From a virus (lineage: Duplodnaviria > Caudoviricetes), in IMG/VR virus record IMGVR_UViG_3300036773_000046, positions 1 to 64,000 of that record: a stretch of 64,000 bases of DNA; one strand, written 5' to 3'. Below, one piece after another: positions 1 through 64,000 of this stretch (positions within the stretch are counted from its first letter, which is position 1; each line of letters starts with the position of its first letter). Both the position numbers and the translations under genes were made by a program. The notes beneath the pieces were generated by a model, which saw only the letters and a list, made by a program, of their open reading frames with translations, made no database searches and was not told the origin of the DNA.

Positions 1-874
1 AGTGCGTGTTCACCCACGCGGACGACTGCTGCGACGTGTTAAGTGGAAACGTCTTAGCCACGCGCACGTACGCGGTGTAGGTGACGCCGTTCTGCAGCGG
101 ACCAGTCACGACGGATAGGTTGTCGTTGGCAATGAAACCCGAGTCCCAGATGGGTGTACTCGTGTCAGGGTTGAAGCCCGATCCCGCGATGGTCGCCGCG
201 TCGAACACGCGCACAACGTATGCCACCATCGTGTCAACGTTGTCGGGGTCCGAGTAAACATATGAGATCGTCGGCGTCGAGTTGTTCGTAAAGTTGCTCG
301 CCGCAACGCCCGACACGATCGGTTGCGTGTGAATGTCGATGTCGGCGTAAAGCTCGTAGATGCGTTGATTGGCAAAGAAGTTGTTGCCCTGATTAGTGAC
401 GTCGTTGGAGTCGACGACGAGGCAAAGGTTGTTTGTGACGTCGCTGGACACCCACTCCTTGCCGTAGCTGGAGGTAAGCACCTTCGGTCCACTGAACGTC
501 GTGATGGCGGTGGTGGTGCGCTTACTCGTCCAGAACCCAATGGTCGTACTTGAACTACCCGACACACGGTTGAAGTTGAGTTGGGTAGCCTGGGTGGCAG
601 GACCCGTGGCGTCACGCGCGTTGCGGATGCGTGAGAGCACGCTGTAGATGCGCTGGGTGGCGGCGTTGAACGACGCGGGGTTGGTGCAGAGGAAGTTCAA
701 TACGCCAGACGCCCCGTCAGCTTCCTCGTCGATCCACGTGCTGTCAGAGTTATCACTGACTGCATTCTTTAGATCGGTGTTGTTGTTGACCGACCCTGCC
801 GGTTCCTCAAACCATGTCGTTCCGGGGCTGCGGAAGTTGACGCTTGTCGGTCGTACAGTGTGGATCGTGCTCAT
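1..874 (-). CDS. Minor tail protein directly downstream of the tape measure gene (runs off the window edge)
   Basis: Translated by hand; absent from the ORF track because it is truncated. ATG at 874 overlaps the TMP stop (ATGA). The frame is open to position 1 (MSTIHTVRPTSVNF...). It has an N-terminal beta-sandwich followed by an Fn3/Ig-like segment. Confidence 0.75.
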   Translation of the reverse strand, partial: MSTIHTVRPTSVNFRSPGTTWFEEPAGSVNNNTDLKNAVSDNSDSTWIDEEADGASGVLNFLCTNPASFNAATQRIYSVLSRIRNARDATGPATQATQLNFNRVSGSSSTTIGFWTSKRTTTAITTFSGPKVLTSSYGKEWVSSDVTNNLCLVVDSNDVTNQGNNFFANQRIYELYADIDIHTQPIVSGVAASNFTNNSTPTISYVYSDPDNVDTMVAYVVRVFDAATIAGSGFNPDTSTPIWDSGFIANDNLSVVTGPLQNGVTYTAYVRVAKTFPLNTSQQSSAWVNTH

Positions 875-3800
875 CGCCGCACTCCCTTACGGTGATGTGT
901 GGACTGATGCTTGGTCACGATGTGCGCCTGCCCGTCCGCGTCGAACGAGATCTCAAGTCCCTTGAACGCCTCGGCGACGGCACGTGCAAGTTGATGCTCG
1001 TCGATACGTAGCCTACGTTCCTCACGGTGAAGACGGTGACGATCACGCGCGAGACGTTCGTGAAAGAGGTCGTGGCCGGCAGTGACGCCCGCCGCCGTGC
1101 CGTAGTTGCCAAGGGTGCGGTAGTCAGAGTTGATCATGCTGATCTGCTTAGGCGTCGCATCGGCCAGCGCCTGCAGCTGTGCCATCGCGGCGGGACCAGC
1201 GGCGGCGAGCTGGCCGACGAGGATGCGGTTCAAGCCTTCCTTAGCAACCTTCTTCAGCAGGCGTGCGAACATCTTCGCGTTCGCAATGGTGGCACCCAGC
1301 TGCACTAAGATCGTCTTTGCGCTGATCTTGGCCGGGTTGCCTCGCGTGTCCGTCATACCCGCACCGGCGCTGGTGATGTCAAACGTGCCGAGAATGTTGC
1401 CGTGGATCGAGTTTACCTCGTCCTTGTACGACTTGGTGAGGTTGTTGAGGTCAGCCTGAGTCTTGGAGATCTGATGCGTCAGGTCGTTTCGCTTTTGAAT
1501 CAAGTGAATCATGCGCTCTTCGCGATGCTCGAGTTCACGTAGCGCGAAGTGGTGAATCTCCGCCTCCTTGTTGAGCTCACGGAACGCCTGCCGCACGTCC
1601 TTGACGGACTTAACACCCTTCTTCTGGAAGTCGTCCATCGTCTTGTTGATCGACTTCCACTCCTCCTCGACCTGCTTTATCGCGCCCTTAGCGGTGGTGA
1701 ATTGTCGCGCGGCGTGGTGCGGGTGTCGCATCCGATGAAGAATCTTTTCAAGATCGGCCATCTGCGCGCCACGAACGAAGTCACCTCCGTGCCATGCGCC
1801 GCCGTGATCTTGATGACGCAAGATTCGACGGATGATGTCGGCGAGCTTCTTAGGCAGGATCATCTCACCCTTGTGCACGCGCGCCGTCTGATCGCGCGGC
1901 ACGTTCAACGTTCCCGTCTCGTAGCCGACGTACCCGCCACCACGCGCCAGTGAGACGATGCCGGGGACGTTGCCGAGGTTGCCGTAGGTGGAGATCGCGT
2001 AGCGGATTCCCGCGACGATGTTGGACAGTGGGTCGTAGATGTTGTTCGAGAGGTTGCGCAGACGGTACGCCTCGAACGTCGTCATGATCGTCTGCATGAG
2101 ACCACGCGACGGGTCACCCGCCGCGAAGTTGGAGTCGCTGCGGTTGATCGCGTTCGGGTCCCAACCCGACTCGTAGTTGATGATCGTGTTGACGTCGGCG
2201 ATGTCCGCCGCGTCGACTGGCGCACCCGCCAACGAAAGTGCGTGCTTGATCAGCGCGAGATGCTCACCCGCCGGGATGCTGCCGACGCGCCGCGCCGCCG
2301 CAGCCTTCTTACGTGCCTCGCCGCCGATCTTCGCGATCAGCGCACGGATGCCGTGATCCACCCAGTTGAATCCGCCGACACCCACGTCGCGCAAGATTCC
2401 ACTGGGCAGGTGATACACCGCCTCCTTGAAGGGGAACTCCGCAGCGGTGAGCGCCTTGCCCAACACCCACGCCGTGCCTTTACGAATTAAGCTAACAACT
2501 TCCTTGAAGGGCTTGCCGATGTCAGACAGCAGCGCGCCGAACCCAAACCCGACGCCAGTGCCGCCGAACTCGTGCGTCGTTCCCTTCAGTCCCTTGTTGA
2601 TCTGCCCAGGACTAAGTGGTCCCGTGTCGGCGAACCGGCCAAACGCGGCGGAGTTGCCAAGTGCGCGACCAGTGAACATCTCGTTGAACTTCTTCAACCC
2701 AGCGGCGCCACCTAGCGCACGCACCGCCTCAGGCCGGATGATTCCTTCGCCGCCGCTGAACCAGTACGACGGGACCTTCCAGATGTCACGTCCCGGCGTG
2801 TAGCCTGGGAAGACGTATCCCGGCCTCACCTTATCATTATCGCCAGGCGTGATACCACCGGCCGCGAAGGCCATCTTGTGTCCACCACCGCCGCCACCGC
2901 CGCCTCCACCACCCAGAGAGAACGTGCTCAGAGTGTTGATGTGCAGGTTGCCGGGCAGCTTGTCCAACACCCAGTCGATGGCGCGAATGAAGAAGTTGAT
3001 CACGTGAATGACGGCGTTGATGCCGTGGATGATCGCGCCCTCGATGCCGTTCCAGATCGAGCTAAACGCGTGCGACATGTTATCCCACAGGTCCGACCAC
3101 GCGTTGCCGATCGCCTTGAAGATCGGCTGCAACGCGTGCCACAGCGCCTTCACGGTGCCGGTGACTATGTTAAAGACTGGACGGCCGACGGCGTTCCAGA
3201 TGGCCTGGGCGACGTGCCACACGGCCTTCCACGCGTCGATGTAGAGCTTGAAGATCGTGCTGACGACCGCCCACCAAACCTTGAAGACCGCCTTGATGAT
3301 CTCAAAGATTGGGTGGCCGATGTTGTTCCACGCCCACTTGGCCAGGAACCACACACCCTTCCACGCGGCGATGTACGCCAGGAGGATCCCGCCGACGATG
3401 GCGTACCACACCTTAAAGACGACCTTGATCACCTCAAAGATGGGATGTCCAACGTTGCGCCACGCCGCCTGCAACGCGTGCCACGTGTACTGCCACGCGG
3501 TGACGAGCGCGTTGATGACCGCCTTGATGACGTGCCACGCCGCGATGAAGAACCCCTTGACGTCATCCCACACCTGGTTGACGATGTCCCGGAACGTCTT
3601 ACTGTGCTTGTACGCGTACACAAGCGCGGCGGCCAGTGCGATGATCAGCGAGATGATCGCAGCAATCGGGTTGGCGTCGATCGCGACGTTGACGGCGAGG
3701 ATTGCATCCCGCACGGCCATCAGGATCTTGTAGCCCTTCCACGCCGCCCAGAACGCAATGATGGCAACTGTGAGAGTTCGCACCAGGGTACCGTGTTCCC

Positions 3801-4863
3801 TGATAAACTTAGCGGTGCTCTCTAAGAGTGGCTCAATTTGCGCGAGTGCACGTTGCACGTATGGCCACGCCTGACGACCCAGGTCGATTACCTCGTGTAC
3901 CAGCGGAACCAGCACCGCCCACAAAGCCTTGAAGACGTTACCCAGCGTCGCTAGTACACCCTTACCCTTACCCGCCTCCTCGAACAGGTGCTCAATGCCG
4001 GGCAGTAACTTTTGAGAGAAGAAGTTCTCAACGGCGTCGATGACCGGCAACAGCCTGTCACCCATCTCAACCTTGAACGCCTCCCACGACGCGGACATCT
4101 TCGCGCCCGCGGTGGCCTGCGCCTCGGCTGAGTGACCAAACTCGTGATTGATCTCGGCGAGGATAAACTTCTGCGCGCGCAGTTGCTGCCCGTGCGCGAT
4201 CCATCCCTTGACCATGTCCTGCTGCGTCTTGCTAAACGACACGCCGATGCGCCGCAGCGCCGTCATGCCGAGCACGGGATCGTTCAGCGCCTTACCCAGC
4301 TGGATCGCGGCGGACTTCGCGCTCTCATTCATCGCGACGGAGGTGTCCAACACAGCCTGCGTCGCCTGATTGAAGATGTCGTTGCCCTTGCCGACCTCGT
4401 TGCGGATGCCGCGGAAGGTCAGCAAAAGGTTTTCAGACGCGCGGATCTGCGTCTGCGTGATGCCGGTGTGCTCACTCTGCACCTTGGCGAGCTCTTCCAC
4501 ATCGCCCGCGGTGACGTGTGCCGCACCACCGGTTGACTTAATCACCGCGGCGGTCTGACGAAGTTGCTTCTCTTCCTCGCGTGCCGCGGCGACCGAGTCC
4601 TTCACAAACTTAAACGCCTCAATGGCGCCAATGGCCGGCAGCGCGAACGCCGCCACCCCCTTGATCTGTTCCTTGAGCCTTGCGAACATGCCCGCCGACG
4701 CCTCGGCGGTTGCGGTGGCGGTGCTCGTCGCCGCCGCACTCATTTCCTCCGACTGCGTTCGCGTCGCCGCGGCCGCCTCGTCCACACCCGCGCGGACGCG
4801 CGTCGCAAACCCTCGCATGTCTGGGAGGATTTCAACGTACGCGCGTCCGAGGGGTGCACTCAC
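871..4863 (-). CDS. Tape measure protein with C-terminal SLT lytic transglycosylase domain
   Basis: 1330 aa. Ala-rich helical N-terminus, roughly 11-residue periodic Trp/Phe repeats, and SLT motifs (YESGWDPNAIN, SRGLMQTI, NIVAGIRY). It follows the chaperone ORFs. Confidence 0.93.
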   Translation of the reverse strand: MSAPLGRAYVEILPDMRGFATRVRAGVDEAAAATRTQSEEMSAAATSTATATAEASAGMFARLKEQIKGVAAFALPAIGAIEAFKFVKDSVAAAREEEKQLRQTAAVIKSTGGAAHVTAGDVEELAKVQSEHTGITQTQIRASENLLLTFRGIRNEVGKGNDIFNQATQAVLDTSVAMNESAKSAAIQLGKALNDPVLGMTALRRIGVSFSKTQQDMVKGWIAHGQQLRAQKFILAEINHEFGHSAEAQATAGAKMSASWEAFKVEMGDRLLPVIDAVENFFSQKLLPGIEHLFEEAGKGKGVLATLGNVFKALWAVLVPLVHEVIDLGRQAWPYVQRALAQIEPLLESTAKFIREHGTLVRTLTVAIIAFWAAWKGYKILMAVRDAILAVNVAIDANPIAAIISLIIALAAALVYAYKHSKTFRDIVNQVWDDVKGFFIAAWHVIKAVINALVTAWQYTWHALQAAWRNVGHPIFEVIKVVFKVWYAIVGGILLAYIAAWKGVWFLAKWAWNNIGHPIFEIIKAVFKVWWAVVSTIFKLYIDAWKAVWHVAQAIWNAVGRPVFNIVTGTVKALWHALQPIFKAIGNAWSDLWDNMSHAFSSIWNGIEGAIIHGINAVIHVINFFIRAIDWVLDKLPGNLHINTLSTFSLGGGGGGGGGGGHKMAFAAGGITPGDNDKVRPGYVFPGYTPGRDIWKVPSYWFSGGEGIIRPEAVRALGGAAGLKKFNEMFTGRALGNSAAFGRFADTGPLSPGQINKGLKGTTHEFGGTGVGFGFGALLSDIGKPFKEVVSLIRKGTAWVLGKALTAAEFPFKEAVYHLPSGILRDVGVGGFNWVDHGIRALIAKIGGEARKKAAAARRVGSIPAGEHLALIKHALSLAGAPVDAADIADVNTIINYESGWDPNAINRSDSNFAAGDPSRGLMQTIMTTFEAYRLRNLSNNIYDPLSNIVAGIRYAISTYGNLGNVPGIVSLARGGGYVGYETGTLNVPRDQTARVHKGEMILPKKLADIIRRILRHQDHGGAWHGGDFVRGAQMADLEKILHRMRHPHHAARQFTTAKGAIKQVEEEWKSINKTMDDFQKKGVKSVKDVRQAFRELNKEAEIHHFALRELEHREERMIHLIQKRNDLTHQISKTQADLNNLTKSYKDEVNSIHGNILGTFDITSAGAGMTDTRGNPAKISAKTILVQLGATIANAKMFARLLKKVAKEGLNRILVGQLAAAGPAAMAQLQALADATPKQISMINSDYRTLGNYGTAAGVTAGHDLFHERLARDRHRLHREERRLRIDEHQLARAVAEAFKGLEISFDADGQAHIVTKHQSTHHRKGVRR

Positions 4864-5261
4864 TTCTTGACGACCTCACCCTTCTCGTTGAAGGTAAGAC
4901 CCATGGCCCTCATGAACTCCGCGTTGGCGGCATCTTCGCCGTGCCACCACGGCGGCGCACCGTCTGCACGCGGCGTCGTGTCGACACGTTCACGCTTCGG
5001 AGTCGACCAGTACTGCACTTCGAACGGAGTGTCCAAAAACTCCTCCCGCGGGTTCTCGTGTTCCTTCGACGGCTCAGGTAGTCGCGCTACGAAGTATGCG
5101 TAGACGAGGTCGAGAAAGTCGCTGGCGTCGAGGGTTGCAGGACGGACTCCCCGTTGGATGCACTCGGCGTTGAACTCGTGCCATCGCCCGGGCTCGCAGA
5201 TTGATCCGACGAGGCTTCGGACGGCTGTGTAGGGCGCATGCCAAACTCCGACATGATCCAC
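4860..5261 (-). CDS. Tail assembly chaperone, downstream (T-like) reading frame, probably expressed as a frameshift fusion
   Basis: Overlaps the upstream chaperone ORF by about 175 nt in the -1 frame and ends at the TMP start, which is the canonical G/GT position. Confidence 0.7.
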   Translation of the reverse strand: MDHVGVWHAPYTAVRSLVGSICEPGRWHEFNAECIQRGVRPATLDASDFLDLVYAYFVARLPEPSKEHENPREEFLDTPFEVQYWSTPKRERVDTTPRADGAPPWWHGEDAANAEFMRAMGLTFNEKGEVVKK

Positions 5262-5587
5262 TCGACGATCTCCATCGCCTGTGGCAGAGAGATTGGGTCG
5301 TTCTTGTCACTCATGCGCGCGATGAACCGCTCCGCCGACTCCTCGGTGAGCACCAGCTCGTAGATGTCTTTGAAGACGTGAGCCTGCTCGCCCGCGTCTT
5401 TCTCGTCCATCTGCTCCATCGCGTTGGCAAACTGCACCAGGTGAAGCGCGGGCAACGCGGGTACGGCGTTGAAGTACTCGGGCTGTCCGGCGAGCTGGCC
5501 GCCGACGTGATCGAGACGAAACTTGATCGTCTTAGGTCGGCTGAAATCTCGTACACCCTCATCGGTGGGTGTCATTAGCTGGGTCAT
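5087..5587 (-). CDS. Tail assembly chaperone (G-like)
   Basis: AAGGAGG RBS precedes the ATG at 5587 (MTQLMTP...). Acidic helical protein two ORFs before the TMP. Confidence 0.75.
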   Translation of the reverse strand: MTQLMTPTDEGVRDFSRPKTIKFRLDHVGGQLAGQPEYFNAVPALPALHLVQFANAMEQMDEKDAGEQAHVFKDIYELVLTEESAERFIARMSDKNDPISLPQAMEIVEWIMSEFGMRPTQPSEASSDQSASPGDGTSSTPSASNGESVLQPSTPATFSTSSTHTS

Positions 5588-5652
5588 GTGGCTACCTCCT
5601 TGGCTACCCAAGAAAACGGTAGCGTCACACGCGCACGTTCACCGCACGTGTC

Positions 5653-6066
5653 TCAACCAATGGTCGAGCGCAACGCGTCCTTCAGGAACGGAGTGCCGCG
5701 TTGACCACGAACCGACGTGGCGTGAATTAAGATTCCCGACTTCGTTGTGAAGACCAGGTACGAGTAGTGCTTAGGACGAATGGGCTGGCCCGTCGGCCCA
5801 TACACGCCCGTACCGTCGTGCACGAAGCCCGCGTAATCGACGTCCGTGCCGACCTCGGCCACCGGAACGATCATCCCGTCCACAGACTTATACACGATCT
5901 TTGTGGTGATTGACTGGCGAAGACGTCCCTTATTCGCGGGAGCCATGCGCTTCGCCGACGTCTCTACCCGCAACCCGCGGCGCAACATACCCTTCATGAG
6001 AATGCCGTTGGGACCCGCCAGTGCGGCGTTCACCTCGGCGGTTGGAACTTCGACGCGCCAGCTCAT
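5653..6066 (-). CDS. HK97 gp10-like neck/tail-completion protein
   Basis: Motifs APANKGRLRQSI, YAGFVHDGT and GQRGTPFLKDAL. Confidence 0.75.
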   Translation of the reverse strand: MSWRVEVPTAEVNAALAGPNGILMKGMLRRGLRVETSAKRMAPANKGRLRQSITTKIVYKSVDGMIVPVAEVGTDVDYAGFVHDGTGVYGPTGQPIRPKHYSYLVFTTKSGILIHATSVRGQRGTPFLKDALRSTIG

Positions 6067-6587
6067 CGCTGAATCCCAACCGCGAACGAAAGCTCAGACC
6101 CGACACACGCGCCCTCGGGCCCGACGAACACCTGCTGCCTGATTAGGTAAGCCAAGATCACCCCGGTGTTGAAGTCGTTTTCGAGCACCGTTTGCGTCGC
6201 GCACAGGCAGGCGAAGGCGTCGTCGAGAACCTGCTGCGCCGACGCGTCAAACGCGGACGTGGTCGGCGGCGCGCCGTTGACCCCAACGGTTGGCGCGCAT
6301 CGGATCGCCTGCACCACCGCATCCATGCCTAAGATCGAGCCGTGTCCCATGTCCGAGGTGGCGACCTCCACGGGGAAGTTGTCGGTGAGGTAGAAGCGTT
6401 GCGCCGCGAGTGCTAGCTGCCCGCAGTCGTCGCACCCGTCCCAGGCGATGGCACCCGGCACGATCCCGACGCGCGAGATGCTCGTCGAGGTGCTCTGCAG
6501 CTGCTGCTGAATCGCGTCACGCACCTGGCCGAGGATAAAGTACGCCGCGCCGTAGCCGGTCACAGGTTGCTGATACACGCTGGTCAC
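6063..6587 (-). CDS. Neck-region virion protein (possible tail terminator)
   Basis: 174 aa, translationally coupled, located between the adaptor and the gp10-like gene. Function is inferred from position only. Confidence 0.45.
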   Translation of the reverse strand: MTSVYQQPVTGYGAAYFILGQVRDAIQQQLQSTSTSISRVGIVPGAIAWDGCDDCGQLALAAQRFYLTDNFPVEVATSDMGHGSILGMDAVVQAIRCAPTVGVNGAPPTTSAFDASAQQVLDDAFACLCATQTVLENDFNTGVILAYLIRQQVFVGPEGACVGSELSFAVGIQR

Positions 6588-6901
6588 TTAGGAATCACCT
6601 GCTGAGAGATTACGTCAAAGAAGCCCGTGCACGTTGTGGTAATGAACGCGTCGGTAAGATCTGCGGCCGTGTTAAGTGACGCCTGCGACACGCATACCCA
6701 GGCAAAGATCGAGTACTGGGCGTGCACGTTGGCAAAGATCTGGGACACCAAGCCCATGCGCTGCGCCTGCTTCGTTGGGTCGGCTAGCGGCGCGGCGCCA
6801 AACGCCGTGACCGCCGCCGCGAAGCAAGCCGCGTCGATCTGCATGGCAAACCCGCCGTCGGTCTCAACGATGCGCGCCTGATCGTAAAGCTTCAGAGTCA
6901 C
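6584..6901 (-). CDS. Hypothetical protein in the neck region
   Basis: GTG start at 6901 overlaps the adaptor stop (GTGA), which shortens the track ORF 6584..6982. Confidence 0.5.
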   Translation of the reverse strand: MTLKLYDQARIVETDGGFAMQIDAACFAAAVTAFGAAPLADPTKQAQRMGLVSQIFANVHAQYSIFAWVCVSQASLNTAADLTDAFITTTCTGFFDVISQQVIPK

Positions 6902-7719
6902 GACGACGTCCCCACCCTGCGCGGTCCGAGCGAGTCCACTGAGTAAGAACGCGCCCGTGCGCGTAACGCTTTTGGATTCCACGTCTTAATGAAGATGTCG
7001 ACGAGGTAGAGACCAGTGACGCCATTGGCGAACATGTCGGACACGCTGGGTATCGACACCGACACGCCCTGCCGTACGATGTTCGTGACCGTGCGTGGCA
7101 GGCGGCAGTCCTCGCCGTTCATCGCCTTCAAGATCTCGCACGCCAGCTCGCCGACGGCGAGGTTTGCGCCGTCAGGTAATCCCTCACCGTACTTAGCAGT
7201 CACCGACCACGTTCCGACCTGGCTGTCATCGAGCGTCAGGTTATTACTTACTGGCCACGATCCTCCGTCCACCCTCATAAGCTTACAGTTATCGTCAAGT
7301 CGGTACGCGCCAGTCACTAGCGGCATGCCGTCAACCCGTACGGTGGTGATTGAGTACACCGGCGCGGGTAGTTTGACTTCGGTAAGCGGCGTCGGGCACG
7401 TGCAGCCGTCTAAACACGATCCACAACCAGCACCAAACCACCAGCCGGGTTCATACCCACCACTTGACGTAGCACCTAGTGGAGGTGCTTGTGTGCCTGG
7501 CCACGACATCCAGCTGTCCGGAAATGGCGTGTCACGCTTCCAGTTAGGACACGGACGTAACGTCACATCCGCCATCGTGGTGAACCGCCTACCACTCAAT
7601 GCCCAGATCACTTGGGTCGCCGTCATTGCGGCGATACCGGTTGCCGTCGCCGACTCGGTAGAGACGTCGCAAGTGAACTGACACGGCCACGAAGTCTGTG
7701 GCCCGAACTGATTGCTCAT
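6898..7719 (-). CDS. Head-to-tail adaptor
   Basis: Typical actinophage adaptor features: LRPC, AVGELACEI, CRLP..VT.IVRQGVS and TG...VD.FI.TWNP. Confidence 0.65.
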   Translation of the reverse strand: MSNQFGPQTSWPCQFTCDVSTESATATGIAAMTATQVIWALSGRRFTTMADVTLRPCPNWKRDTPFPDSWMSWPGTQAPPLGATSSGGYEPGWWFGAGCGSCLDGCTCPTPLTEVKLPAPVYSITTVRVDGMPLVTGAYRLDDNCKLMRVDGGSWPVSNNLTLDDSQVGTWSVTAKYGEGLPDGANLAVGELACEILKAMNGEDCRLPRTVTNIVRQGVSVSIPSVSDMFANGVTGLYLVDIFIKTWNPKALRARARSYSVDSLGPRRVGTSS

Positions 7720-7731
7720 AACATCCCTTCC

Positions 7732-8079
7732 TTAGATCGCTGGGATCGGACCGACGGCGGATGCAACGTCGAATGTGATCAAGTTGGAAGCGTACCGTTG
7801 CACGCCGTTGCCAGCGAAGAACTGCGCCGAGTAGTGCCCAGGTGAGACAAGGTCCGTTCCCGTCCACGAGTAGACTACACGGCCCTTATTCGCTGATGGC
7901 TGCAGCACCGCAGATCTAGTAGCCGCCGTTTGATCGAACTTCTCCCTGTAGTAGAACTTGACCGTGTAACCTGAAAGATCAAGCACAGTGCCGTCAAACT
8001 CTTGAAAGTCGTAGGCTAACGGCGCTGGGATCTCACCAACGACGAATGGACCGATGCCTACGGTAGGAGGACTCGTCAT
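7732..8079 (-). CDS. BppU N-terminal-like Ig-fold virion protein
   Basis: Motifs DLSGYTVKF, GRVVYSWTGTDL and PGHYSAQF. Confidence 0.55.
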   Translation of the reverse strand: MTSPPTVGIGPFVVGEIPAPLAYDFQEFDGTVLDLSGYTVKFYYREKFDQTAATRSAVLQPSANKGRVVYSWTGTDLVSPGHYSAQFFAGNGVQRYASNLITFDVASAVGPIPAI

Positions 8080-10655
8080 GACGGCGTTCCCGACTCTCTG
8101 CCAGATACTAAAACCTTACCAGTTCGCCCGCTAATGACAAGGGCATTCTCACGTCCACCGATGAACTGCGTGGCCTCACGACCGTGAACAACGATGAGAC
8201 TGTCAGTCACCCGGTTGAGCAACGGCGTGTAGATGAGCACAGTTCCTTGGATCGCCGAAGATGCGAGCTCGACGTTACCCTGTGCCGACACCGATGGGTT
8301 CCAGACGCGCGCCGCCGCCATAATGGTAGGCGCCGCAGGCACGGCATCGCTGGTGAAGGTGCCGGGCAAAATTGATGTCGAACTTAAGATTGTCGATGGG
8401 TGCAGTGTGATGTCGATGATGATGTGAGGTAGCGGTATCAAACTGGTTGTGCTGACTGCGGCCGCAGTGATGATGCTGCCGACGGATAGGTTTCCTGATG
8501 GCACTAACGTGCTGCCGAGAACTGCAGTCGGTGTGACCGTACTTCCCGTGCCGGCGATGATCACCGGAGGCGTGTAGATCGACGTTGTGCCGAGCACGGT
8601 AGTTGCTGCGGCGTCTATAGACGAGTGCGCTACGGGCGCCGTAATACCCGTGCTTGCGGCGATGATGCTGGGGAATACGTTGACGTTCCCGGACGCGATA
8701 ACCTGCGGAGTAGGAATCGTCGTTGTCACCGAGATCGCGGTCGCAGTGATCCGAGATCCGACCGACACTGTGCCCGCGAAGATCGCAGTAGTTGCATTGA
8801 CTGCGGTTGCCGTGATCGCCGCACTGCTCGTGATCGTTGGTGCAAAGATCGTTGTAGTGCCTGCGATTGCCGTTGCTGTAATCGCTACGCTGCTCGTGAT
8901 CACCGGTGCCGGGATCGACGTGCTCGCCGGGATCGCGGCGGCACTCGCGCTTGCGTTGCTCGTGATCGTCGGAGTGAAGATCGCCGTCGTGCCGGGAACG
9001 CGCGTAGGCGTCGCGGTGCTCGATGCCGACGTGACCGGAGTCGGAATGGTAGTGGTGGCCGCAATGGCTGATGCGGTGATCGCTACCGAACTAGTGATGA
9101 CCGGAGTGAAGATCAAAGTTGTAGACGAAGTCGCGACTGCGGCTACCGTCGAACCAACGTGCACGACCGGCGCGGGGATCGATGTGGTCGCAGAGATCGC
9201 AGTAGCTTGAACGTTGACGTTTCCCGCCGCCGACACTGCGGGAGTGAAGATCGTTGTGCTCGCCGCAATGACGGCGGGCGTCACGGTGTCACTGGTGGCT
9301 ACAGCCGGAGTCGAAACGCTGGTAGTCGCACTGATCGCAGTCGCGGTGATCGCTACGGAAACCGAAACGACCGGAGTCGGAATCGACGTGCTACTTGGTA
9401 CGGTACTCGGGGTGGGAGACGCTCCGCCTACGAGAACACCCTTGAGTGCGACCTGCAACACCGTCCATCGTGCAGACAAGATCGTTGCACTGACGTTGAC
9501 CGTCGATGTGTCCCCGGTGATTTGATCAGCAACGGTGGACCAGAATGCCGTGCTCACGTGCGTCTGATCAACGGGAACAAAGTTCCCGGTCCAGTTGCTC
9601 GGTGATCCACCGCTGATGCCGTTGGAGATGCACGCGAGCATCCACTCTGACGCCTGTGTGCGCGTCGTAGAGCCGGACACGGCGGGTGCGGTGCTGCCGG
9701 TCGAAGACTGCCCCGTTGCTTCGCCAGCGCTGTCTTTAGTCGATGTGGTGACGATGCCCGACGCGGCGCGTGCGATCATCGCGACGGTACCGGTAGCGCT
9801 CGTGAACGTTGCCTTGATCCAACTCACGCCCGCCGTTAGCGGCGAGGTGTTCACTGCGACGTAGCAGTAGACTTTGATGAAGCTGTTGCCGATCTCGCTG
9901 ATCTCTAGGTTGTACGTGTTCCCGGCAGAGTCAGTGATCCCGGTGCAGTCCGTAGTGTTGTTGGTGAAAAACACCACGATTGCATCCCCGGCAACCGTGC
10001 TCGTTGTTGCGGTGACTTGGTAACTCGTAGCCGCAGAGACAGCCGTTTCGGACTTCAAAACGTTGTACGGCGTGCCGATACCGACGCCAGTGATCAACGG
10101 ATTTCCGATCACTGCCTCGACATCGAGAACAAACGACTCGATCAATACCGAGCTGGTAACCGTCGGGGTTGGAATCGTAGACGTTCCACCGATAGCACTT
10201 GCAGTGATTGACGCGTTGCTAGTGATCGTCGGCGTCGGGATCGATGTCGTAGCTGCGATAGCACTTGGCGTTGCAGTCACCAACGTGCCGACCGTCGGCG
10301 CAGGAATCGTCGTGATTGCGCCGATCACAGTCGGAGAGATCTGCACATCGCTGTGCACTACTGCAACAGGAATCGACGTAGAACCGGGAACCACAGTGGC
10401 AGTGATGTTGACGTTCGTCACGACGAGCAGATAGCTAACGTTCATGACGGCGTAGTCGACATATTGCCGCGCGCCACTTTGCGAACTGCCTGAGTTGGCG
10501 AAGATCCTGAGTCGGAGGTTCGGCAATTGCGAGTACGTCACTCCGGTGAAGACAACTTGATCGATGTGATTGGGATCAGTAGAAGCTTTCCCGGATTTGG
10601 TGCTGCCGATCTGCGCTGTCGTTCCATCCCAGAGTTGGTAAGTCGGCTTATCCAT
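8076..10655 (-). CDS. Thr/Ala/Ser/Pro-rich repeat virion protein with internal beta domain (859 aa)
   Basis: Many imperfect repeats of about 19-20 aa (ITATAIAATTSIPTPTV). Located in the structural operon, with a GGTGAT SD-like sequence upstream. Confidence 0.7.
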   Translation of the reverse strand: MDKPTYQLWDGTTAQIGSTKSGKASTDPNHIDQVVFTGVTYSQLPNLRLRIFANSGSSQSGARQYVDYAVMNVSYLLVVTNVNITATVVPGSTSIPVAVVHSDVQISPTVIGAITTIPAPTVGTLVTATPSAIAATTSIPTPTITSNASITASAIGGTSTIPTPTVTSSVLIESFVLDVEAVIGNPLITGVGIGTPYNVLKSETAVSAATSYQVTATTSTVAGDAIVVFFTNNTTDCTGITDSAGNTYNLEISEIGNSFIKVYCYVAVNTSPLTAGVSWIKATFTSATGTVAMIARAASGIVTTSTKDSAGEATGQSSTGSTAPAVSGSTTRTQASEWMLACISNGISGGSPSNWTGNFVPVDQTHVSTAFWSTVADQITGDTSTVNVSATILSARWTVLQVALKGVLVGGASPTPSTVPSSTSIPTPVVSVSVAITATAISATTSVSTPAVATSDTVTPAVIAASTTIFTPAVSAAGNVNVQATAISATTSIPAPVVHVGSTVAAVATSSTTLIFTPVITSSVAITASAIAATTTIPTPVTSASSTATPTRVPGTTAIFTPTITSNASASAAAIPASTSIPAPVITSSVAITATAIAGTTTIFAPTITSSAAITATAVNATTAIFAGTVSVGSRITATAISVTTTIPTPQVIASGNVNVFPSIIAASTGITAPVAHSSIDAAATTVLGTTSIYTPPVIIAGTGSTVTPTAVLGSTLVPSGNLSVGSIITAAAVSTTSLIPLPHIIIDITLHPSTILSSTSILPGTFTSDAVPAAPTIMAAARVWNPSVSAQGNVELASSAIQGTVLIYTPLLNRVTDSLIVVHGREATQFIGGRENALVISGRTGKVLVSGRESGTPS

Positions 10656-10661
10656 GAGTGA

Positions 10662-12725
10662 TCACCGACTCGCTGCTGTTGCGTACGCGGCGGCTGCCAG
10701 TGGCGAATAGCTTGGGTTGGTCGGGTGAGTGATCGGCCACGGCTTCATGTTGCTCGCGCCGTTGTCGGATTCAAACATCATGGTCGCAACGACCACATCG
10801 CTGTTGGCATCCATAAGTGCAATGACGTCAACGAGGAAGTCTCGACGCGCGCCATCAGAGATACCGGGCGAGTACGGAGGATTGAGGCGTCGCGTACCAA
10901 GTTCACCGTACATGATCTTTTTGCCCATTGATCGAGCTAGATCAATTGAGTGTTGCAAGACGGTCGACGCCGTTTGTGCGGACGCATCGTCAGTGCCCCA
11001 TTGATACATGTCTCCGCCGATGAAACTAATACGCGACATATCCCAACCGGAGAACCATTGCTCGGCGGTAAGATCAGGATTCCGCCCCGGGATGTAGGTG
11101 CCACCTTCGAGCGTCGGCACAAGAAACACTTTGCCTCGTCCGTTCGCATCGATCACATCCTGCGCAGCGTTCTGCACTGCTCCCCAGTCGGCACCCGTGG
11201 CGTAACCCTTGGAAAAGTTAGGTTCGTGCGCCACCGAGAGATATTGCGTACCGGCGCGCGCGGCCAACATCTGCACTTGCGCAGCCGTGACGGTATTTCC
11301 AGGATCGAAAAACACCGCCGTGTTCGCGTTGACGTAGCTCGGCACCGTAGAGTCGAACAAACGAATGATCTTGAGATGGTTACCAGTTCCGACGAACGCG
11401 TTCGTAATGCGCGTGTACGCCGAAGACTTGGCTTCACCCAAACTCTGCCACCAACCGCCGACACCCGATCCGTACAGCACTCCGGTACCGGTGTTGATCG
11501 TTGGTGCCGTGAAGCTGACCGTTGCCGCAATCGCAGTCGCGGTGACCTTTGATCCAACGTGCACGATCGATGAGGTAAAGAAACTCGTTGTGCCCGGAAC
11601 TCTCGTTGCGGAACTCGTAATCGACGTACTCACTGCCGTAGCATTGATCGCGGTCGTTCCGGGCACACGTGTCGGAGAGATCGACACACCACTTCCGAAT
11701 GATCCAGGATAAAGAGACGTCGAGCCGGGTACAGCACTTGCCGTCACGGATGCATTTTTTGCCACGACCGGAGTTGATATTGACGACGTAGAACTGATCG
11801 ATGATGCAACAATGCCGATCTTCGTCTCGTCATAGAACGCGTTGACCGTTACGTAAACTGCATTGATCGTATCGGTTGGGTGCACTTCGGTAAACGAACC
11901 AAACCCAGAGATCTCTAGTACCGACGACGAAACACCGGCAGCGACAGTTGGTTCCGGTATCGAGGTAGTGGATGCAATAGCCGTAGGCGTTGCGGTGGCG
12001 GCGGTACTAACAGTTGGTGCCAGTACCGACGTAGTGACGGCAATAGCCGTAGGTGTTGCAGTGGCATTAGTGCTAGCAGGCGCAAGTGCGATGATCCAAC
12101 CGTTGGATCGATGATTCACCGTGACGGTTGCCGTTGGTGCGGACTGCGAAACACCGGCCTGCCCGACTAGCTGCTTATGCCCTGCCCATAAGCCGACGTT
12201 GGACGCAGTTAGAAAGCCGTCTTGATCATCTGCGTCTTCAGTCCAGCCGCTCGGCGGCGTCGTTGTGAACGTGCCCTGTGCCGATGTGGTAGTGATGCCT
12301 GCGAGTGCTACAAGCATGCAATCGTTCGCAACAGGAGTGATCGCCGACATCACAAGGTTGCCGTCGGCAGTATCGTCGCTGAAAGACACCGGAGTTTGAT
12401 CTTGTGACAAGCTGTCTGCGATCAACAGAATCACTGACCATCTCGGCGCGGCACCAAACGTTCCCGACCACGTAGTTCCACCCTCAGTGCCATCAGACGT
12501 ACGAGTAAAGAGCCACGTCACGCAGTTCGTAGCGCTGAGCGGACCGAGTGGTGAATCAGACGTGGCTGTCCAACCACTCGGCGGAGTGAGTGTGGTGTTC
12601 ACATTCGCCTGCACGAGCAGATACATAAGATCACCAGACACAGGCGCAGACCCACCGGATGGAATGGTGATCGACGGAGTACCGCCTGCGGTGGTAGACG
12701 CATGACTAGTGACGTTGATCGTCAT
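10662..12725 (-). CDS. Virion protein: beta domain + Thr-rich repeats + C-terminal clan GH-A (GH26-like) glycoside hydrolase domain
   Basis: TAATG coupling at 12725. The C-terminal TIM-barrel-like region has SVAHEPN (acid/base), FIGGDMYQW and IMYGELG (nucleophile). Confidence 0.65.
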   Translation of the reverse strand: MTINVTSHASTTAGGTPSITIPSGGSAPVSGDLMYLLVQANVNTTLTPPSGWTATSDSPLGPLSATNCVTWLFTRTSDGTEGGTTWSGTFGAAPRWSVILLIADSLSQDQTPVSFSDDTADGNLVMSAITPVANDCMLVALAGITTTSAQGTFTTTPPSGWTEDADDQDGFLTASNVGLWAGHKQLVGQAGVSQSAPTATVTVNHRSNGWIIALAPASTNATATPTAIAVTTSVLAPTVSTAATATPTAIASTTSIPEPTVAAGVSSSVLEISGFGSFTEVHPTDTINAVYVTVNAFYDETKIGIVASSISSTSSISTPVVAKNASVTASAVPGSTSLYPGSFGSGVSISPTRVPGTTAINATAVSTSITSSATRVPGTTSFFTSSIVHVGSKVTATAIAATVSFTAPTINTGTGVLYGSGVGGWWQSLGEAKSSAYTRITNAFVGTGNHLKIIRLFDSTVPSYVNANTAVFFDPGNTVTAAQVQMLAARAGTQYLSVAHEPNFSKGYATGADWGAVQNAAQDVIDANGRGKVFLVPTLEGGTYIPGRNPDLTAEQWFSGWDMSRISFIGGDMYQWGTDDASAQTASTVLQHSIDLARSMGKKIMYGELGTRRLNPPYSPGISDGARRDFLVDVIALMDANSDVVVATMMFESDNGASNMKPWPITHPTNPSYSPLAAAAYATAASR

Positions 12726-13936
12726 TAGGGCACCGCCCACACGGCGTACTGATCATCGTTGCTGCCCGTGGCAAGCGTGACGTTCACCCACACGCCCGAT
12801 CCACCGCCAAGATCACTTGCGCTGCCGCCGTAGTGCACACTCGACAACGACGTACCCCACGCAGGCAGGTACACCGCAGTCATAGGGATGATCGAAATCG
12901 GGAAGATCGACACTCCGGTAGGAATCGACGGCGCGAACAACGCACTCGTTGCGGAAATCGAAACCGAAGTGATAACCACGCTTTCACTGACCGTCGGCGT
13001 CGGGATCGACGTCGAGCCGGGGACAGCCGTAACGCTGGTGATCGGAAGTTTCGGGACCAGAATCGATGTGCTCGCGCCGATAGCTGTAGCCGAGATCTTG
13101 TCAACACTTGGCGTAGGCAGCGATGACGTTGCCGCAATCGCGGTAGGTGTGACATTGGTAGACAGGGTGACTGATGGTGTCGGTACCGACGTCGTTGCGG
13201 CGATCGCCGTCGGCGTTGCCGTCGCGTTCGTTCCTGCCGGACCGATGAAGCCATCCGTCGTTGCAGCAACGTCATCAATGTATGCGTTGAACGTCGCTAG
13301 CGAGGTGGGAAGCCCGAACCGTGCTTCGCCGATCACGGCGGTAAGTGCGGCAGAGCCAGACACGGCCAATTGCTCAGTGAAGCTGCCTACCGCTGATTCA
13401 AGATCCGCACCCGCGAACAACCGGCAGTCTACCGACCCGGTTGTCGTTGAAGGCGTCACACTAATATCAACTCGATACCACGTGTTGAGCGAAAGGTGTG
13501 TAGTGCCGGTGGTCAGCACCGTTGTGCCGTTAGATGCAACCGTGCGTAGCGTCGTGTTATTGGATGCCTTAGAAAGCTGCACCGCCATAGTGAGGGTGCC
13601 GCCACCGACGGCGTCAAAGAAACTAAACAACCTACGTGCGACGCCATTAGCCGGGAATGAGGTGCAGTAGAAGTAGAAGCGCGCGTAATGTGTGGCGGTT
13701 GACGATGCTCCGAGCGTTGTAGTGTTCCAGCCGAAATATGCAGTTCCAGCGGTAGAACCTACGGAACAAAGAATTGCCGTCGAACCGAGATGGGAATGCG
13801 TAGCGCTATAAGTGAGAGTGTTTCCGGATCCCGAGACGACCGCAGTATCGAATTGATCAGGGCCACCCGAATTACTGGTAGAGACGGCGGTGGTGTCCGT
13901 GCCCTCGCAGGTATTACTGGTAACCGCCATGATCAC
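12725..13936 (-). CDS. Virion protein with LamG/concanavalin-like N-domain and Thr-rich repeats
   Basis: Motifs YARFYFY, LNTWYRVDI and AYIDDVA, followed by TPTAIAATTS repeats. Confidence 0.65.
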   Translation of the reverse strand: MIMAVTSNTCEGTDTTAVSTSNSGGPDQFDTAVVSGSGNTLTYSATHSHLGSTAILCSVGSTAGTAYFGWNTTTLGASSTATHYARFYFYCTSFPANGVARRLFSFFDAVGGGTLTMAVQLSKASNNTTLRTVASNGTTVLTTGTTHLSLNTWYRVDISVTPSTTTGSVDCRLFAGADLESAVGSFTEQLAVSGSAALTAVIGEARFGLPTSLATFNAYIDDVAATTDGFIGPAGTNATATPTAIAATTSVPTPSVTLSTNVTPTAIAATSSLPTPSVDKISATAIGASTSILVPKLPITSVTAVPGSTSIPTPTVSESVVITSVSISATSALFAPSIPTGVSIFPISIIPMTAVYLPAWGTSLSSVHYGGSASDLGGGSGVWVNVTLATGSNDDQYAVWAVP

Positions 13937-13972
13937 CTACCTCGCGAGGTGGCGACGTTGGCACTCAGCGGA

Positions 13973-14428
13973 TTAGTGCAGAGTGATACGTGCCAAGCCG
14001 TTAGCATCCCAAGTAACGGCGAACGTTCCGGAGACAGTCGAATAGTCCGCGCCGAACGTGATCGCCATGATCACGGCCTTTGGCGACAGGGTGTTGTCGT
14101 AGATCGCGCAGCCACGCACGTTAGTAAGTGTGGTCGCCGCTTGCGATACGTCGTTGGCATCGAACATCACACCGACGGTGCTCACGAGTGTCATCGTCGG
14201 TGATCCCAGTGCGACGCCGCCAGCAGCCCAGCCGGTGCCCGAGACCTCGTTGGCGTTGTACGGCGCAACGTTGTACGTCGCAGGGTCCGTGTCTTGCGAG
14301 TTGGTCAACGTGTTGTTGAACAACGCAATGTTGATCGTGTCAGGCGAAGTGCCACCCCAGTTGAGCGCAATTGCGTTTTTGAACGCGTCGCGGATTGTCG
14401 CCGACTGGATCAACGAGGTAATTGCCAT
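13973..14428 (-). CDS. Conserved small virion structural protein
   Basis: Motifs DTINIAL, NEVSGTGW.AGG and FDANDV..GTFAVTW, as seen in phage minor structural proteins. Confidence 0.6.
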   Translation of the reverse strand: MAITSLIQSATIRDAFKNAIALNWGGTSPDTINIALFNNTLTNSQDTDPATYNVAPYNANEVSGTGWAAGGVALGSPTMTLVSTVGVMFDANDVSQAATTLTNVRGCAIYDNTLSPKAVIMAITFGADYSTVSGTFAVTWDANGLARITLH

Positions 14429-14437
14429 GATGGTTCC

Positions 14438-14644
14438 CTATCCATTCGATGAACTGACGGTTGCTCCGCCACCAACGGACATTCCTCCGGTGGCGCGATT
14501 ACCCGCGCGGTACCGTGCAAGCTCGACGGCGGCTTGATCATGAGCCTGAAGATTTTCTTGCGTCGGCTCTGACACATGATCAGACGCTGCCTTGTTGAGA
14601 TTGCTGATCAATTCTTCAAGCCTCGCATCAGCCATAGCCGTCAC
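14438..14644 (-). CDS. Hypothetical protein
   Basis: 68 aa, coupled to its neighbours. Confidence 0.55.
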   Translation of the reverse strand: MTAMADARLEELISNLNKAASDHVSEPTQENLQAHDQAAVELARYRAGNRATGGMSVGGGATVSSSNG

Positions 14645-14856
14645 ATCTCCACAATCTTTGGACGTAGCTCGACGTCCTGTCGTTGGCTTACCGCCGTGCC
14701 AGGCTTTGAGTGCTCGACCACGGTGTTGTCGTGTTCATCGGTAGTTGCCTTGTAGGGCAGCCCCGACTCCGGGTGCACGCGCCCCTCCACGATCGTAGAG
14801 CGCGTGCGCTTGCTGATCACCCCAATGGTGAGCAACTTCTCCCGGAACTCGTTCAT
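14641..14856 (-). CDS. Hypothetical protein
   Basis: 71 aa with a good RBS (AAGGGAG). Confidence 0.6.
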   Translation of the reverse strand: MNEFREKLLTIGVISKRTRSTIVEGRVHPESGLPYKATTDEHDNTVVEHSKPGTAVSQRQDVELRPKIVEM

Positions 14857-14868
14857 CAGTTTGCTCCC

Positions 14869-15543
14869 TTACGCTAGAATGACCGAACCACACGCGGCGG
14901 TCGGCGGCGCGTTGGTCGTGATGTTCCACAGCCAGTGCTCGGTGGTTAGCGCCGCAGGCGTACCGGTGGGCAGCCACGTCGATGCACCCGGGCCGTCAAA
15001 CCACTGCGACGACGCGGCGGCGGTGTCGCAGATGAAGCTCAACGTCGAGCGCGCGTTGCTGACGTTGTACGCACCCACCTGCGTGTTGTAGCAGTGCGGC
15101 CACGCGTTGTACACGTACTGCGCAAGACCCGCGGCGTTGCACGCGCCCGCGCCTGCCACGCGCTGCCACACCTCCATCGAGTAGTGCGCGCTCGACGGGC
15201 CCTCGGACAACGCAAAGCCCATGCCGCTAACGGGTGCCGACGTGACGAGCTCACGTGCGGACAGCACGTACGGCATCATGTCCGGGTCCACCGTCAGGAG
15301 GTCCGTCTGGAGCGACATGCGCTTCAAGATCGGAGGATCGACCTGGTTGACGCCAATGCCGCCGTCGGCGGTACGCTCGAAGAAGTCGGTGCCCGCCTCG
15401 TACTGCGGCGTCATTGCGACCTGGGTGAACAGGTTGGTGACGACGACGTGACTCGACGCGCCGGTGACGGGGTTGCCGCAGACGTCCAGCTGAACGATGC
15501 GAATGACGACACCCTTGATAGGTGCGCCGCAGACTGATGCCAT
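14869..15543 (-). CDS. Major tail (tube) protein
   Basis: Resembles actinophage tail tube proteins (RIVQLDVCG.P, G.DF.ERTADG, Y.Y.AWP). Located after the capsid genes. Confidence 0.7.
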   Translation of the reverse strand: MASVCGAPIKGVVIRIVQLDVCGNPVTGASSHVVVTNLFTQVAMTPQYEAGTDFFERTADGGIGVNQVDPPILKRMSLQTDLLTVDPDMMPYVLSARELVTSAPVSGMGFALSEGPSSAHYSMEVWQRVAGAGACNAAGLAQYVYNAWPHCYNTQVGAYNVSNARSTLSFICDTAAASSQWFDGPGASTWLPTGTPAALTTEHWLWNITTNAPPTAACGSVILA

Positions 15544-15550
15544 GATTACC

Positions 15551-16480
15551 TCACGTTCCCTTCGGAACACCAAGTGATACTTGCGCTGCGAAGAGGCAGC
15601 AATCCCAGCCGAGCACGTAGGTGCGCTCGGCGATCATTCGCATCGTGTTCACCGCACGGTCCATCGCCTGCGCGCCCTGCGGGGCGCGCACGCGAACCTG
15701 CGACCGATAGCCAAACACGTTGCCCGTGCCGTACATCCAACACGCGTTTCCACTGCGGTTGGAGCCGTCAGGACCAGTGCCCTGGAAGCCAATGCCCACC
15801 GCCACCTTGTTCCCGTTCGCCGTGTAGAGCGTCGGGGAGTTGCCGGTACGCTTGATCAGGTCCCAGGCGTCGAGCGTGGGTAGCAAGATGTCGGGGACGT
15901 GGATGACGCCGACGCCTCCGTAGCAGTCTCCCATCGCGGATTCGATCAACCCAAGTGCGGTTGCCGCGTTCAGCAGGTCGCCACTTACACCCGTAACGTT
16001 CACCGCCGAAGGCTGAAGCAGCACACCATCCGAATCCCTCACCACGGCATTCGCAGCTAGGTGCGGGAAGACTACTTGCTGCCCACCAGCTTGACCAGTC
16101 CAAAACGCGTTCTCCACCTGCCATGGTTCGGCGACGGACAACGCGCGTTCCGCGGTCGCCTGCGCCTGCTGATTCCCCACGGGTGCGCAGTCAAACTCTG
16201 AGTACACGACGAACGAGGTGGCGCCACGCGTCACCGAGCTCACCGTGTTGGCGAGATTCGCGGGTGACGGCGGCGAACCCGTTCCGGTAACGGCAATGCA
16301 ACCCGCCGCGTACGTGCTCGCGCCGAGGTGCCCGGACGGTCCACCCGAGTCGCACAGCGACTGATACGTGATGCCCTGCATCCAGTGCTCAGGCGCGGGT
16401 GGAAACTCAACCGCAGTGAGTAGACCGAAGGGACTAGGAGTGTACGATGGCGGGTCGACCACCTGCCGCATACCCGCCAT
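15551..16480 (-). CDS. Second capsid protein (putative pentamer-type, Mycobacterium cluster B-like)
   Basis: 309 aa immediately after the major capsid gene, with P.P.GLL, E.A.E.AFWTG and AERTY.LGWDC motifs. The family call is from memory. Confidence 0.55.
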   Translation of the reverse strand: MAGMRQVVDPPSYTPSPFGLLTAVEFPPAPEHWMQGITYQSLCDSGGPSGHLGASTYAAGCIAVTGTGSPPSPANLANTVSSVTRGATSFVVYSEFDCAPVGNQQAQATAERALSVAEPWQVENAFWTGQAGGQQVVFPHLAANAVVRDSDGVLLQPSAVNVTGVSGDLLNAATALGLIESAMGDCYGGVGVIHVPDILLPTLDAWDLIKRTGNSPTLYTANGNKVAVGIGFQGTGPDGSNRSGNACWMYGTGNVFGYRSQVRVRAPQGAQAMDRAVNTMRMIAERTYVLGWDCCLFAAQVSLGVPKGT

Positions 16481-16525
16481 CGTTCACCTCGTCTCCTTGA
16501 TCGTAGCCACGTAGTCCGCTGTGGC

Positions 16526-18298
16526 TTAGATGCGCGCCGTCGGGGTGCCGAGGACGTACGCCGAACCACCCGTGGCGCCATTGACGCCAAAGTTAAGGTT
16601 GTAGACGCGCGACTCGTTGCCGACCTTCGCCACCAGGTGGCATTCCTCGGACCACGCGGCGGTGAAGTCGTTCGTCGCGTTGAGGACGGAGTCGCGAACG
16701 ACGCCGAGGTCGAGGGTAAGGCCGTTGCCCTTGATGAACGTACCCGCCGCGTAGACCATGATGCTTGCGGTCGTAGGCCAGGCGATCATCGAGGTGTTCG
16801 GGTTGCCGAACTGACCCGCTCCGCGGAACTGCCAGTCGCCGACCCACTGGACGCGAATGTTACGCGCCGCCAGGTACTGGTCGATTTCGGTATCCGAAAC
16901 CGACAGCGTGTTGCCGAACGCGCGCCACGCGAGGTCCGCCTGGATGAGGTCCTTGACCCAGTACGGCAGCACCGTCTCCAACGGCACCTCGTCCGGGATG
17001 GCGAACTTGGCACGGTAGTCGGTGCAGGCGAGGTCGATGCCGTTCACGACGGTCTGGTATACGGGCGAGCTGCCCGCCGAGCCGAGGCCGGTGGCGACTG
17101 TGGTCGAGAGCGCGACCATCTGGGAGATGATGCGCGCGTTCTGCGCGTGCTGCCACGCGGTGAGGAGCAGACGCAGCGTGTGCGCGGTGGCCTCGGGGTA
17201 CGCGTCATCCGTCAGGTTGCCCGCGGTCAGCGTAATGCCATAGCACTCAAGCCGCTGCTCGGAGAACGACGGGCAGGCGACTCGGATCGTCGGCTTGGTC
17301 GGCGAGCCGGTAACCGCCGCGATGTCGTCGGTCTCCGTCCAGACCCAGGGATCCGAGCCCGAGGTGAACGCGACGGCGAACGGCGCGAGACCCTTCGAGC
17401 CGAAGGCGTCGGCGATGGACGGCGAGACCGGGAACTTCAGGCCGCCGCGACTGATGCCGACGGTGGGAAGGTCGATCAGTCCGTCCACGCCCGAGACGTT
17501 GAAGAAGTCGTACTTGATCTCGGACGGCGCGCACCAGCCGCCACCCGCGACGAGGGACTGCATCTTCTCGGGACGCCGCAGGTAGTTGATGAGCTCGTCC
17601 ATCTGCGCGGGCGACGTGCGGTCGTCCACGGTGTGCTCGAACTCGTTGCGGATCGTGCAGACCAGACGCTCCTGCGGCGCGTTGCGCGTCACGGGCGCCG
17701 ACTTGGCGGCGCGCTGGAACGCCTCGACGATGTCGTCGAGTGAGGTCATGTTTGAGCCACGCGCGACGCCAGGAATGTCGACGCCAGCGGTGACAGCCAG
17801 CTTCTTGTTCTTCGACACGTCCACGGGCGGCGCAGCCTTGCGCGCGTCGGCCAGCGTCGCGAGTCCGCCGTTCCCACGCACCCGACGCTCGCCGGCCGCC
17901 GCGACTAAGGTCTGCGCGACGCCACGTGACGCGGCCTCGGTGATCGCCGCGAGGACCTCGGCCGACAGCTCGCCGGGAACCGCGCCGTTGCCGCCGCCTC
18001 CACCTTCGCCGTCGCTGGGGCCGTGAACACGCTCGCGCAACGCCTCGCGAGTCTCGAGCATGCGCGCACGCTCGGTCTCTGCGGCGAGTTCAGCGCGGGC
18101 GGTGCGCCCGGCCTTCTCGGCGTTGATGCGGTCGATGTCGTTCGCCAGCCGCATTTGGTACTCGAGGCCCTCCGCGGTGACGTTGTCGTCGTTTGACAAC
18201 CGATCGAACTCGGCGGTCGCCCGCTCTTCGACTTCCGCCAGCTCTTCATCACTGATGAGCGTGAGGTCCGCGGGGACCTGAACAATGTCGTCAGCCAT
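16526..18298 (-). CDS. Major capsid (hexamer) protein with N-terminal scaffold-like region
   Basis: AAAGGAG RBS, acidic coiled-coil N-terminus, and the motif LVAGGGWCAPSEIKYD...LPTVGISRGGLKF typical of cluster B-like capsid proteins. Confidence 0.85.
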   Translation of the reverse strand: MADDIVQVPADLTLISDEELAEVEERATAEFDRLSNDDNVTAEGLEYQMRLANDIDRINAEKAGRTARAELAAETERARMLETREALRERVHGPSDGEGGGGGNGAVPGELSAEVLAAITEAASRGVAQTLVAAAGERRVRGNGGLATLADARKAAPPVDVSKNKKLAVTAGVDIPGVARGSNMTSLDDIVEAFQRAAKSAPVTRNAPQERLVCTIRNEFEHTVDDRTSPAQMDELINYLRRPEKMQSLVAGGGWCAPSEIKYDFFNVSGVDGLIDLPTVGISRGGLKFPVSPSIADAFGSKGLAPFAVAFTSGSDPWVWTETDDIAAVTGSPTKPTIRVACPSFSEQRLECYGITLTAGNLTDDAYPEATAHTLRLLLTAWQHAQNARIISQMVALSTTVATGLGSAGSSPVYQTVVNGIDLACTDYRAKFAIPDEVPLETVLPYWVKDLIQADLAWRAFGNTLSVSDTEIDQYLAARNIRVQWVGDWQFRGAGQFGNPNTSMIAWPTTASIMVYAAGTFIKGNGLTLDLGVVRDSVLNATNDFTAAWSEECHLVAKVGNESRVYNLNFGVNGATGGSAYVLGTPTARI

Positions 18299-18386
18299 CT
18301 GACGACTCCTTTCGAGATTGGTTACCCATCAGTGGGGTTCGTAATGAACAGTATCAGGTTCACACGGTGTGTACGGCGTAATCACT

Positions 18387-18476
18387 TCACTTGGCAGGTT
18401 CCGGAGTCTGTACCGGCTCGGGCTGCGGCGGCGGAGCCGGGGGCGCCTGGATCACTGGCTTGTTGCACCCACACAT
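18387..18476 (-). CDS. 29-aa micro-ORF (MCGCNKPVIQAPPAPPPQPEPVQTPEPAK)
   Basis: Translated by hand. GGAGG upstream; fills the gap between the protease and capsid genes. Confidence 0.5.
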   Translation of the reverse strand: MCGCNKPVIQAPPAPPPQPEPVQTPEPAK

Positions 18477-18482
18477 TTTGGC

Positions 18483-20366
18483 TTACACCTCCCTCTTACC
18501 GTGAACACGCTCGATCAACTTGCGCTGCACGGCGCGCATCGCGATCTGCTCGAGCTCTTCCTCAGAAAGTTCAGCCTGCTTGGGCCGCTGCACCGGGACG
18601 ATGCCGGACGCGACGAGCGAACGGATCTCTCCCGAGGCGACGAACGAGCGACTCGACGGTGCCTGGTAGCCGGAGGTATTCACCGTGAGAAGCGCGACCA
18701 TCCGAAGCGCTCCGCCAATGCGCCGCCAGTCGGGAGAGACCTGCCCCGACGCACGCAGTGAGTGCACCCGGGACGCGTGAGCCCACGGCCGGATCGCGCC
18801 CGCGACCCAGATGCCGTGCTTGTCGTTACCTACGACCACGTCGGCGACGCACGCGTCGGTGTTCTCGTAGTGCTCCTTCGCCTTCGACGCGCTCAGGTGA
18901 AGTGCGGCGTGCTCGATTCCCGCGGTGATCTGGCCGACGGCGACGGTGGTGCCGTCGTCCAGCGGAACCTCACCCGTGAGGAAGTACGCGTGAAGATCTT
19001 CGCGCGGCGGCATGACGCACTCGTCCATGTAGCCAAGGTGACACTGCGCCCACGCGGCCGCGTGGCCGTACACACGACCCGCGTCGGTGACCATGATCGG
19101 CACGTACTGTCCGAGCCCAGGGTTGGTGAACCACTCCGCAGGCGGACGCCACACCTGGTCCGTCCAGCTCGACGCGACGATCACCTCGGCTGAAGTCTCG
19201 AAGGGCGGCGGCGTCTGGCCCGCGTCCTCGAGATGCTTCGCCAAGTGATCGTAAGCGAGACGACGATCAGACTCGGAAAGTTCAGAGCCACCACGTCCGC
19301 CGTGAAGCAAGCCAATTCCCGCGGCGCAGGCGGTGACGTTGGCCGCACCCGCGACGCCGTCCTCGCCGACCTCGTGATGCAAGATCCCGAAGACCTCGTG
19401 ATCGACGGTGGCTTCGACGACGCGGCTGGCGTGAACCGCCGAGTCCCAGGTGCCGTCGGACGTTGCGGTCTCGTGCACGTTCGACTTCGCGGCTTCGAGT
19501 GCCATCGCAGATCGCTCATCCTCGGGGATGGGCATGATCTTAGCCTCGACGAACGCGGGAATGTCGCAGAGAGTGGCGGCGCGAACGCGGGCCGAGTGAA
19601 AGATGATCTTGTCTGGCGCCGCGAACAGCATCTTGAACAAGCTGTCCTCGTCGTCTTCCTCACCCTCTTCGGGATCGGCCCACACGTACTCGACGTCGGC
19701 GTCGGTGATGTCGTCGGCATCGATGCTGATTCCCGTGAGCGCACCTGCCTGGTTGCGCCGGTACGCCTCGTGTGACAGGTCGTCGTCGGATCCGCCGAGG
19801 TCGAAGATCCCCTCGGCCATGATCTGGTTCGTGCCGTCGGGTCCGGGCTCGCGGTACACACGCTGTATCGTGCCGACGTTCACGGTCTTGTTCTGCGGCA
19901 CGCCGCCGTGAGAGTCCTCGTATTGCCAGCGCAGCGGCAGTGGCGGGTCCGCCCAGGAAAGCGAGTCGAGCGCGAACTCACGCCCGTCGCCAGTCGGCGT
20001 TCCCTCGACGACGAGGGGCCCGCGCCACATGGGCGCTTCGGTCATGACGGGTGGGGCGTCCATCTCGGTGTCGTCCGCCGCGGCCTTCTTCGCCGCACCC
20101 GGCTTGTTGACCCTCTTACGCTTGTCGGCTGGAGTGCCGGGACTCGGCTTACCGCCGAAGTCTTCTTCGGACTCAGGTGTGAGTAGCTCGGTCATGGTGC
20201 CTCCAGACGTGGTTACCGTACCAAAACGAGAATGCGTGCCAGCAGTGATGACTCCACGACTCCCCAAGTGCAGCTCCGCATCAGGTGTGTAGTCCTTGCG
20301 GAAGAAGAATCCCGGTGTGATCTCTTCCGCATCAGTGGGTGCGTTACGCGGACTCGTCATGGGCAC
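18483..20366 (-). CDS. Capsid maturation (prohead) protease
   Basis: Motifs WRGPLVVEGTPTGDGR, PLPLRWQ..SHGG, GISIDAD, ARVRAATL.DIPAF and GRVYGH.A.W..CH. Located between MuF and the capsid gene. The start is uncertain. Confidence 0.75.
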   Translation of the reverse strand: MPMTSPRNAPTDAEEITPGFFFRKDYTPDAELHLGSRGVITAGTHSRFGTVTTSGGTMTELLTPESEEDFGGKPSPGTPADKRKRVNKPGAAKKAAADDTEMDAPPVMTEAPMWRGPLVVEGTPTGDGREFALDSLSWADPPLPLRWQYEDSHGGVPQNKTVNVGTIQRVYREPGPDGTNQIMAEGIFDLGGSDDDLSHEAYRRNQAGALTGISIDADDITDADVEYVWADPEEGEEDDEDSLFKMLFAAPDKIIFHSARVRAATLCDIPAFVEAKIMPIPEDERSAMALEAAKSNVHETATSDGTWDSAVHASRVVEATVDHEVFGILHHEVGEDGVAGAANVTACAAGIGLLHGGRGGSELSESDRRLAYDHLAKHLEDAGQTPPPFETSAEVIVASSWTDQVWRPPAEWFTNPGLGQYVPIMVTDAGRVYGHAAAWAQCHLGYMDECVMPPREDLHAYFLTGEVPLDDGTTVAVGQITAGIEHAALHLSASKAKEHYENTDACVADVVVGNDKHGIWVAGAIRPWAHASRVHSLRASGQVSPDWRRIGGALRMVALLTVNTSGYQAPSSRSFVASGEIRSLVASGIVPVQRPKQAELSEEELEQIAMRAVQRKLIERVHGKREV

Positions 20367-22102
20367 CTTCCTAAGTCAACGCAAAGCGGAGTGGGATCAA
20401 GACCTAGTTCACGCATGAATGTCTCACCCCACTTGACTACCCAATCAGGTCGTCGTGTGCCACCCATGTTGTAGTTGGCCCACAGCTCAGCATCACGCTC
20501 ACCTGCGGACTCCTTAGCGTAGTCAGATACGTGTAAACCCTGCGGCGCACCTGCGGCACGGGCGGCGCTATTCGCTGCTGATACTGCACGTGAGTACTCG
20601 CGTGATGCAGGAACCCAGCCACCCGCCGGCCGCATGAGGACGTGTCCGAACTCATGCACCAGTGTGTCCTCAATGCCACCCGACCCATGCTGAAGCCAAC
20701 CGGACTTCTCGTCAGCCCTGATGAATTTGTCGATCAGTTCGTTACCATTCACACCTAGGTAGTTACCGTCACGCACGTACGCTATGACTTCGTAGCCTGG
20801 CTTACCGTACATCGCCGAAGCTGCGTTCTCAGCTGATGTAAAGTGATAGCCGAATCGCTCCTCAAGAACCTTATTCAAGTTCAAGATACGCGTGCGATAC
20901 GCCGAGTTGGTGATACCAGCGTACTTCAAGTTCTCGGCGGTCAAGGCATCTGCTCGAAATCCTGCATTACCGCTAAGATCGTATCGTGCGTTCTGTCCAG
21001 GAGATAGTGTGGCAAAGCGATCAGTCACAAGAGATGTATCAGAAGATATCCCTGCGCATGCGCACGGCGATTCAAGTGCAGTCGACTCCGCCGCGGTGTC
21101 ATCGAGAAACTTCTTAGCAGGTGCGGCGACGGGTGGCGGCACGTAACCTTCGGCGGCTGCCTTCTCCGCCGCACGCTTAGCCTTCTGCTTCTCACGGTAA
21201 GCCTTGGCGTACGCGGGGTCGTAACCGGCGAACGTGATCAACGCACTCGCACTTAAGCCAACGCCGACGGGACTTGTGCACCCACACGCCTGCTGAACAA
21301 ACGAGTCCTGGCTGCTGATCGGCTCGCCGGTCTGAACGTCGGTGGTGATCGTGTCATCGTCCGCGATGTCAAAGCCCAGTGTGCAGCGACAGTTAGGCTC
21401 ATCACCCGGGTCGTCGCCCGTGGAGAACACGGAGTCCAGCGGAACCTGCTCGCCGTCAACCTCGGCATGCTCGGGACGAGTGCGGTCATCGTTGACCGCA
21501 ATCCACTCCTTCATGGTCTGCACGTTGGTCAACATCTTCATCTGATCCAACGAGCCCTGGTTCATCGCGTGTCCGGTCTCTGATCGCGCGATCACCTCGG
21601 CGCGCGATCCTGACACGTTCGCCGACTCGACGACACGCTGCCTCAGCGCGGGCAAACCTTCACCCGCCTGAATCCCCTCAAGTAGTTGAGATCGCGCCGC
21701 GCCCCACACGTCGTTGCCGACGCCGACGAGCCGGTTGCGCGCGTTCGCCAGGAAGGTGTCCACCTGCGGGTTGTGCACCTTCGGAATCTTGAAGCTATCG
21801 TCGCCCGCGCCGACGGGTTCGCCCGCGGCCGCGGTGAGGCCGAGGTGCTGCACGATCGCCTCATGCTGGTTGATGCGCGTGATGCCCGACCCAAGGTCGT
21901 AAGACTGCTGCACGAAGTCAATCAGCGAGTCGACTTCGCGGGTCCAGTGACTCTTCACAAGCGTCAGGTCGTCCACCGTCACCACGCCGTGAAGTCCACT
22001 CGCCGTCTTGTCGAGCACGCGGTTGATCGCGTTCCACGCGGCCTCGGTGAAGACGTCCCCCATGAGACCGATGTCGTCCGACGTGGGTCCCTTTAGCTTC
22101 AT
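20357..22102 (-). CDS. MuF-like minor head protein with C-terminal HEXXH metallopeptidase extension
   Basis: MuF motifs RAEVIARSE, KEWIAVND.RTR.EH and PNCRC. C-terminal TLVHEFGH...VSDYA...E.DAE. Confidence 0.8.
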   Translation of the reverse strand: MKLKGPTSDDIGLMGDVFTEAAWNAINRVLDKTASGLHGVVTVDDLTLVKSHWTREVDSLIDFVQQSYDLGSGITRINQHEAIVQHLGLTAAAGEPVGAGDDSFKIPKVHNPQVDTFLANARNRLVGVGNDVWGAARSQLLEGIQAGEGLPALRQRVVESANVSGSRAEVIARSETGHAMNQGSLDQMKMLTNVQTMKEWIAVNDDRTRPEHAEVDGEQVPLDSVFSTGDDPGDEPNCRCTLGFDIADDDTITTDVQTGEPISSQDSFVQQACGCTSPVGVGLSASALITFAGYDPAYAKAYREKQKAKRAAEKAAAEGYVPPPVAAPAKKFLDDTAAESTALESPCACAGISSDTSLVTDRFATLSPGQNARYDLSGNAGFRADALTAENLKYAGITNSAYRTRILNLNKVLEERFGYHFTSAENAASAMYGKPGYEVIAYVRDGNYLGVNGNELIDKFIRADEKSGWLQHGSGGIEDTLVHEFGHVLMRPAGGWVPASREYSRAVSAANSAARAAGAPQGLHVSDYAKESAGERDAELWANYNMGGTRRPDWVVKWGETFMRELGLDPTPLCVDLGRCP

Positions 22103-22104
22103 GA

Positions 22105-23883
22105 CTAGGCCCCACTAATGCCGGCCATTGCGGTGTGATGCTTCTTTGAAGGATGCATGTCCGCCGCGTCACCGTTGTAGATCCGCTCGCCGATCACGGG
22201 GGCACCGGTGGCGTTGAGCCAGCAACGGTACGTGCCCGAGCTCCCGGGCAACGCGCCGACGGCGGGCTTCCACATCGCGTGCGTCATGGGACACGAGAAC
22301 ATGTGATCAACGCAGTCGTGCGGATGCAGGATCGTCCAGCCGTCGAACTCGATCTTAAGACCGTGCGTCAGCGTCGCCTGGTGCGCGAGCTGCTCGGTGA
22401 TGCCGCGCGACTTGGGTGGCTGCACGTCACGCTGCGGCTGAGGTGCCGGCGGGTTCTTATCGGTGGGCGGCGGGTTGTCCGGTGGTGGCTCGGCGGGAGG
22501 ACGCGGCGCGGTGGGTGGCGTGTCGTGTGTCACCTCGAGTCCAAGCTCGTCCATTGCGGCGAACGCGTTCACGGGTTCGGTGGCGGTCTTCAGCAAGATC
22601 ATGCGTCGCAGGTCGTCGTCGCCCGGCTTGTCAAGATCGCTGAACCCAGTCTCACGACGCAGCGCGTCGCCGTTGATCTCCAGCCTGTCGTAGGCGTCCT
22701 TCGCGTTCTCGCTACGGTCGGGACGAAGGATGAGCTCGGATGCGTCGTACCAGACGACCCAATCTTCCGGGTCCTCGCCCGCCGCGTCGAGCATCGGCTT
22801 GAGGTAGCCCGTCGTGAGCGCGTCGCAGATGATCTCGACGTCGGGCGCCACGTGGATCTTCACTCCCTGCTCGTCGATGAGCCAGGCGTTCCAGTGGTTG
22901 ACGTCCTTCGTGCCGAGGAGCGCCTCGGGCGGCATGTCCAGTGAGATCGCCAGTCGAGAGAGCGTGCTGTCACGCTTATTGATGATCTGATCGTCGAGCC
23001 GAAGCGTGAAGTCGATGTGCCGTACCTTATCGACGAACTCACCCGGCACCTTGATCGGGATCGGGATGACCGCAGACGCCGTGCCGGGAGTCTTGATCGC
23101 CTCGGCGGCGATCTCGATCCACTCGGCAACGAACGGATCAGGCTCATCTGCGAACTCAGGACGCACCGGGAAGGTGATCTCGTCGGGGAACACCACGATG
23201 CCTGCCGACGCGAGACGACTCATGTACTGCGCGGCGATGTGCCGGTTGATGAGCTCAAGTTCGCGCAGCAGTGGCCGTGCGGCGCGTGCGGACGAGTCGG
23301 CGACGGCGTGCCAGCGGTGATGCGGACGCCACACGCGTACGACAATGGAGTTGTCTGGAAGATCGCGCCACCTGCCGTACGGCTGCGCCACGGACATAAT
23401 GCTCGGGTCGAACGAGCTGGGCCGCACCTCCTCGATGGAGCGAATGTACCACTTGTTTGTGCCGTCGGGCTGGGTCTCGCCAATGAGGTAGCACTCGCCG
23501 GGTGCGCTGACGTAGACGGCGAACCCGCGCATGAGACTCGACTGGCCGCCGATGCCACCCGCGAGATTGGCGACGATGTCCGCGGCGGGTCCGGTGTCCT
23601 GGCGCTGCGGCTCATCCACGCCCTGGACCTTCTTAGCCGCGACGAGGCGGACGCGAGAAAGCATGTTCGCCTTCCACGTGATGCCCTGACGGAACTCTCC
23701 GAGGGAGTCGTAGAAGTCCCAGACCTCACGCTGCCAAACGTCAGGCGTGCGATACAGGCGACGACGCGGGTCGGTGACGCGATCTTCATCGGCGTTCGCG
23801 CCGGGACCTTGCACGACCTTCGCGTCCGCGGTAAGTGCCTGCGGCACGGTCTTGGTCCTACGACTAAACCACGCCACGGACAC
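22105..23883 (-). CDS. Portal protein
   Basis: 592 aa between terminase and MuF, with WQREVWDFY, RLASAG, LAISLDMPPE.LLG and NHWNAW motifs. Confidence 0.85.
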   Translation of the reverse strand: MSVAWFSRRTKTVPQALTADAKVVQGPGANADEDRVTDPRRRLYRTPDVWQREVWDFYDSLGEFRQGITWKANMLSRVRLVAAKKVQGVDEPQRQDTGPAADIVANLAGGIGGQSSLMRGFAVYVSAPGECYLIGETQPDGTNKWYIRSIEEVRPSSFDPSIMSVAQPYGRWRDLPDNSIVVRVWRPHHRWHAVADSSARAARPLLRELELINRHIAAQYMSRLASAGIVVFPDEITFPVRPEFADEPDPFVAEWIEIAAEAIKTPGTASAVIPIPIKVPGEFVDKVRHIDFTLRLDDQIINKRDSTLSRLAISLDMPPEALLGTKDVNHWNAWLIDEQGVKIHVAPDVEIICDALTTGYLKPMLDAAGEDPEDWVVWYDASELILRPDRSENAKDAYDRLEINGDALRRETGFSDLDKPGDDDLRRMILLKTATEPVNAFAAMDELGLEVTHDTPPTAPRPPAEPPPDNPPPTDKNPPAPQPQRDVQPPKSRGITEQLAHQATLTHGLKIEFDGWTILHPHDCVDHMFSCPMTHAMWKPAVGALPGSSGTYRCWLNATGAPVIGERIYNGDAADMHPSKKHHTAMAGISGA

Positions 23884-23917
23884 CTCCTAGTCGGAGGAAT
23901 CGTATCGCGTCGTTAGG

Positions 23918-24289
23918 CTATGAAGTCACCTTCGCTAGGAACGCTCCTAGACCCCACACCGCAAGCCAGCACAAGATCGGCGCCGGCATACCCCACATCA
24001 GCCACGCGACGAGCACCAAGCCACCCGACACGTACGCCGACGCGCACCAAATGCAGCCAATCAATTCGCCCAGCCACCAGTAATCCTCGACGTAGCCGAA
24101 CCGAATGATGCCGTCTTCGTGCACGTCCACCTCGTGTCGCACGAACGGGCGCGCGTGCTGGATCTTTCGCCGTGACCACGCGATGGGAGGGAACGTGTCG
24201 AAGACGATCAACCGTGTGACGCGAAAGGTCGCGAAGCTGAGGACGACTAGTAAGAGCCAGAGACTCATCGACTGGCGACCTTGCGCCAC
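23918..24289 (-). CDS. DUF1360-like membrane protein
   Basis: Motifs FRVTRLIVFD and ELIGC.WC.S.Y. Confidence 0.65.
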   Translation of the reverse strand: MAQGRQSMSLWLLLVVLSFATFRVTRLIVFDTFPPIAWSRRKIQHARPFVRHEVDVHEDGIIRFGYVEDYWWLGELIGCIWCASAYVSGGLVLVAWLMWGMPAPILCWLAVWGLGAFLAKVTS

Positions 24290-24328
24290 TCCGCCTTTGC
24301 AAGCGCCGCACCCGCGATCTTCAGAGCG

Positions 24329-24550
24329 TCACGGCGTGTTAGTTCCATCATCTTTCTTCTTCCCATCGGTCTTTCCGATTGTCCAGTTGTTGTTCGCAAA
24401 CATTACACCACCGAACGCGATCAGCGCGGACACCGCCGAGGCGATGTACTGATGCAGGGTGATGGGAGTGTTATCGGCGGTCGCCGTGTAGAGAGATCCC
24501 AGGCCGGCGACCAAGAGGGCTACCACTGCCTTCACGTAAGTTAGGTTCAC
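24329..24550 (-). CDS. Putative holin (two TM helices)
   Basis: 73 aa with two hydrophobic helices (KAVVALLVAGL) and a charged C-terminus. Confidence 0.6.
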   Translation of the reverse strand: MNLTYVKAVVALLVAGLGSLYTATADNTPITLHQYIASAVSALIAFGGVMFANNNWTIGKTDGKKKDDGTNTP

Positions 24551-24551
24551 G

Positions 24552-25118
24552 TTACCATCCCGTAGGTAGTCCCGACGTGTTGCCGGGAATGTGATGTCGC
24601 CAGATCCACGTCATCTCCGGTAAGTGAACGATGTGAGCGCCCGCCTTGACGCAACCTAGCGTAAACCGCCAATCCTCCCCACCCACGGTGGCACCTTCGT
24701 CCGGCGCCGTGAACCCGACCTCCTGCGCAAGATCGGTCTTGACTCCAACGATCATGGTGGTGTGCGTCGGTTCATCTGGATTGAACTCGTGTCCGAACAA
24801 CCGAAGCACGTCCAACGAGACCGAGGTGTCGTAGTAGCTGAAGACGTAATCCGCGTCCGTGTCCACCGCGCACTGCAGCAGGTGCGCGGTGTGCTGTGGC
24901 TTGAAGAGGTCGTCGTCGTCGAGGAAGAACGTCCACGTCGTCCGCACGGCGTCCAGCGCGCGCTGTCGCGTCAGCCACGCGCCCTCACGGTTCACGTCCA
25001 TGGCCACCGACACCGCGGTGGCCGGCAGATCTTGGCACCACACCGAATTCAACGCCGCCTGTCGCAGCTCTCGACGTGGCGGAATCGTCGGCATGGCCAC
25101 CGCGTAATCGAACTTCAC
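24552..25118 (-). CDS. GT-A (family 2-like) glycosyltransferase
   Basis: Motifs AMPTIPPR, FFLDDDD, GGEDW and HLPEMTWIW. Confidence 0.85.
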   Translation of the reverse strand: MKFDYAVAMPTIPPRRELRQAALNSVWCQDLPATAVSVAMDVNREGAWLTRQRALDAVRTTWTFFLDDDDLFKPQHTAHLLQCAVDTDADYVFSYYDTSVSLDVLRLFGHEFNPDEPTHTTMIVGVKTDLAQEVGFTAPDEGATVGGEDWRFTLGCVKAGAHIVHLPEMTWIWRHHIPGNTSGLPTGW

Positions 25119-25540
25119 TTGAGCAACTTCGTCACGCACGCCTCGATCTCGGAGAGAGACTGCACGCCGGGTCGGTCTTGACACCCATTGGCATAGATGA
25201 TGATCTGCTCAAGAGTCTTGATCGCGTCCGTGGTGGCCTTCTGGCTTCGTAGGTTGCACGCGTGTCCCGGCGTTGTGCAGTCAATTAAGATCCGCAACGC
25301 CTGCTGAGTCTCCTGCTGACTACGATGAGTGGTTACCTGCTGCGCGCGAATCGCGTTGAGGATGTCACCGTTCTTAGTCTGCTGTGCAATGATCAGCACT
25401 ATCGCGATGGCAAGAACTAGCGCAAGCAGCGCGAAGATCACACTTCGAGTTATGGTGATCCACACGCGCAGCTTCGAGATCTTTTCGTTCTCGACGTCAT
25501 TGCCGTTACCGTTGACGCGTCGGTCGAGTGTTGCGATCAA
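25115..25540 (-). CDS. Single-TM membrane protein (possibly lysis-associated)
   Basis: Long hydrophobic helix followed by a Cys-containing extracellular part. Confidence 0.55.
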   Translation of the reverse strand: MIATLDRRVNGNGNDVENEKISKLRVWITITRSVIFALLALVLAIAIVLIIAQQTKNGDILNAIRAQQVTTHRSQQETQQALRILIDCTTPGHACNLRSQKATTDAIKTLEQIIIYANGCQDRPGVQSLSEIEACVTKLLK

Positions 25541-25916
25541 TCTCAGTCACCTTCTTTTCGATCCGCTCGGCGCGCTCATCGTGCTTCTTAAGTTGAACCA
25601 TGACGTCGCCAATCTCTTTCTTACTCGTCACCACAAGCTCGAGTGCCTCACGCCGGCCACGTTCGGCGTCACGCTCGGCGACGACGCGTAAGATCTCTTT
25701 GTCTTGAAGATCACGCTCAACGATAAGGTCATCTCGAACCGACCGCAGCTGGGTAAGCTGCTCCTTCGCCATCGCCGCGCGAATGATGACGAAAAGACCT
25801 GCGGCGAGTGTGAGGACGCTAAGGGTCGCGAAGATCGCACCCGGTACGGTGACGTAAGACAGGGAGACCGCATCAGTCACTCCCTTCACTGCGGTGAAGC
25901 TCAGCCATGCGATCAT
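25506..25916 (-). CDS. Membrane protein with coiled-coil C-terminus
   Basis: TM segment followed by a charged coiled coil. Confidence 0.55.
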   Translation of the reverse strand: MIAWLSFTAVKGVTDAVSLSYVTVPGAIFATLSVLTLAAGLFVIIRAAMAKEQLTQLRSVRDDLIVERDLQDKEILRVVAERDAERGRREALELVVTSKKEIGDVMVQLKKHDERAERIEKKVTEIDRNTRPTRQR

Positions 25917-26541
25917 GCCCTCTGCCTCCGACGTTTCCTCCCCAGACGTTATAGTTCCAGGTCCTCACGCCGGTAACGTGGTGGAACTTCGCCCCTACGT
26001 TCAAGAGGCGTAGCAGCAAGCCGTAGTCCTCGCAGTCCTGCGACTTACTCGCGTCAAACGCGTAGGGCGCGGGGAATCCACCGACGCGTCTGACGAGCTC
26101 TGTCTTCACCATGTAGGTGACGGGAATGAAGTTACCGAAGGTACGGAGGGAGTGTTCCGCCTGCGCACTCCACGGGACGTTGATCGGCTCAGGAATCAAC
26201 TGCCCATTGATCCAACACGCGAGTGGGTCACGCGACCCAATGAAGTTGGCATACGTGAAGACCATGTCGGCGTGCGACTTGTTCGCACCACGCACTAGCA
26301 CCTTCAAGTGATTGGGACAGAACTCGTCGTCGTCGTCAAGAAACGCAACCCAGTCCGTCATCACCGCCTTGAGAGCGGCGTTGCGAGCCGCGTGCGCGCC
26401 GTGACGTTCGCTGTCGAGCTGCACGACGACGTTGCCCGGCTGCACCCGCTGGGCCGTAACCGACGCGTACGCGCGCCGCAACATCTCCTCGCGACCCTCG
26501 ATGGTCGGAATGAGGACGGTGACGTCGCTGCCCTTGATCAC
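25873..26541 (-). CDS. GT-A (family 2-like) glycosyltransferase
   Basis: Motifs VLIPTI, RNAAL, VAFLDDDD, VGGFP and EDYGLLLRL. Confidence 0.87.
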   Translation of the reverse strand: MIKGSDVTVLIPTIEGREEMLRRAYASVTAQRVQPGNVVVQLDSERHGAHAARNAALKAVMTDWVAFLDDDDEFCPNHLKVLVRGANKSHADMVFTYANFIGSRDPLACWINGQLIPEPINVPWSAQAEHSLRTFGNFIPVTYMVKTELVRRVGGFPAPYAFDASKSQDCEDYGLLLRLLNVGAKFHHVTGVRTWNYNVWGGNVGGRGHDRMAELHRSEGSD

Positions 26542-27236
26542 GACGCCACCCCCGGATGCATGATCGCTCCGAGCAGTTGCTCGCACCACTCATCACGTAT
26601 GTACTGAAGATCACGATACCTTTGTGGGTTATTGTCAGTGATATCTCGATTGAGTCGGTCTTGGTGTGTCTGGTCAAGTGGACCCTTGCCGACGGCAGGG
26701 TGCATGTGCTCGGTCAAGATCTCAGGAATGAAGATGCGACGACCGATCCGCTCAGCGACACGATCTATCCATAGATCTGCAAAGTCGCAGGAAAAATAGG
26801 ATGGCAAGAACTCACCGACGATCTCCACCCACTCCTTGCTCAGGAACCCGTGCGTGCCGAGGTTCTGATCGTGAACGCCGTCACGTCCGTACACAAACGC
26901 TATGCGGTCTGGGATCTTGTCGAACGCGGTCTTGACGTGAAGATCCCAGTCGGGCGTGCGGAACCGAATGTCGTCGGCGCAGTGCATGTATATATCCCCG
27001 TGGGCGTGATCATACGAGTCGTTCCACAACGCGGACATCGTGTCTCGACGACCAGAGACCCAATGAACTTGACCTCTCGCGCCTCGTGACCGCAGCAGAT
27101 CATACGACGAGTCGTCATCGTCAACACGCACCACCATTTCAACGTCATCAATGTCCGTGGCAGTCTCGCACGCGGTGTGCCACATCTCTACGAGCTGTGT
27201 GGGTCGCCCCCGGCTTGGAAGCAACAGCGAGATCAC
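26538..27236 (-). CDS. GT-A glycosyltransferase
   Basis: Motifs LLLPSRGRP, RVDDDD, HCADDIRFRT.DWD and EH.HP..GK...D.T. Confidence 0.8.
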   Translation of the reverse strand: MISLLLPSRGRPTQLVEMWHTACETATDIDDVEMVVRVDDDDSSYDLLRSRGARGQVHWVSGRRDTMSALWNDSYDHAHGDIYMHCADDIRFRTPDWDLHVKTAFDKIPDRIAFVYGRDGVHDQNLGTHGFLSKEWVEIVGEFLPSYFSCDFADLWIDRVAERIGRRIFIPEILTEHMHPAVGKGPLDQTHQDRLNRDITDNNPQRYRDLQYIRDEWCEQLLGAIMHPGVAS

Positions 27237-27463
27237 TGCGGCACCTTTGTGTTCGCCTTGTCCACGGCGTTGAGCACCTTGAACATCTCCAGCAGGTCGT
27301 TCTCCATCTTCACTTGTTCGCTTGAGTGTGGAATCTTATGGTTCTCATTGAGCAGCTCCCTAAGCTGCGTGAGGTAAACGTCCATGACCGGCGGCGACGC
27401 CACTAGTCTGTCGTACCGCATGCGTACGGACTGCACACGTTCCTTCGTGGTCATGGTGATCAT
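27233..27463 (-). CDS. Hypothetical protein
   Basis: Coupled to the terminase stop (ATGA). Confidence 0.5.
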   Translation of the reverse strand: MITMTTKERVQSVRMRYDRLVASPPVMDVYLTQLRELLNENHKIPHSSEQVKMENDLLEMFKVLNAVDKANTKVPQ

Positions 27464-28836
27464 TGCGGCCTCCGCGTCAGGCGACGGTGCGCCATCTGAC
27501 TGCCGCCGAAGGACCCGACGGCCTTGAAGATTGTGGACACCAACTTCATGTACCACGCGGGCCACACCATCGCGTCAAGACGGTCGGGTGACCAGTCAGA
27601 CGAGTCGACCCACGTACAGAGCTGATCTTCAAGCTCAGGGTGTTCGTTCACCATGTGCCATCGCCCCTGCACGGCCATCGCCGACACGGGCTGCGCACGC
27701 GGAGACTTACCACGCGACGCGTGAACGGTCTTCACTGGGATCGGAACGCCCATGTGCTCGGCGGCCGTGGTGATCGTGCTGACGGCCATGTCGCCGCCGA
27801 AGTTCGTCTCGACGATTACCGCGTTAGCCTCCCAGTCCACCGCAGTCTGCACCGCCGCACGGCCCCAGCCCTCGGGGTTGGTGTGCACCGTTGCGTCCTT
27901 CAGCACGAACCCGTGCTTAGTTGGTCGACCCTTCGACTCGGCAGTGATGATCTGCCCCGAGCCGACGACGACGATTCCCTGCTCGCCAGCACCACCCGAT
28001 GGGTCGACGCCAACCGCGATCTTGTTCATCCACCCGGGTGCTACCGTGAGTCGGTTGTCGTTGAGGTTGGCGCGCGTAAAGAGCGCGTTCTCGTCCTGCT
28101 CCACCAGGCGGCCGTAGAGTTCCTGCGCGCCAATCGTGGTCCCGGCGTACGCCTCCTCAAGATCGTCCTTGACCGACTGCGGTAGGTAAGGGTTGTCGTA
28201 CATCGTCGCGTACGTCAACACGACGTTGCGGTAGTCACCCTTCGCCAACTTCTTAATGAGTGGACGTGGCTTAGGAGTCGTCGACCCGATCCACCGCGGG
28301 TGCTTGCCGATGCGAAGACCGAAGCGAAACTGATCCCAGGCGTCCTTCAGGTAGCGCCACGCAGCCATCTCTTCTGCCCAGACAAGGCACACATTGCCGC
28401 CCGCTCGAAGTCGCTCGATGTCGTCCGGATCACGGGTGCCAAACATCTTAGCCTGCGAGCCGTTGGGCCAGGTGATCAGCAGCCCACCGGGCTTCGACTG
28501 CATTTGTGCCTCGGGTGAGTAAGTGTGAATGCCGGACGGACCAGCGAAGCACGCGGTGGCCGCGTCACCTAGCGTCGGCGCGATGATCGCCATCCAGTGT
28601 GGCGTCGGGCCGGGTAGGCAGGGTGGTCCGTTGACGTGTCGCACCATGTAATTCGAGCAGGCGTCCGTCTTGCCGGCACCACGACCGGCGAGTAGCATCC
28701 ACCCGTACCAATCATCGCCAGGAGGCGGCACCTGGTGTGGCAGCGGCTTCCACCTAGGCCGCAACACCTGCTTCTGAATGTTCTGCGCGATGATCTCACG
28801 CAGGCGCTCTTCAGGATCGCCCTGCCAGTTCGCCAC
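27460..28836 (-). CDS. terL: Terminase large subunit
   Basis: Walker A AGRGAGKT, Walker B-like VWAEE, TTP, and RNase H-like nuclease motifs GVDPSGG and PDRLDA. Confidence 0.93.
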   Translation of the reverse strand: MANWQGDPEERLREIIAQNIQKQVLRPRWKPLPHQVPPPGDDWYGWMLLAGRGAGKTDACSNYMVRHVNGPPCLPGPTPHWMAIIAPTLGDAATACFAGPSGIHTYSPEAQMQSKPGGLLITWPNGSQAKMFGTRDPDDIERLRAGGNVCLVWAEEMAAWRYLKDAWDQFRFGLRIGKHPRWIGSTTPKPRPLIKKLAKGDYRNVVLTYATMYDNPYLPQSVKDDLEEAYAGTTIGAQELYGRLVEQDENALFTRANLNDNRLTVAPGWMNKIAVGVDPSGGAGEQGIVVVGSGQIITAESKGRPTKHGFVLKDATVHTNPEGWGRAAVQTAVDWEANAVIVETNFGGDMAVSTITTAAEHMGVPIPVKTVHASRGKSPRAQPVSAMAVQGRWHMVNEHPELEDQLCTWVDSSDWSPDRLDAMVWPAWYMKLVSTIFKAVGSFGGSQMAHRRLTRRPQ

Positions 28837-28851
28837 GCGTGATCACCGCCC

Positions 28852-29136
28852 TCAGCCCAACGTGCCGAAGGGAACGTGCGTGGCGGTGATCAAGCCCGAT
28901 CCCGCTTCACGCGACGCATTCAGCAACGAGTCGCCGAGTTCCTTCGCACCAGCCGAGTTAAGGAACACGTACTTCACGCCCGACGCGTCGTGGATCTCCA
29001 GCACCACCGCCTGCGTGCCGTCAGACATCGGCAGCACCTTAGTCTCGACGCGCTGCGGCACCGGGCTCGGCGGAACGACGATCTGAAAGATAGGTCCAGG
29101 CATCATGCGGGAAGATCCATTTCTTGCCGGTGGCAT
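28852..29136 (-). CDS. Hypothetical protein
   Basis: Coding-like ORF just upstream of terL. Confidence 0.5.
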   Translation of the reverse strand: MPPARNGSSRMMPGPIFQIVVPPSPVPQRVETKVLPMSDGTQAVVLEIHDASGVKYVFLNSAGAKELGDSLLNASREAGSGLITATHVPFGTLG

Positions 29137-29480
29137 CGACGGGAAGTGCGTTGACAGCGCATCGCACGACGCATGTCATGCGCAAGTTCGTAGGAGAGTC
29201 GGTAAAGCGTCATTATCTCAGTAATGGTGGCGCCACGCGCAAATGATCGTTCCACGTTCTCCTTGAGAACTGCGCGTGCGCCCGGAGACAGCGTGCTTCG
29301 ACTGGTAATTATCACGACGCCTCCCACCGACATGACCACCTAAAGTTGTGACAAGGATGAAGTCGCCTTGGAAACGGCGTGGTGGGTAGTGCGGCTGCGA
29401 CGGCACAACGAGCACACGACCCGTGACCGTCAAGATGTGCGGAGGCAGGGTGGTCGCAGAAGCAGATGTCCTGTGAGGGA

Positions 29481-29768
29481 CTACTCGTCGAGCTCGTCGA
29501 GTTCATCTGCGTCAAGCTCATGAAACTCACCGGCCACCGAAAGGTTGCGCTTCTGCATGTTCATCCAGTGAAGCGCCTCATCGAGCGTCTGCACGTACTT
29601 AGTCATCGTCACGGTCATCATGTAGTGCTGCACACCCTCGTGCTCACCGGTGTCCGCACTTACCATGAAGTGCGTGTCACCTAAGTGCAGTTCCGACGCG
29701 ACGAGAACGGTCATTCGCTTGCCTCCTACTACGCGAACGGTAGCAAACGGCGAACGGTCGAACGTCAC
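29481..29768 (-). CDS. Hypothetical protein
   Basis: Coding-like ORF in operon order. Confidence 0.5.
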   Translation of the reverse strand: MTFDRSPFATVRVVGGKRMTVLVASELHLGDTHFMVSADTGEHEGVQHYMMTVTMTKYVQTLDEALHWMNMQKRNLSVAGEFHELDADELDELDE

Positions 29769-29778
29769 ATAACAATGA

Positions 29779-30357
29779 TCAGGACTCGTCGTCCGAAGGC
29801 GGAAGCTGCGGCGGAAGCGCGTCGCCGCCGGGTAACTCTCGATCTCCGACCAGCGCCTGATGCATCGACTCCAACGCGTGAATGCGCTGATCGGGTGAAA
29901 GGTCCAGTGAGTCGAGACCGGCGACGAGCGCGTCGGTGATCAGTCGACCCTCCATGTCCAGCCGACGAATCATCGCCTCGGCCACACCCGCGTCGATGGC
30001 CATCTTGGCAGTTCGCTGCAGTATGCGCTCTTCGTTGCGAGACTCGGCCATCCAGGCGCGCGCCTCCTGCGGCGGCACCTCGGGGTTCCCTTCGCCAGTC
30101 TCTTCACACTGCGCACGCCACCTCTTCATCACCTCGTCGGTAACTCGATCGCAGATGCGAACCCGACGTGCGCGACGCTTCACGCCCAGCAGCAACGCGT
30201 CCCAGGGCGAGATGTCTTCAAGATCGGCGATGTCGAACGTGTCCATCCAGATCTTAACCTCCAGCGTCGAACCGGACCAGCGTGGAGACGCATCGCCCGT
30301 GTTTCGACGGTGCCGCGCCTCCTGGTACGCCTTGACGCTACGCCGTGGGAGTGGCAT
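29779..30357 (-). CDS. Putative terminase small subunit-like protein
   Basis: The C-terminal KMAIDAGVAE..IR..D.EG.LI..AL..GL pattern is typical of actinophage proteins upstream of terL. Start moved to ATG 30357. Confidence 0.5.
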   Translation of the reverse strand: MPLPRRSVKAYQEARHRRNTGDASPRWSGSTLEVKIWMDTFDIADLEDISPWDALLLGVKRRARRVRICDRVTDEVMKRWRAQCEETGEGNPEVPPQEARAWMAESRNEERILQRTAKMAIDAGVAEAMIRRLDMEGRLITDALVAGLDSLDLSPDQRIHALESMHQALVGDRELPGGDALPPQLPPSDDES

Positions 30358-30898
30358 CAGTCCACTCCATCCACCGTCGGTTGAGGTTGAAGTCGGTCCA
30401 GTCGGCGGGCATGATAAACCGACCGCCACCACCTGACGGCCGTGGCATCTTGCGCACCGAGTAAAGGTATGCCGCAAACGACGAGCACACGACGTGTCCC
30501 GGAACACCCGTGCCGTGCCAGTCTTCAGAGAAGAGGTTGTGAATGCCGAGCGACATCAGCGTGTCGGTCATGATCGCATCCCAGTCGTAGGCACGTCCTA
30601 GCATCACCTCGGCCTGGGTGACGACCCATGAACGGTCGGCCAGCTCTTTCGGCTGATGCACGTTAGAAGTGGTGCGTGGATCGCGCAGGTAGTTGGTTAG
30701 GTCGGCCCAGCCAACGCCGCCTGGCTTGCCTTCCAAGCCCCACCAGACGCCGTTCGTCTGATGATGCACGACGACGACGTGGTTATTGAGCCCAATCTTG
30801 CCACGCAAGATCTCGCCAATGTCGATCAGCTTAGTGGACAGACCCGTCTTCGTGGCGACGGCGAGGACGTCGGCGGGTTGCACCTGCAGCGTTGACAT
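30338..30898 (-). CDS. Permuted papain-like (YiiX/NlpC-P60 superfamily) enzyme
   Basis: N-terminal NHVVVV, central LGRAYDW and C-terminal VVCSS.AA (His before Cys). Confidence 0.7.
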   Translation of the reverse strand: MSTLQVQPADVLAVATKTGLSTKLIDIGEILRGKIGLNNHVVVVHHQTNGVWWGLEGKPGGVGWADLTNYLRDPRTTSNVHQPKELADRSWVVTQAEVMLGRAYDWDAIMTDTLMSLGIHNLFSEDWHGTGVPGHVVCSSFAAYLYSVRKMPRPSGGGGRFIMPADWTDFNLNRRWMEWTDATPTA

Positions 30899-30907
30899 GG
30901 TCTGATC

Positions 30908-31954
30908 CTAACGTAGCCACTCTGAGTGGGTAAGCGTCCACTCGACGGTCTTTAGCAACGAAGCTTCGAGTGGCACAGGTGGCTTCCAACCCAGCGTACC
31001 AATGAGGTCGCCGTTCAGCGCGTAGCGTAAGTCGTGTCCCGGCCGTGAGCTATGAAAATCGACGATCTTCGACTCGGGTACGGCACGTCCACTCAGCCAT
31101 CCGGTGTGCGCCGCAACGATGTTGAAGATCTCTTGGTTGGTGAGCTCACGCTCGCCGACGACGTTGAAGCGCAGCAGGTCGGCACGCGCGTCGGCGGCGT
31201 GGTGCAGAGGCTTGATGTTGTCGATCAGCCACACCAACGCGTCGGCCTGGTTGCGTGCGTGCAGGTAGAAGCGCGATCCCGTCTTACCCGTCTTGGGATC
31301 GCCGTGAAGTTCCATCACCTCGCCGGCAAGAACCGACTTGATGATTTTCGGCACCATCTTCTCGGGATCTTGCATCTCGCCGACGAGGTTCATCGTGTTC
31401 GTGATTATGATGGGTAGCCCGTAGGTGCGCCAGTAAGAGAAGCACAGCGACTCCTGCGCCGACTTGCTCGCGGAGTAAGGGTTGGACGGACGGTGTGGTT
31501 CACCCTCTTCGTGTCGGTACCCCTCGGGCGCGGGACCGTAGACCTCGTCGGTGCTGATGTGAATGAACTTGCTAACGCCGGGTCGTCGCTGGCGCAACCA
31601 CTCCAGCATCGTCAACGTCACCGCCACGTTGTTCTCGACGAACTCTCGTGGCTGCTCGATGCTGCGATCCACGTGCGACTCGGAGGCAAGATCGAGAACA
31701 AAGTCCACCTTGCCCATGTTCACGTCAAGTTGCGGAGAGATTGGGACGCGAAGATCGTGCGCGAACACGCTCACGCGCGCCGCGTCTTCGCCCTCCAGCT
31801 GCTGCCGAATGCGATCGGTCTTACCTCGATGTCGAAACGAGTCCAGCGCGACGATCTCCCAGTCGGTAGTCTCAAGCACGTGACGCAACACGTGAGACCC
31901 AACGAAGCCACCCGCTCCAGTGACGAGTACTCGTTGCCTAGACGGCATAATCAC
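30908..31954 (-). CDS. rmlB: dTDP-glucose 4,6-dehydratase-like NAD-dependent SDR
   Basis: Motifs TGAGGFVG, LASESHVDRSI, HISTDEVYG, PSNPYSASK and RPGHDLRY. Confidence 0.9.
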   Translation of the reverse strand: MIMPSRQRVLVTGAGGFVGSHVLRHVLETTDWEIVALDSFRHRGKTDRIRQQLEGEDAARVSVFAHDLRVPISPQLDVNMGKVDFVLDLASESHVDRSIEQPREFVENNVAVTLTMLEWLRQRRPGVSKFIHISTDEVYGPAPEGYRHEEGEPHRPSNPYSASKSAQESLCFSYWRTYGLPIIITNTMNLVGEMQDPEKMVPKIIKSVLAGEVMELHGDPKTGKTGSRFYLHARNQADALVWLIDNIKPLHHAADARADLLRFNVVGERELTNQEIFNIVAAHTGWLSGRAVPESKIVDFHSSRPGHDLRYALNGDLIGTLGWKPPVPLEASLLKTVEWTLTHSEWLR

Positions 31955-32020
31955 TTCCCAGTTCGAAGTTGTAGGGCCTCGTAATGACGCTATAGAGCTT
32001 TTCGGATTCCGGAGTCTCGG

Positions 32021-32332
32021 TCACAGTTCGAGCCGTTCCAGAGTCATGTTGATCATATCGATCAGGTTCCGCGCCCGGTTGGTCTGCACTTGAAGGAATT
32101 GCACTTGCTGTGATCGTGCATCATCACCGTCCGACGTCACTCGAATAGCCGAATTTGGATCAGCAGTCGGCACCGGAGTCAACACCGGTTCGAGGGATCC
32201 GATCAACTGAGTGATCGACTCGTGCAACAATCCGTATGTCTTGTCCAATTCGATCGACGCTCGGGTCACCGGCGACTCTTGTGGATCACGAGCTACCGCC
32301 TCGCGTGACGGTGAATTTTCGAAGTCTCTCAT
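32021..32332 (-). CDS. Hypothetical protein
   Basis: Coiled-coil-like, 103 aa. Confidence 0.55.
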   Translation of the reverse strand: MRDFENSPSREAVARDPQESPVTRASIELDKTYGLLHESITQLIGSLEPVLTPVPTADPNSAIRVTSDGDDARSQQVQFLQVQTNRARNLIDMINMTLERLEL

Positions 32333-32335
32333 TAC

Positions 32336-32629
32336 TCAACCTTTCTGTTCATTCATTTGGTTCTTGATCAATCTCAGGGTCATGTCGATGATCTCTACGG
32401 TGACGCCAGCGGACTGCCCGTAGGTAGCCCACGCGAGCGCGCACCGACGGCATGGGCAGGTGGACTTCTTGTTGCCCTTACGCTGGTTACACTTGTAACA
32501 CGCGTACACGACGTTGGACACGCCGTTGATGACGACGCCGCTAAGCCCACTGGCCCGCAGGATCGCCTTGGGTACGATGTGATCGCGAGTCGTGCCGCCA
32601 GCATCCGACCCACAGTAGTGACATACCAT
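32336..32629 (-). CDS. HNH endonuclease
   Basis: Motifs CHYCG, TRDHIVP and NVVYACYKCNQRKG. Confidence 0.88.
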   Translation of the reverse strand: MVCHYCGSDAGGTTRDHIVPKAILRASGLSGVVINGVSNVVYACYKCNQRKGNKKSTCPCRRCALAWATYGQSAGVTVEIIDMTLRLIKNQMNEQKG

Positions 32630-32633
32630 TTGC

Positions 32634-32819
32634 CTACGCGGACTGTAGTTCCGTCATGAAGTCGTCGTTGAGGCGCCCGATGCAGTCGGCGCACAGGATG
32701 AACGAGCGACTAGGGTGAGCAAGCACAGAGACGCACGCCCAGTTGCGGGGAAGATCCAACTTCATTCCCTGGACAACGGGCGGCGACTCTTCGCGCGTGC
32801 AGCGCTTGCACTTGCTCAT
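32634..32819 (-). CDS. Small Zn-finger-like hypothetical protein
   Basis: CxxC...CxxC. Confidence 0.5.
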   Translation of the reverse strand: MSKCKRCTREESPPVVQGMKLDLPRNWACVSVLAHPSRSFILCADCIGRLNDDFMTELQSA

Positions 32820-32828
32820 GCGGTGAAC

Positions 32829-33071
32829 CTACTTGCTCTTGGGGCCCTGCACTTGATCCGGAGTGGCGTCGACCTGCGCCGGGTCGGGCGCGCTGTCGCT
32901 CTCCTGCGCGGCCTTCACCTGCGACTCGTCGGGTACGGTCGGGTCGTCCGACGCGGACACCTCGGTCTCAGACTCTTGCCGGTCCGCCGTGCTTGAGTTC
33001 GTCATTGCGTTCTTCAGCGTGTCGTTCACCGTGTCGCCGCCAACGACGTCCTTCAACTTCTTCTCGGTCAT
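32829..33071 (-). CDS. Acidic low-complexity hypothetical protein
   Basis: AGGAGAG RBS. Confidence 0.6.
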   Translation of the reverse strand: MTEKKLKDVVGGDTVNDTLKNAMTNSSTADRQESETEVSASDDPTVPDESQVKAAQESDSAPDPAQVDATPDQVQGPKSK

Positions 33072-33117
33072 GATCTTCTCTCCTAGAAGTGGCCCGATAC
33101 GTGTAGTCTAACCGCCG

Positions 33118-33381
33118 TTAGAGATCAACGGTGACGATGGGAGGAGGCAACGGAACCCTGCCAGCTGCGATCATGATCGTGTGTCGTCTCGCCTCGGCGA
33201 GGGTGCGCGCGCCAGTCGGATACCGCACGACCTCGCCACCGTCACGCCACCGACCGTAGCACTTACCCGACCGTGTGACCGCACTTGAGTCGGCGCACTC
33301 GTGCACCTCGTGTGGCCCACGAAGCCGGCAGTGACAGGCGCTCAACGTCGCCTGACAGATGGGAAGCGCATCATCACTCAC
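33118..33381 (-). CDS. Cys/His-rich hypothetical protein
   Basis: Motif CHCRLRGPHEVHEC. Confidence 0.5.
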   Translation of the reverse strand: MSDDALPICQATLSACHCRLRGPHEVHECADSSAVTRSGKCYGRWRDGGEVVRYPTGARTLAEARRHTIMIAAGRVPLPPPIVTVDL

Positions 33382-33560
33382 GCGGTCGCATCCCTCATGC
33401 CCTTAGGCTGACGTCCCGGCTTGCGACGTAGCTCTTCACCCGTCGCCAGGGCGGACCCGTGCCAACGCTCACCCTGACCGTTAGGCGGTAGGACTACGAT
33501 GCGGTCGCCGACGCGCACACGACGTGCGGTGAATCGTTCACTTTCGTCAAGAACTGCCAT
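33378..33560 (-). CDS. Hypothetical protein
   Basis: RBS AGGAAGA; coupled to the next ORF. Confidence 0.5.
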   Translation of the reverse strand: MAVLDESERFTARRVRVGDRIVVLPPNGQGERWHGSALATGEELRRKPGRQPKGMRDATA

Positions 33561-33599
33561 TGCGTAATCTTCCTAAGTGTTTACGAGGTGGGAGTGGTC

Positions 33600-33990
33600 C
33601 AGACGGATGTCCTTCTTACGGTAGACGGCCGGTGTGATCAACGGACGACGGTAGGAGCAAGGACCGTCGCGCTTACCGTCTAGCGTGTCCTGGCAGGACA
33701 CCCTTCACGGAACGAAGGGAGCCGCTAGTCCCGGGCCACTAGCCCCACCTCCTCGGGTGACCTCACCTTGCGCTGCAACGCGTTAGGCTTGTTGGTCAAG
33801 TTCAGTTTCAATCCTAGCAACGTCTTAGGTCAACTCATCGCCACGGAACTCTTATGGGCCCCGGCGACTTCCAGCTGTTGAGGGCGTGGGGGTGGTCCGC
33901 CCCAGCCTGGAGCTGTCGTCCCGCAGGGAGTCGGTGAACGACGTTATCGCCGAGGCCGTTTGGTTGTGCGTGTTCAACGTAGCGCACCAT
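33600..33990. ncRNA. Candidate structured RNA or leader
   Basis: ORF-free gap of about 470 nt packed with nested and serial inverted repeats (see findings). Confidence 0.4.
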
Positions 33991-34034
33991 ATCTCTCAAT
34001 CTTCATTGAGAACTCGACTGTCAATAAAGCGCGC

Positions 34035-34478
34035 TCACGCTTTCTCCGCGGCGTGACGCATTACCTCGGCGGCGCAGTGCGCGGACGGACGGTAACAGTC
34101 GTTCCACGTCCACACGAGCCCAAGCCCAATTGGCATCTCGTGATAGAGTCTCTTGCCATTACTCCTCGCAGAGTATGGCGCCACCTCATCGGCGATGTAG
34201 TTGCCGAGCAGCTCCACCGCCTGCTTGGCGTCACGGCGTGGTCGCTTATACTCCGAGTACGGGCTTACGTGATCGCCGAACACCGAGTAGTCCTTGATCT
34301 TGGAGATACGCTTTGGCGAAAAGCCCGCGCCCAGCAAGATCGCGCCAAGCGGGCACACCTCCGCATCGTCGAGATCCTCGGCCAAGATGTCGATTAGCTG
34401 GCCGTAATGCGCACCACGTCGTTCCAGCTCATCGGCGCCGTCAAGCAAGATTTGCTTGGGAGTCTTTCTAGTGGTCAC
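34035..34478 (-). CDS. DUF6197-like hypothetical protein
   Basis: Pattern L...ADELERRG..YG...CPLGAI...WND. Confidence 0.55.
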   Translation of the reverse strand: MTTRKTPKQILLDGADELERRGAHYGQLIDILAEDLDDAEVCPLGAILLGAGFSPKRISKIKDYSVFGDHVSPYSEYKRPRRDAKQAVELLGNYIADEVAPYSARSNGKRLYHEMPIGLGLVWTWNDCYRPSAHCAAEVMRHAAEKA

Positions 34479-34666
34479 AGTTCACCCGCCGGTTGACGAT
34501 GTGAGTTTGCTTCAACATTTTGATCTTCCATTCCTTCGAGTTAATGGTTTCCTTCGAAGTCAATCGTACCAGCGTTAGCTGGACACCGTCGCACACCGTA
34601 GCGAGGAGGGGCGGACGTGGAAATGCCCGCCCTTCCACAGTGTGTGCTACAGGCCCAAACGCCGAC

Positions 34667-35023
34667 TTAAGATCGACGGCGGTGGCCGCGTTCGCGAGGT
34701 AGCCAACGCCCGCGTTGTCTTCCCACCGGCGTCGCACGCCAGCGTGCGGTCTGGTTCACGTAATCGTCGGGAAGATCACCGTAAGTGTAGTCACGCCCGT
34801 CCATCCACGGCCCGAACCAGATCACATCCTCACGTCGGCCGGTAACGCGATGCGCCACGTACGCGACGTGCGCGCCCTCGTGATTCTTCGGCAGCGAGCA
34901 GCGATGACGGCTTCCTGGCAACGGCAAGGCGTTTGCCCTGGTTGCGTCGCCAGCCATCATGGACATGCGGCAGAGATGTGACCAGTCGCGCAGGGTGCGC
35001 ACAGGTTGATCTTCTTCAGTCAT
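34667..35023 (-). CDS. Hypothetical protein
   Basis: Motif HRCSLPKNHEGAH. Confidence 0.5.
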   Translation of the reverse strand: MTEEDQPVRTLRDWSHLCRMSMMAGDATRANALPLPGSRHRCSLPKNHEGAHVAYVAHRVTGRREDVIWFGPWMDGRDYTYGDLPDDYVNQTARWRATPVGRQRGRWLPRERGHRRRS

Positions 35024-35514
35024 ACTACCCTTCCTACTAGCTTATTTTGCTCGTGCGTTTCGGTACCCTCAGTGAACCACGTCACGGGTACTCCCGCGTC
35101 ACGCGCACGGCGGATGGTGGCCCACGTGCCCGACCGGCGATGCCGTGACTCTTGCCCCGACGGGAGCGCGAGAATGAGGTCGCTGCACTGCACCACGTCT
35201 AGGTTGCGCACCATGGGTGGCTTGACCTCGTGCGTGACGTCAGACGTGGTGAACGCGCGCATGCCCTCGATGTCGCACGGGTGTGAGTGGATGACCGGCA
35301 GGCACGGGTCACGACGGTAGCCACCGTCCTCATCCGTGTAAGCTAGGTTGGTGCGGAACCACAGCGTCAGCCGCGCGAAGAACTCGTCCGCGCCGACGCA
35401 GTCGCCGTGATGTACCTCGGTCACGTCGTCGCGCAGCTCGAGGTACCGTGAGATGAGCCAGAGCCGCTGATCGTCCGTGGGGACGGAGCGGCGACCCGTG
35501 AAGCCTAGTCGCAT
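35020..35514 (-). CDS. SLOG (DprA/Smf-like) family protein
   Basis: Motifs LGFTGRR, VHHGDCVGAD, RNLDVV...D.ILALP and SGTWATIRRA. Confidence 0.75.
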   Translation of the reverse strand: MRLGFTGRRSVPTDDQRLWLISRYLELRDDVTEVHHGDCVGADEFFARLTLWFRTNLAYTDEDGGYRRDPCLPVIHSHPCDIEGMRAFTTSDVTHEVKPPMVRNLDVVQCSDLILALPSGQESRHRRSGTWATIRRARDAGVPVTWFTEGTETHEQNKLVGRVV

Positions 35515-35530
35515 GGCCAGATCATAACGG

Positions 35531-35662
35531 CTACACGCCACCCCGAAGCGCCACGGCGATGAGGATGATGCCGCCGATCACGAGTAGCCAAAACAGCGGG
35601 TGCACCGCTAGTCCGAGCACGAGCGCGGCAATGATGATGATGACGGCGAGAAGGATCAGCAT
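35531..35662 (-). CDS. Small two-helix membrane protein (43 aa)
   Basis: Translated by hand: MLILLAVIIIAALVLGLAVHPLFWLLVIGGIILIAVALRGGV. Confidence 0.6.
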   Translation of the reverse strand: MLILLAVIIIIAALVLGLAVHPLFWLLVIGGIILIAVALRGGV

Positions 35663-35682
35663 GATTCGAACTGTACGCCGCG

Positions 35683-35943
35683 CTAGCTGGTGCCGCCGTG
35701 CGGCAACTTGGCCCGCTCACGCTCACGTCGCCGTCCCGCCGCAGCCTTGGACGCCTCCCACGGCGTGAGCTCACCTCGCGCGCGCAGGTCGCGGTTGCGC
35801 GCCTCCGCGTCGCGCGCGGCTGCGCGTCGCGCCTCCTTGCGCAGGCGCGTGTTCTCGCGGCAGCGCGCGTGACGCCGCTTCCGCGCCTCGTTGCTCATTC
35901 GCTTCGACGCGGGATTACCCTTGCCGCCCTGCTGCCTAGCCAT
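35683..35943 (-). CDS. Arg/Lys-rich basic protein
   Basis: GGAGGAG RBS; begins MARQQGGKGNPASKR. Confidence 0.55.
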   Translation of the reverse strand: MARQQGGKGNPASKRMSNEARKRRHARCRENTRLRKEARRAAARDAEARNRDLRARGELTPWEASKAAAGRRRERERAKLPHGGTS

Positions 35944-36317
35944 CACTCCTCCTCCAGTCGTCGCACGTCGTCGGCGTTGGTAACGCCCACGGTGGCCACA
36001 ACGACCTCGCGCACGACGCGGCCGTAATCGTCGTACGTGAGCGTGGTGACCGTGCGCGTCACATACGGCGGTAGCAACGACGGCTGCGGTGGTGGGTAGT
36101 TCGCGGCGGGCGACGCCTGCGGCACGTCGGTGCGGCCCCACTCGTCTTCGTCTTGGTTCAACTTCTTACTCTTTCTCTTGGGGTTTTCAAAAGCGACGCG
36201 CACATCGGCAACGTCGAGCAGTGGCCACGAACGACCACCGCGCGTCAGGTTTGTCTCGCAGCTCACCCGTGCCTGCCAGTCAGCTTCGCTCAGCGTGAGA
36301 CTCAGGGCCGTGGTCAT
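35943..36317 (-). CDS. Hypothetical protein
   Basis: AAGGAG RBS and ATGA coupling. Confidence 0.5.
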   Translation of the reverse strand: MTTALSLTLSEADWQARVSCETNLTRGGRSWPLLDVADVRVAFENPKRKSKKLNQDEDEWGRTDVPQASPAANYPPPQPSLLPPYVTRTVTTLTYDDYGRVVREVVVATVGVTNADDVRRLEEE

Positions 36318-36478
36318 TCGCTGCGCTCCTTCAGTGTGTGGATCTCGATGACCGACCCGCCTTCGCGATGCCATGCCGCACAGTCGAGGCACAACAGGTA
36401 CTCGGGCGTCAGGTCGCCGGCCATCGTTGCGCCGTAAACCGCAGGGTTGCGGTCGCAGTCGTAGCAGCGACGGGTCAC
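36314..36478 (-). CDS. Small CxxC..CxxC protein
   Basis: GTGA coupling. Confidence 0.5.
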   Translation of the reverse strand: MTRRCYDCDRNPAVYGATMAGDLTPEYLLCLDCAAWHREGGSVIEIHTLKERSE

Positions 36479-36831
36479 GTCTGCTCCCCTGCCGTAACCG
36501 ACCCAGACGCAGCAAGAGCGGCGCGCAACCGGTCGGGAACGTCGCTGAGTATGTGCGCTTCTTCCCATGTGATCTCGCAATGGTCGCCGCCGTCTGTGGT
36601 TGCGAGATCATCCAGTCGATCCGCCTGCGCCGTGACCGTCTCCCGTAGTTCGGCCAGGTCCCGCACAGCCGCGTCCCGCTCGGCGGTCAGTCGTTGAATC
36701 CCGGCGATCAATCCGCGCACTGTCGTGTAGGCGACTGCCGTCCCTGCCATGCCGATGCCGAACATGCATCGCTGCGCGTCGTTGACGTGCGCCGTGAGTT
36801 CGTCCTCGCTGCGCTCCGCGTCCCCAGTCAC
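36475..36831 (-). CDS. Hypothetical coiled-coil protein
   Basis: Part of a coupled small-ORF array. Confidence 0.5.
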   Translation of the reverse strand: MTGDAERSEDELTAHVNDAQRCMFGIGMAGTAVAYTTVRGLIAGIQRLTAERDAAVRDLAELRETVTAQADRLDDLATTDGGDHCEITWEEAHILSDVPDRLRAALAASGSVTAGEQT

Positions 36832-37058
36832 GACTGGCCCCGGTGGTCAGCGAGCAGAGCCAAGATCTCATCGGCCATGGTCAATAGCTGCTCGCGCAGA
36901 ACGCGGTCATGTTGAGTCAGATGGGCCGGGTCATCCCGCATCCAGTTCGACATGATCGCGCGGTCCTCGGCGTTGGTGTAGCCCTCCTGGAAGCACCACA
37001 TGAGCCACGCCAGATGAACGCGGGCTTCCTCGTTGGGTTCTGCCGCAGGCGAAGTCAC
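36828..37058 (-). CDS. Hypothetical protein
   Basis: Part of a coupled small-ORF array. Confidence 0.5.
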   Translation of the reverse strand: MTSPAAEPNEEARVHLAWLMWCFQEGYTNAEDRAIMSNWMRDDPAHLTQHDRVLREQLLTMADEILALLADHRGQS

Positions 37059-37420
37059 GACGACAACACCTCGTCCCAAGTGCCGCCGCCCGGATGTGCG
37101 ATCACCGGACGCCAGACCACGTAACTGCCGGTCGTAGCGTCGGCGAGCCGATCGAAGCAGGCCACACAGAACACGCCGCAACCGCGAGCATGAGTCGCCG
37201 CCTCGTAGAGATCATCGTCGGCATGCCACACCACTTCGACCTTCCGCCCGCACTGCTGGCAGATTTCGAGGTAGTAGCCACGACCGACGACCAGCCAAGC
37301 GGCCCGGAGAAGCGCGCTCCAACGGTGCATCCGCGCGTAGTACCTGACGGTGTTGGCGGTGAGCGCCGCCCAGTAGCCGAAGCCGTTGTCATGGGCGGCG
37401 TGCCCGATCTCCGCGCTCAT
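37055..37420 (-). CDS. Hypothetical protein with CxxC motifs
   Basis: Motifs CQQCGR and CVACFD. Confidence 0.55.
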   Translation of the reverse strand: MSAEIGHAAHDNGFGYWAALTANTVRYYARMHRWSALLRAAWLVVGRGYYLEICQQCGRKVEVVWHADDDLYEAATHARGCGVFCVACFDRLADATTGSYVVWRPVIAHPGGGTWDEVLSS

Positions 37421-37698
37421 TGCTTCTCCCCTTCGGTGGTGTCCCCAGGTAGGGACGGAACAGACGACAGAGCAGCGAGAGCGTGCAGTTCGGACGCGAG
37501 GCGTTGTACGTCGAGGTCTGGGCACCGGACCAACGTCGCGGCGATCTCGTCCATCTGCTCGATCGCGGCCTGCTGCCGCTCCACCTCGGCGAGTGCCGCC
37601 TCAACCTGCCGCGCGCAGTAGTCCAGCTTCTCGGATCGCAGCCGCTTCGCGATCGAGAGCAGGTCGTCGGCCAGCCGCTGCCGGTCCGGGGCCGTCAC
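37417..37698 (-). CDS. Hypothetical helical protein
   Basis: Part of a coupled small-ORF array. Confidence 0.5.
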   Translation of the reverse strand: MTAPDRQRLADDLLSIAKRLRSEKLDYCARQVEAALAEVERQQAAIEQMDEIAATLVRCPDLDVQRLASELHALAALSSVPSLPGDTTEGEKQ

Positions 37699-37868
37699 GA
37701 TTCGTACCCCTTTCCGCGACACGTCACCAGTCCCGCCAGATCGGTCATGCGATCCGCGCGGGGCAGGTCGAACGGCGTCTTGCCGCAGCACTGCGTGACC
37801 GCTTCACCGCGACCGGGGCACTTGTGCACGGTCTCCCGCCCTTCCGGCGCACCACCCACGCCGGTCAC
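37695..37868 (-). CDS. Small Cys-rich protein
   Basis: Motif HKCPGRG..VTQCCG.TPFDLP. Confidence 0.5.
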   Translation of the reverse strand: MTGVGGAPEGRETVHKCPGRGEAVTQCCGKTPFDLPRADRMTDLAGLVTCRGKGYES

Positions 37869-38242
37869 GAGGTGACCTTGGATTGCGACGACTGCAATCG
37901 GTCGATCTCGGCAGCGACGAGAGCGCCAGCCTTCACCAGTTCCCGGATACGCCCCTCCCGGAACTGCTGCTCGTGATCTTCCGCCGGAGTGCCTTCCGGG
38001 AGCGCGAACGGCTTCCAGTGCCAGGTCGCCCACGGCCACGTCGTCGGAACGGGAACCCACTGCGAGATGCCGTCCTTGACAACCCGCGCCTGCTTGAACC
38101 GCCGCCATGGCCACGGGATCGCGTAGGAGCACGCTGCCAGCGCCAGTGACTCATCCGCGTGGGCAGTGTCGTGCTCGGGCTCATAGCCCTCGACCTCGAT
38201 CTGCCGCTGCCGCTCTGCCGCGATCAACTCGGCCCCGGTCAT
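37865..38242 (-). CDS. Conserved phage protein, possibly MazG-like nucleotide pyrophosphohydrolase
   Basis: IAAERQRQIEVEGY..EHD..H...LA.AA.SYA...ELVKAGALVAAEIDRL. Confidence 0.45.
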   Translation of the reverse strand: MTGAELIAAERQRQIEVEGYEPEHDTAHADESLALAACSYAIPWPWRRFKQARVVKDGISQWVPVPTTWPWATWHWKPFALPEGTPAEDHEQQFREGRIRELVKAGALVAAEIDRLQSSQSKVTS

Positions 38243-38460
38243 GCGAAGTTCCCGGAGTCGGCCTGCATCCACGTCATGTACACGGCGCGCAGCTTGTCCT
38301 CGTCGCGGTCGTCGTAGAACGCGCGGACCGCTGCGGCGAGATCGTTACCCATCGAGCGGATACGTTCGGATCGCGTCTCAGCCTTGTCGAGCGCCGATGC
38401 CAGCCACTCAACATTGCTCACAGTCACGTCGGCTATGTCCTGAGTCTGGGATTTACTCAT
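38239..38460 (-). CDS. Hypothetical protein
   Basis: AGGAG RBS. Confidence 0.55.
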   Translation of the reverse strand: MSKSQTQDIADVTVSNVEWLASALDKAETRSERIRSMGNDLAAAVRAFYDDRDEDKLRAVYMTWMQADSGNFA

Positions 38461-38607
38461 GATCAGTTCTCCTGTTCGGTTGCTTCTCGGTTATCGAGCG
38501 AGTGATGCACGTAAATGACGCCGGTCTCGGCGTCGGACCACAAGGGCAGTTGGTGTTCTTCGTGGTGGATGTGGTCCGACACGTGGGACGGACGTGCAAT
38601 TCGCTGG

Positions 38608-39234
38608 TCACAAGGCACCCTCCGCGATGTTCGCTGCTCGCGACATGCCGTTGCGGTACGGACCTTCCGCGTTGCGCGACTTGGCATCGCGAAGCCGCTG
38701 CAAATCGGCACGGATCTCACCCGCCACCTTCGCCCGCACTTCCCGCTCCACCTCGTCACGCGACACCAGGGCTTGCAGGTCAGACCACACAGCGGCGAGA
38801 GCGGCATCGGCAGCCCACTTCGTATGCGTCGGGCCGCTGCGGTGAATGTGCCACCACGACTCGTCCGCGGTCGGCTGTGATCCCGCGCACACAGCCCACG
38901 CATCGAACACGGCACGCTCGGCCTTCTCGCGCAGCTCGTCCGGCACCTCGCCGGATTCCCCGCCCACACCCGTCACGGCTGTGTCCTTCCAGGTTGAGTT
39001 CGGCGTCCTTGCCAGCCACCACTGCGCGGCAAGCACGCACTCCGCGAGCATCTGCCCGTGGTGTTCGTCGCCGTTCGTCATCCAATTGCGGGCCATGCTC
39101 ATCAGGTATTCGGCGTTCGCGGCCACAGACTCAGCAATCAGTGGGACGATGCTCGGCGACGCCTTCATCAGCCGCGCGATCTGCTCGTCCGTCGCCTGCT
39201 CGGCAGCCAGCAACCGTTCCCGTTCCTTGCTCAC
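38608..39234 (-). CDS. Hypothetical protein
   Basis: AAGGAG RBS before the GTG at 39234. Confidence 0.5.
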   Translation of the reverse strand: MSKERERLLAAEQATDEQIARLMKASPSIVPLIAESVAANAEYLMSMARNWMTNGDEHHGQMLAECVLAAQWWLARTPNSTWKDTAVTGVGGESGEVPDELREKAERAVFDAWAVCAGSQPTADESWWHIHRSGPTHTKWAADAALAAVWSDLQALVSRDEVEREVRAKVAGEIRADLQRLRDAKSRNAEGPYRNGMSRAANIAEGAL

Positions 39235-39311
39235 TTCGGCTCCTTCTCGGTGGTGCCTACGCCGAGGTAGACGACGCAACCAGCTACGCGCCAGGTAACG
39301 GGGACGGACGG

Positions 39312-39668
39312 TCATAGCCGCACCTCGTACGGCTCCTCGCACACCCTCACCGGTGGCGTGCGGACGAAGTCGCTGGGAATCGGGCACCGCACAGACGCCC
39401 GCACGCCGCCAGGAGGCAGCGCCGGGTTCTCTCGAATCAGACGCTCGATCTCACGGACCTTGGTCCGGTAGGCGTCCAACGCCCGGGCGTACGCGGCACG
39501 CTCCAGATCACGCTGGCGAACCAGTCGGACGGCCTCGGCCCGGGCCGCCTCCCTCGTGGCAAAGAGTCCGTAGTCCAGGTCCACCACGTACCGACCCCGG
39601 TAGTCCGAGTTCACGTCCTCGACCTCGATCACCCAGACCAGGGCGTGACGATGACTCGACTCGCTCAA
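39312..39668 (-). CDS. Hypothetical protein (first gene of the leftward small-ORF array)
   Basis: AGGAAGAG RBS; downstream of a sigma70-like promoter. Confidence 0.55.
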   Translation of the reverse strand: MSESSHRHALVWVIEVEDVNSDYRGRYVVDLDYGLFATREAARAEAVRLVRQRDLERAAYARALDAYRTKVREIERLIRENPALPPGGVRASVRCPIPSDFVRTPPVRVCEEPYEVRL

Positions 39669-39761
39669 CTTGATCTCTTCCTAGGCTGGCTGGCTGGAAC
39701 CTTCGACTCGATCGTACCAAGTTGAGTCGACGACGGGCGCACACACCAGCTACCGGGACTC

Positions 39762-39790
39762 ATTATCTCAAGTCTGAACGTGCGATACAA
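39762..39790 (-). promoter_or_regulatory. Sigma70/SigA-like promoter TTGTAT-N17-GATAAT
   Basis: Hexamers with exact 17-nt spacing, about 95 nt upstream of the 39668 start. Confidence 0.5.
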
Positions 39791-39859
39791 CTGCACCTAG
39801 GAACGTGAGATTACTCGGGGGTCTCTCTCCGGGGAGTCACACTCCGGCACCGACCCTCT

Positions 39860-40480
39860 CTCACCGTGAGTGAGAGGGTGTGGATCTTGTGAGTGAGATC
39901 TTGTCCTCACCCTCGACGAGGACTCCGCACCACGGTGAAGTCTTCACCCAGCGTGATGTGATCTCGACGGGATCTTGGTGATCACCCGCGCCGCGTCGCC
40001 AGTCCAGCGGGCCCACGCCTCGACGGGATCTTACACCACCCCGCCTCGCCGGCCACTTGAAGTGCGCCACACCACTTAAGATGCGATCTTGGTCACTCTC
40101 AGACGTGATCTCTTAACCACACGAGAAGAGTGTGAGGGTGATGTGGGTGTGTGAGGTGGGTGTGAGAGTGAGTGACACACACTCTCTTCCCTTGTGAGTG
40201 TCTTCACCTTCTCTGCTTGCTTCTCTCTGCTTGCTTGCTCTCTGGTGTTGCTTCCCTTGTCTTGTTGATCAAGAAGGGTACCCAAATGGCAGCACATCGC
40301 GAAGAGTCTCCTGCTAGGTTTCAGCCACCCTAAACAATCTTGTAAGCTTGTAAGCAAGTTTTTAGTTGGCGTCTCGAGCGCGCGTAGCGCACGCGTACGT
40401 TCCGGTGTACGTTGTCTGAATATCAAATAGTTACTTACATACTTACAACTAGATCTTCCATCTACCCAGACCCGTTGTAA
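39860..40480. other. Non-coding repeat-rich, strand-skewed region (candidate origin or genome end)
   Basis: CTCGACGGGATCTT twice (39963, 40019), GTGAGTGAG repeats, GT-rich then CT-rich tracts, and an AT-rich patch at 40330-40460. Confidence 0.45.
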
Positions 40481-40721
40481 TCGTTGGGCCCAGGTGACTT
40501 GCTTGCCTGTAAGCAGTCGATAAGCAAGCAACAAACTGCCTACAACACAGCTGCTTTGCCTACGATCAGATCTTGCAGTTATCCGCACGGCGGCCACGGT
40601 TGTCTCAACGATTGCCCGCGATGTAACGAACGTGAAAGGTCCAGTTACTACCAAACAAGCCACAGACAAGTACCAACCCGCCGTCGTTGCAAGATCCACT
40701 ACACCACGATTTCCCGTCGTC

Positions 40722-40783
40722 GCACTACGCATTAGACCCAGCTCACATGCACTACGCTAAGCTCACATGCACTACGCATTAGA
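40722..40783. repeat. Short tandem repeat
   Basis: GCTCACATGCACTACGC at 40741 and 40761 (20-bp period); GCACTACGCATTAGA at 40722 and 40769. Confidence 0.85.
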
Positions 40784-41240
40784 GCCGAAGATCTCCAACC
40801 CAGGGCTCGTCGTCGTCACGCGGGTGTAGTGCGATCCCATCCCACGCGGGTTGGTAGCCCGGGTACGTCACCACCGCACGCAGCCGTGCCTGGGTGATCG
40901 CCGTGACGCCGACGTCTGTGCCGGTGACGTCAACCTCGACGCCGCACGGCAGCTGCCAGCGACCCAAGGAAGAGAGCTCGAGGTACTGCTCTTTGCCCGC
41001 GTCCAGCGTGCCGCGTGCCCAGATGTCGTTGCGTACACGCCAGACGAAGTCCACGGCGCCCAGCGTGCGGTACTCCCGCGAGCTTGAGCCCCGGTCACGC
41101 GTGAGGATGGGCACGGGTAGCTCGTCCGCCGTCATGGGCAGCTTGAACGCCCCCGGCGCGATGACGCGGCCGTCCAGCGTGGGTACGCCCTCGTAGGCGA
41201 TGACGTCGCTCCAGATCTTCACGTCGCGTCCCCTTTCCAC
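40779..41240 (-). CDS. Stand-alone paralog of the prohead protease N-terminal domain
   Basis: Shares EG.PT.DGR, P.P.., G....V.R, I.A.G..D and A.LRA.......PA[W/F] with the gene at 18483..20366. Confidence 0.65.
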   Translation of the reverse strand: MERGRDVKIWSDVIAYEGVPTLDGRVIAPGAFKLPMTADELPVPILTRDRGSSSREYRTLGAVDFVWRVRNDIWARGTLDAGKEQYLELSSLGRWQLPCGVEVDVTGTDVGVTAITQARLRAVVTYPGYQPAWDGIALHPRDDDEPWVGDLRL

Positions 41241-41309
41241 GGCTCAACTCATGCCTTGCCACGTTGATCTCTTTCTAACCTTTCGCTTCCTAGCTCTATC
41301 CTATCAAGT

Positions 41310-42821
41310 CTAAATGATGAAGAGCGATCCCAGTGGTGCGAGCTTACCCGCCCACCGCGTGCCGCCCGACACGTGTGACTCCCAGCCCATGCCTCGCAGC
41401 TCGCCGTTGAAGACACGGTGACTTAGCTGCGTACGCTTCTCCTCCGTGCTGCCGTACTCGTGCACCCACTGCTTGTACACACGGTAGAGATCTTCGGCCT
41501 TCCAGTAGTTCGACCACGGCGTGCTCAGTGGGAACGGGTCGTGGACCAGGTAGCCGTGCTCTTCCATGAAGCTGATGAACTCGCCGACGCTGGTAAGATC
41601 GCCGAACGCCTTCGCGGTGGCCTCGACCCACGTCTGTGGCCGGTCCGCGCCGTGCACGTCGTGCTCGTCGTTGTAGGCGCGTGCGCAGCCAATGATCAGC
41701 TGGGTCAGCAGCGCGTCGAGGGTGTTAGGATCGCCGCTGAAGATCTCGCGCTTACGTGTGTCCTCGGCGGCCGCCACGCTGTGCGGGAACGGCAGCACGT
41801 GCAGTCGACGCTTGACGCCCGAGTCGGCGCCCTTCACCTTGGGCACCGTGTTGCAGACGATCAACGGCGTGAAGTCGGGTACGCGCTCCACCATCACGTT
41901 GCTGCGCATGCCTCGTGCGGTTAGTGGGTCGCCGCCCGACATACGCTTGACGTGATCTCCGTGAAGCTCCCAGGCGTCCGCGCCCTCGCTGGCGTACACA
42001 AACCGCGCGGACAGCGCCCGCAGTAGGTCGGGTCTGGGCTTGTCGTCCTGGTTGGCACGGAACACGCTGGTGCCGACGGGTACGGCGTAGTCGCCCACCG
42101 CCCGCGCGATGGTCTCGACGAGTTGGCTCTTACCAGTCGTGGTGGTGCCGTGCATGATCGTCCAGATGCGGAAGTGATTGCCGCCGTAGAGCATCGAGCC
42201 TAAGATCTTCATGAGGTAGTCCCAGTAGCCCGGCTCGGGTACGAACGTGCGCTGGAACTCGTAGAGCGGCTCGCTCCACTGCACCGGCGGGTTGAAGGAT
42301 GCGCGCGTGATGTGCGTGATGAGGTCGAGTGGGTCGTGCGGCTTGAGCGTGAGGTTGGCGAGGTCGACGGTGCCCGTCGGCGTGTTAAGCAATTGTGGCG
42401 TCGCGTCCAGCTCCTCGCCGCGCACGATCATGAGTGGCTGCGCGAGCTTGAGAATCGCGGTGCGGCGACCGACGGACTCGGTGGCGTCGCCCCAGCGTTG
42501 CCACACCCCACGCTCGTCGTCGTCGGCTACCCGCCTAGGCATGCGACGTACGTCTTGACACACCCGTAGCGTAAGGTTGAGTGCGACCTGCACGTCGTCA
42601 CGACGCCATCGCGTTCCGTCCCAGTGCAGCCAGCAGTCCTCGGATGCCAGGTACTTAAGCTCGGGGCATAGGCGCTTGAACCTGAAGGCGTTCCCGGTGT
42701 CGGTTGGCGTCTCTTGGGCGTGGGTAATGTCTTGAATAGTCGCCGAAAGGTCGCCCAGGTCACCTAGGTCACCCTCGGGTTGCGGGATCGGCGGCAGATC
42801 TTCGACGGGAGGCTCGGTCAA
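41310..42821 (-). CDS. D5/P4-type primase-associated SF3 helicase
   Basis: Motifs TDTGNA.RF, W.HWDGTRW, LLNTPTGTVDL, Walker A HGTTTTGKS and K.MSGGD.LTAR. Confidence 0.9.
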   Translation of the reverse strand: MTEPPVEDLPPIPQPEGDLGDLGDLSATIQDITHAQETPTDTGNAFRFKRLCPELKYLASEDCWLHWDGTRWRRDDVQVALNLTLRVCQDVRRMPRRVADDDERGVWQRWGDATESVGRRTAILKLAQPLMIVRGEELDATPQLLNTPTGTVDLANLTLKPHDPLDLITHITRASFNPPVQWSEPLYEFQRTFVPEPGYWDYLMKILGSMLYGGNHFRIWTIMHGTTTTGKSQLVETIARAVGDYAVPVGTSVFRANQDDKPRPDLLRALSARFVYASEGADAWELHGDHVKRMSGGDPLTARGMRSNVMVERVPDFTPLIVCNTVPKVKGADSGVKRRLHVLPFPHSVAAAEDTRKREIFSGDPNTLDALLTQLIIGCARAYNDEHDVHGADRPQTWVEATAKAFGDLTSVGEFISFMEEHGYLVHDPFPLSTPWSNYWKAEDLYRVYKQWVHEYGSTEEKRTQLSHRVFNGELRGMGWESHVSGGTRWAGKLAPLGSLFII

Positions 42822-42958
42822 AACTTGGCGTCCCGTTCATCATGGTCTTGGCGCCTTTGGATGGCACGGTCGATGCGCACGCAGAGCACGACGTAGATCA
42901 CCAGCAGCAGCGATCCGAACGAGGCTCCAATGAGTACGATCCACGGCCAGCTGATCAC
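42818..42958 (-). CDS. Small membrane protein (46 aa)
   Basis: Translated by hand: MISWPWIVLIGASFGSLLLVIYVVLCVRID...; coupled at both ends. Confidence 0.55.
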   Translation of the reverse strand: MISWPWIVLIGASFGSLLLVIYVVLCVRIDRAIQRRQDHDERDAKF

Positions 42959-43272
42959 AGCGGAGTCACCGACGTGATCGTGAACCGAGACCTACAGGGT
43001 ACGTGCTTGCTGATCGCGCCCTTCATGCGCGGTAGTCGCTGGATCAGCGCGGTGTGCTCGGCGCAGAAGATGTACGACGGCGTGCCGCAGCCGCACTTGA
43101 GTCTAACGGAGTGAGTCGCGATCTTTATGCAACGCCGCTGCCGGCCACGCCACCACAGAAACACCCACTGCTTCATGAGCTGGCAGCGCGGGTTGAGGTT
43201 CCAGTCGACGCCCTCGAACGGCTTGGGCAGCGCGGTCTCAGGCTTGAGCTTGGGCAGGGTGGGCGCGATCAC
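42955..43272 (-). CDS. Cys-rich hypothetical protein
   Basis: Several Cys pairs. Confidence 0.5.
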   Translation of the reverse strand: MIAPTLPKLKPETALPKPFEGVDWNLNPRCQLMKQWVFLWWRGRQRRCIKIATHSVRLKCGCGTPSYIFCAEHTALIQRLPRMKGAISKHVPCRSRFTITSVTPL

Positions 43273-43658
43273 GGCCGCCGCCGTGCGCGTGCGTTGAAGA
43301 TCTTACGCCACCACGATCGTTCCAAGTCGCGAAGTCGAGTCTCGACGTCGTTGAGTCGCTTGGCATCCTGCACCGCCCAGCGGTACAGGGCAACGAGTCC
43401 CGTGTCGCTGTGCACGAACTGCACTACCGTGTCGCGGTCGGGCATGCCGCCGCAGACTTCGTCATACGCGGCGCGCTTCCAGGGCTGATCGAGCTCACGG
43501 TGCACTACGTCGAGCAGCTCGGATAGGTCGTCAAGCTCCTCGGTGGGCACCCACGCGTCGTCGCTGGTGTAGGTCCATAGTCGGTGGTTGCAACGTCGGA
43601 CGGCACCTACGTGGTCGGGCGTGATCCAGCCTCTTGGGCAGCTACACAAGCTCGTCAT
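43269..43658 (-). CDS. Hypothetical protein
   Basis: Coupled to the primase stop. Confidence 0.5.
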   Translation of the reverse strand: MTSLCSCPRGWITPDHVGAVRRCNHRLWTYTSDDAWVPTEELDDLSELLDVVHRELDQPWKRAAYDEVCGGMPDRDTVVQFVHSDTGLVALYRWAVQDAKRLNDVETRLRDLERSWWRKIFNARARRRP

Positions 43659-44827
43659 ATCAACTTTCCCCTACCTTGGACGACGCATCGTATCAACGCC
43701 GCCTCGTCTCCGTGGTAGATGCGCTTGAGCGCGAATACCCACTTGCTGCAAATGACCTGACCTCGCTCGGTGACGTGCTCAAACAGATCTTCGAGGCTGG
43801 GGTCACGCGAGTAAATCGTCATCACCCGCCGTGTGTAGCCCTGTGCGTCGGTCCAGTCGGTGGCGGCGGACTTTCCGTCCGTGACGTCCTTGCCCGGGCG
43901 GGTCCAGTAGCGGCAGCTGCTGATTCCTCCGCGCACGTCGTCGTTGAGCTTCCACCCGTCCCACTTGAGCAACGGCTCCCAGTCTTGATCACGGTTGAAG
44001 GTTGCCACGATTCGGTCGTAGTCTTCCAGGTCGAGGCCACGCGACGACACGTCACGACGGCGACCCTCGTCGTTGACCCGTCGCCGCTCGGCGATCTCTC
44101 GCCTAAGCTGCACGGCCTCCTCGTGGGCGGCGTCGCTAAGCATGCGCAGCTCGTCGGCGTGGTACCGCGGCCCAAGATCGTGAATCGTCACCAGCTGCGG
44201 GGTGGCGTTGCGCTCATCACCCTTAGGCCACCGCACGGTACCCGCGAGTCGTAGGATGCGCACCGTGTCGTGAACGTGGTCGATGGCGTAACCACCCGCC
44301 TCGGCCAGTAGGAAGTCACGCCAGCGAATCAGCAGCTGCTCGCCGTCACGACCCTCGGGCCGCTGGTTGGTGTGCACGAGCCAGTAGAGGTGACGCCCAC
44401 CCGACCCGCTATTCACCTGCAGGGTGGGCTTAGGCAGCAACTTCACGTAGTTGTCCAGCTCTGCCTGATCTTGAAAGTAGCCGTCCGCGCCGGGCTTCAC
44501 GTCGAGGTCGGCCCAGACGCCGGGTATCGACTGCACGTCGTCCCGCCGGCCACGCCCTCGTTCCGGCACGGAGGTGAACGAGGCGCACGCCGTGTAGACG
44601 TTCCAGCGATCGTTCACGACGTCCTGTAGCGCCTCGACGGAGGCGGCCACGTCGTCGGCGTAGGACAGCTCATCCACGGAGGTGAACGAGTGCGCCTCGG
44701 GGCGGTTGTTGCCCAGGAGGTTCAACGAGATGAACCCTTGGGCACCCTCGTGGAGCAGCTCGAGGTGCCGTGTCGCCTGATCGGCATCGACGGTGGGCTG
44801 CAGTTCCGAGGCGTATCGCGTTGCCAA
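43655..44827 (-). CDS. RepB-type (AEP superfamily) DNA primase
   Basis: Motifs VYTACA, GVWADLD, QVNSGSGGRHLYW and D.VRILRLAGT. Confidence 0.85.
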   Translation of the reverse strand: MATRYASELQPTVDADQATRHLELLHEGAQGFISLNLLGNNRPEAHSFTSVDELSYADDVAASVEALQDVVNDRWNVYTACASFTSVPERGRGRRDDVQSIPGVWADLDVKPGADGYFQDQAELDNYVKLLPKPTLQVNSGSGGRHLYWLVHTNQRPEGRDGEQLLIRWRDFLLAEAGGYAIDHVHDTVRILRLAGTVRWPKGDERNATPQLVTIHDLGPRYHADELRMLSDAAHEEAVQLRREIAERRRVNDEGRRRDVSSRGLDLEDYDRIVATFNRDQDWEPLLKWDGWKLNDDVRGGISSCRYWTRPGKDVTDGKSAATDWTDAQGYTRRVMTIYSRDPSLEDLFEHVTERGQVICSKWVFALKRIYHGDEAALIRCVVQGRGKLI

Positions 44828-45150
44828 TGTGCAGATTCCTAATTCTTAAGTTCGGCGATCGCCTAAACCCCCACCTACGATCTTGGCGCGCTCCCTGTCC
44901 GTTAGTGCGCTAGGTTCCCACCCGTGGCGTCGCGCGCTACGCCCCCGCCTCACGCGCCACCACGTCGTCGCAACGCTACCAGCTACGGGAACGACGCACC
45001 CGCCACGGCGGTGATCAACTACGTTCACACCGTCGCCGAACACTTGACGCGCACTTTGGTATCGTGGACCACGACGAGTTTTGAAAGGAAGAAGTGGAAC
45101 CACAACTTAGGTCAAGTGATGGCGTGACGCCAATCTTGCCGGCCGCGGAC

Positions 45151-45729
45151 ATGGTGAACACCACCACGACGTGGGAGCTGCCGAACGGCAACGGCGAGGT
45201 GGTGAGGGTGCACGCGGACTTCATTGGGTTTGCCTCGAGCCAGGGCCAAGAGCACTGGGGACACGTGCCGGGACACTTCGCCTCCGTGCAGGCACGTTGC
45301 CGCGCCTGCCGTTGGTTCGAGACGCGCATCTTCCGCGAGGTGCCCGAGCCGGAACGGTACCTAGTCCACTTCGCGGGCGTCACCACGGTGCCGGGTGAGG
45401 TGCAGCTTACCCGGGTGCACTGGGCGTTCAGCGCCGACGAGGTCGTGGACGCGCTGCAGCTGCAGCGGTCGGTGAACAAGGAGCCTAAGAGGTGCCCGGT
45501 CTGCAACGGCACCAAGGTGGTCTCCCGCCCGCCGGGTGTGGCAAGCGATCAGTCGTCGTGGGTGTCGTCGGGCGTTGGGCCGTACCCATGCGTGGCGTGT
45601 GACGGCAAGGGAATCATCCTCGCGCCCGGCACTGAAACCTTCTTCTCCATACCGGCGAGGCGCGTGATCAGCCAGGCTGCCTCCTTCGACGAGGAGATCA
45701 ACGAGGCTAAGATGCGGCGGGGATTGTGA
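45151..45729 (+). CDS. Hypothetical protein with DnaJ-like Zn finger (first rightward gene)
   Basis: Motifs CRACRWFE, CPVCNGT and CVACDGKG. Confidence 0.6.
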   Translation: MVNTTTTWELPNGNGEVVRVHADFIGFASSQGQEHWGHVPGHFASVQARCRACRWFETRIFREVPEPERYLVHFAGVTTVPGEVQLTRVHWAFSADEVVDALQLQRSVNKEPKRCPVCNGTKVVSRPPGVASDQSSWVSSGVGPYPCVACDGKGIILAPGTETFFSIPARRVISQAASFDEEINEAKMRRGL

Positions 45730-45992
45730 GCGACACGGACACCGGACCCATCGTGATCAACTCGATTGATCCCGCGACTGGTCTACCCATCCCCGTGGAA
45801 GTGCCCAAGATTCAGCCGCGCTACTCGCCCAAGCATGACATCATACCCGTGGACGCCGCGACGTACGAACAGAACGCGGGTCGGGTCTGGGTTTTGCGGT
45901 CCCTCATGGAGTTCAGGCATAGGCACCAACCACCACGACGGTACTTCGATCAGCACGTGTGGCACCAGGGATTGCACCGTGCCGATGACTGA
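45726..45992 (+). CDS. Hypothetical protein
   Basis: GTGA coupling. Confidence 0.45.
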   Translation: MSDTDTGPIVINSIDPATGLPIPVEVPKIQPRYSPKHDIIPVDAATYEQNAGRVWVLRSLMEFRHRHQPPRRYFDQHVWHQGLHRADD

Positions 45993-46518
45993 GGGGTACG
46001 TTGATCGCGTTCACCCAGGTCAATCGTGGCGCTGGGACACGCCCTACGACGAGCAGTCGTGGAGGCACTGCAGCTATTGCGGCTCGATGGATCCTGAGTT
46101 CGTCGCCACCAACGAGGCGATCACCCACATCGAGTGGGCTGACTATAAGTACGGATGGCCGCACAAGTTTTACGCCAACGTGATCAACCACGAGTCGCAC
46201 AAGCTCTACGTCATTGGTAGCATGTACACCCGGGACGACGAGGCGGCGAAGCGGCGTGGCTACGTCGACATTCGACATCGCCGTAAGTTGACCGGCGCGC
46301 AGCGTGACGCACTTGATCGTTACAGGTTCGGAGGTCGTCGGCCTAACTGGGTGACGTTTGGTCATCGCGACATGCTCATGGGTAAGTTTTACACCGTGCA
46401 TCTCGCGGAGGACAGCCTTGACCCTGCACTCATTGATGCGGTGGAGAAGAAGTGCGGGTTACGATTCACGTTTAGGAACGGCAAGGTTGGCTGGAAGCCG
46501 TACGATGGGGACGTGTAA
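45985..46518 (+). CDS. Hypothetical protein
   Basis: Motifs CSYCGS..P, W.DYKYGWPHKFY and KFYT.HL. Confidence 0.55.
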   Translation: MTEGYVDRVHPGQSWRWDTPYDEQSWRHCSYCGSMDPEFVATNEAITHIEWADYKYGWPHKFYANVINHESHKLYVIGSMYTRDDEAAKRRGYVDIRHRRKLTGAQRDALDRYRFGGRRPNWVTFGHRDMLMGKFYTVHLAEDSLDPALIDAVEKKCGLRFTFRNGKVGWKPYDGDV

Positions 46519-46519
46519 G

Positions 46520-47044
46520 ATGGCGCTGATCGCGTTGACGATGTTCACCGCCGCCGCGTGCACTCCTACTAAGATCGACGTCGGCGGCGGCACGCCGCCC
46601 TCTGCGCCGATCCCCTTCGACCCAGACGTCGCCGCGTCGTGGCCCGCGCCCGACCAGTCGCTGACGCCGGGTGACGTGATACCCAGCTGCACCTACCCAC
46701 GACCCGCGTCGCAACGGTACGTCAGCGCCGCGACGCGCAACGAGGCGATCAGTAGCTACGGCTACGTGGGCAGCACGGGCATCACACACGTTGAGTTGGA
46801 TCACCGTGTGCCGTTCTCGCTTTGCGGCGGCAACGACGTGCGCAACGTCTGGCCCGAGCCCTACGACGGCGTAAACACGTCGCTATACGTGCACAATCGC
46901 AAGGATCAGCTAGAGCTGTTCGTGGCACGGCAGGTTCGGGACGGCGGCTTCACGCTGACGTTCGCCCAAAACCTGTTCTTGAACGACTGGCGTGCGGCGT
47001 GGTGCGCCTACGTCGGCCCGCACTACCCAAGTATCAAGTGTTGA
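46520..47044 (+). CDS. Predicted lipoprotein with HNH-like motif
   Basis: Signal and lipobox MALIALTMFTAAAC; motif ELDHRVP.SL.GGND..NVWPE...N.KD.LE. Confidence 0.65.
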   Translation: MALIALTMFTAAACTPTKIDVGGGTPPSAPIPFDPDVAASWPAPDQSLTPGDVIPSCTYPRPASQRYVSAATRNEAISSYGYVGSTGITHVELDHRVPFSLCGGNDVRNVWPEPYDGVNTSLYVHNRKDQLELFVARQVRDGGFTLTFAQNLFLNDWRAAWCAYVGPHYPSIKC

Positions 47045-47054
47045 AAGGGAAGAC

Positions 47055-48152
47055 ATGACCGGAGTGTTACAGCAGTACGCCCGAGGAGTTGACTTCTCGG
47101 GTGCCAACGTCACACCCGCGCAGGTGAAGGCGAGTCCGTTTGGCTTCGTCGTTCGCTACAGCGCGGGCGCGTTCAGCCACGACTCAAGCATGCAGTGGAA
47201 GCTATGCGGCGTCAACGAGCTGCGTGACTTCGTGAAGGCAGGCGTTGACTTCATTGCGGTGGACGAGTCGTCCGCTGGTCGCGTCACCCAGGGTTACTCG
47301 GCTGGGTTGGCCGACGGCAAGGCGGTGCTGCCGTTCTGGAAGCATCGCGGCTACGCCTACGGTGGCGCGATCTTCGCGTCGTGGGACGAGGGTCAACCCA
47401 ACGCCGCACTGCACGACGAGGTGATCGCCTACCTGCGTGGCTTCGGCAAAGGACTCGCGGGCTACTACAACGTCGGGCTGTACGCCGGTGACGTGGTCAT
47501 CAGGGCGGCGTTGAAGGCGGGCGTCATCGTCGCCGGTTGGCGTGCGGAGGCGGAGAGCTGGAGCAACGACGAGCCCGTGGGCGCGGGTTGGTACCAGCCC
47601 GGTAGGCAGTGGAAGCAGGCGGCAACCGACGTGGCGAAGATCTCACCCGCCGCGTTCTGGCAGAACGGCAACGTTGCGTTCAGCAACGGGGCGGATGAGG
47701 ACGTCGTCTTGCGCACGTTCAGGTACTCGCACTTCGGCGTGCAAGGTTCGCCAACGCCGCCGCCTCCAACTCCAACGCCCACGCCCACTCCCAAGCCCAA
47801 GCCGCCGAAGGTCGGCTCGTACACCGTGCAGCCGAACGACACGCTCTCTGGCATCGCGGCGCACTTCCATACCTCGGTGTCCGCACTGGTGCGTCTCAAC
47901 GCCGAGGCGCACCCGTCGTTGCGCTTCAACCCCGACCGACTGATCATCGGGTGGAAGCTGAAGGTGCACGGCACTCCTGTACGCGTGGCGCAAAAGAGCT
48001 ACACCGTCAAGCAAAACGACACCCTGGGTAAGATCGCCGGCAAGTTCCACACCTCGGTCACGCAGCTGATCGCCTGGAACGTCCACGAGCACCCAACGCT
48101 GCGGCACCACGCCGATCACATCGAAGCTGGGTGGAAGCTTCGAGTCTCGTAG
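47055..48152 (+). CDS. Endolysin: DUF1906/GH25-like muramidase + Pro/Thr linker + two LysM domains
   Basis: GVDFS, FVVRYS and YYNVGLYAG, a PTPT linker, and two YTV..NDTL..IA..F.TSV..L LysM repeats. Confidence 0.88.
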   Translation: MTGVLQQYARGVDFSGANVTPAQVKASPFGFVVRYSAGAFSHDSSMQWKLCGVNELRDFVKAGVDFIAVDESSAGRVTQGYSAGLADGKAVLPFWKHRGYAYGGAIFASWDEGQPNAALHDEVIAYLRGFGKGLAGYYNVGLYAGDVVIRAALKAGVIVAGWRAEAESWSNDEPVGAGWYQPGRQWKQAATDVAKISPAAFWQNGNVAFSNGADEDVVLRTFRYSHFGVQGSPTPPPPTPTPTPTPKPKPPKVGSYTVQPNDTLSGIAAHFHTSVSALVRLNAEAHPSLRFNPDRLIIGWKLKVHGTPVRVAQKSYTVKQNDTLGKIAGKFHTSVTQLIAWNVHEHPTLRHHADHIEAGWKLRVS

Positions 48153-48162
48153 GAAGTGGATC

Positions 48163-48405
48163 ATGCTGGTGCAGCGAGGTGAGATCAAGTTGGCGTGCGT
48201 GTGCGGTCCGTTCATCGTCAACGGCAACGTATACCCTCGCCCGCCGTTTCGACACTTGATCACCACCTGCCCGGACTACCGACGCACCTGGTCTTTGCCA
48301 CCGAAGGATCCGAAGGTTGGCGACCTGGTGGACGTGCACGGGTCGCTGGCCGTGGTCACCGAGATCGTCGCGGGTACGAACTACGAGGTGGTGATGGAGC
48401 CGTGA
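48163..48405 (+). CDS. Hypothetical protein
   Basis: AGGAAG RBS. Confidence 0.5.
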   Translation: MLVQRGEIKLACVCGPFIVNGNVYPRPPFRHLITTCPDYRRTWSLPPKDPKVGDLVDVHGSLAVVTEIVAGTNYEVVMEP

Positions 48406-48575
48406 AGGTTGGAGATCGCGTACACTCGAACGAACTTAGCGGCACCGTGAACCGTGTCGAGGTGCGTCGGATCATCAACGGCCGCGGCTCGGTGTACGTC
48501 GAAGAGATCTACGTCACGTGGGCGGGCGGTCTTCCCGACCCACCGCCGTTCGAGAGACGAGATCAACGCCCTTGA
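48402..48575 (+). CDS. Hypothetical protein
   Basis: GTGA coupling. Confidence 0.45.
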   Translation: MKVGDRVHSNELSGTVNRVEVRRIINGRGSVYVEEIYVTWAGGLPDPPPFERRDQRP

Positions 48576-48612
48576 TACGTTGCGATAGCTAGGAAACGTT
48601 GAAGGATGATAG

Positions 48613-48828
48613 GTGCCACCACCATCCCCGCAGCTTCGGCAGGTGAGCGTGAGCTTAGGCACACGCGCGCTGCCCGACGTGAAGGCGGCGGTGGATCACG
48701 CGACACAGAACAAAGATCATGACCCGATCGTGTTCTTGATCTTAACCGACCAAGGACAGCAGCAGACCAGGTGGTATTGCGAGAAGTGTATGCAGATCAA
48801 CGGCCTACCGTACTTTGGGACCTCGTAA
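48613..48828 (+). CDS. Hypothetical protein with CxxC motifs
   Basis: 71 aa immediately upstream of the kinase. Confidence 0.45.
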   Translation: MPPPSPQLRQVSVSLGTRALPDVKAAVDHATQNKDHDPIVFLILTDQGQQQTRWYCEKCMQINGLPYFGTS

Positions 48829-48829
48829 C

Positions 48830-49765
48830 GTGTTGATAATTTTGGAAGGACCTGATGGGAGCGGCAAAAGTACCCTCGCTAAGCTGATATTCGATCACCT
48901 AAACGAGACGCTGCCGGGTGATCACGTCGAGCTACTGCACAAGGGTCCGCCGCACGTGCACCCACTTAAGGAGTACGAGGCGCCGATCTTCTGGATGCGC
49001 GACTACCGACCGGGAACCAGCGAGCACCTCATCTGCGACCGATGGCACCTGGGCGAGGTGATCTACCCGGCGGTGTTGGATCGCCCATCCGCGATGACGC
49101 CCGAGGTGTTGTGGCACATCGAGATGTTTCTGCGGTCGCGAGGCGCGCTGATCGTTCACGTGGATGAGCACACCGACACGCTGATGGAGCGGGTACGCAC
49201 GCGAGGCGACGATCTTATCAATCCCGATCAGCTGCAGGACATCCGTCGGCGGTACTACGACGTGCTGGCTGATTCGATGTTACGTACCACGATGAGTCGA
49301 CGACCCGAAGAGATCGTGAAGATCGCCCAAGAGCTAGACGCGATCTCGTCTCACCTGAATAACTTCGGCACGTACGTCGGACCACGGTACCCCGACGTCT
49401 TGCTGTTTGGCGAGGTACGCAACGTCCCTCAGCTGGTGCTGGATCGGCCAACGCCCGCCTTCATGCCCTACCCCGCGACGTCGGGTGCGTACCTGCTACG
49501 TTCGCTGCTCAACTGCCCAGAGAAGCGCGACAAGATCGGCGTTGCGAACGCATGCGACCGTGACGACCCGTTCGACTTGTGGTGGGAGTTGGGTCAGCCC
49601 TTCGTCGTGTCGCTAGGCGCGAAGGCGACGTTGACGCTGCGACGCAAGGAGATCTTCGTCTCACGGGTGGTGAATCACCCACAGTACGTGAGACGCTTCA
49701 AGTCAAGATTCGGCGCGCAGTACGCACGACAGATTCTCTACGGCGAGGAGCCGACGTGGAGTTAG
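48830..49765 (+). CDS. dNMP (thymidylate-like) kinase fused to a UDG-fold-like C-terminal domain
   Basis: IILEGPDGSGKST and ICDRWH.GE..Y, then LLFGEVRN, ANACD, VVSLG..A and HPQY..RF. Confidence 0.75.
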   Translation: MLIILEGPDGSGKSTLAKLIFDHLNETLPGDHVELLHKGPPHVHPLKEYEAPIFWMRDYRPGTSEHLICDRWHLGEVIYPAVLDRPSAMTPEVLWHIEMFLRSRGALIVHVDEHTDTLMERVRTRGDDLINPDQLQDIRRRYYDVLADSMLRTTMSRRPEEIVKIAQELDAISSHLNNFGTYVGPRYPDVLLFGEVRNVPQLVLDRPTPAFMPYPATSGAYLLRSLLNCPEKRDKIGVANACDRDDPFDLWWELGQPFVVSLGAKATLTLRRKEIFVSRVVNHPQYVRRFKSRFGAQYARQILYGEEPTWS

Positions 49766-50589
49766 TGATCAAGGACCTTCGCGAGGACTACGTCAAGATC
49801 TGTCGTGACGTGGTGACGTACGGCGAGATGGTCTACGGACGTGGCACGGCGACGAAGGAGTGGACGGGCGTCACGCTACTGTGTCCCGACCCGACCGTCC
49901 CGCTGCTGCCCGTCGGCGTCGGACGTCGCGTCAACCTGAAGCTCGCGGCGCTTGAGGCGCTGGGCATGATCGCCGGTGAGTGGCCGTGGGACTTGATCAC
50001 GCGGGTGGCGCCTCTTTACTCGTCTGTGCTGGTGTCGGGTGACGACCCAGGCGCCGCACAGTACGCCGCGTATGGACCGCGCATTTCGCGGCAACTACCC
50101 GTCGTGCTCGACATGCTGCGGGAAGACAACGCGACGCGGCAGGCGGTCTTGCAGATCTGGAAGCCGGAAGATCTCACGCACCAGGGCGACCGTCCTTGCA
50201 CGATCTCTCTGCAGTTCTTACGTCGCAACGCAAAGCTAGAGTGTCACACGTACATGCGATCTCAGGACGTGTGGCTTGGACTGGCGATGGACGTGTTCGT
50301 GTTCACGCAGCTACAGCTGACGATGGCGGCGGCGTTGGGCGTCTCACCCGGCAAGTACGTGCATCACGTCGGTAGCCTACACGCGTATCAACGCGACTTC
50401 GAACGCATCCACGAGATGGCTGAACACCCGATCTCAGCGGCGGTCGACGAGTTGCCGCAGGGCTTACGCGTCGTGAAGAACCCGCAGATCATGGCGAGCC
50501 TGATCTTAGCAGGCTCGGCGCAGTCGTCGGACAACGAGTGGTACCTACGCCAGATGGCACTGATCAGGAAGATCAAGACGAATGCTTGA
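49756..50589 (+). CDS. Thymidylate synthase-family enzyme, probable dCMP hydroxymethyl/methyltransferase
   Basis: YGPRI, TRQAVL.IW, catalytic PC (DRPCT), MRSQDVWLGLAMD with Asp at the dUMP-Asn position, and SLHAY. Confidence 0.8.
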   Translation: MELVIKDLREDYVKICRDVVTYGEMVYGRGTATKEWTGVTLLCPDPTVPLLPVGVGRRVNLKLAALEALGMIAGEWPWDLITRVAPLYSSVLVSGDDPGAAQYAAYGPRISRQLPVVLDMLREDNATRQAVLQIWKPEDLTHQGDRPCTISLQFLRRNAKLECHTYMRSQDVWLGLAMDVFVFTQLQLTMAAALGVSPGKYVHHVGSLHAYQRDFERIHEMAEHPISAAVDELPQGLRVVKNPQIMASLILAGSAQSSDNEWYLRQMALIRKIKTNA

Positions 50590-51013
50590 AACGAGAACAC
50601 GGCCCAGCGAGGACGAGGTGCTACTGCACGTCGCCTACGCCATCGCCGCGCGCGGTACCTGCCCGAACCTACAGGTCGGCGCGGTGATCGCCCGCGACGG
50701 TAGGATCTTGAGCACCGGGTACAACGGCGTGCCGTCTGGCTTCGAGCATTGCACGCACCCGAGGCGGCAGCCGGGCGACCCGATCGTGAAGTGTGGCGCC
50801 ATCCACGGCGAGGCTAACTCCATCGCGTGGGCGGCGCGCAACGGAGTGTCAACCGTTGGTGCGACGATGATCTGCACCGACACGCCGTGCTGGACGTGCG
50901 CTCAGATGATCGTGCAGGCGGGAATCGTGCGCTTTGTTGCGGATAGAGAGTACCGGCGAACCGAGGGTGTGGACCTACTGCGGCAGGCGAACGTGCAGGT
51001 GGCAATGCTGTGA
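50582..51013 (+). CDS. dCMP deaminase
   Basis: Motifs RGTC..LQVGAVI, TGYNG.P, HGEANSI and PCWTC. Confidence 0.92.
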   Translation: MLETRTRPSEDEVLLHVAYAIAARGTCPNLQVGAVIARDGRILSTGYNGVPSGFEHCTHPRRQPGDPIVKCGAIHGEANSIAWAARNGVSTVGATMICTDTPCWTCAQMIVQAGIVRFVADREYRRTEGVDLLRQANVQVAML

Positions 51014-51028
51014 CGTTGGTGTTGATTA

Positions 51029-52924
51029 GTGGGTGACATCATACCCCTGCGTCCCAATGAGAACACGATCGTTGGGCAGGGGTATCGACCCTTAGGTGAG
51101 GCGCGTGCGCACCTCGTCGAAACCACCGACGACGCGTTCGAGTTGCTACGGTGGCTCAGCACGAAGACGGAGATCGCCCTCGACACGGAGACCACCGGCA
51201 TCGACCGTCAGAAAGATCGTCCACGCATGGTCCAGATCGGCGACGAGATGGACGGCTGGGCGATCCCGTTCGAGCGCGCCGCGTTCATCGTCGATGACGT
51301 CGTACGCCGCTTTGAGGGCGAGTACGTGATGCACAACGCGACGTTCGACGCGCACATGCTCGAGTTTCGCGGCGCCGTCAAGCCCATACCCACCAACAAG
51401 ATTCACGACACGCGCATCATGGCGCACGTGCTGTCGTCCACCGGACCACTCGGCCTCAAGCCTCTCTCCCAGCGCTTTGTGGACGCGGGTGCCACCGCCG
51501 CGCAGGAGGCGCTGAACGACGGCATTGGCAAGCACGGCGGGTGGACGTGGGCAAACGTGCCAGTTGACTACGAACCCTACTGGGTGTATGCCGCGTTAGA
51601 CACCGTGTTGACCAAGCGATTGAAAAATCACTTGTGGCCGCAGGTGCAGACCATCGCGCCCAACTCGTACTCTCTCGAGATGCTCGTCATGTGGGTGTGC
51701 GCGAAGATGGAACGTAAGGGCGCGAAGATTGACCGCCAGTACACCCAGGAGTTCAGCGACAAGCTCGAGGTGTACGCGGGCCAGGTTGAGGACTGGGTGC
51801 GACAACACTACGGCGCCAGCGCGGGATCCGACGAGGCAATCGTTGCGATCTTAGAACGTGAGGGCGTGCCGCTGTGGAAGCGCACGCCGTCGGGCAAGCG
51901 GTACTCGCTCGACAAGGAAGTGATCGGCGAGATCGAGCACCCATTGGCGAAGGCGGTGCAGGGTCGCCGGCAAGCCGTGAAGATCATGTCCACCTACCTA
52001 CGGCACTACCTACTTGAGACCGACGCGAACGACCGTGTGCACCCGTCGATCAACACCGTCGGCGGCACCAGCAAGAGTCCCTTCGAGTCGGGCGGCGCGC
52101 GTGGCGTGCGCACGGGTCGTATGTCGATGGACTCGCCCAACCTGCAGAACGTACCCATCCGCACCAAGGAGGGTAAGAAGATCCGCAACTGCTTCATCGT
52201 GGACGACGAGGAGACGTGGATCAAGTGCGACTTCGATCAGATTGAGATGCGTCTGTTCGCGCACATCGCGGATGACAAGGCGCTCATCGACGCGTTCGTG
52301 CAGGCGCACATGGGCGGTGTCGACATGTTCACCCGCGCCTGCCGCGACATCTTTCAAGATCAAGCAATCTTAAAGAGCGACGACCGACGGCAGTACGTGA
52401 AGAACGGGTTCTACGCGATCTTATACGGCGCGGGTCTCGAGCAGTTCGCGAAGACGGCGGGCATCAGGCATCCCGACGGCGCTCCCGATCTTGGCTCGGC
52501 GAACGCGTTCCTCGTGCAGCTACACCGACGATATCCCGGCATCAAGCAGCTGCAGGCGATCACCGAGCAGGATGCCATGCAGCGACTGGCAAGTGAGGGT
52601 GAGGCGTACGTGGAGTCTCCGTTGACGCGTCGTCGATTCGTCGCCGACCGTGGTCGCGAGTACGCGCTCATGAACTACATGGTGCAGGGCGCCGCGGGTG
52701 AGATCTTGAAGATGAAGATTGTGCAGGCGGACATGGCCGGGCTGGGCGACTACATGCTCTTTCCGGTTCACGACGAGATCGACTTTGCGATCCCGACGAA
52801 CGACCTACCCGATGCGACGCAGACGATCAAAGAAGTAATGAACGACGACGAGTTGCTCTCCGTGCCCGTGACCTCGACGATGTCGCTGGGTGATCGCTGG
52901 GGCGACGTGAAGGATGAAGAATGA
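51029..52924 (+). CDS. polA: DNA polymerase family A with 3'-5' exonuclease
   Basis: Motifs ALDTETTG, GRMS..SPNLQN, DFDQIEMR, KNGFYAILYGAG and VHDEI. Confidence 0.95.
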   Translation: MGDIIPLRPNENTIVGQGYRPLGEARAHLVETTDDAFELLRWLSTKTEIALDTETTGIDRQKDRPRMVQIGDEMDGWAIPFERAAFIVDDVVRRFEGEYVMHNATFDAHMLEFRGAVKPIPTNKIHDTRIMAHVLSSTGPLGLKPLSQRFVDAGATAAQEALNDGIGKHGGWTWANVPVDYEPYWVYAALDTVLTKRLKNHLWPQVQTIAPNSYSLEMLVMWVCAKMERKGAKIDRQYTQEFSDKLEVYAGQVEDWVRQHYGASAGSDEAIVAILEREGVPLWKRTPSGKRYSLDKEVIGEIEHPLAKAVQGRRQAVKIMSTYLRHYLLETDANDRVHPSINTVGGTSKSPFESGGARGVRTGRMSMDSPNLQNVPIRTKEGKKIRNCFIVDDEETWIKCDFDQIEMRLFAHIADDKALIDAFVQAHMGGVDMFTRACRDIFQDQAILKSDDRRQYVKNGFYAILYGAGLEQFAKTAGIRHPDGAPDLGSANAFLVQLHRRYPGIKQLQAITEQDAMQRLASEGEAYVESPLTRRRFVADRGREYALMNYMVQGAAGEILKMKIVQADMAGLGDYMLFPVHDEIDFAIPTNDLPDATQTIKEVMNDDELLSVPVTSTMSLGDRWGDVKDEE

Positions 52925-53691
52925 CTGATCTTGAAGTGCAGCTGGTCGCAACCACGCAGTTCCACTTGCCGGTAGGCGTGCCGTGGAAGCCTGACATCGC
53001 GTCGGCAAGCTATCAATACAGCGACGATCCTGCCTACCTGATCGAGTTCGCAGGACGTGCGTGTTATCAGTCGTGGAACCGCCCCAACGTGAATACCGCA
53101 ACCGTCGCCGGGTACATCGCTCATCTCATTGAGGTGGGCCACCTGTCAGTGCTGGAGCACGCGTCGGCATCGTTCTACATTCGTGGGATCACGCGTTCAT
53201 TGTCACACGAGCTGGTGCGCCACCGACACTTTAGTTACTCACAGCTGTCGCAGCGGTACGTGGACAGCGGCGGCACCGAGTTCATCATGCCACCCGAGGC
53301 GGTCGGTGACGCGTTCCTCGAGGCGATCATCGCCGATCACCACGAGAAGTCGTTGGCGACGTACGATGACATCGTGAATCACCTCATGGAGAAGCTGAAA
53401 GACGAACCTGGAACGTCGGTGGAACGGCGTAAGCGTGCACGGCAGACGGCACGTGCAGTGTTGGGCAATGACGTCGAAACGCAGATCGTCATGACTGGCA
53501 ACTACCGCGCGTGGCGACACTTCATCCGCATGAGAGCAACGGCGGGTGCAGACACCGAGATCCGAAAGCTAGCCGTCAAGATCTTACTGCGCCTACAAGA
53601 GTTTGATCCCGCGGTGTTCGGCGACTTCACGTTAGACACGCATACTGACGGCACGCTGATCGCTTCAACCGAGGTGGGGCAAGAACAATGA
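52921..53691 (+). CDS. thyX: Flavin-dependent thymidylate synthase
   Basis: GHLSVLEH, the ThyX motif ELVRHRHFSYSQLSQRY, and MTGNYRAW.HF...R. Confidence 0.95.
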   Translation: MTDLEVQLVATTQFHLPVGVPWKPDIASASYQYSDDPAYLIEFAGRACYQSWNRPNVNTATVAGYIAHLIEVGHLSVLEHASASFYIRGITRSLSHELVRHRHFSYSQLSQRYVDSGGTEFIMPPEAVGDAFLEAIIADHHEKSLATYDDIVNHLMEKLKDEPGTSVERRKRARQTARAVLGNDVETQIVMTGNYRAWRHFIRMRATAGADTEIRKLAVKILLRLQEFDPAVFGDFTLDTHTDGTLIASTEVGQEQ

Positions 53692-53864
53692 GGAAGTTTC
53701 GCAAGGAGTACATGCTTAAGTTACCCGCGCACGAGCTACGAAAGCTTCACGCCCAGATGCAGTACGATCTCGAGTACCTCGAGCAAGAGCGCCGTAGGGC
53801 GCGTGAGAACCTCGAGCTGGTGCGTGACGCGTTGCGCGTGAAGGGAGTGATCATCGGTGGTTGA
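53688..53864 (+). CDS. Small coiled-coil protein
   Basis: Translated by hand; ATGA coupling to thyX. Confidence 0.55.
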   Translation: MRKFRKEYMLKLPAHELRKLHAQMQYDLEYLEQERRRARENLELVRDALRVKGVIIGG

Positions 53865-54117
53865 CGCCGAGAAACGTAGCACCACCGGTAACGAGATCGA
53901 CGCAGGCGGCGTGGATCATCCTGCGCACTACAACCAGCATCCATCTGGCGTCGAGTGCGTCGACATCGTGCGGCACCATGATTTCGATATCGGTAACGCG
54001 ATCAAGTACCTGTGGCGGCAAGGACTGAAGGACGGCGAGCCCAGCGTGCGCGATCTTCGTAAGGCGATCTGGTACATTGAGGATGAGATCAAGATGATCG
54101 AGAGTAAAGATGCCTAG
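53857..54117 (+). CDS. DUF3310 family protein
   Basis: Motifs VDHPAHY..HPSGVECVD, GNAIKYLWR and DLRKA.WY. Confidence 0.85.
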   Translation: MVDAEKRSTTGNEIDAGGVDHPAHYNQHPSGVECVDIVRHHDFDIGNAIKYLWRQGLKDGEPSVRDLRKAIWYIEDEIKMIESKDA

Positions 54118-54246
54118 GACGACGGTCGGCAAGATCGGCTTTCTCTGGGTTGCCGCGGTGATCAACGACTTCGATCAGCTGCGTGACATACGCATCGGCT
54201 TTACTGCCGAACACGCGTTACGCCGTACACTGAAGGTGCATGGACG

Positions 54247-54429
54247 ATGACGCCACTTGAGCAGGCTGAGACACTCGAGGCGCGCGCAGCGTTTCTCGGC
54301 GACGTACGCATCCCGATTGAGCAGCGATTGAACGTCGTCGAGATTGAACGCACCGTGCTCGCGTTACGTGGCGCAGCGGACACTCTTCGTTTAGTTCATC
54401 GGCACGATCTTGAGAGGTTGCAGCAGTGA
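54247..54429 (+). CDS. Hypothetical protein
   Basis: Coupled to ruvC. Confidence 0.5.
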   Translation: MTPLEQAETLEARAAFLGDVRIPIEQRLNVVEIERTVLALRGAADTLRLVHRHDLERLQQ

Positions 54430-54896
54430 CACGCATCGTTGTGGGCGTTGACCCAGGTGACAGCACCGGAGTGGCGATCTTCAAAGACGGCGAGTTCGTG
54501 TCGGCGCATCAGGGACCGCCGGGCGACATGATCACCCTCGTCGAGTTTATCGTGAAGAAGGTCGCGGGCAACGACAGCTGTTGCGTCGCCGTTGAACGGT
54601 TCGTGCAGGGCGGTCGCGTCGCGCACTCGCACCAGCCAGTCGCGCAGCAGGTGGTCGGCGCCGTCGTTTCGCTTTGCGAAAAGTACGGCATACCTACGAC
54701 GATGCAGGGACCGGCGGACGCACGTGCGGTCGCGTCGAACGACACGCTGCGTGCGATGGGTTTGTGGCAGACGAAGAATGACGTGGATCGGCAGGATGCG
54801 AACGACGCGAACTCGGCGGTGCGTCACGCGTTGCTGTACATGGCCGGACACTACGCCACGGACTTCATCAAGCTACGGCAGCGTGCGGGAACTTGA
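54426..54896 (+). CDS. ruvC: RuvC-like Holliday junction resolvase
   Basis: Motifs VGVDPGDSTG, VAVERF and DANSA.RH. Confidence 0.8.
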   Translation: MTRIVVGVDPGDSTGVAIFKDGEFVSAHQGPPGDMITLVEFIVKKVAGNDSCCVAVERFVQGGRVAHSHQPVAQQVVGAVVSLCEKYGIPTTMQGPADARAVASNDTLRAMGLWQTKNDVDRQDANDANSAVRHALLYMAGHYATDFIKLRQRAGT

Positions 54897-54923
54897 TACG
54901 TTGATCGTCCAACGAAGGGAATC

Positions 54924-56831
54924 ATGGTTCACGCAACGCTGAGTGCGGCGAAGGACGCCATCAAGCTCGATTTAGCTTGGAATGAAATCGAGTTGGCGAA
55001 GATGCTGCCCGGCTCAAGCTACTCAGGACGCACCAAAGAGTGGACCGTGCCGTTGACGTGGGCGGCGATGATTCAGCTACGCAACCAGTTCAGAGAGAGC
55101 TTCACCTACGGTCAAGATCTGATCGACTGGACGTGGGAGGTGCGCCAGCACCGCGTCGATCCCGCGCTTGAGCTGCGTAACGTCATCGAGTGGCCCGACG
55201 ACGAGCAGCAAGATCTCTACGAGTTTCAGCGTGCGGGCGTGAAGTGGATGCTCGTCGCGCAGAGTGGTCTCTTGGGTGACGAGCTGGGCGTCGGTAAGAC
55301 GCCACAGGCACTCGTGTTCTTACAGGTGACGCAGGCCCTACCCGCCGTGATCATCTGTCCTAACCGTGTAAAGTGGCACTGGGCGTCGCGGCTACCACGT
55401 TGGTGTCCGGGCGCGGTGCCCTACGTGCTCGACGGCAGCGCGGGTGCGCGACGTAAGATCTTGAAGGCGGCCGCCGAAGATCCGATGGCCGTCGTGATCG
55501 TCAACTTCGAGGGTGTGCGCGCGTTCAGCCGGTTGGCACCCTTTGGCAACATCAAGCTGAAGCGGTGCAAGGAGTGCGATCCCAGGTGGGGCGACGGCAT
55601 CAAGCCGTCGCAGTGTCACGTGCATCCCAAGGAGCTCAACGGCTTTGGCTTTGCCACGGTGATCATCGACGAGGCTCATCGTATTGGCGACCCAAAGACG
55701 TTGACGACGCGCGCCGCCTGGGCCATCACACACGATGAAAGCGTGCGTTACCGCTGGGCGTTGACCGGAACGCCCGATAACGTCAAGCGGCTGTGGTCGA
55801 TCATGCACGCCGTGCAGCCTAACGAGTACCCGACGCGGTCGAAGTGGATGGACCGCTACGCGCTGGTGGCGTGGAACGCGTACGGCGGGCAAGACGTCGT
55901 CGGCCTGCGACCCGACACTCGTGAAGAGCTGTACCGGATCTTGGACCCACGCTTTAGGCGCATGATCAAGTCCATTGTGCTGCCGCAACTGCCGCCCATT
56001 GTGCGCAAGGCTGAGTTCTCTGAGCTCACACCCGCGATGCGTAAGTCGTACGAGGAGTTGGAGCAACAGCTGTTCACGATGCTGCCCAACGGCCAGTCGT
56101 TCATCTCGCAGAACAAGCTCGTGTCACGCACCCGCCTCATGCAGTTCGCCGCGGGATCCGTCGAGGTGGATAAGGAAGACGAAGACGACGTCTCGACGTG
56201 GAAGGTCAAGATCCTTGAGCCGTCGCCGAAGCTGGACACGTTTCAAGAGATCATCGAAGACATGCGACCTGGGCGTCCGTTCGTCGTCGCGTGTGAGTAT
56301 CGTGACGTGGTGGACATGGCGGCGGAGCGGCTGTCGAAGCTCGGCATCCGACACGCGATGATCGTCGGCGGCGTGCACCCACGCGCCGCCGAGGAGGCAT
56401 GCGTGGCGCTACGGTCAGGCGCGGTGCAGGGATTGATCTTCACGCACAAGGCGGGCGGCACCGGCCTCGACATGTCGGGTGCCGACCTGATGATCATGTT
56501 GCAGCGGTCGTGGTCGTTCATCGAGAACGTGCAGACTGAAGGGCGTGCGCACCGGATCGGCAGCGAGGTGCATGAGTCGGTGGAGATCATCGACGTCGTG
56601 ACTCGTGGCACTCGTGAAGAGCGGCAGATCGAGGTGCTGTACCAAAAGCTTGAGCAGTTCGAAGAGATCGCCCGCGACCGCAAGCAGGTGCAGGAACAGA
56701 TCTTGAGGACTCCGTTCACCAGTGAGGAATTCGCACGATTGGTTGCTAGATTGGATCAACTGAACGCCGCGCAAGAGAAGCTCATGCGGAATGATGACCT
56801 AGAAATGTTACTCCAGCAGGAGGAGTTGTGA
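54924..56831 (+). CDS. SNF2/DEAD-box helicase
   Basis: Motifs LLGDE.GVGKT, IIDEAH, ALTGTP, GG.GLD and Q.EGRAHRIG. Confidence 0.93.
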   Translation: MVHATLSAAKDAIKLDLAWNEIELAKMLPGSSYSGRTKEWTVPLTWAAMIQLRNQFRESFTYGQDLIDWTWEVRQHRVDPALELRNVIEWPDDEQQDLYEFQRAGVKWMLVAQSGLLGDELGVGKTPQALVFLQVTQALPAVIICPNRVKWHWASRLPRWCPGAVPYVLDGSAGARRKILKAAAEDPMAVVIVNFEGVRAFSRLAPFGNIKLKRCKECDPRWGDGIKPSQCHVHPKELNGFGFATVIIDEAHRIGDPKTLTTRAAWAITHDESVRYRWALTGTPDNVKRLWSIMHAVQPNEYPTRSKWMDRYALVAWNAYGGQDVVGLRPDTREELYRILDPRFRRMIKSIVLPQLPPIVRKAEFSELTPAMRKSYEELEQQLFTMLPNGQSFISQNKLVSRTRLMQFAAGSVEVDKEDEDDVSTWKVKILEPSPKLDTFQEIIEDMRPGRPFVVACEYRDVVDMAAERLSKLGIRHAMIVGGVHPRAAEEACVALRSGAVQGLIFTHKAGGTGLDMSGADLMIMLQRSWSFIENVQTEGRAHRIGSEVHESVEIIDVVTRGTREERQIEVLYQKLEQFEEIARDRKQVQEQILRTPFTSEEFARLVARLDQLNAAQEKLMRNDDLEMLLQQEEL

Positions 56832-58372
56832 CACAGACGACGCTGACTGGCACGCAGGTGCGGCAGGCACGTGAGGCCGCAGGCTTGTCCCGTCGAGAGT
56901 TCGCCGAGCGTGCGGGCTTTTCCACGCAGACGCGGATCTTCAACATCGAGTCCAAGGACAGTTGGAAGCCGGGTGACCGTGAGAGGGTGCAGTCCGTGTT
57001 GGACGACCTCGCCACGAACCCGCCGAAAGAGACTCACGGCAGGAAGAAAGGTCGTACGCGTAAGGAGAGTGCCGACGAGCGACTTGATCGACTTGAGTCG
57101 GCGTTGCGCGCGAACGGCAAGCTCTACCGCGACATGGTTGAACCCGACGAGGACAAGGGTCCCACGCTAGTCAACCCGGAGGTCGACTTCGACCCTGATC
57201 TTGAAGGCCTGTTCACCCCCTCCGAAGAGCAGGCCGACGACGACGGCTGCGCGCCCGACGAGTGCGCGACCGAGGAGGACGTTGAGGAGCCCGAGGAAGA
57301 TCGCCTGGAGCACAGTGACCCGGCGCAAGATTGGGACGATCTTGACGACACCAAGGAAGAAGTCAACGCGTTGCCCACCGACGTCAAGTTGCTGACCAAC
57401 AGCGAGGTGGCGGTGTGGAATCGGTGTCGTCGTAAGTGGTGGCTCGCGTTCTACCGACGGCTGATCTTCGGGCAGCGTGACTACTTCGGCGCGCGAGAGA
57501 TCGGCAACCGTGTTCACCGCGCCCTAGAGGGTTGGTACGTACCCGAAGGGCAGGAGCGCGTAGACCCTCGCGACGCCCTAGAGCGCGCAATCGTTGACGA
57601 CTGGACGCAAATCTCAAGGCAGGTCCACGAGCATGGCGTTCAGGGCGACGAAGAGCAGGTGCTCGGTGAGCTGGCAACGAAGTTCAACGACGCGGTCAGC
57701 CTCGAACGCGCCATGATCGAGGGCTACGTCGAGTGGCTGCAAGAGACGGGCGAGGATGCGAACCTGAAGATCGAGCAGCCCGAGGCGATCATTCACACTC
57801 CGATCGAGGGTGAGGTGGCCGGCGAGCACGTGGAGTTCGTGGCACTTGCCAAGCTTGACGTACGCGGCACGCGCGTCACCGACGGCACGCGCCTCTTCGT
57901 GGACCACAAGACGGTGGGTAACTTCACTGAGCCTCGCAAGGTACTACACATGGACCCGCAGATGCTGCACTATCACCTCATCGAGTGGCTAACGATGGAG
58001 GGTGGGCAGCGTTGCGACGCCGCGCTCTACAACATGCTTCGAAAGGTGAAGCGCACGCAGAGCGCGAAGCCGCCGTTCTTCGAGCGCGTCGAGGTGCATC
58101 ACAACGCGTACGAGATCGAGAATTACAAGAAGCGGTTGATCGGCGCGGCACGCGACATTCAGCGTGCGACGCGCGAGCTGGACGAGGGTGCGGACCCGAT
58201 GAGCGTCGCGTACCCCAACCCAACCAAGGCGTGCAGCTGGGATTGTGACTTCTTCATGATCTGTCCGATGGTGGACGACGGGTCACGCGTTGAGGACGCG
58301 ATCACCACCCTCTACCATCAGGGCGACCCGCTTGCGCGCTACGCTAAAGATCAGGAAGTAGGAGGAATCTAG
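56828..58372 (+). CDS. XRE-type HTH fused to a PD-(D/E)XK Cas4/RecB-like exonuclease
   Basis: N-terminal VRQAREAAGLSRREFAERAG and an acidic linker, then CRRKWW, KLD...VDHKT and C-terminal CSWDCDF..IC. Confidence 0.85.
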   Translation: MTQTTLTGTQVRQAREAAGLSRREFAERAGFSTQTRIFNIESKDSWKPGDRERVQSVLDDLATNPPKETHGRKKGRTRKESADERLDRLESALRANGKLYRDMVEPDEDKGPTLVNPEVDFDPDLEGLFTPSEEQADDDGCAPDECATEEDVEEPEEDRLEHSDPAQDWDDLDDTKEEVNALPTDVKLLTNSEVAVWNRCRRKWWLAFYRRLIFGQRDYFGAREIGNRVHRALEGWYVPEGQERVDPRDALERAIVDDWTQISRQVHEHGVQGDEEQVLGELATKFNDAVSLERAMIEGYVEWLQETGEDANLKIEQPEAIIHTPIEGEVAGEHVEFVALAKLDVRGTRVTDGTRLFVDHKTVGNFTEPRKVLHMDPQMLHYHLIEWLTMEGGQRCDAALYNMLRKVKRTQSAKPPFFERVEVHHNAYEIENYKKRLIGAARDIQRATRELDEGADPMSVAYPNPTKACSWDCDFFMICPMVDDGSRVEDAITTLYHQGDPLARYAKDQEVGGI

Positions 58373-58663
58373 GTGGAGTTTGAAAGAGCAAGTACCACCG
58401 CAGTAGGCGCGTATAAGCAAAAGTGTGAAGCGTGTAGCGGTGAGTTGTATCAGCAGCCCATCGCGCGTGCAGTTATTAGCGAAACACACAAGCCTTGGAT
58501 CCACGCATCTCTTAAGTGTGCATCAATCATGGGTGAACGCTACAGCTCACAACTGTGGAGTGACGCAACACGTAAGAGTGAGTGTGAAGAGGCTGCGCGA
58601 AAGGGTGCATCCATGCGTTACGTTGGTGGAGGCCGCGGTAAAGACTGGGTACACACGCTATGA
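58373..58663 (+). CDS. Hypothetical protein (visibly lower GC)
   Basis: AGGAGG RBS; ATGA coupling to the next gene. Confidence 0.5.
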   Translation: MEFERASTTAVGAYKQKCEACSGELYQQPIARAVISETHKPWIHASLKCASIMGERYSSQLWSDATRKSECEEAARKGASMRYVGGGRGKDWVHTL

Positions 58664-60441
58664 CAGCTTCTACACAGCCTGCAACCCAGCAGGCTACACC
58701 CGTCACGCAGCAGGCGCCGCAGCCGATCCAGGTGATCACGCCGTTTGGCGTACAGCAGCGCATGTCGTGGCTGATCCACGGCCGGTCGAAGCGAGGCAAG
58801 TCCACGCTCGCGTCGTCGGCGCCCAAGCCCCTCCTTGTGCTCGATGCCGAGGGCTCGTGGCGATTCATTCCGCCGGGTGAGGGGAAGGTGATCAAGTACT
58901 GGGACCCACTACGTGAGACGCCACCGGTCTACGACGGAACCTGGGAAATCTGCGTCGTGCACGTGCAGGAGTGGAACACGGTCGACCTCGTGTACAAGTA
59001 CCTCACGCAGTGGCCGTTGCCGTTCGTGTCCGTGATCGTCGACTCGATCACCGAGATTCAGCGGCGGTGCTTTCTCCCGGACACCGAGGTGTTGACGCCT
59101 AGCGGCTGGGTAGCAATTACTGACGTACGTGAGGGTGACGCCATTGCTCAATACCACGCCGATGATGAGCGAATTACGTTTGCGGCGACCACTGATGTGC
59201 AGTCATTTGATTACTCTGGTGACGTCGTTCGTACGCAAACAAACTTTGCAGATCTTGCGGTAACGCCCGATCATCGGATGCTTGTTCGTAACACCAAGCA
59301 ACATGTTCCCTATGAACGCACAGCTTGTCAGTTGCTTGGTGGCACCTACTACCTACCGGTTGCGGGAAGATACCACGGTGGATCGGCTGACACCCCAACC
59401 GACGATGAGATTCGTTTGCTCGTCGCGTTGCAGGCTGACAGCTATCACGCCACCACCAACGTGTACGCGTTCAACCTTCGCCGTGACCGTAAAAAGACTC
59501 GTCTTGAACGTCTATGTCAAGCTACGGGCACACGGTACCGACGCATTGACCGAGGTGACGGGTGGACTCACTTTAGGGTCTGGCGAACTGCAGTGATCGA
59601 CAAGTGGTTGCCTGAGAAGACGTTCCAATGGATCATGCTAGACTGGTCAGAGCATGGACGCACCGTGTTTCTTGACGAGCTTGCGTCGTGGGATGGTTCA
59701 CGCGCCCCAAGATCGGTGCATTACGGAACGATCAACGACCAAAATGCAGACATTGTGTCGGCAGTTGCCGCATTGACGGGTCGTGGCTCAAGCGACATGA
59801 TTGGGCGCACACGCATCGGCACTCCGTATCATCGCATGACGGTCAGTGACTACACGTGGCGCCGTGTTGGACGAAGTGACTTCACGACTAGCGAGAAGTA
59901 TGTTGGACGTGTGCACTGCGTCACTGTACCGTCTGGATTTATAATTACACGACGTAACGGCAAGGTAACCATCGCTGGGAACTGCAAATCAAATCTCAAG
60001 GGCACCGACGCCATGAAGATCCAAGACTGGGGCGTGTTGCTCTCGGTCATGGACGCGACGATTCGCGGGTTCCGTGATCTCTGCCTGATGCCCCAGCTCA
60101 ACGTTCGGTGCGTGGTCTTCGTCGCGGAGACGAAGGACGGCCCACTGGGTCGTCTCATCCCCGCAATGCAGGGTCAGATCGCAGGTTCGCTACCCTACTG
60201 GGTAGACGTTTGCGGCTTCCTCTACGAGGACTACGAGCTCGACGAGAACCAGCAGGCGACACGCGAGGTTCGGCGCCTGTGGATCAGTCCTCATCAGATG
60301 TACGAGGCGGGAGAGCGAGTGCAGGGACGACTCGGCAAGGTACTCACCGTCGCTAAGCCACCCGACGGGCAGGTCGGCGTGGAGATCAACTACTGGATGC
60401 ATTTTGTATTTGGTATTCCCTGGAATCAACAAGCTTCTTAA
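58660..60441 (+). CDS. AAA_24/Sak4-like ATPase (recombinase) interrupted by an intein
   Basis: Walker A GRSKRGKST, LVLDAEG, VIVDSITE and, after the intein, P.MQGQ. Confidence 0.87.
   Translation: MTASTQPATQQATPVTQQAPQPIQVITPFGVQQRMSWLIHGRSKRGKSTLASSAPKPLLVLDAEGSWRFIPPGEGKVIKYWDPLRETPPVYDGTWEICVVHVQEWNTVDLVYKYLTQWPLPFVSVIVDSITEIQRRCFLPDTEVLTPSGWVAITDVREGDAIAQYHADDERITFAATTDVQSFDYSGDVVRTQTNFADLAVTPDHRMLVRNTKQHVPYERTACQLLGGTYYLPVAGRYHGGSADTPTDDEIRLLVALQADSYHATTNVYAFNLRRDRKKTRLERLCQATGTRYRRIDRGDGWTHFRVWRTAVIDKWLPEKTFQWIMLDWSEHGRTVFLDELASWDGSRAPRSVHYGTINDQNADIVSAVAALTGRGSSDMIGRTRIGTPYHRMTVSDYTWRRVGRSDFTTSEKYVGRVHCVTVPSGFIITRRNGKVTIAGNCKSNLKGTDAMKIQDWGVLLSVMDATIRGFRDLCLMPQLNVRCVVFVAETKDGPLGRLIPAMQGQIAGSLPYWVDVCGFLYEDYELDENQQATREVRRLWISPHQMYEAGERVQGRLGKVLTVAKPPDGQVGVEINYWMHFVFGIPWNQQAS
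59068..59982 (+). mobile_element. Intein (305 aa) with degenerate LAGLIDADG-like core
   Basis: Starts CFLPDTEVLT..GW, block B VTPDHRM, ends VHCVTV.SG...TRRNGKVTIAGN, and the +1 residue is Cys. Confidence 0.92.
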
Positions 60442-60458
60442 GAGAGGAAGCAAGCAAC

Positions 60459-61439
60459 ATGCCAGTGTACAACTTCGCCGACCTGCTGAAGGAAGCCAAG
60501 CAGGGAAGCGCGTGGCCACCCGGCGACTACGACTTCGAGATCGCGCAGGCGGACTCGGTGCTCGCGGGAACCGGATCGCCCATGATCAAGTCCAAGCTGC
60601 GGTGCATCGTCGGGCCGTATGCCAACAAGACCGTCGATAACAACTTCGTGCTGAAGGTCGACAGCTCGGGTGCGATGGCTCGGTTCTTCATGCACATGGC
60701 GATCCTGGGCGTCACCGAGCAGTTCCTCACCGAGCAGCTCAAGCAGCTCAACACGGACGATCCGAACTGCCTTGCGCCGATCGCCGCGCAGATTCGCGGC
60801 AAGCGTTGCCGTCTCAACCTGCAAGAGCGCACGTACAACGGCATGAAGCAGAACGACATCAAGGAGTTCAAGGCAATCGACGGTGGCCTCACGGGTGGAC
60901 CAGTCGGCTTCACCGGCGGGATGCCCGGGCCGGGACCCGGTCCGACGCTGCCCGCTGCGCCGCAGCAGTTCGCGCAGGGTGGCGTCGTTCCACCCGACGC
61001 GTCAGTGCCGCCCGCGTTCGTTCCGCCCGCGCCCGTGGCCAACGGGCAGGCGCAGCAGTTCGTACCGCCGCCGACGCCCGACGCGTCACAGCCACAGTAC
61101 GCGCCGCCCGTAGCTCCTCCGGCACCGGCTGCACCACCCACCGCACAGCCGCAGTACGCGCCGCCGCAGGCCACACAGCCGTCGCCACAACCCGCCCCGG
61201 CGCCGCCGCCACCACCCACGCCACCGCCGCCGCCCGCACCTCCAGTGCAAGAGCAGGCGCAGCAGCCTGATCTGGCGAACGTCCCGGCACCTCCCGGCTA
61301 CGAGGCAATGTGGAATCAGATTCCAGCGGACGCGCGCGCCTCGATCTTGCAGAGCGTCGCGGCGCAGCAGGTCGCGCAACCGCAGCAGGCACCACAGCAG
61401 CAGGCCGCCGTGCCACCTCCCCCACCAATGCCCGTGTAA
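60459..61439 (+). CDS. ssb: Single-stranded DNA-binding protein (DUF669-like) with long Pro/Gln-rich tail
   Basis: PPGDYDFEI...K.KLR...GPYA...V..NF OB-fold pattern, located next to the recombinase. Confidence 0.75.
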   Translation: MPVYNFADLLKEAKQGSAWPPGDYDFEIAQADSVLAGTGSPMIKSKLRCIVGPYANKTVDNNFVLKVDSSGAMARFFMHMAILGVTEQFLTEQLKQLNTDDPNCLAPIAAQIRGKRCRLNLQERTYNGMKQNDIKEFKAIDGGLTGGPVGFTGGMPGPGPGPTLPAAPQQFAQGGVVPPDASVPPAFVPPAPVANGQAQQFVPPPTPDASQPQYAPPVAPPAPAAPPTAQPQYAPPQATQPSPQPAPAPPPPPTPPPPPAPPVQEQAQQPDLANVPAPPGYEAMWNQIPADARASILQSVAAQQVAQPQQAPQQQAAVPPPPPMPV

Positions 61440-61528
61440 TGAACACGGCGGAGGTAATCACGCTGATCATCTGCGCCACAATCGCGGTGATCGCCTGGGC
61501 GGAAGCTTGGGTGAAACGTAAGAAGTGA
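61439..61528 (+). CDS. Small single-TM protein (29 aa)
   Basis: Translated by hand: MNTAEVITLIICATIAVIAWAEAWVKRKK; coupled on both sides. Confidence 0.55.
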   Translation: MNTAEVITLIICATIAVIAWAEAWVKRKK

Positions 61529-62898
61529 TAATCTCATATGGGAAGGTCGGGCGTGCAGTCGCATTGACAGAGGCAGGCTGGTCGACCGTTGGCGGTGACA
61601 TGGAACCTCCTCGCCTACTCCACGACCTAGCGTCGCGCAACCCGCAGCACACGTTCGCCATCATCTCTACGTGTCGTGATGACCCACAGGCATGTGGCTT
61701 CCCGCCCAACGTGGTGAACACGTGGACACCCGAACGTCTCGCGTGGTATTCGTCGCAGGTAAAGCCGTTTCAAGAGATCATGCGGCAGGTGTCCAAGACG
61801 GACATGGCGATGCTCGACGCGATCAGGGGGATCGAGGGTGTTATCGACACCATGCTGCTGCCTCTCGCAGAGAAGATGGAGGGTGCCGTCATCTGGTCGG
61901 GCCAACATGGGACGGCGAACAGCGTTCTCCCGTCGGTCACCGACCGCTCGGGTATACCTGGATTCACACGGCCATATGACTCCTTCACTTTTTACGGTGG
62001 TGGGATCTTCAGGCTCATCAACGCGTGGCGTGACCTAGATCCGAAGCGTAATGAGGAGGTGTGGCTGATCGCCGACGCACGTAACCACCTCAAGGCACGC
62101 GACCAGAAGTGGCCGTTGCGTCATCCCGTACTCGGGCAGTTCAACTTCACACGCGATCTTCATCACGAACGCTTCGGCGACAAGTCGAACCCGGCGGAGT
62201 TCTTCGGGTATGGCGACCGCGAGGAGACCGCGTCGTGGAAGACCGATCACACGTGGAAGTCACGCATCAGCTACGTGTACTCGGGTCTCGAGGCGTGCGG
62301 CGTCATGCCCGAGCACGTCGGCCACTGGTACACGGACGACAACTTCAATCAACGTGCGCACTTCGGTCTCTTCATCAACGAGGCGGGTGGACACGTCGGC
62401 CAGGGCGCGGATCAGAAGGCCAACGAACACAAGCTCGGTCGTGCGACGATCACTCGCGACTGGGTGCTGCCGATTCAACCGGCGTTCATCCACGGCAAAT
62501 GGACTAAGGCGTCAATGGAGGCGCTTAGCATCGACGTCACCTCGGTGCCGTTCGATCAGTACTTCCCAACGCTACGAACCGTCAAGTGCACGTTCACGAC
62601 GCCATCTTCCTACAGCGGCTGGGCAACCACGAAGGCGTGGGAGGCGTTCGCCGTTGGCACGGTGTGCTTTCGACACCCAGAGTACGACACCCAAGATCAC
62701 ATCTACGGACGACTACCCGACGAGGTGCGTGGGTGGCTCTCACCCAAGACTCCTGAAGATCTCAAGGCACGCGTCGAGTTCCTCAACGGCAGCGAGGTAA
62801 CGTGGAAGTGGCTGGTGCAGGCGCAGTATGATCTCTACCTAGACGTGGTGCTCAATCGCCCATGGCTGCAGAAGATCGAGGAAAGGCTGTTTGGATGA
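61525..62898 (+). CDS. GT-B glycosyltransferase resembling T4 DNA beta-glucosyltransferase
   Basis: C-terminal WATTKAWEAFA.GTV....EYDTQDHI...EDLKARVEFL...AQYDL parallels the T4 BGT C-terminus (recalled from memory). Confidence 0.65.
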   Translation: MIISYGKVGRAVALTEAGWSTVGGDMEPPRLLHDLASRNPQHTFAIISTCRDDPQACGFPPNVVNTWTPERLAWYSSQVKPFQEIMRQVSKTDMAMLDAIRGIEGVIDTMLLPLAEKMEGAVIWSGQHGTANSVLPSVTDRSGIPGFTRPYDSFTFYGGGIFRLINAWRDLDPKRNEEVWLIADARNHLKARDQKWPLRHPVLGQFNFTRDLHHERFGDKSNPAEFFGYGDREETASWKTDHTWKSRISYVYSGLEACGVMPEHVGHWYTDDNFNQRAHFGLFINEAGGHVGQGADQKANEHKLGRATITRDWVLPIQPAFIHGKWTKASMEALSIDVTSVPFDQYFPTLRTVKCTFTTPSSYSGWATTKAWEAFAVGTVCFRHPEYDTQDHIYGRLPDEVRGWLSPKTPEDLKARVEFLNGSEVTWKWLVQAQYDLYLDVVLNRPWLQKIEERLFG

Positions 62899-63007
62899 GT
62901 TGGCACACTTGGAAACGACTTGGAGCGTTCAATCCCGGCCCTTACACACTTGATCTTTGGTGGTGCGAGCGATGTGGAAAGATCAAGGGTAAGGGTTGGC
63001 GTCTATC

Positions 63008-63223
63008 ATGAGAATGTTTCAGCTGGTACGTAAGGAAGATGTGACCGGCGTGTCGGGCACAGGCGTCGTCGCCGAGGGGGTTGAGTTCTCGTCGGGCGTC
63101 GTCGTGCTGACGTGGCTCTCTGACTGGCCTACCAGCGTCGTGTTTCACGACCGTGGTATCGACTCGGTGAAGGCGGTTCATGGGCACAACGGCTCGACGG
63201 TCATTCACTGGATAAGTCCGTGA
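63008..63223 (+). CDS. Conserved phage hypothetical protein
   Basis: F.LVR.EDVTGVSGTG.VAEGVEF..G...HGHNG.T. Confidence 0.7.
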   Translation: MRMFQLVRKEDVTGVSGTGVVAEGVEFSSGVVVLTWLSDWPTSVVFHDRGIDSVKAVHGHNGSTVIHWISP

Positions 63224-64000
63224 AGTGGACCTTCGCCAGCGTACCCACGCGTGAGGTGGCACGCTGGTGGGATCAGCAGCCGTGTAACGTCAAGCACAGC
63301 GACGCGTCGCCGGGATCCGTCAAGTTTACGCGTGACGTGCGCGATAAGGTCCGGCGCGCCGAGCCACATCGCGTCGAGTTCATGCAGCTCGAACGCTGGA
63401 AGGGCAAGTGCGTCGTCGAGATCGGGTGCGGCATCGGCACCGAGGCGTTGGACTTTGCACGTGCGGGCGCACGCGTGTTCGCCTGCGACTTGTCCATTGA
63501 GTCGTTGCGAATTGCAACCACCCGCGCGTACTCTGAGCACTTGCAGGGGCAAGTGAAGTGGATCCACTGGAACGCCGAGCAGGAGCTGCATCACGAGCTG
63601 CGACGACGCAAGGCTGACCTGATCTACTCTTTCGGCGTGCTGCATCATACGCCCAACCCAGACACCGCGTTGCGTCACCTGCGTCAGATGGCTGGTCCCA
63701 AGACGGAACTTCGCATCATGCTTTACAATCGCTGGTCCACGAAGGGTCTACGCTTAGGACTCACCGACCGTAAGATCGCCAAAGGGTCGGAGGCGCGGGC
63801 CGACTCGCCGGTCACCTACGCATTCACGAAGAGACGCGCACGCACGCTGCTACGTAAGACTGGGTGGCAGGTGAAAAGCATTCACGTCGATCACATCTTC
63901 ATGTACGACGTAGACGCGTACCGTCGTGGTGAGTTCGTGCTCGCGTTTCCCTGGCGGCACCTACCCGCGTGGGTGCGAGATCAGATCAAGCGTTTGGTAG
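63220..64000 (+). CDS. Class I SAM-dependent methyltransferase (runs off the window edge)
   Basis: Translated by hand from GTG 63220: VVEIGCGIGTE, ACDLS and DLIYSFGVLHHTPNP. Open to the window end. Confidence 0.85.
   Translation, partial: MKWTFASVPTREVARWWDQQPCNVKHSDASPGSVKFTRDVRDKVRRAEPHRVEFMQLERWKGKCVVEIGCGIGTEALDFARAGARVFACDLSIESLRIATTRAYSEHLQGQVKWIHWNAEQELHHELRRRKADLIYSFGVLHHTPNPDTALRHLRQMAGPKTELRIMLYNRWSTKGLRLGLTDRKIAKGSEARADSPVTYAFTKRRARTLLRKTGWQVKSIHVDHIFMYDVDAYRRGEFVLAFPWRHLPAWVRDQIKRLV

Follow-up and report, generated by a model that had tools for sequence, protein, structure and literature searches.

A candidate three-way appendage joint: three consecutive phage genes carry, in order, the pieces of one jelly-roll domain

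Three consecutive genes of an actinophage-like virus, here termed P1, P2 and P3, each encode one piece of a single jelly-roll domain of ~165 aa, and the pieces (i1, i2 and i3) follow one another in the order of that domain. The genes lie in the window, that is, the 64,000-nucleotide stretch analysed here, which is part of a 79,066-bp genome. A more far-reaching reading, to which we give slightly less than even odds, is that the three polypeptides co-fold into one jelly-roll and form a three-way joint of the appendage, built on a widespread and undescribed plug-and-socket system in which a C-terminal tag of ~40 aa (...W-T-V-P-COOH) would dock diverse heads onto incomplete jelly-rolls. Our preferred reading, which we consider rather probable, is a plug-and-socket joint in which the plug completes the socket and fastens virion proteins together. 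The features on which this rests are as follows, the extents of P1 and P3 being taken from their translations and the repeat map.

8076..10655, minus strand: P3, 859 aa
10428..10655, minus strand: piece i3, P3 aa 1-76, MDKPTYQLWDG...VDYAVMNVSY
10656..10664, minus strand: P2/P3 junction, with TGA, two sense codons (Ser, Leu) and the P3 ATG in a single frame
10662..12725, minus strand: P2, carrying domain B, i2 and a GH26-like module
10665..11819, minus strand: second intervening segment, ~five repeats and the 275-aa GH26-like module, which runs up to the P2 stop
11820..11945, minus strand: piece i2, P2 aa ~261-302, ...VSSSVLEISGFGSFTEVHPTDTINAVYVTVNAFYDETK
11946..12725, minus strand: first intervening segment, domain B (~220 aa, the P2 N-terminus) and two repeats, between i1 and i2
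12725..13936, minus strand: P1, 403 aa
12728..12844, minus strand: piece i1, P1 aa 365-403, SSVHYGGSASDLGGGSGVWVNVTLATGSNDDQYAVWAVP followed by the stop

P1 consists of a ~235-aa N-terminal globular module, about five 22-aa Thr/Ser/Ala/Ile/Pro repeats and then i1, while in P3 the order is i3, repeats, a ~250-aa globular module, ~15 repeats and a non-repeat C-terminus of ~60 aa. These proteins have little in common with described families: Pfam returned nothing for P1 beyond a weak Laminin_G_2 match under the cut-off (E 0.069) and zero families for P2 and P3 at E<=1, P3 matched no PHROG either, we found no close relatives of P2, and blastn of positions 8000-14000 found nothing similar among 50,697 phage records.

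A profile of the contiguous domain, built from 7 proteins in which it is unbroken, was searched against all 1550 six-frame ORFs of the genome, and at the significance threshold of E<0.01 exactly three matched, one each in P1, P2 and P3. The very C-terminus of P1 (aa 365-403) aligned to profile positions 4-43, P2 matched the middle of the profile around aa 262-298, and P3 aa 1-76 aligned to positions 86-161. The first-pass annotation of this DNA had proposed that one beta-sandwich domain is divided over the last 39 aa of P1, ~38 internal aa of P2 and the first 75 aa of P3; the profile search located the islands in just these places and tiled them in order. Sub-profiles for the three pieces, made from ~25, 89 and 113 family segments respectively, none drawn from the phage under study, gave 41.7 bits for i1 (E 9e-12; family median 45.9), 43.1 bits for i2 (E 2e-12; family median 58.7) and 110.0 bits for i3 (E 4e-33; family median 108.5), and the runner-up ORFs of the genome reached only E 0.41, 0.04 and 0.55. 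Each piece occurs once in the genome, and no intact domain able to serve the P1 plug was found among the 1550 ORFs. The i2 score stands near the 10th percentile of the family, which is explained by the 8 terminal profile positions that it lacks. When i1 was aligned with six plug ends from other viral loci, G26, G28, W30, D41, A45 and W47 were invariant, and in an alignment of i2 with 8 viral homologs (24-45% identity) the invariant positions were L16, F21 and I33. Since the family-invariant residues are retained in all three pieces and the bit scores are typical of intact members, there is no sign of decay. On these grounds the three islands are true fragments of one domain.

One part of the earlier proposal did not survive. 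The islands had been said to parallel, motif by motif, the N-domain of the tail protein at 2-874, and on sequence grounds we reject this kinship: the concatenated pieces gave nothing significant in BLASTP, the domain profile did not match the tail protein, and hhalign of the family alignment returned a probability of 0.04.

The fold was assessed on a contiguous homolog, P0091, rather than on the phage's own pieces. P0091 is predicted with high confidence (pLDDT 96.7, pTM 0.90) as a beta-sandwich of jelly-roll type, in agreement with what had been claimed from the sequence, and its model superimposes on CBM4-2 (PDB 4bj0) with Z 10.9 over 133 aa (rmsd 3.3), on many CBM and MAM chains at Z 9-10 and, by Foldseek, on CBM/MAM-like jelly-rolls with a probability of 1.0. 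The domain is thus modelled as a CBM/MAM-like jelly-roll of the galactose-binding-domain-like kind, in which i1 supplies the first three short strands and one helix, i2 strand 4 and the long strand 5, and i3 the last five strands. In the P0091 model both cuts lie in loops, one following P42 and the other at the turn of residues 81-85. The likeness to CBM4, CBM6, CBM61 and MAM domains is one of fold (Z 9-11 over 120-146 residues), whereas sequence identity is 6-18% and no Pfam profile matches; moreover, known CBMs are single-chain, whereas the phage domain is split over genes.

The domain defines a phage-specific and undescribed family, which we refer to by its WTVP plug and ELWDG socket. It is absent from Pfam and PHROGs, as searched with P1-P3 and eight family members, a profile search of PDB sequences returned nothing relevant to it, and a search of the literature for strand complementation in phage fibres turned up no account of it. 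A phmmer search with i3 gave 107 matches, 46 of them at E<=1e-10, and in nearly all of them the i3 match is internal. An unbroken i1-i2-i3, the contiguous homolog that had been sought, is present in 12 of the 107 family representatives; 45 representatives have i2-i3 only. The phage under study belongs to the family in that all three parts of the domain are matched in the same order; it is an atypical member, with ~390 aa and a stop codon between i2 and i3. A single-protein query of viral contigs revealed no related locus. Likewise, one peptide pattern found no match in the genome contigs of 185,579 species, which, because only that one pattern was used, is weak evidence against the domain in prophages.

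The two cuts differ in kind. Among the 107 representatives, the first piece was found in two positions only, either abutting i2 (12) or at the C-terminal end (38), and all 38 non-contiguous copies lie within 3 residues of the C-terminus. P1, which ends in ...YAVWAVP-stop, therefore obeys the family rule. The last three residues run W, then T, then V/A/R/I in the 19 tails listed, of which 18 finish in P/A/S and one in a WTV-P variant order; two of the plug ends at loci finish in V rather than P. Six other kinds of phage locus (L001/2, L004, L006, L007, L009-12 and L013) have a plug gene, ending in i1 and devoid of i2-i3, upstream of a socket gene with i2-i3 but no i1, with zero or one gene between the two; in L004 the pair lies at 7758-8561 and 8558-10288. 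Since piece 1 is either fused to piece 2 or C-terminal across the family, the i1|i2 cut is more than an accident of this locus. The boundary itself also appears genuine: the TAA stop of P1 overlaps the ATG of P2 as TAATG, domain B recurs in P0113 (47% identity) and P0114 (35% identity), both of which start MTI(V/S), and because these start like P2 at the ATG at 12725, we take P1|P2 to be a true gene boundary.

Some family members carry plug and socket in one chain. In P0024, which has the order i2-i3-linker-i1, AlphaFold2 gave the C-terminal plug a pLDDT of 78-89 and the linkers values below 50; the pattern of strands and helix in the plug matched that of i1 in the unbroken domain. In such proteins the plug may act only in cis. 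BLASTP of the P1 head, domain B, domain C, the glycanase and the P3 C-terminus against the donors and acceptors of other loci gave no match; in terms of sequence, the heads vary among loci while plug and socket stay conserved.

The i2|i3 cut, by contrast with the recurrent first cut, was seen in 0 of 102 family pairs, and is a lineage-specific insertion of repeats and a GH26-like module. Further candidates for such a split (P0030, P0078 and others) were rejected, since they proved to be fragmentary ORFs or assemblies with a frameshift, in which i2 lies just upstream. The 275-aa module is a predicted GH26-like glycanase, a lead that comes from a language-model atlas (score 0.94; 23 of 30 matches in the GH26 set), Pfam giving no match for it. 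It had been suggested that the arrangement reflects either strand donation in trans or an ancestral gene cut twice by inserted cassettes; each suggestion is partly right, for a different cut. The insertion scenario fits i2|i3, and donation in trans i1|i2, where the C-terminal plug recurs in 38 of 107 representatives and in upstream genes.

We propose the following model. The first ~40 residues of the domain (i1, GG-G-W...D..-A-W-T-V-P) would constitute a plug that is often not fused ahead of the remainder. Instead, the plug either follows a flexible repeat linker at the very C-terminus of the same protein or closes the product of a gene located just upstream. The other ~120 residues (i2+i3) would form the socket, an incomplete sandwich, which the plug would finish by fold complementation, thereby fastening one virion protein to another. 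In the phage under study the socket would have been cut again, at the hairpin turn between the long strand and the next, and this second cut would have been filled by five repeats, the GH26-like glycanase module and the stop codon of that module, with the remainder of the socket expressed from a Met that is common to many family members at this point. P1 (a lectin-like head and the plug), P2 (domain B, i2 and the glycanase) and P3 (i3, a long repeat stalk and a probable virion anchor) would then meet at one composite jelly-roll. The outcome would be a branched appendage whose flexible linkers carry several heads that bind or cut glycans.

Prediction of the phage's own three pieces as separate chains, a check that the first-pass annotation had called for, is consistent with this model. 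The ipSAE values were 0.65/0.65/0.64, whereas the best of 3 controls gave 0.00; the runs shared at least 92% of contacts, and partner pLDDT was at least 63. The ipSAE mark used was attained by 58 of 80 solved complexes and by 2 of 110 mismatched pairs, counts that serve only as a rough guide here, given three chains and self-made alignments. Fragments of a split domain are also apt to pass in complex prediction, their fold being one that the model recognises. The result nonetheless supports, at the level of modelling, co-folding of i1, i2 and i3. We infer both co-folding of the pieces and the existence of P2 and P3 as two distinct chains.

The most serious alternative concerns the second of these points, since the joint would be two-chain if P2 and P3 were one polypeptide. 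They might be made, always or partly, as a single 1548-aa protein in which the GH26-like module and repeats are nested within the i2/i3 hairpin loop, with only P1 docking in trans, the usual arrangement of the family; the TGA would then be leaky, newly arisen by nonsense mutation or due to a sequencing error. P2 and P3 do share one frame, interrupted by just the TGA and two sense codons (...AYATAASR*SLMDKPT), and a loop is a tolerable site for domain insertion. The junction also departs from the rest of the gene block, where five of the six other junctions listed are 4-nt start/stop overlaps (P1/P2 overlap by 1 nt, and one pair by 85 nt). However, a shared frame arises by chance in one third of gene pairs, and TGA is a normal stop and the commonest in this genome (11 of 18 genes). 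Furthermore, the 275-aa glycanase ends exactly at the stop and the nearest atlas clusters comprise proteins of 265-286 aa, which is consistent with a module that brought its stop codon along. P3, for its part, starts exactly at the Met that many relatives have there, its start aligning with a Met in 4 of 8 aligned viral homologs and in many database matches. We regard the single-chain version as unlikely, though it deserves more weight than any other rival to the three-chain joint.

Evolutionary debris is less likely still. Recombination might have broken the socket such that i2 can no longer fold with i3, nor perhaps either of them with the P1 plug, which would leave the three proteins to work independently or to be anchored in some other way. 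That the i2|i3 split is unique among the 102 pairs and conserved in no relative, and that i2 scores low for the family, are what this explanation would lead one to expect. However, the low i2 score is accounted for by the absent terminal positions, i1 and i3 score at the family median, and the family-invariant residues have been kept throughout. In addition, each piece is present in a single copy with no intact domain to serve the P1 plug, and the complex prediction passes its controls. The DNA repeat search of the region revealed 66-nt units 60-80% identical and no long identical repeats that would mark recent recombination.

An assembly artefact or chance resemblance, with the contig chimeric at the junctions or the islands merely looking like one domain, is very improbable given E-values from 1e-11 to 1e-33 in the right order, long intact ORFs with a normal TAATG overlap between P1 and P2, P2 homologs that share the P2 start Met, and intervening segments of 0.8 and 1.15 kb that are coding, in frame and contain the same 66-nt repeat family as their flanks. 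A split intein with protein trans-splicing is not supported: Pfam detected no Hint-domain blocks around the intervening segments (P2 and P3 being without any family at E<=1), and these segments are ordinary globular modules and repeats.

If the plug-and-socket system is real, it would represent a general and as yet unnamed way for phages of high-GC hosts to bolt on exchangeable glycan-binding or glycan-cutting heads, and would account for the ~40 terminal residues that many 'minor tail' or hypothetical proteins have in common. Better annotation of the proteins that belong to one appendage would in turn help host-range prediction, and the plug would lend itself to protein assembly as a natural split-domain tag of ~40 aa. 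If the three-way version also holds, a jelly-roll would be buildable from three chains, which bears on protein folding and on gene fission at loops.

Completion of a sandwich by a neighbouring protein is not without precedent. Chaperone-usher pili (Fim, Pap, Caf1) have very stable non-covalent joints in which the neighbouring subunit contributes the strands that an incomplete beta-sandwich lacks; pilins have an Ig fold that lacks one G strand and an N-terminal donor extension, and both a chaperone and an usher are needed. The predicted joint shares the principle of an incomplete beta-sandwich completed by the strands of a neighbouring protein, but it employs a jelly-roll and a C-terminal donor of ~40 aa and has no chaperone homolog. 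Membership of the chaperone-usher class was rejected on fold, donor end and donor size, and no chaperone or usher families were present among the neighbour genes examined; a Foldseek match to FimG (rank 34, TM 0.25) is not meaningful.

The closer parallel, by analogy, is the baseplate of phage Tuc2009, where a crystal structure has shown that a C-terminal beta-hairpin of BppU completes the beta-sheet of BppA domain 2 (PMC4742702). As is predicted here, with support from the recurring gene neighbourhood, one virion protein contributes a short C-terminal extension that completes the beta-sandwich of another, and an accessory carbohydrate-binding protein is attached via a flexible link. The principle of a split joint is thus known, while fold and family differ. 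The completed domain of Tuc2009 is a small titin-like Ig sandwich and its donor a 25-aa hairpin (PMC4742702), whereas in P1-P3 the donor would be a ~40-aa part of a CBM-like jelly-roll, comprising a helix and three short strands; this domain is unbroken in relatives, and its acceptor is itself cut in two.

The three islands that the first-pass annotation had read as parts of one beta-sandwich are pieces of a single domain of about 165 aa, carried in order by P1, P2 and P3, three neighbouring virion genes.

Gene order in the window
27460-28836, minus strand, terminase
between terminase and portal in minus-strand order, minus strand, glycosyltransferases
22105-23883, minus strand, portal
20357-22102, minus strand, MuF
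16526-18298, minus strand, major head protein
14869-15573, minus strand, major tail protein
12725-13936, minus strand, P1, ending in piece i1 (the plug)
10662-12725, minus strand, P2, with piece i2 inside
8076-10655, minus strand, P3, starting with piece i3 (with i2, the socket)
7732-8079, minus strand, 115-aa protein with a Pfam BppU_N match
6898-7719, minus strand, head-tail adaptor
5653-6066, minus strand, Neck1/tail completion protein
871-4863, minus strand, tape measure protein
2-874, minus strand, minor tail protein, truncated by the contig end

A profile of seven contiguous copies of the domain, run on every six-frame ORF of the genome (1550 in total), matched the last 39 residues of P1 (profile positions 4-43), P3 aa 1-76 (positions 86-161) and the middle of P2, and no others. 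Contiguous homologs of the joined islands were also sought and found. With P3 aa 1-80 as query, phmmer returned 107 of 1.84 billion representative proteins (46 at E<=1e-10); the match was internal in nearly all, an i2-like stretch lay directly before the i3-like one, and in a dozen N-terminal copies an i1-like stretch came directly before that, leaving i1-i2-i3 unbroken. The motif-by-motif parallel earlier drawn with the minor tail protein found no support in sequence or profile comparison. Wider sub-profiles made without sequences of this genome scored i1 at 41.7 bits (E 9e-12; family median 45.9 bits), i2 at 43.1 bits (E 2e-12; median 58.7 bits) and i3 at 110.0 bits (E 4e-33; median 108.5 bits), and the pieces are therefore kept as well as in intact members, i2 falling below its median because it stops 8 profile positions early.

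The domain is not covered by any Pfam or PHROG family and has no match among PDB sequences. The contiguous homolog P0091 (167 aa) is predicted to be a ten-strand beta-sandwich (pLDDT 96.7, pTM 0.90), and this model has a jelly-roll fold of CBM/MAM/galactose-binding type: its best structural match is CBM4-2 (4bj0; Z 10.9, 133 residues, rmsd 3.3), many CBM and MAM chains follow at Z 9-10, and predicted phage tail proteins reach TM 0.78-0.82. The nearest atlas clusters are without names and 89-100% viral. On the model, i1 (residues 1-42) contributes three strands, all short, and one helix; i2 (43-85) has one short strand and one long strand (68-80); and i3, from Met86, supplies all remaining strands, beginning with 86-95. 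The first cut, after P42, and the second, in the 81-85 turn, both lie in loops.

The two cuts have different standing in the family. i2 and i3 adjoin in 102 of 102 family pairs; in this phage some 390 P2 residues, made up of five repeats and a 275-aa module, lie between them, followed by a stop and two more codons. P3 starts at a Met common to many relatives at the same position (for example ...STAL-MDPPTYELWDG in P0009, a family protein). Past its N-terminal module P2 has no close relative, and the three-way state is therefore untraceable in evolution. P2 and P3 share a reading frame (...AASR-TGA-Ser-Leu-Met-Asp-Lys..., 10656-10664), only the TGA and the Ser-Leu codons intervening, and this junction differs from five of the six others listed in the P1-P3 gene block, which are 4-nt start/stop overlaps. 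Both features would suit a single P2-P3 chain, produced by readthrough or of nonsense origin, with a nested insertion. We consider this rather unlikely and favour two genes, because ordinary stops are otherwise most often TGA (11 of 18 genes), two genes share a frame by chance one time in three, and the glycanase-like module of P2 finishes at the stop, as do its free-standing relatives of 265-286 aa.

The plug, by contrast with the i2-i3 pair, is often detached, and is confined to two places among the 107 representatives: it adjoins i2 in 12, and in 38 it comes after i2-i3 plus a linker, <=3 residues from the C-terminus. The 19 tails listed have W, T and V/A/R/I as their last three residues; 18 finish in P/A/S and one has the variant order WTV-P, two plug ends at the loci have a final V in place of P, and P1 ends ...YAVWAVP-stop. 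The comparison covered related genes at ten loci from IMG/VR and on two Logan contigs. At L003, L005 and L008 the plug is at the socket protein's own C-terminus, and at L001/2, L004, L006, L007, L009-12 and L013 the socket gene is preceded, zero or one gene upstream, by a socket-free gene ending in a plug; at L004 the two overlap by GTGA, similar to the P1/P2 overlap TAATG. The P1/P2 cut is thus the family's usual arrangement, with the plug on another chain, and no local accident. The globular heads ahead of the plugs are unrelated from locus to locus, and unrelated heads on a conserved plug are what would be expected of an exchangeable docking tag. In an AlphaFold2 model of P0024 (i2-i3-linker-i1), the socket has pLDDT 83-93 and the C-terminal plug 78-89, the plug with the strand/helix pattern of i1 in the contiguous domain, and the repeat linkers fall below 50. 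At L001 (2713-2916) the plug sits on a 67-aa protein barely longer than itself; an 80-aa gene comes next, and after it P0009, with two tandem sockets. Among proteins P0013-P0104 the linker from socket to C-terminal plug has a bimodal length (23 proteins with 83-95 aa, 14 with 173-193 aa, one with 219 aa), the two classes corresponding to about four or eight 22-aa repeats, which hints at a defined linker structure or at two subfamilies.

P1 aa 354-403, P2 aa 255-310 (the partner) and P3 aa 1-80 were folded together as separate chains, and each was given a small alignment of segments from the viral loci. The ipSAE values were 0.65, 0.65 and 0.64, against 0.00 for the best of three controls, at a mark that is met in 58 out of 80 solved complexes and in 2 out of 110 mismatched pairs and that was calibrated on pairs with other alignments. 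Runs agreed in at least 92% of contacts, partner pLDDT was at least 63, and in the lowest-error contacts P3 residues 32-36 run antiparallel to the long i2 strand and P3 residues 66-73 lie beside it. Fragments of a single domain often pass tests of this kind, since their fold is recognised by the model; the prediction shows the pieces to be compatible with one fold, and compatibility is distinct from binding.

We propose that the P1 plug, the internal i2 of P2 and the N-terminal i3 of P3 would rebuild one jelly-roll. This joint would unite the lectin-like head of P1, domain B and the putative glycanase of P2, and the long repeat stalk and further globular module of P3 in one branched appendage. 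The closest solved precedent is Tuc2009, in which BppU, through a C-terminal hairpin of 25 residues, completes a sheet of BppA and so attaches an extra carbohydrate-binding protein (PMC4742702). There, as proposed here for P1, the C-terminal part of one protein completes a partner's beta fold; unlike in Tuc2009, the domain here has another fold, a donated part of another size, unbroken relatives and a second cut.

From gene order only, we infer the position of the P1-P2-P3 complex on the virion. The gene immediately following P3 codes for a 115-aa protein that matches BppU_N, the N-terminal domain of baseplate upper protein, at 25.8 bits against a Pfam cut-off of 23.1; this protein may be the adaptor anchoring the appendage. 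The genome is of siphovirus type and consists of a single contig of 79,066 bp, of which the window covers the initial 64 kb. Identity of the major head protein to its counterparts in phages of Gordonia, Microbacterium and Streptomyces is 28-37%. Since the contig start falls within the minor tail gene and the two ends share no overlap, either the assembly lacks the remaining tail-tip genes or the contig is unclosed.

P1, P2 and P3 are mosaics, each combining globular modules with 22-aa (66-nt) repeats rich in Thr/Ser/Ala/Ile/Pro. The C-terminal 275-aa module of P2 (10665-11489, minus strand) found nothing in Pfam and lies near GH26 in a language-model atlas (score 0.94; 23 of 30 matches in the GH26 set), its nearest clusters coming from Actinomycetota and viruses; a GH26-type (clan GH-A) glycanase is a lead only. 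Because P2 homologs begin MTI(V/S), we place its start at the ATG at 12725. Its N-terminal module, domain B (11946-12725, minus strand), stands at the N-terminus of P0113 and P0114 too, ahead of other repeats or PKD-type modules. By eye it resembles the central globular module of P3 (9380-10130, minus strand), sharing G-D...P-x-G-W-T motifs; BLASTP gives only a 32-aa stretch (E 0.14), and paralogy is unproven. The Thr/Ser-rich repeats are disordered in AlphaFold2 models and could be O-glycosylated mucin-like linkers. Glycosyltransferase genes lie in the late region near repeat-rich plug/socket proteins, both in the window (24552-27236, 30908-31954) and at L004 (783-4993), which comes from a 78-kb IMG/VR contig.

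Follow-up and report, generated by a model that had tools for sequence, protein, structure and literature searches.

The question and the setting

Does the right arm of this phage genome encode a T-even-style replacement of cytosine by 5-hydroxymethylcytosine (hmC), followed by glycosylation of the DNA? The DNA comes from soil metagenomes. The 79-kb genome is a metagenome assembly of ordinary short reads, of which the window covers 64,000 nucleotides. The modification genes are located in the right arm, in an operon that runs past the window end on the same contig; in the locus numbering (L001), positions are the window coordinate minus 60000. The label "actinophage", given in the initial annotation, is itself inferred, as the DNA is metagenomic; the host of this uncultured soil phage probably belongs to the high-GC actinobacteria, or high-GC Gram-positive bacteria.

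All six elements on which the initial annotation had built its T-even-style proposal were found where it had placed them. Gene order of the module is shared by 72 IMG/VR loci and further contigs, a recurrence that is not due to chance, and more than 70 phage contigs from metagenomes share a core of kinase, ThyA-like, deaminase and PolA genes followed further along by GT-B, GT75 and C5-MTase genes. What is established is which genes are present, how they are assigned to families or folds, which residue signatures they carry, how they are coupled in the operon and how far they are conserved. Residue signatures, a fold match, conserved synteny and fusion of the GT-B transferase to a dCMP deaminase domain together support the proposal that cytosine is replaced by a 5-substituted cytosine, which is then glycosylated by an enzyme resembling T4 beta-glucosyltransferase (BGT); with hmC as the base, we judge it the somewhat favoured reading of the right arm. 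If true, a known disguise of DNA against host nucleases would here come with a new sugar.

A predicted cytidylate hydroxymethylase and its neighbours

The ThyA-superfamily enzyme, a predicted dCMP 5-hydroxymethylase and counterpart of T4 gp42, is encoded on the plus strand at 49756..50589 (PF00303, E 1e-22), and its translation includes DRPC and RSQDVWLGLAMD. Aligned to MilA, Enterococcus faecalis ThyA and T4 gp42, it keeps the catalytic Cys and has an Asp replacing Asn177, as had been read initially. The full signature (Cys146, L143D, Asp169 kept, N177D) is that of T4 gp42 and MilA, and D143, C146, D169 and D177 are identical in 37 of 37 clade homologs. The CMP hydroxymethylase MilA is the top PDB match (E 2e-20), while T4 gp42 is matched by BLASTP with an E of 3e-9. 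According to the signature rule for ThyA homologs, for which the criteria are stated in PMC13326640, Asp143 is the mark of hydroxymethylases, not methylases, and D169N is the marker of 5hodCMP synthases. The signature favours 5-hydroxymethyl-dCMP as the likely product. The initial annotation had proposed a hydroxymethylcytosine, with hydroxy- or methylcytosine as other options; the first is favoured, and 5-hydroxy-dCMP is disfavoured because the D169N marker is absent from all 37 homologs.

The stop codon of the preceding gene, for a candidate hm-dCMP kinase (48815..49765, plus strand; counterpart of T4 gp1), overlaps the start of the ThyA-like gene. The overlap and the kinase assignment agree with the initial annotation, with the correction that the protein has two domains. 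In the model (pLDDT 91), a P-loop domain with the YorR/thymidylate-kinase fold (Z 16.2 against 2axp) is followed by a domain with the UDG-superfamily fold (residues ~180–312), which superposes on UdgX 6ail with a Z of 9.7 (117 aligned), on 1l9g with 9.6 and on 2d3y with 9.5. Weak thymidylate-kinase matches (Pfam, PHROG) cover the N-terminus only, and the C-terminal domain has no sequence-level match in the PDB or Pfam. In 24 loci the kinase adjoins the ThyA-like gene, as it does in DSL-LC01, a metagenome-assembled phage genome that has the kinase, ThyA(D), deaminase and PolA genes and, further along, RecA, a glycosyltransferase and UDP-galactopyranose mutase. The UDG-like domain is placed in the module by linkage, with no step assigned to it.

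The gene for dCMP deaminase (50582..51013, plus strand; PF00383, E 6e-21; counterpart of T4 Cd) overlaps the ThyA-like stop codon, and its position directly after the ThyA-like gene is conserved. It is followed on the same strand by a family A DNA polymerase (PolA) with a 3'-5' exonuclease domain (51029..52924; PF00476, E 3e-61; PF01612, E 2e-16) and by the flavin-dependent thymidylate synthase ThyX (52921..53691; PF02511, E 7.5e-52), which would supply dTMP like T4 td. The deaminase, the phage's own PolA and the intact, separate ThyX had all been recognized initially. ThyX is seen in only three related loci and is thus not core to the module.

Alternatively, the genes might serve only ordinary nucleotide metabolism and auxiliary sugar functions; the ThyA-like enzyme would then be a divergent form of thymidylate synthase, and only C5 methylation would make the DNA differ from canonical. 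Public annotation of relatives does read "thymidylate synthase" and "thymidylate kinase", and the contig came from ordinary short-read soil metagenomes. Short-read sequencing also works on T4-type modified DNA, so the assembly is uninformative on the base. Against ordinary genes stand the invariance of N177D and L143D across the clade, the separate ThyX, and a cytidylate hydroxymethylase as the best solved relative; we regard this explanation as very improbable.

A GT-B transferase of an unnamed family

The GT-B enzyme (61525..62898, plus strand; 457 amino acids), a predicted glycosyltransferase acting on DNA hmC, is assigned by fold match; it has no match in Pfam (including the BGT family PF09198), PHROG or NCBIfam. 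Its family has 550 word-indexed matches among 90%-identity clusters and 240 matches among 50%-identity representatives (E<=0.001 in both). The first 25 residues agree with the N-terminus of the family, which confirms the GTG start at 61525 taken in the initial annotation; the 432-residue protein of the public gene call is truncated. The AlphaFold model (pLDDT 90) has a GT-B fold, for which T4 BGT is the top match both with Foldseek (E 3e-7) and with VIA-align (Z 20.6, 295 aligned, rmsd 3.8). The next family in VIA-align is BshA (Z 18.2), T4 AGT has a Z of 15.6, and generic GT4 enzymes lie about 2 Z units below T4 BGT. The likeness of the C-terminus to BGT, which had been proposed from the sequence, is genuine but weak (68 columns, 37% probability in hhalign). 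From the model, the enzyme is predicted to transfer a sugar to hmC in DNA, with the shared fold leaving the acceptor unfixed.

That latitude allows for hmC, or another 5-substituted cytosine, being incorporated while the GT-B enzyme and the sugar cassette modify a non-DNA target, such as virion proteins or a host envelope component. Virion protein glycosylation has been reported for some mycobacteriophages. The late operon of this phage clearly holds glycosylation genes that are not linked to DNA: a second cluster there consists of GT-A genes and an RmlB homolog (30908–31954, minus strand), about 30 kb away, and therefore not all sugar genes of the phage need serve DNA. The missing BGT family match in Pfam and the small Z difference to generic GT4 enzymes that act on small molecules or lipids point the same way.

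The location of the gene argues against a non-DNA target. Across the loci compared, which come from more than 70 contigs, it is always found in the replication/recombination arm, between an SSB-like gene and the NTP pyrophosphatase and C5-MTase genes, and never with structural genes. Two cluster representatives (P0334 and P0435) have a dCMP deaminase domain fused to the transferase, and T4 BGT remains its best structural match. Wherever the upstream flank is long enough, the transferase is accompanied by an Asp177 ThyA-like enzyme; only L076 departs from this, a 146-kb contig whose GT-B is distant (29% identity) and has no ThyA-like gene within 10 kb of it. A non-DNA target is, in our estimate, unlikely.

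Sugar-nucleotide genes across the window end

After the transferase come a small ORF from the ORF list (62996..63223, plus strand; 75 amino acids), which has no family match, and, two genes after GT-B as annotated initially, a class I SAM-dependent methyltransferase (63220..64044, plus strand; Methyltransf_11/12/25, E 1e-14; PHROG 22502, E 1e-39) that ends 44 bases beyond the window end. It is a candidate for forming a sugar O-methyl group or a methyl ester. Its nearest solved structures, UbiG and CmoM, are both weak matches, and among relatives it is found only in the closest one (L005).

Past position 64000, where the initial annotation had pointed, the GT75, dehydrogenase, epimerase, PF18723, MazG-like and C5-MTase genes were found. 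The GT75 protein (64041–65030) is an MtdL-like NDP-sugar pyranose-furanose mutase (7xpr/7yua, E 1e-15) in which the DDD motif, Arg159, Asp195, Ser228/Gln229, Arg257 and Asp260 of MtdL are retained, while Asp87 is changed to Ile and His287 to Gln; it adjoins GT-B in 49 loci. The NDP-sugar 6-dehydrogenase (65027–66211; PF00984/PF03721; TIGR03026, E 7e-47) is closer to UDP-glucose dehydrogenases, its nearest solved structures, than to GDP-mannose dehydrogenase, leaving the nucleotide carrier and the order of reactions on the sugar uncertain; it is not found in the loci of relatives. A GDP-mannose 3,5-epimerase homolog (66208–67188; 2c59, E 2.4e-79) follows. Overlaps of four nucleotides link the methyltransferase, GT75, dehydrogenase, epimerase and PF18723 genes. 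Sister phages have the same GT-B, NTP pyrophosphatase, PF18723 and C5-MTase genes, with the sugar cassette replaced by HAD, cupin and nucleotidyltransferase genes.

The attached sugar is probably derived from L-galactose and a furanose, possibly oxidised or methylated in this phage. Of the methylated or 6-deoxy sugar suggested initially, the linked methyltransferase is retained, whereas RmlB belongs to the separate late-operon GT-A cluster.

PF18723, MazG-like and C5-MTase genes

The PF18723 protein (67185–68063; 81.6 bits, cutoff 25) is of aGPT-Pplase clade 1 and resembles M6 gp55. It contains no P-loop or Walker A motif, and its Cys270-Glu271 pair is invariant in 57 homologs. The MazG-like NTP pyrophosphatase (68070–68528; PRA-PH, E 2e-11; DR2231, E 2e-7) is the counterpart of T4 gp56, which matches the same superfamily, and may act on either dCTP or dUTP. 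The C5 cytosine DNA methyltransferase-family enzyme (68531–69766; PF00145, 64.8 bits, cutoff 22) has motifs conserved in 60 orthologs, is encoded in 61 of 77 loci and is apparently active. As it would lack a substrate if cytosine were fully replaced, its conservation suggests that replacement is only partial or that another chemistry is at work. This enzyme and the PF18723 protein belong to the module by linkage, with no step assigned.

So far, PF18723 proteins have been described only in phages that hypermodify thymidine (PMC5889632, PMC8989533), which raises the alternative that the ThyA-like product is no precursor of glycosylated cytosine. The enzyme might yield a different C5 product such as 5-methyl-dCMP, or else its hm-dCMP would be deaminated to hm-dUMP, leading to a hydroxymethyluracil-derived (thymidine-type) hypermodification via PF18723. 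The overlap of the deaminase gene with the ThyA-like stop codon fits deamination, and T4 AGT, which the GT-B model matches, was crystallised with HMU-containing DNA (entry titles). A methylated product is opposed by Asp143, and dUMP hydroxymethylases keep Asn177, where all 37 homologs have Asp. Pfam matches of the sizeable ORFs included no P-loop 5-hmdU DNA kinase, no aGPT-Pplase2 and no TET/JBP. The phage carries ThyX, so dTMP is wanted, and PF18723 is missing from most of the clade, in which the ThyA-like and GT-B genes are constant. We hold this alternative to be quite unlikely, more so than a non-DNA target.

Proposed pathway

For the glycosylated-hmC reading, each chemical step, the DNA acceptor, the donor and the final base are predicted from the genes. 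The MazG-like pyrophosphatase and dCMP deaminase would shape the pyrimidine pool, and the ThyA homolog would convert dCMP to 5-hydroxymethyl-dCMP, to be phosphorylated by the adjacent kinase and then by host NDP kinase. The phage PolA would put hmC into DNA, with ThyX keeping dTMP canonical. After replication, the BGT-like transferase would add a sugar to the hydroxymethyl group. Phage enzymes would make the donor from host GDP-mannose, the epimerase giving GDP-L-galactose and the GT75 mutase its furanose form; in this phage, the sugar is probably oxidised, methylated or both by the extra dehydrogenase and SAM methyltransferase.

Comparison with known systems

Shared with the glucosyl-hmC pathway of T4 are the four-residue signature in a ThyA-superfamily enzyme, the presence of a nucleotide kinase and a dCMP deaminase, an NTP pyrophosphatase from the all-alpha gp56 superfamily, a thymidylate synthase of the phage's own, and a GT-B transferase, T4 BGT being the best solved match of the enzyme described here. 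The phage GT-B gene is beside a RecA-like gene and the DNA methyltransferase gene beside the pyrophosphatase gene, as T4 b-gt is beside uvsX and dam beside gene 56. However, the phage GT-B forms a sequence family of its own, unmatched by PF09198, and its donor, in place of UDP-glucose, is probably a furanose of GDP-L-galactose type that the phage makes itself and may oxidise or methylate. The kinase, unlike gp1, is of YorR/Tmk type and carries a fused UDG fold, the thymidylate synthase is ThyX and the polymerase is of family A. The methyltransferase is of C5-cytosine type, puzzling for an hmC genome, and the phage probably infects a high-GC Gram-positive bacterium.

Phages RB69, DLP3 and Rhizobium phage RL38J1 have glycosylated 5-hydroxycytosine systems (Lee et al., NAR 2026, PMC13326640). 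They share a ThyA homolog with N177D and L143D/E beside a thymidylate-kinase-like "nucleotide kinase" whose best structural match is YorR, GT-B transferases, and a phage-encoded unusual furanose donor, in RL38J1 with a pyranose-furanose mutase. Their enzymes have D169N and make 5-hydroxy-dCMP, whereas all homologs here have Asp169 and a hydroxymethyl product is predicted. The mutase here is a metal-dependent GT75, that of RL38J1 a UDP-galactopyranose mutase, and GDP-mannose is the predicted starting point for the sugar, in place of ribulose-5-phosphate or UDP-galactose.

Thymidine hypermodification in M6, ViI, PhiW-14 and SP10 uses a 5-hmdU DNA kinase and aGPT-Pplases; M6 gp55 (clade 1) is dispensable in vitro, and activity of clade 1 has not been demonstrated (PMC5889632, PMC8989533). 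The PF18723 protein is homologous to M6 gp55, and its invariant Cys-Glu resembles the essential pair of clade 2 enzymes. The P-loop DNA-base kinase and clade 2 transferase were not found in our phage, its hydroxymethylase is of cytosine type, and translational coupling links its PF18723 gene to sugar-nucleotide genes.

In the A201A and hygromycin A pathways, GDP-L-galactofuranose or GDP-L-fucofuranose is supplied via MtdL and Hyg20 (PMC9937993). Likewise, the phage couples a GDP-mannose 3,5-epimerase homolog with an MtdL-homologous GT75 in which most catalytic residues are present; Asp87 and His287 of MtdL are not. There the genes form an antibiotic cluster; here they are part of a phage replication operon, to which a dehydrogenase and a methyltransferase are added, and the acceptor is predicted to be DNA.

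Genome organization and provenance

The window covers the first 64 kb of one contig of 79,066 bp, and its numbering is continued here past position 64000. Near-identical contigs are present in two soil metagenome runs from 2020 (99% and 84% of sampled words), either of which may be where the contig came from, with smaller shares of the sampled words found in two further soil runs. Genes for terminase, portal-type and tail proteins lie in the left arm, on the minus strand. The right arm, on the plus strand from about 44.9 kb, contains the genes for lysis and replication and those of the predicted 5-hydroxymethylcytosine (hmC)/sugar module. In a collection of 50,697 records, no near DNA-level relative was found among cultured phages, nor was a cultured carrier of the GT-B glycosyltransferase detected by DNA and protein searches. 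A literature search returned no paper on this phage clade or on hmC in actinophages. We infer that the phage is an actinophage from its 60% G+C content, its Rv2525c-like/LysM lysin, and the WhiB genes and actinophage-type best matches of its relatives. A scan of positions 44500–64000 revealed no promoters or terminators exceeding shuffled expectation.

Several genes preceding the glycosyltransferase merit description. The PD-(D/E)XK nuclease (56828–58372, plus strand) has an amino-terminal HTH_3 domain (E-value 8e-5), apparently missing in several relatives. The RecA-like AAA_24 protein (58660–60441, plus strand) contains 593 amino acids, against about 260–280 in relatives, and includes matches to the Hint/intein-splicing domains PF13403 and PF14890; given this extra length and these matches, the recombinase gene appears to be interrupted by an intein. 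The following 326-amino-acid gene (60459–61439) was considered as a sugar enzyme and rejected, as it has a weak match to an SSB PHROG and occupies the SSB/DUF669 position of the relatives.

The ThyA-like enzyme and its neighbours

The ThyA-like protein (49756–50589) matches PF00303 with an E-value of 1e-22, and its best relative of solved structure is the CMP hydroxymethylase MilA (E-value 2e-20). The protein was aligned with MilA, T4 gp42 (from the T4 record) and a bona fide ThyA, and its residues are given in E. coli numbering. The cysteine of the DRPC motif, Cys146, aligns with the catalytic cysteine of all three proteins, as in the hydroxymethylase branch. At position 177, the sequence GLAMD is aligned with GVPFN of ThyA, SD of MilA and RND of gp42. 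The alignments thus confirm both the catalytic cysteine and the asparagine-to-aspartate change reported in the initial annotation. Asp177 is present in all 37 clade homologs. A further acidic residue, Asp143, is located three residues amino-terminal to the cysteine, both in the protein encoded here and in all 36 homologs that could be aligned. The RSQD motif retains Asp169, which is aspartate in 37 of 37 homologs. The complete D/C/D/D signature is found in every readable ThyA-like sequence (n = 37), including those of Gordonia phage Phendrix and of the metagenome-assembled phage genome DSL-LC01.

In the ThyA superfamily, N177D leads to cytosine specificity (Lee et al., NAR 2026, PMC13326640). 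L143D/E accompanies non-methyl products, the acidic residue giving water access and a hydroxymethyl instead of a methyl product, while D169N is the mark of the newly found 5-hydroxy-dCMP synthases, for example RB69 gp48 and DLP3 gp80 (PMC13326640). By these rules, applied to Cys146, Asp143, Asp169 and Asp177, the ThyA-like enzyme is predicted to be of the hydroxymethylase and not of the hydroxylase type, and would make 5hm-dCMP from dCMP and methylene-tetrahydrofolate. The initial annotation had allowed for either 5-hydroxymethyl- or hydroxy/methylcytosine; the signature favours the former, and its retained Asp169 argues against a hydroxylase.

The kinase (48815–49765), ThyA-like, deaminase (50582–51013), PolA (51029–52924) and ThyX (52921–53691) genes form a block in which stop codons overlap or adjoin the start codons of the next gene. 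The kinase, dCMP deaminase, PolA and intact ThyX are each borne out by Pfam, and all six elements listed in the initial annotation (these, the ThyA-like protein with its aspartate, the GT-B enzyme and the methyltransferase) were found. The kinase, described there as a dNMP kinase, turns out to have more than one domain. In its model (pLDDT 91), the amino-terminal domain is of the YorR/thymidylate-kinase type, while the carboxy-terminal domain (residues ~180–312) matches only structures of the UDG superfamily (UdgX, family 4 and family 5), with Z-scores of 9.5–9.7. This putative UDG assignment comes from the fold search, the domain having no PDB or Pfam match at the sequence level. Its UDG-like motifs are altered, reading GEVRN and HPQ in place of the expected GE(A/G)PG and HPS. 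The fusion is kept across the clade and in DSL-LC01. A relationship of the kinase carboxy-terminus to the PF18723 protein was also considered and rejected (hhalign probability 0.3%).

The GT-B glycosyltransferase and its predicted acceptor

The 457-residue GT-B protein (61525–62898) could be assigned to none of the families of Pfam, PHROGs or NCBIfam, although it has 550 word-indexed homologs. Its GTG start at 61525 is correct; the public gene call (432 amino acids) omits the first 25 residues (61525–61599), which form the first strand and Gly-rich loop (VIISYGKVGR...) and show family-wide conservation. The AlphaFold model, based on 36 homologs (pLDDT 90), has the two Rossmann domains of the GT-B fold, and two methods agree on T4 beta-glucosyltransferase (BGT) as the closest solved structure. 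BGT entries occupy the top four places, with Z-scores of 20.1–20.6, 287–295 aligned residues and an r.m.s.d. of 3.6–4.0, and Foldseek matches the model to T4 BGT with an E-value of 3e-7. The next family has a Z-score of 18.2 and T4 alpha-glucosyltransferase (AGT) one of 15.6. At the sequence level, there is no Pfam match at E ≤ 0.01, and in hhalign the family profile aligns with T4 BGT over 68 carboxy-terminal columns only, with 37% probability. The carboxy-terminal parallel to T4 BGT noted in the initial annotation is therefore real but weak, and the expected match to DNA glycosyltransferases holds for the fold but not for Pfam or profile membership. The T4 BGT family is CAZy GT63 and Pfam PF09198.

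A full-library search revealed two metagenomic cluster representatives, P0334 (747 amino acids) and P0435 (455 amino acids), in which the GT-B family is fused to a carboxy-terminal dCMP/cytidine deaminase domain. Among the best 150 representatives no fusion to a C5-methyltransferase (C5-MTase) was observed; fusions to dCMP deaminase were seen there instead. The GT-B and deaminase genes are also adjacent in L076, a related phage contig of 146 kb. From synteny and the deaminase fusion, hmC in duplex DNA is the predicted acceptor. We argue that the sugar is placed on the modified cytosine of the phage, and not on proteins or the envelope, because a constant transferase is combined with a swappable donor supply and is physically fused to a cytidylate enzyme.

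A better candidate for glycosylation of the virion or envelope is a second cluster (24552–31954, minus strand), located in the late operon and surrounding the terminase gene (27460–28836). It contains a GT2 glycosyltransferase (25873–26589, minus strand), another weak GT2 match in the ORFs close by, and an RmlB-like dTDP-glucose 4,6-dehydratase homolog (30908–31954, minus strand; TIGR01181 E-value 9e-69, below cutoff). The RmlB homolog, cited in the initial annotation for a possible methylated or 6-deoxy sugar, belongs to this candidate GT-A/RmlB-like cluster.

The predicted sugar-donor operon

The suggestion to look past position 64000 was rewarded with further sugar-nucleotide genes. The SAM methyltransferase gene (63220–64044) is followed by five genes, encoding a GT75 protein (64041–65030), an NDP-sugar 6-dehydrogenase (65027–66211), a GDP-mannose 3,5-epimerase homolog (66208–67188), a PF18723 protein (67185–68063) and a MazG-like pyrophosphatase (68070–68528), and then by a C5-MTase (68531–69766). 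Overlaps of 4 nt couple the genes from the methyltransferase through to the PF18723 protein.

The GT75 family of NDP-pyranose mutases includes MtdL, Hyg20 and the plant RGP/UAM proteins. MtdL is a GDP-L-galactose/L-fucose pyranose-furanose mutase of antibiotic pathways, in which residue roles have been assigned (PMC9937993). The GT75 protein is homologous to it (E-value 1e-15, phmmer alignment to 7yua/7xpr) and retains the features of a mutase: the DDD metal motif, the autoglycosylated Arg159, Asp195, Ser228/Gln229, Arg257 and Asp260. It does not have Asp87 or the Mn-ligand His287, which are aligned to Ile and Gln. Since plant mutases also deviate at position 87 (PMC9937993), the protein may still be active. 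The epimerase homolog matches the Arabidopsis enzyme (2c59) over residues 17–339 with an E-value of 2.4e-79, well ahead of the next SDR family (6e-30), which places it in the GDP-mannose 3,5-epimerase family. As GDP-mannose is a standard actinobacterial metabolite, available in the host, epimerase and mutase together would provide a short route from GDP-mannose to GDP-L-galactofuranose. The dehydrogenase and methyltransferase would introduce a carboxylate and/or a methyl group onto the sugar.

The PF18723 protein and thymidine-type chemistry

A score of 81.6 bits (cutoff 25) identifies the PF18723 protein as an aGPT-Pplase clade 1 domain, related to the thymidine-hypermodification enzymes. Pfam labels the family as the helical domain of 5-hmdU DNA kinase. 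The protein has no Walker A/P-loop and is homologous to the stand-alone M6 gp55-type protein, which in M6 adjoins the real 5-hmdU DNA kinase. The M6 gp55-type clade 1 protein is dispensable for in vitro reconstitution of the M6 chemistry (systems described in PMC5889632 and PMC8989533). Cys270-Glu271 is invariant across 57 homologous sequences and recalls the essential Cys and Glu of aGPT-Pplase clade 2.

A classic 5-hmdU DNA kinase system was rejected on these grounds, the PF18723 protein having no P-loop and resembling the M6 gp55-type helical protein, and no clade 2 transferase being found in the scanned ORFs. A TET/JBP route, combining the C5-MTase with a dioxygenase, was likewise rejected, no such domain being present in the scanned ORFs. 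Among the sizeable ORFs of the genome, Pfam detected neither a 5-hmdU DNA kinase nor a clade 2 transferase, and no TET/JBP protein either; the predicted hydroxymethylase has Asp177 instead of the Asn177 of thymidine systems. Judged by these domain searches, the module is not one of thymidine hypermodification, and the PF18723 protein is predicted to be a member of that enzyme superfamily co-opted by a cytosine/sugar operon.

The pyrophosphatase and the C5-methyltransferase

The MazG-like protein matches PRA-PH and its counterparts in relatives match dUTPase_2; T4 gp56, a dCTPase, matches both Pfam families, so that all three fall in one superfamily of all-alpha NTP pyrophosphatases. The closest solved protein is DR2231, similar to the carboxy-terminal half only (residues 61–141 of 152). 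The C5-MTase scores 64.8 bits against the PF00145 cutoff of 22, as expected for a family member. Its motifs FAGGF (I), NPPCSGFS (IV), ESV (VI), RPRYF and T.RE.AR.MGFPD (VIII–X) are kept in 60 orthologs, with motif IV containing PCS in place of the usual PCQ. In the genome and in 61 related loci, it always follows the NTP pyrophosphatase gene. No other gene of the module is as well conserved: its identity is 39–65%, against 28–64% for GT-B, and reaches up to 65% where GT-B has 29%. Such conservation is unexpected in a genome predicted to replace its cytosine: full replacement would leave the enzyme without a substrate, suggesting that replacement is partial or that the C5-MTase has another function. 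The MazG-like pyrophosphatase may be a dUTPase and cytosine replacement may be partial.

Conservation and sister phages

Loci with the GT-B family were collected from IMG/VR by a pattern scan (72) and from other assemblies (5), and the resulting 77 were compared by tblastn with the window proteins. One order is conserved across them: kinase, ThyA-like, deaminase, PolA ... SNF2 helicase, PD-(D/E)XK nuclease, RecA-like, SSB-like, GT-B, GT75, SDR, NTP pyrophosphatase and C5-MTase. By tblastn, none of the 77 loci contains the dehydrogenase or PF18723 gene, and the methyltransferase gene is confined to the closest locus; these three genes are lineage-specific additions. The closest PF18723 homologs lie in sister phages that share this backbone (contigs L083, 4707–9675, and L084, 3228–8408). 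These contain a member of the same GT-B family (hmmsearch E-values 1e-83 to 5e-90) with a different sugar cassette, made up of a HAD phosphatase, a GatZ/KbaZ-like protein, a cupin mannose-phosphate-isomerase-like protein and an NTP_transf_3 protein of about 500 amino acids, followed by dUTPase_2, PF18723 and C5-MTase genes. This arrangement suggests that another sugar is placed on the same base.

Discussion

We consider it reasonably probable that these genes encode a pathway for hmC glycosylation in the T-even style, in which both the transferase family and the sugar donor, made by the phage itself, are new. The initial interpretation is partly supported: its core of hmC glycosylation agrees with the residue signature, the BGT-like fold, synteny and the deaminase fusion, its hydroxylase alternative is disfavoured, and the RmlB homolog it drew on belongs to the late-operon cluster.

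It seems rather unlikely that the phage goes beyond simple glycosyl-hmC, with a novel sugar on cytosine or a group transfer onto hmC by the PF18723 protein. One possibility is that the sugar is a furanose-form L-hexuronic acid and/or a methylated sugar so far unseen in DNA. Another is that the PF18723 enzyme, with its invariant Cys-Glu, performs base-level group transfer on hydroxymethylcytosine, where its partners might be the kinase::UDG-fold protein and the C5-MTase-like enzyme with its unusual conservation; thymidine hypermodification chemistry would thereby gain its first counterpart on cytosine.

If the pathway is as predicted, T-even-type cytosine camouflage would reach beyond the T4-like phages of Gram-negative hosts and be widespread in an uncultured soil-phage clade (more than 70 contigs and the 550 word-indexed GT-B homologs), in which a swappable sugar cassette would supply one dedicated family of DNA glycosyltransferases. 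Sugars of the L-galactofuranose type, here possibly uronic or methylated, would join natural DNA chemistry. New enzymes for hmC labelling would become available, new targets of modification-dependent restriction systems would be predicted, and three so far unexplained partners, the clade 1 PF18723 enzyme, the kinase::UDG fusion and a C5-MTase within an hmC genome, would gain testable roles.

The donor cassette of the sister phages recalls the arabinose route of RB69 and DLP3, and a comparable scheme is seen in DSL-LC01, though with another transferase and with a UDP-galactopyranose mutase. The gene set also parallels that of T4, where gp42 corresponds to the ThyA-like enzyme, gp1 to the kinase, Cd to the deaminase, Td to ThyX and gp56 to the MazG-like/dUTPase_2 protein. 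The gene order is also reminiscent of T4: b-gt adjoins uvsX, as the GT-B gene lies near a RecA-like gene, and dam adjoins gene 56, as the C5-MTase gene adjoins that of the pyrophosphatase.
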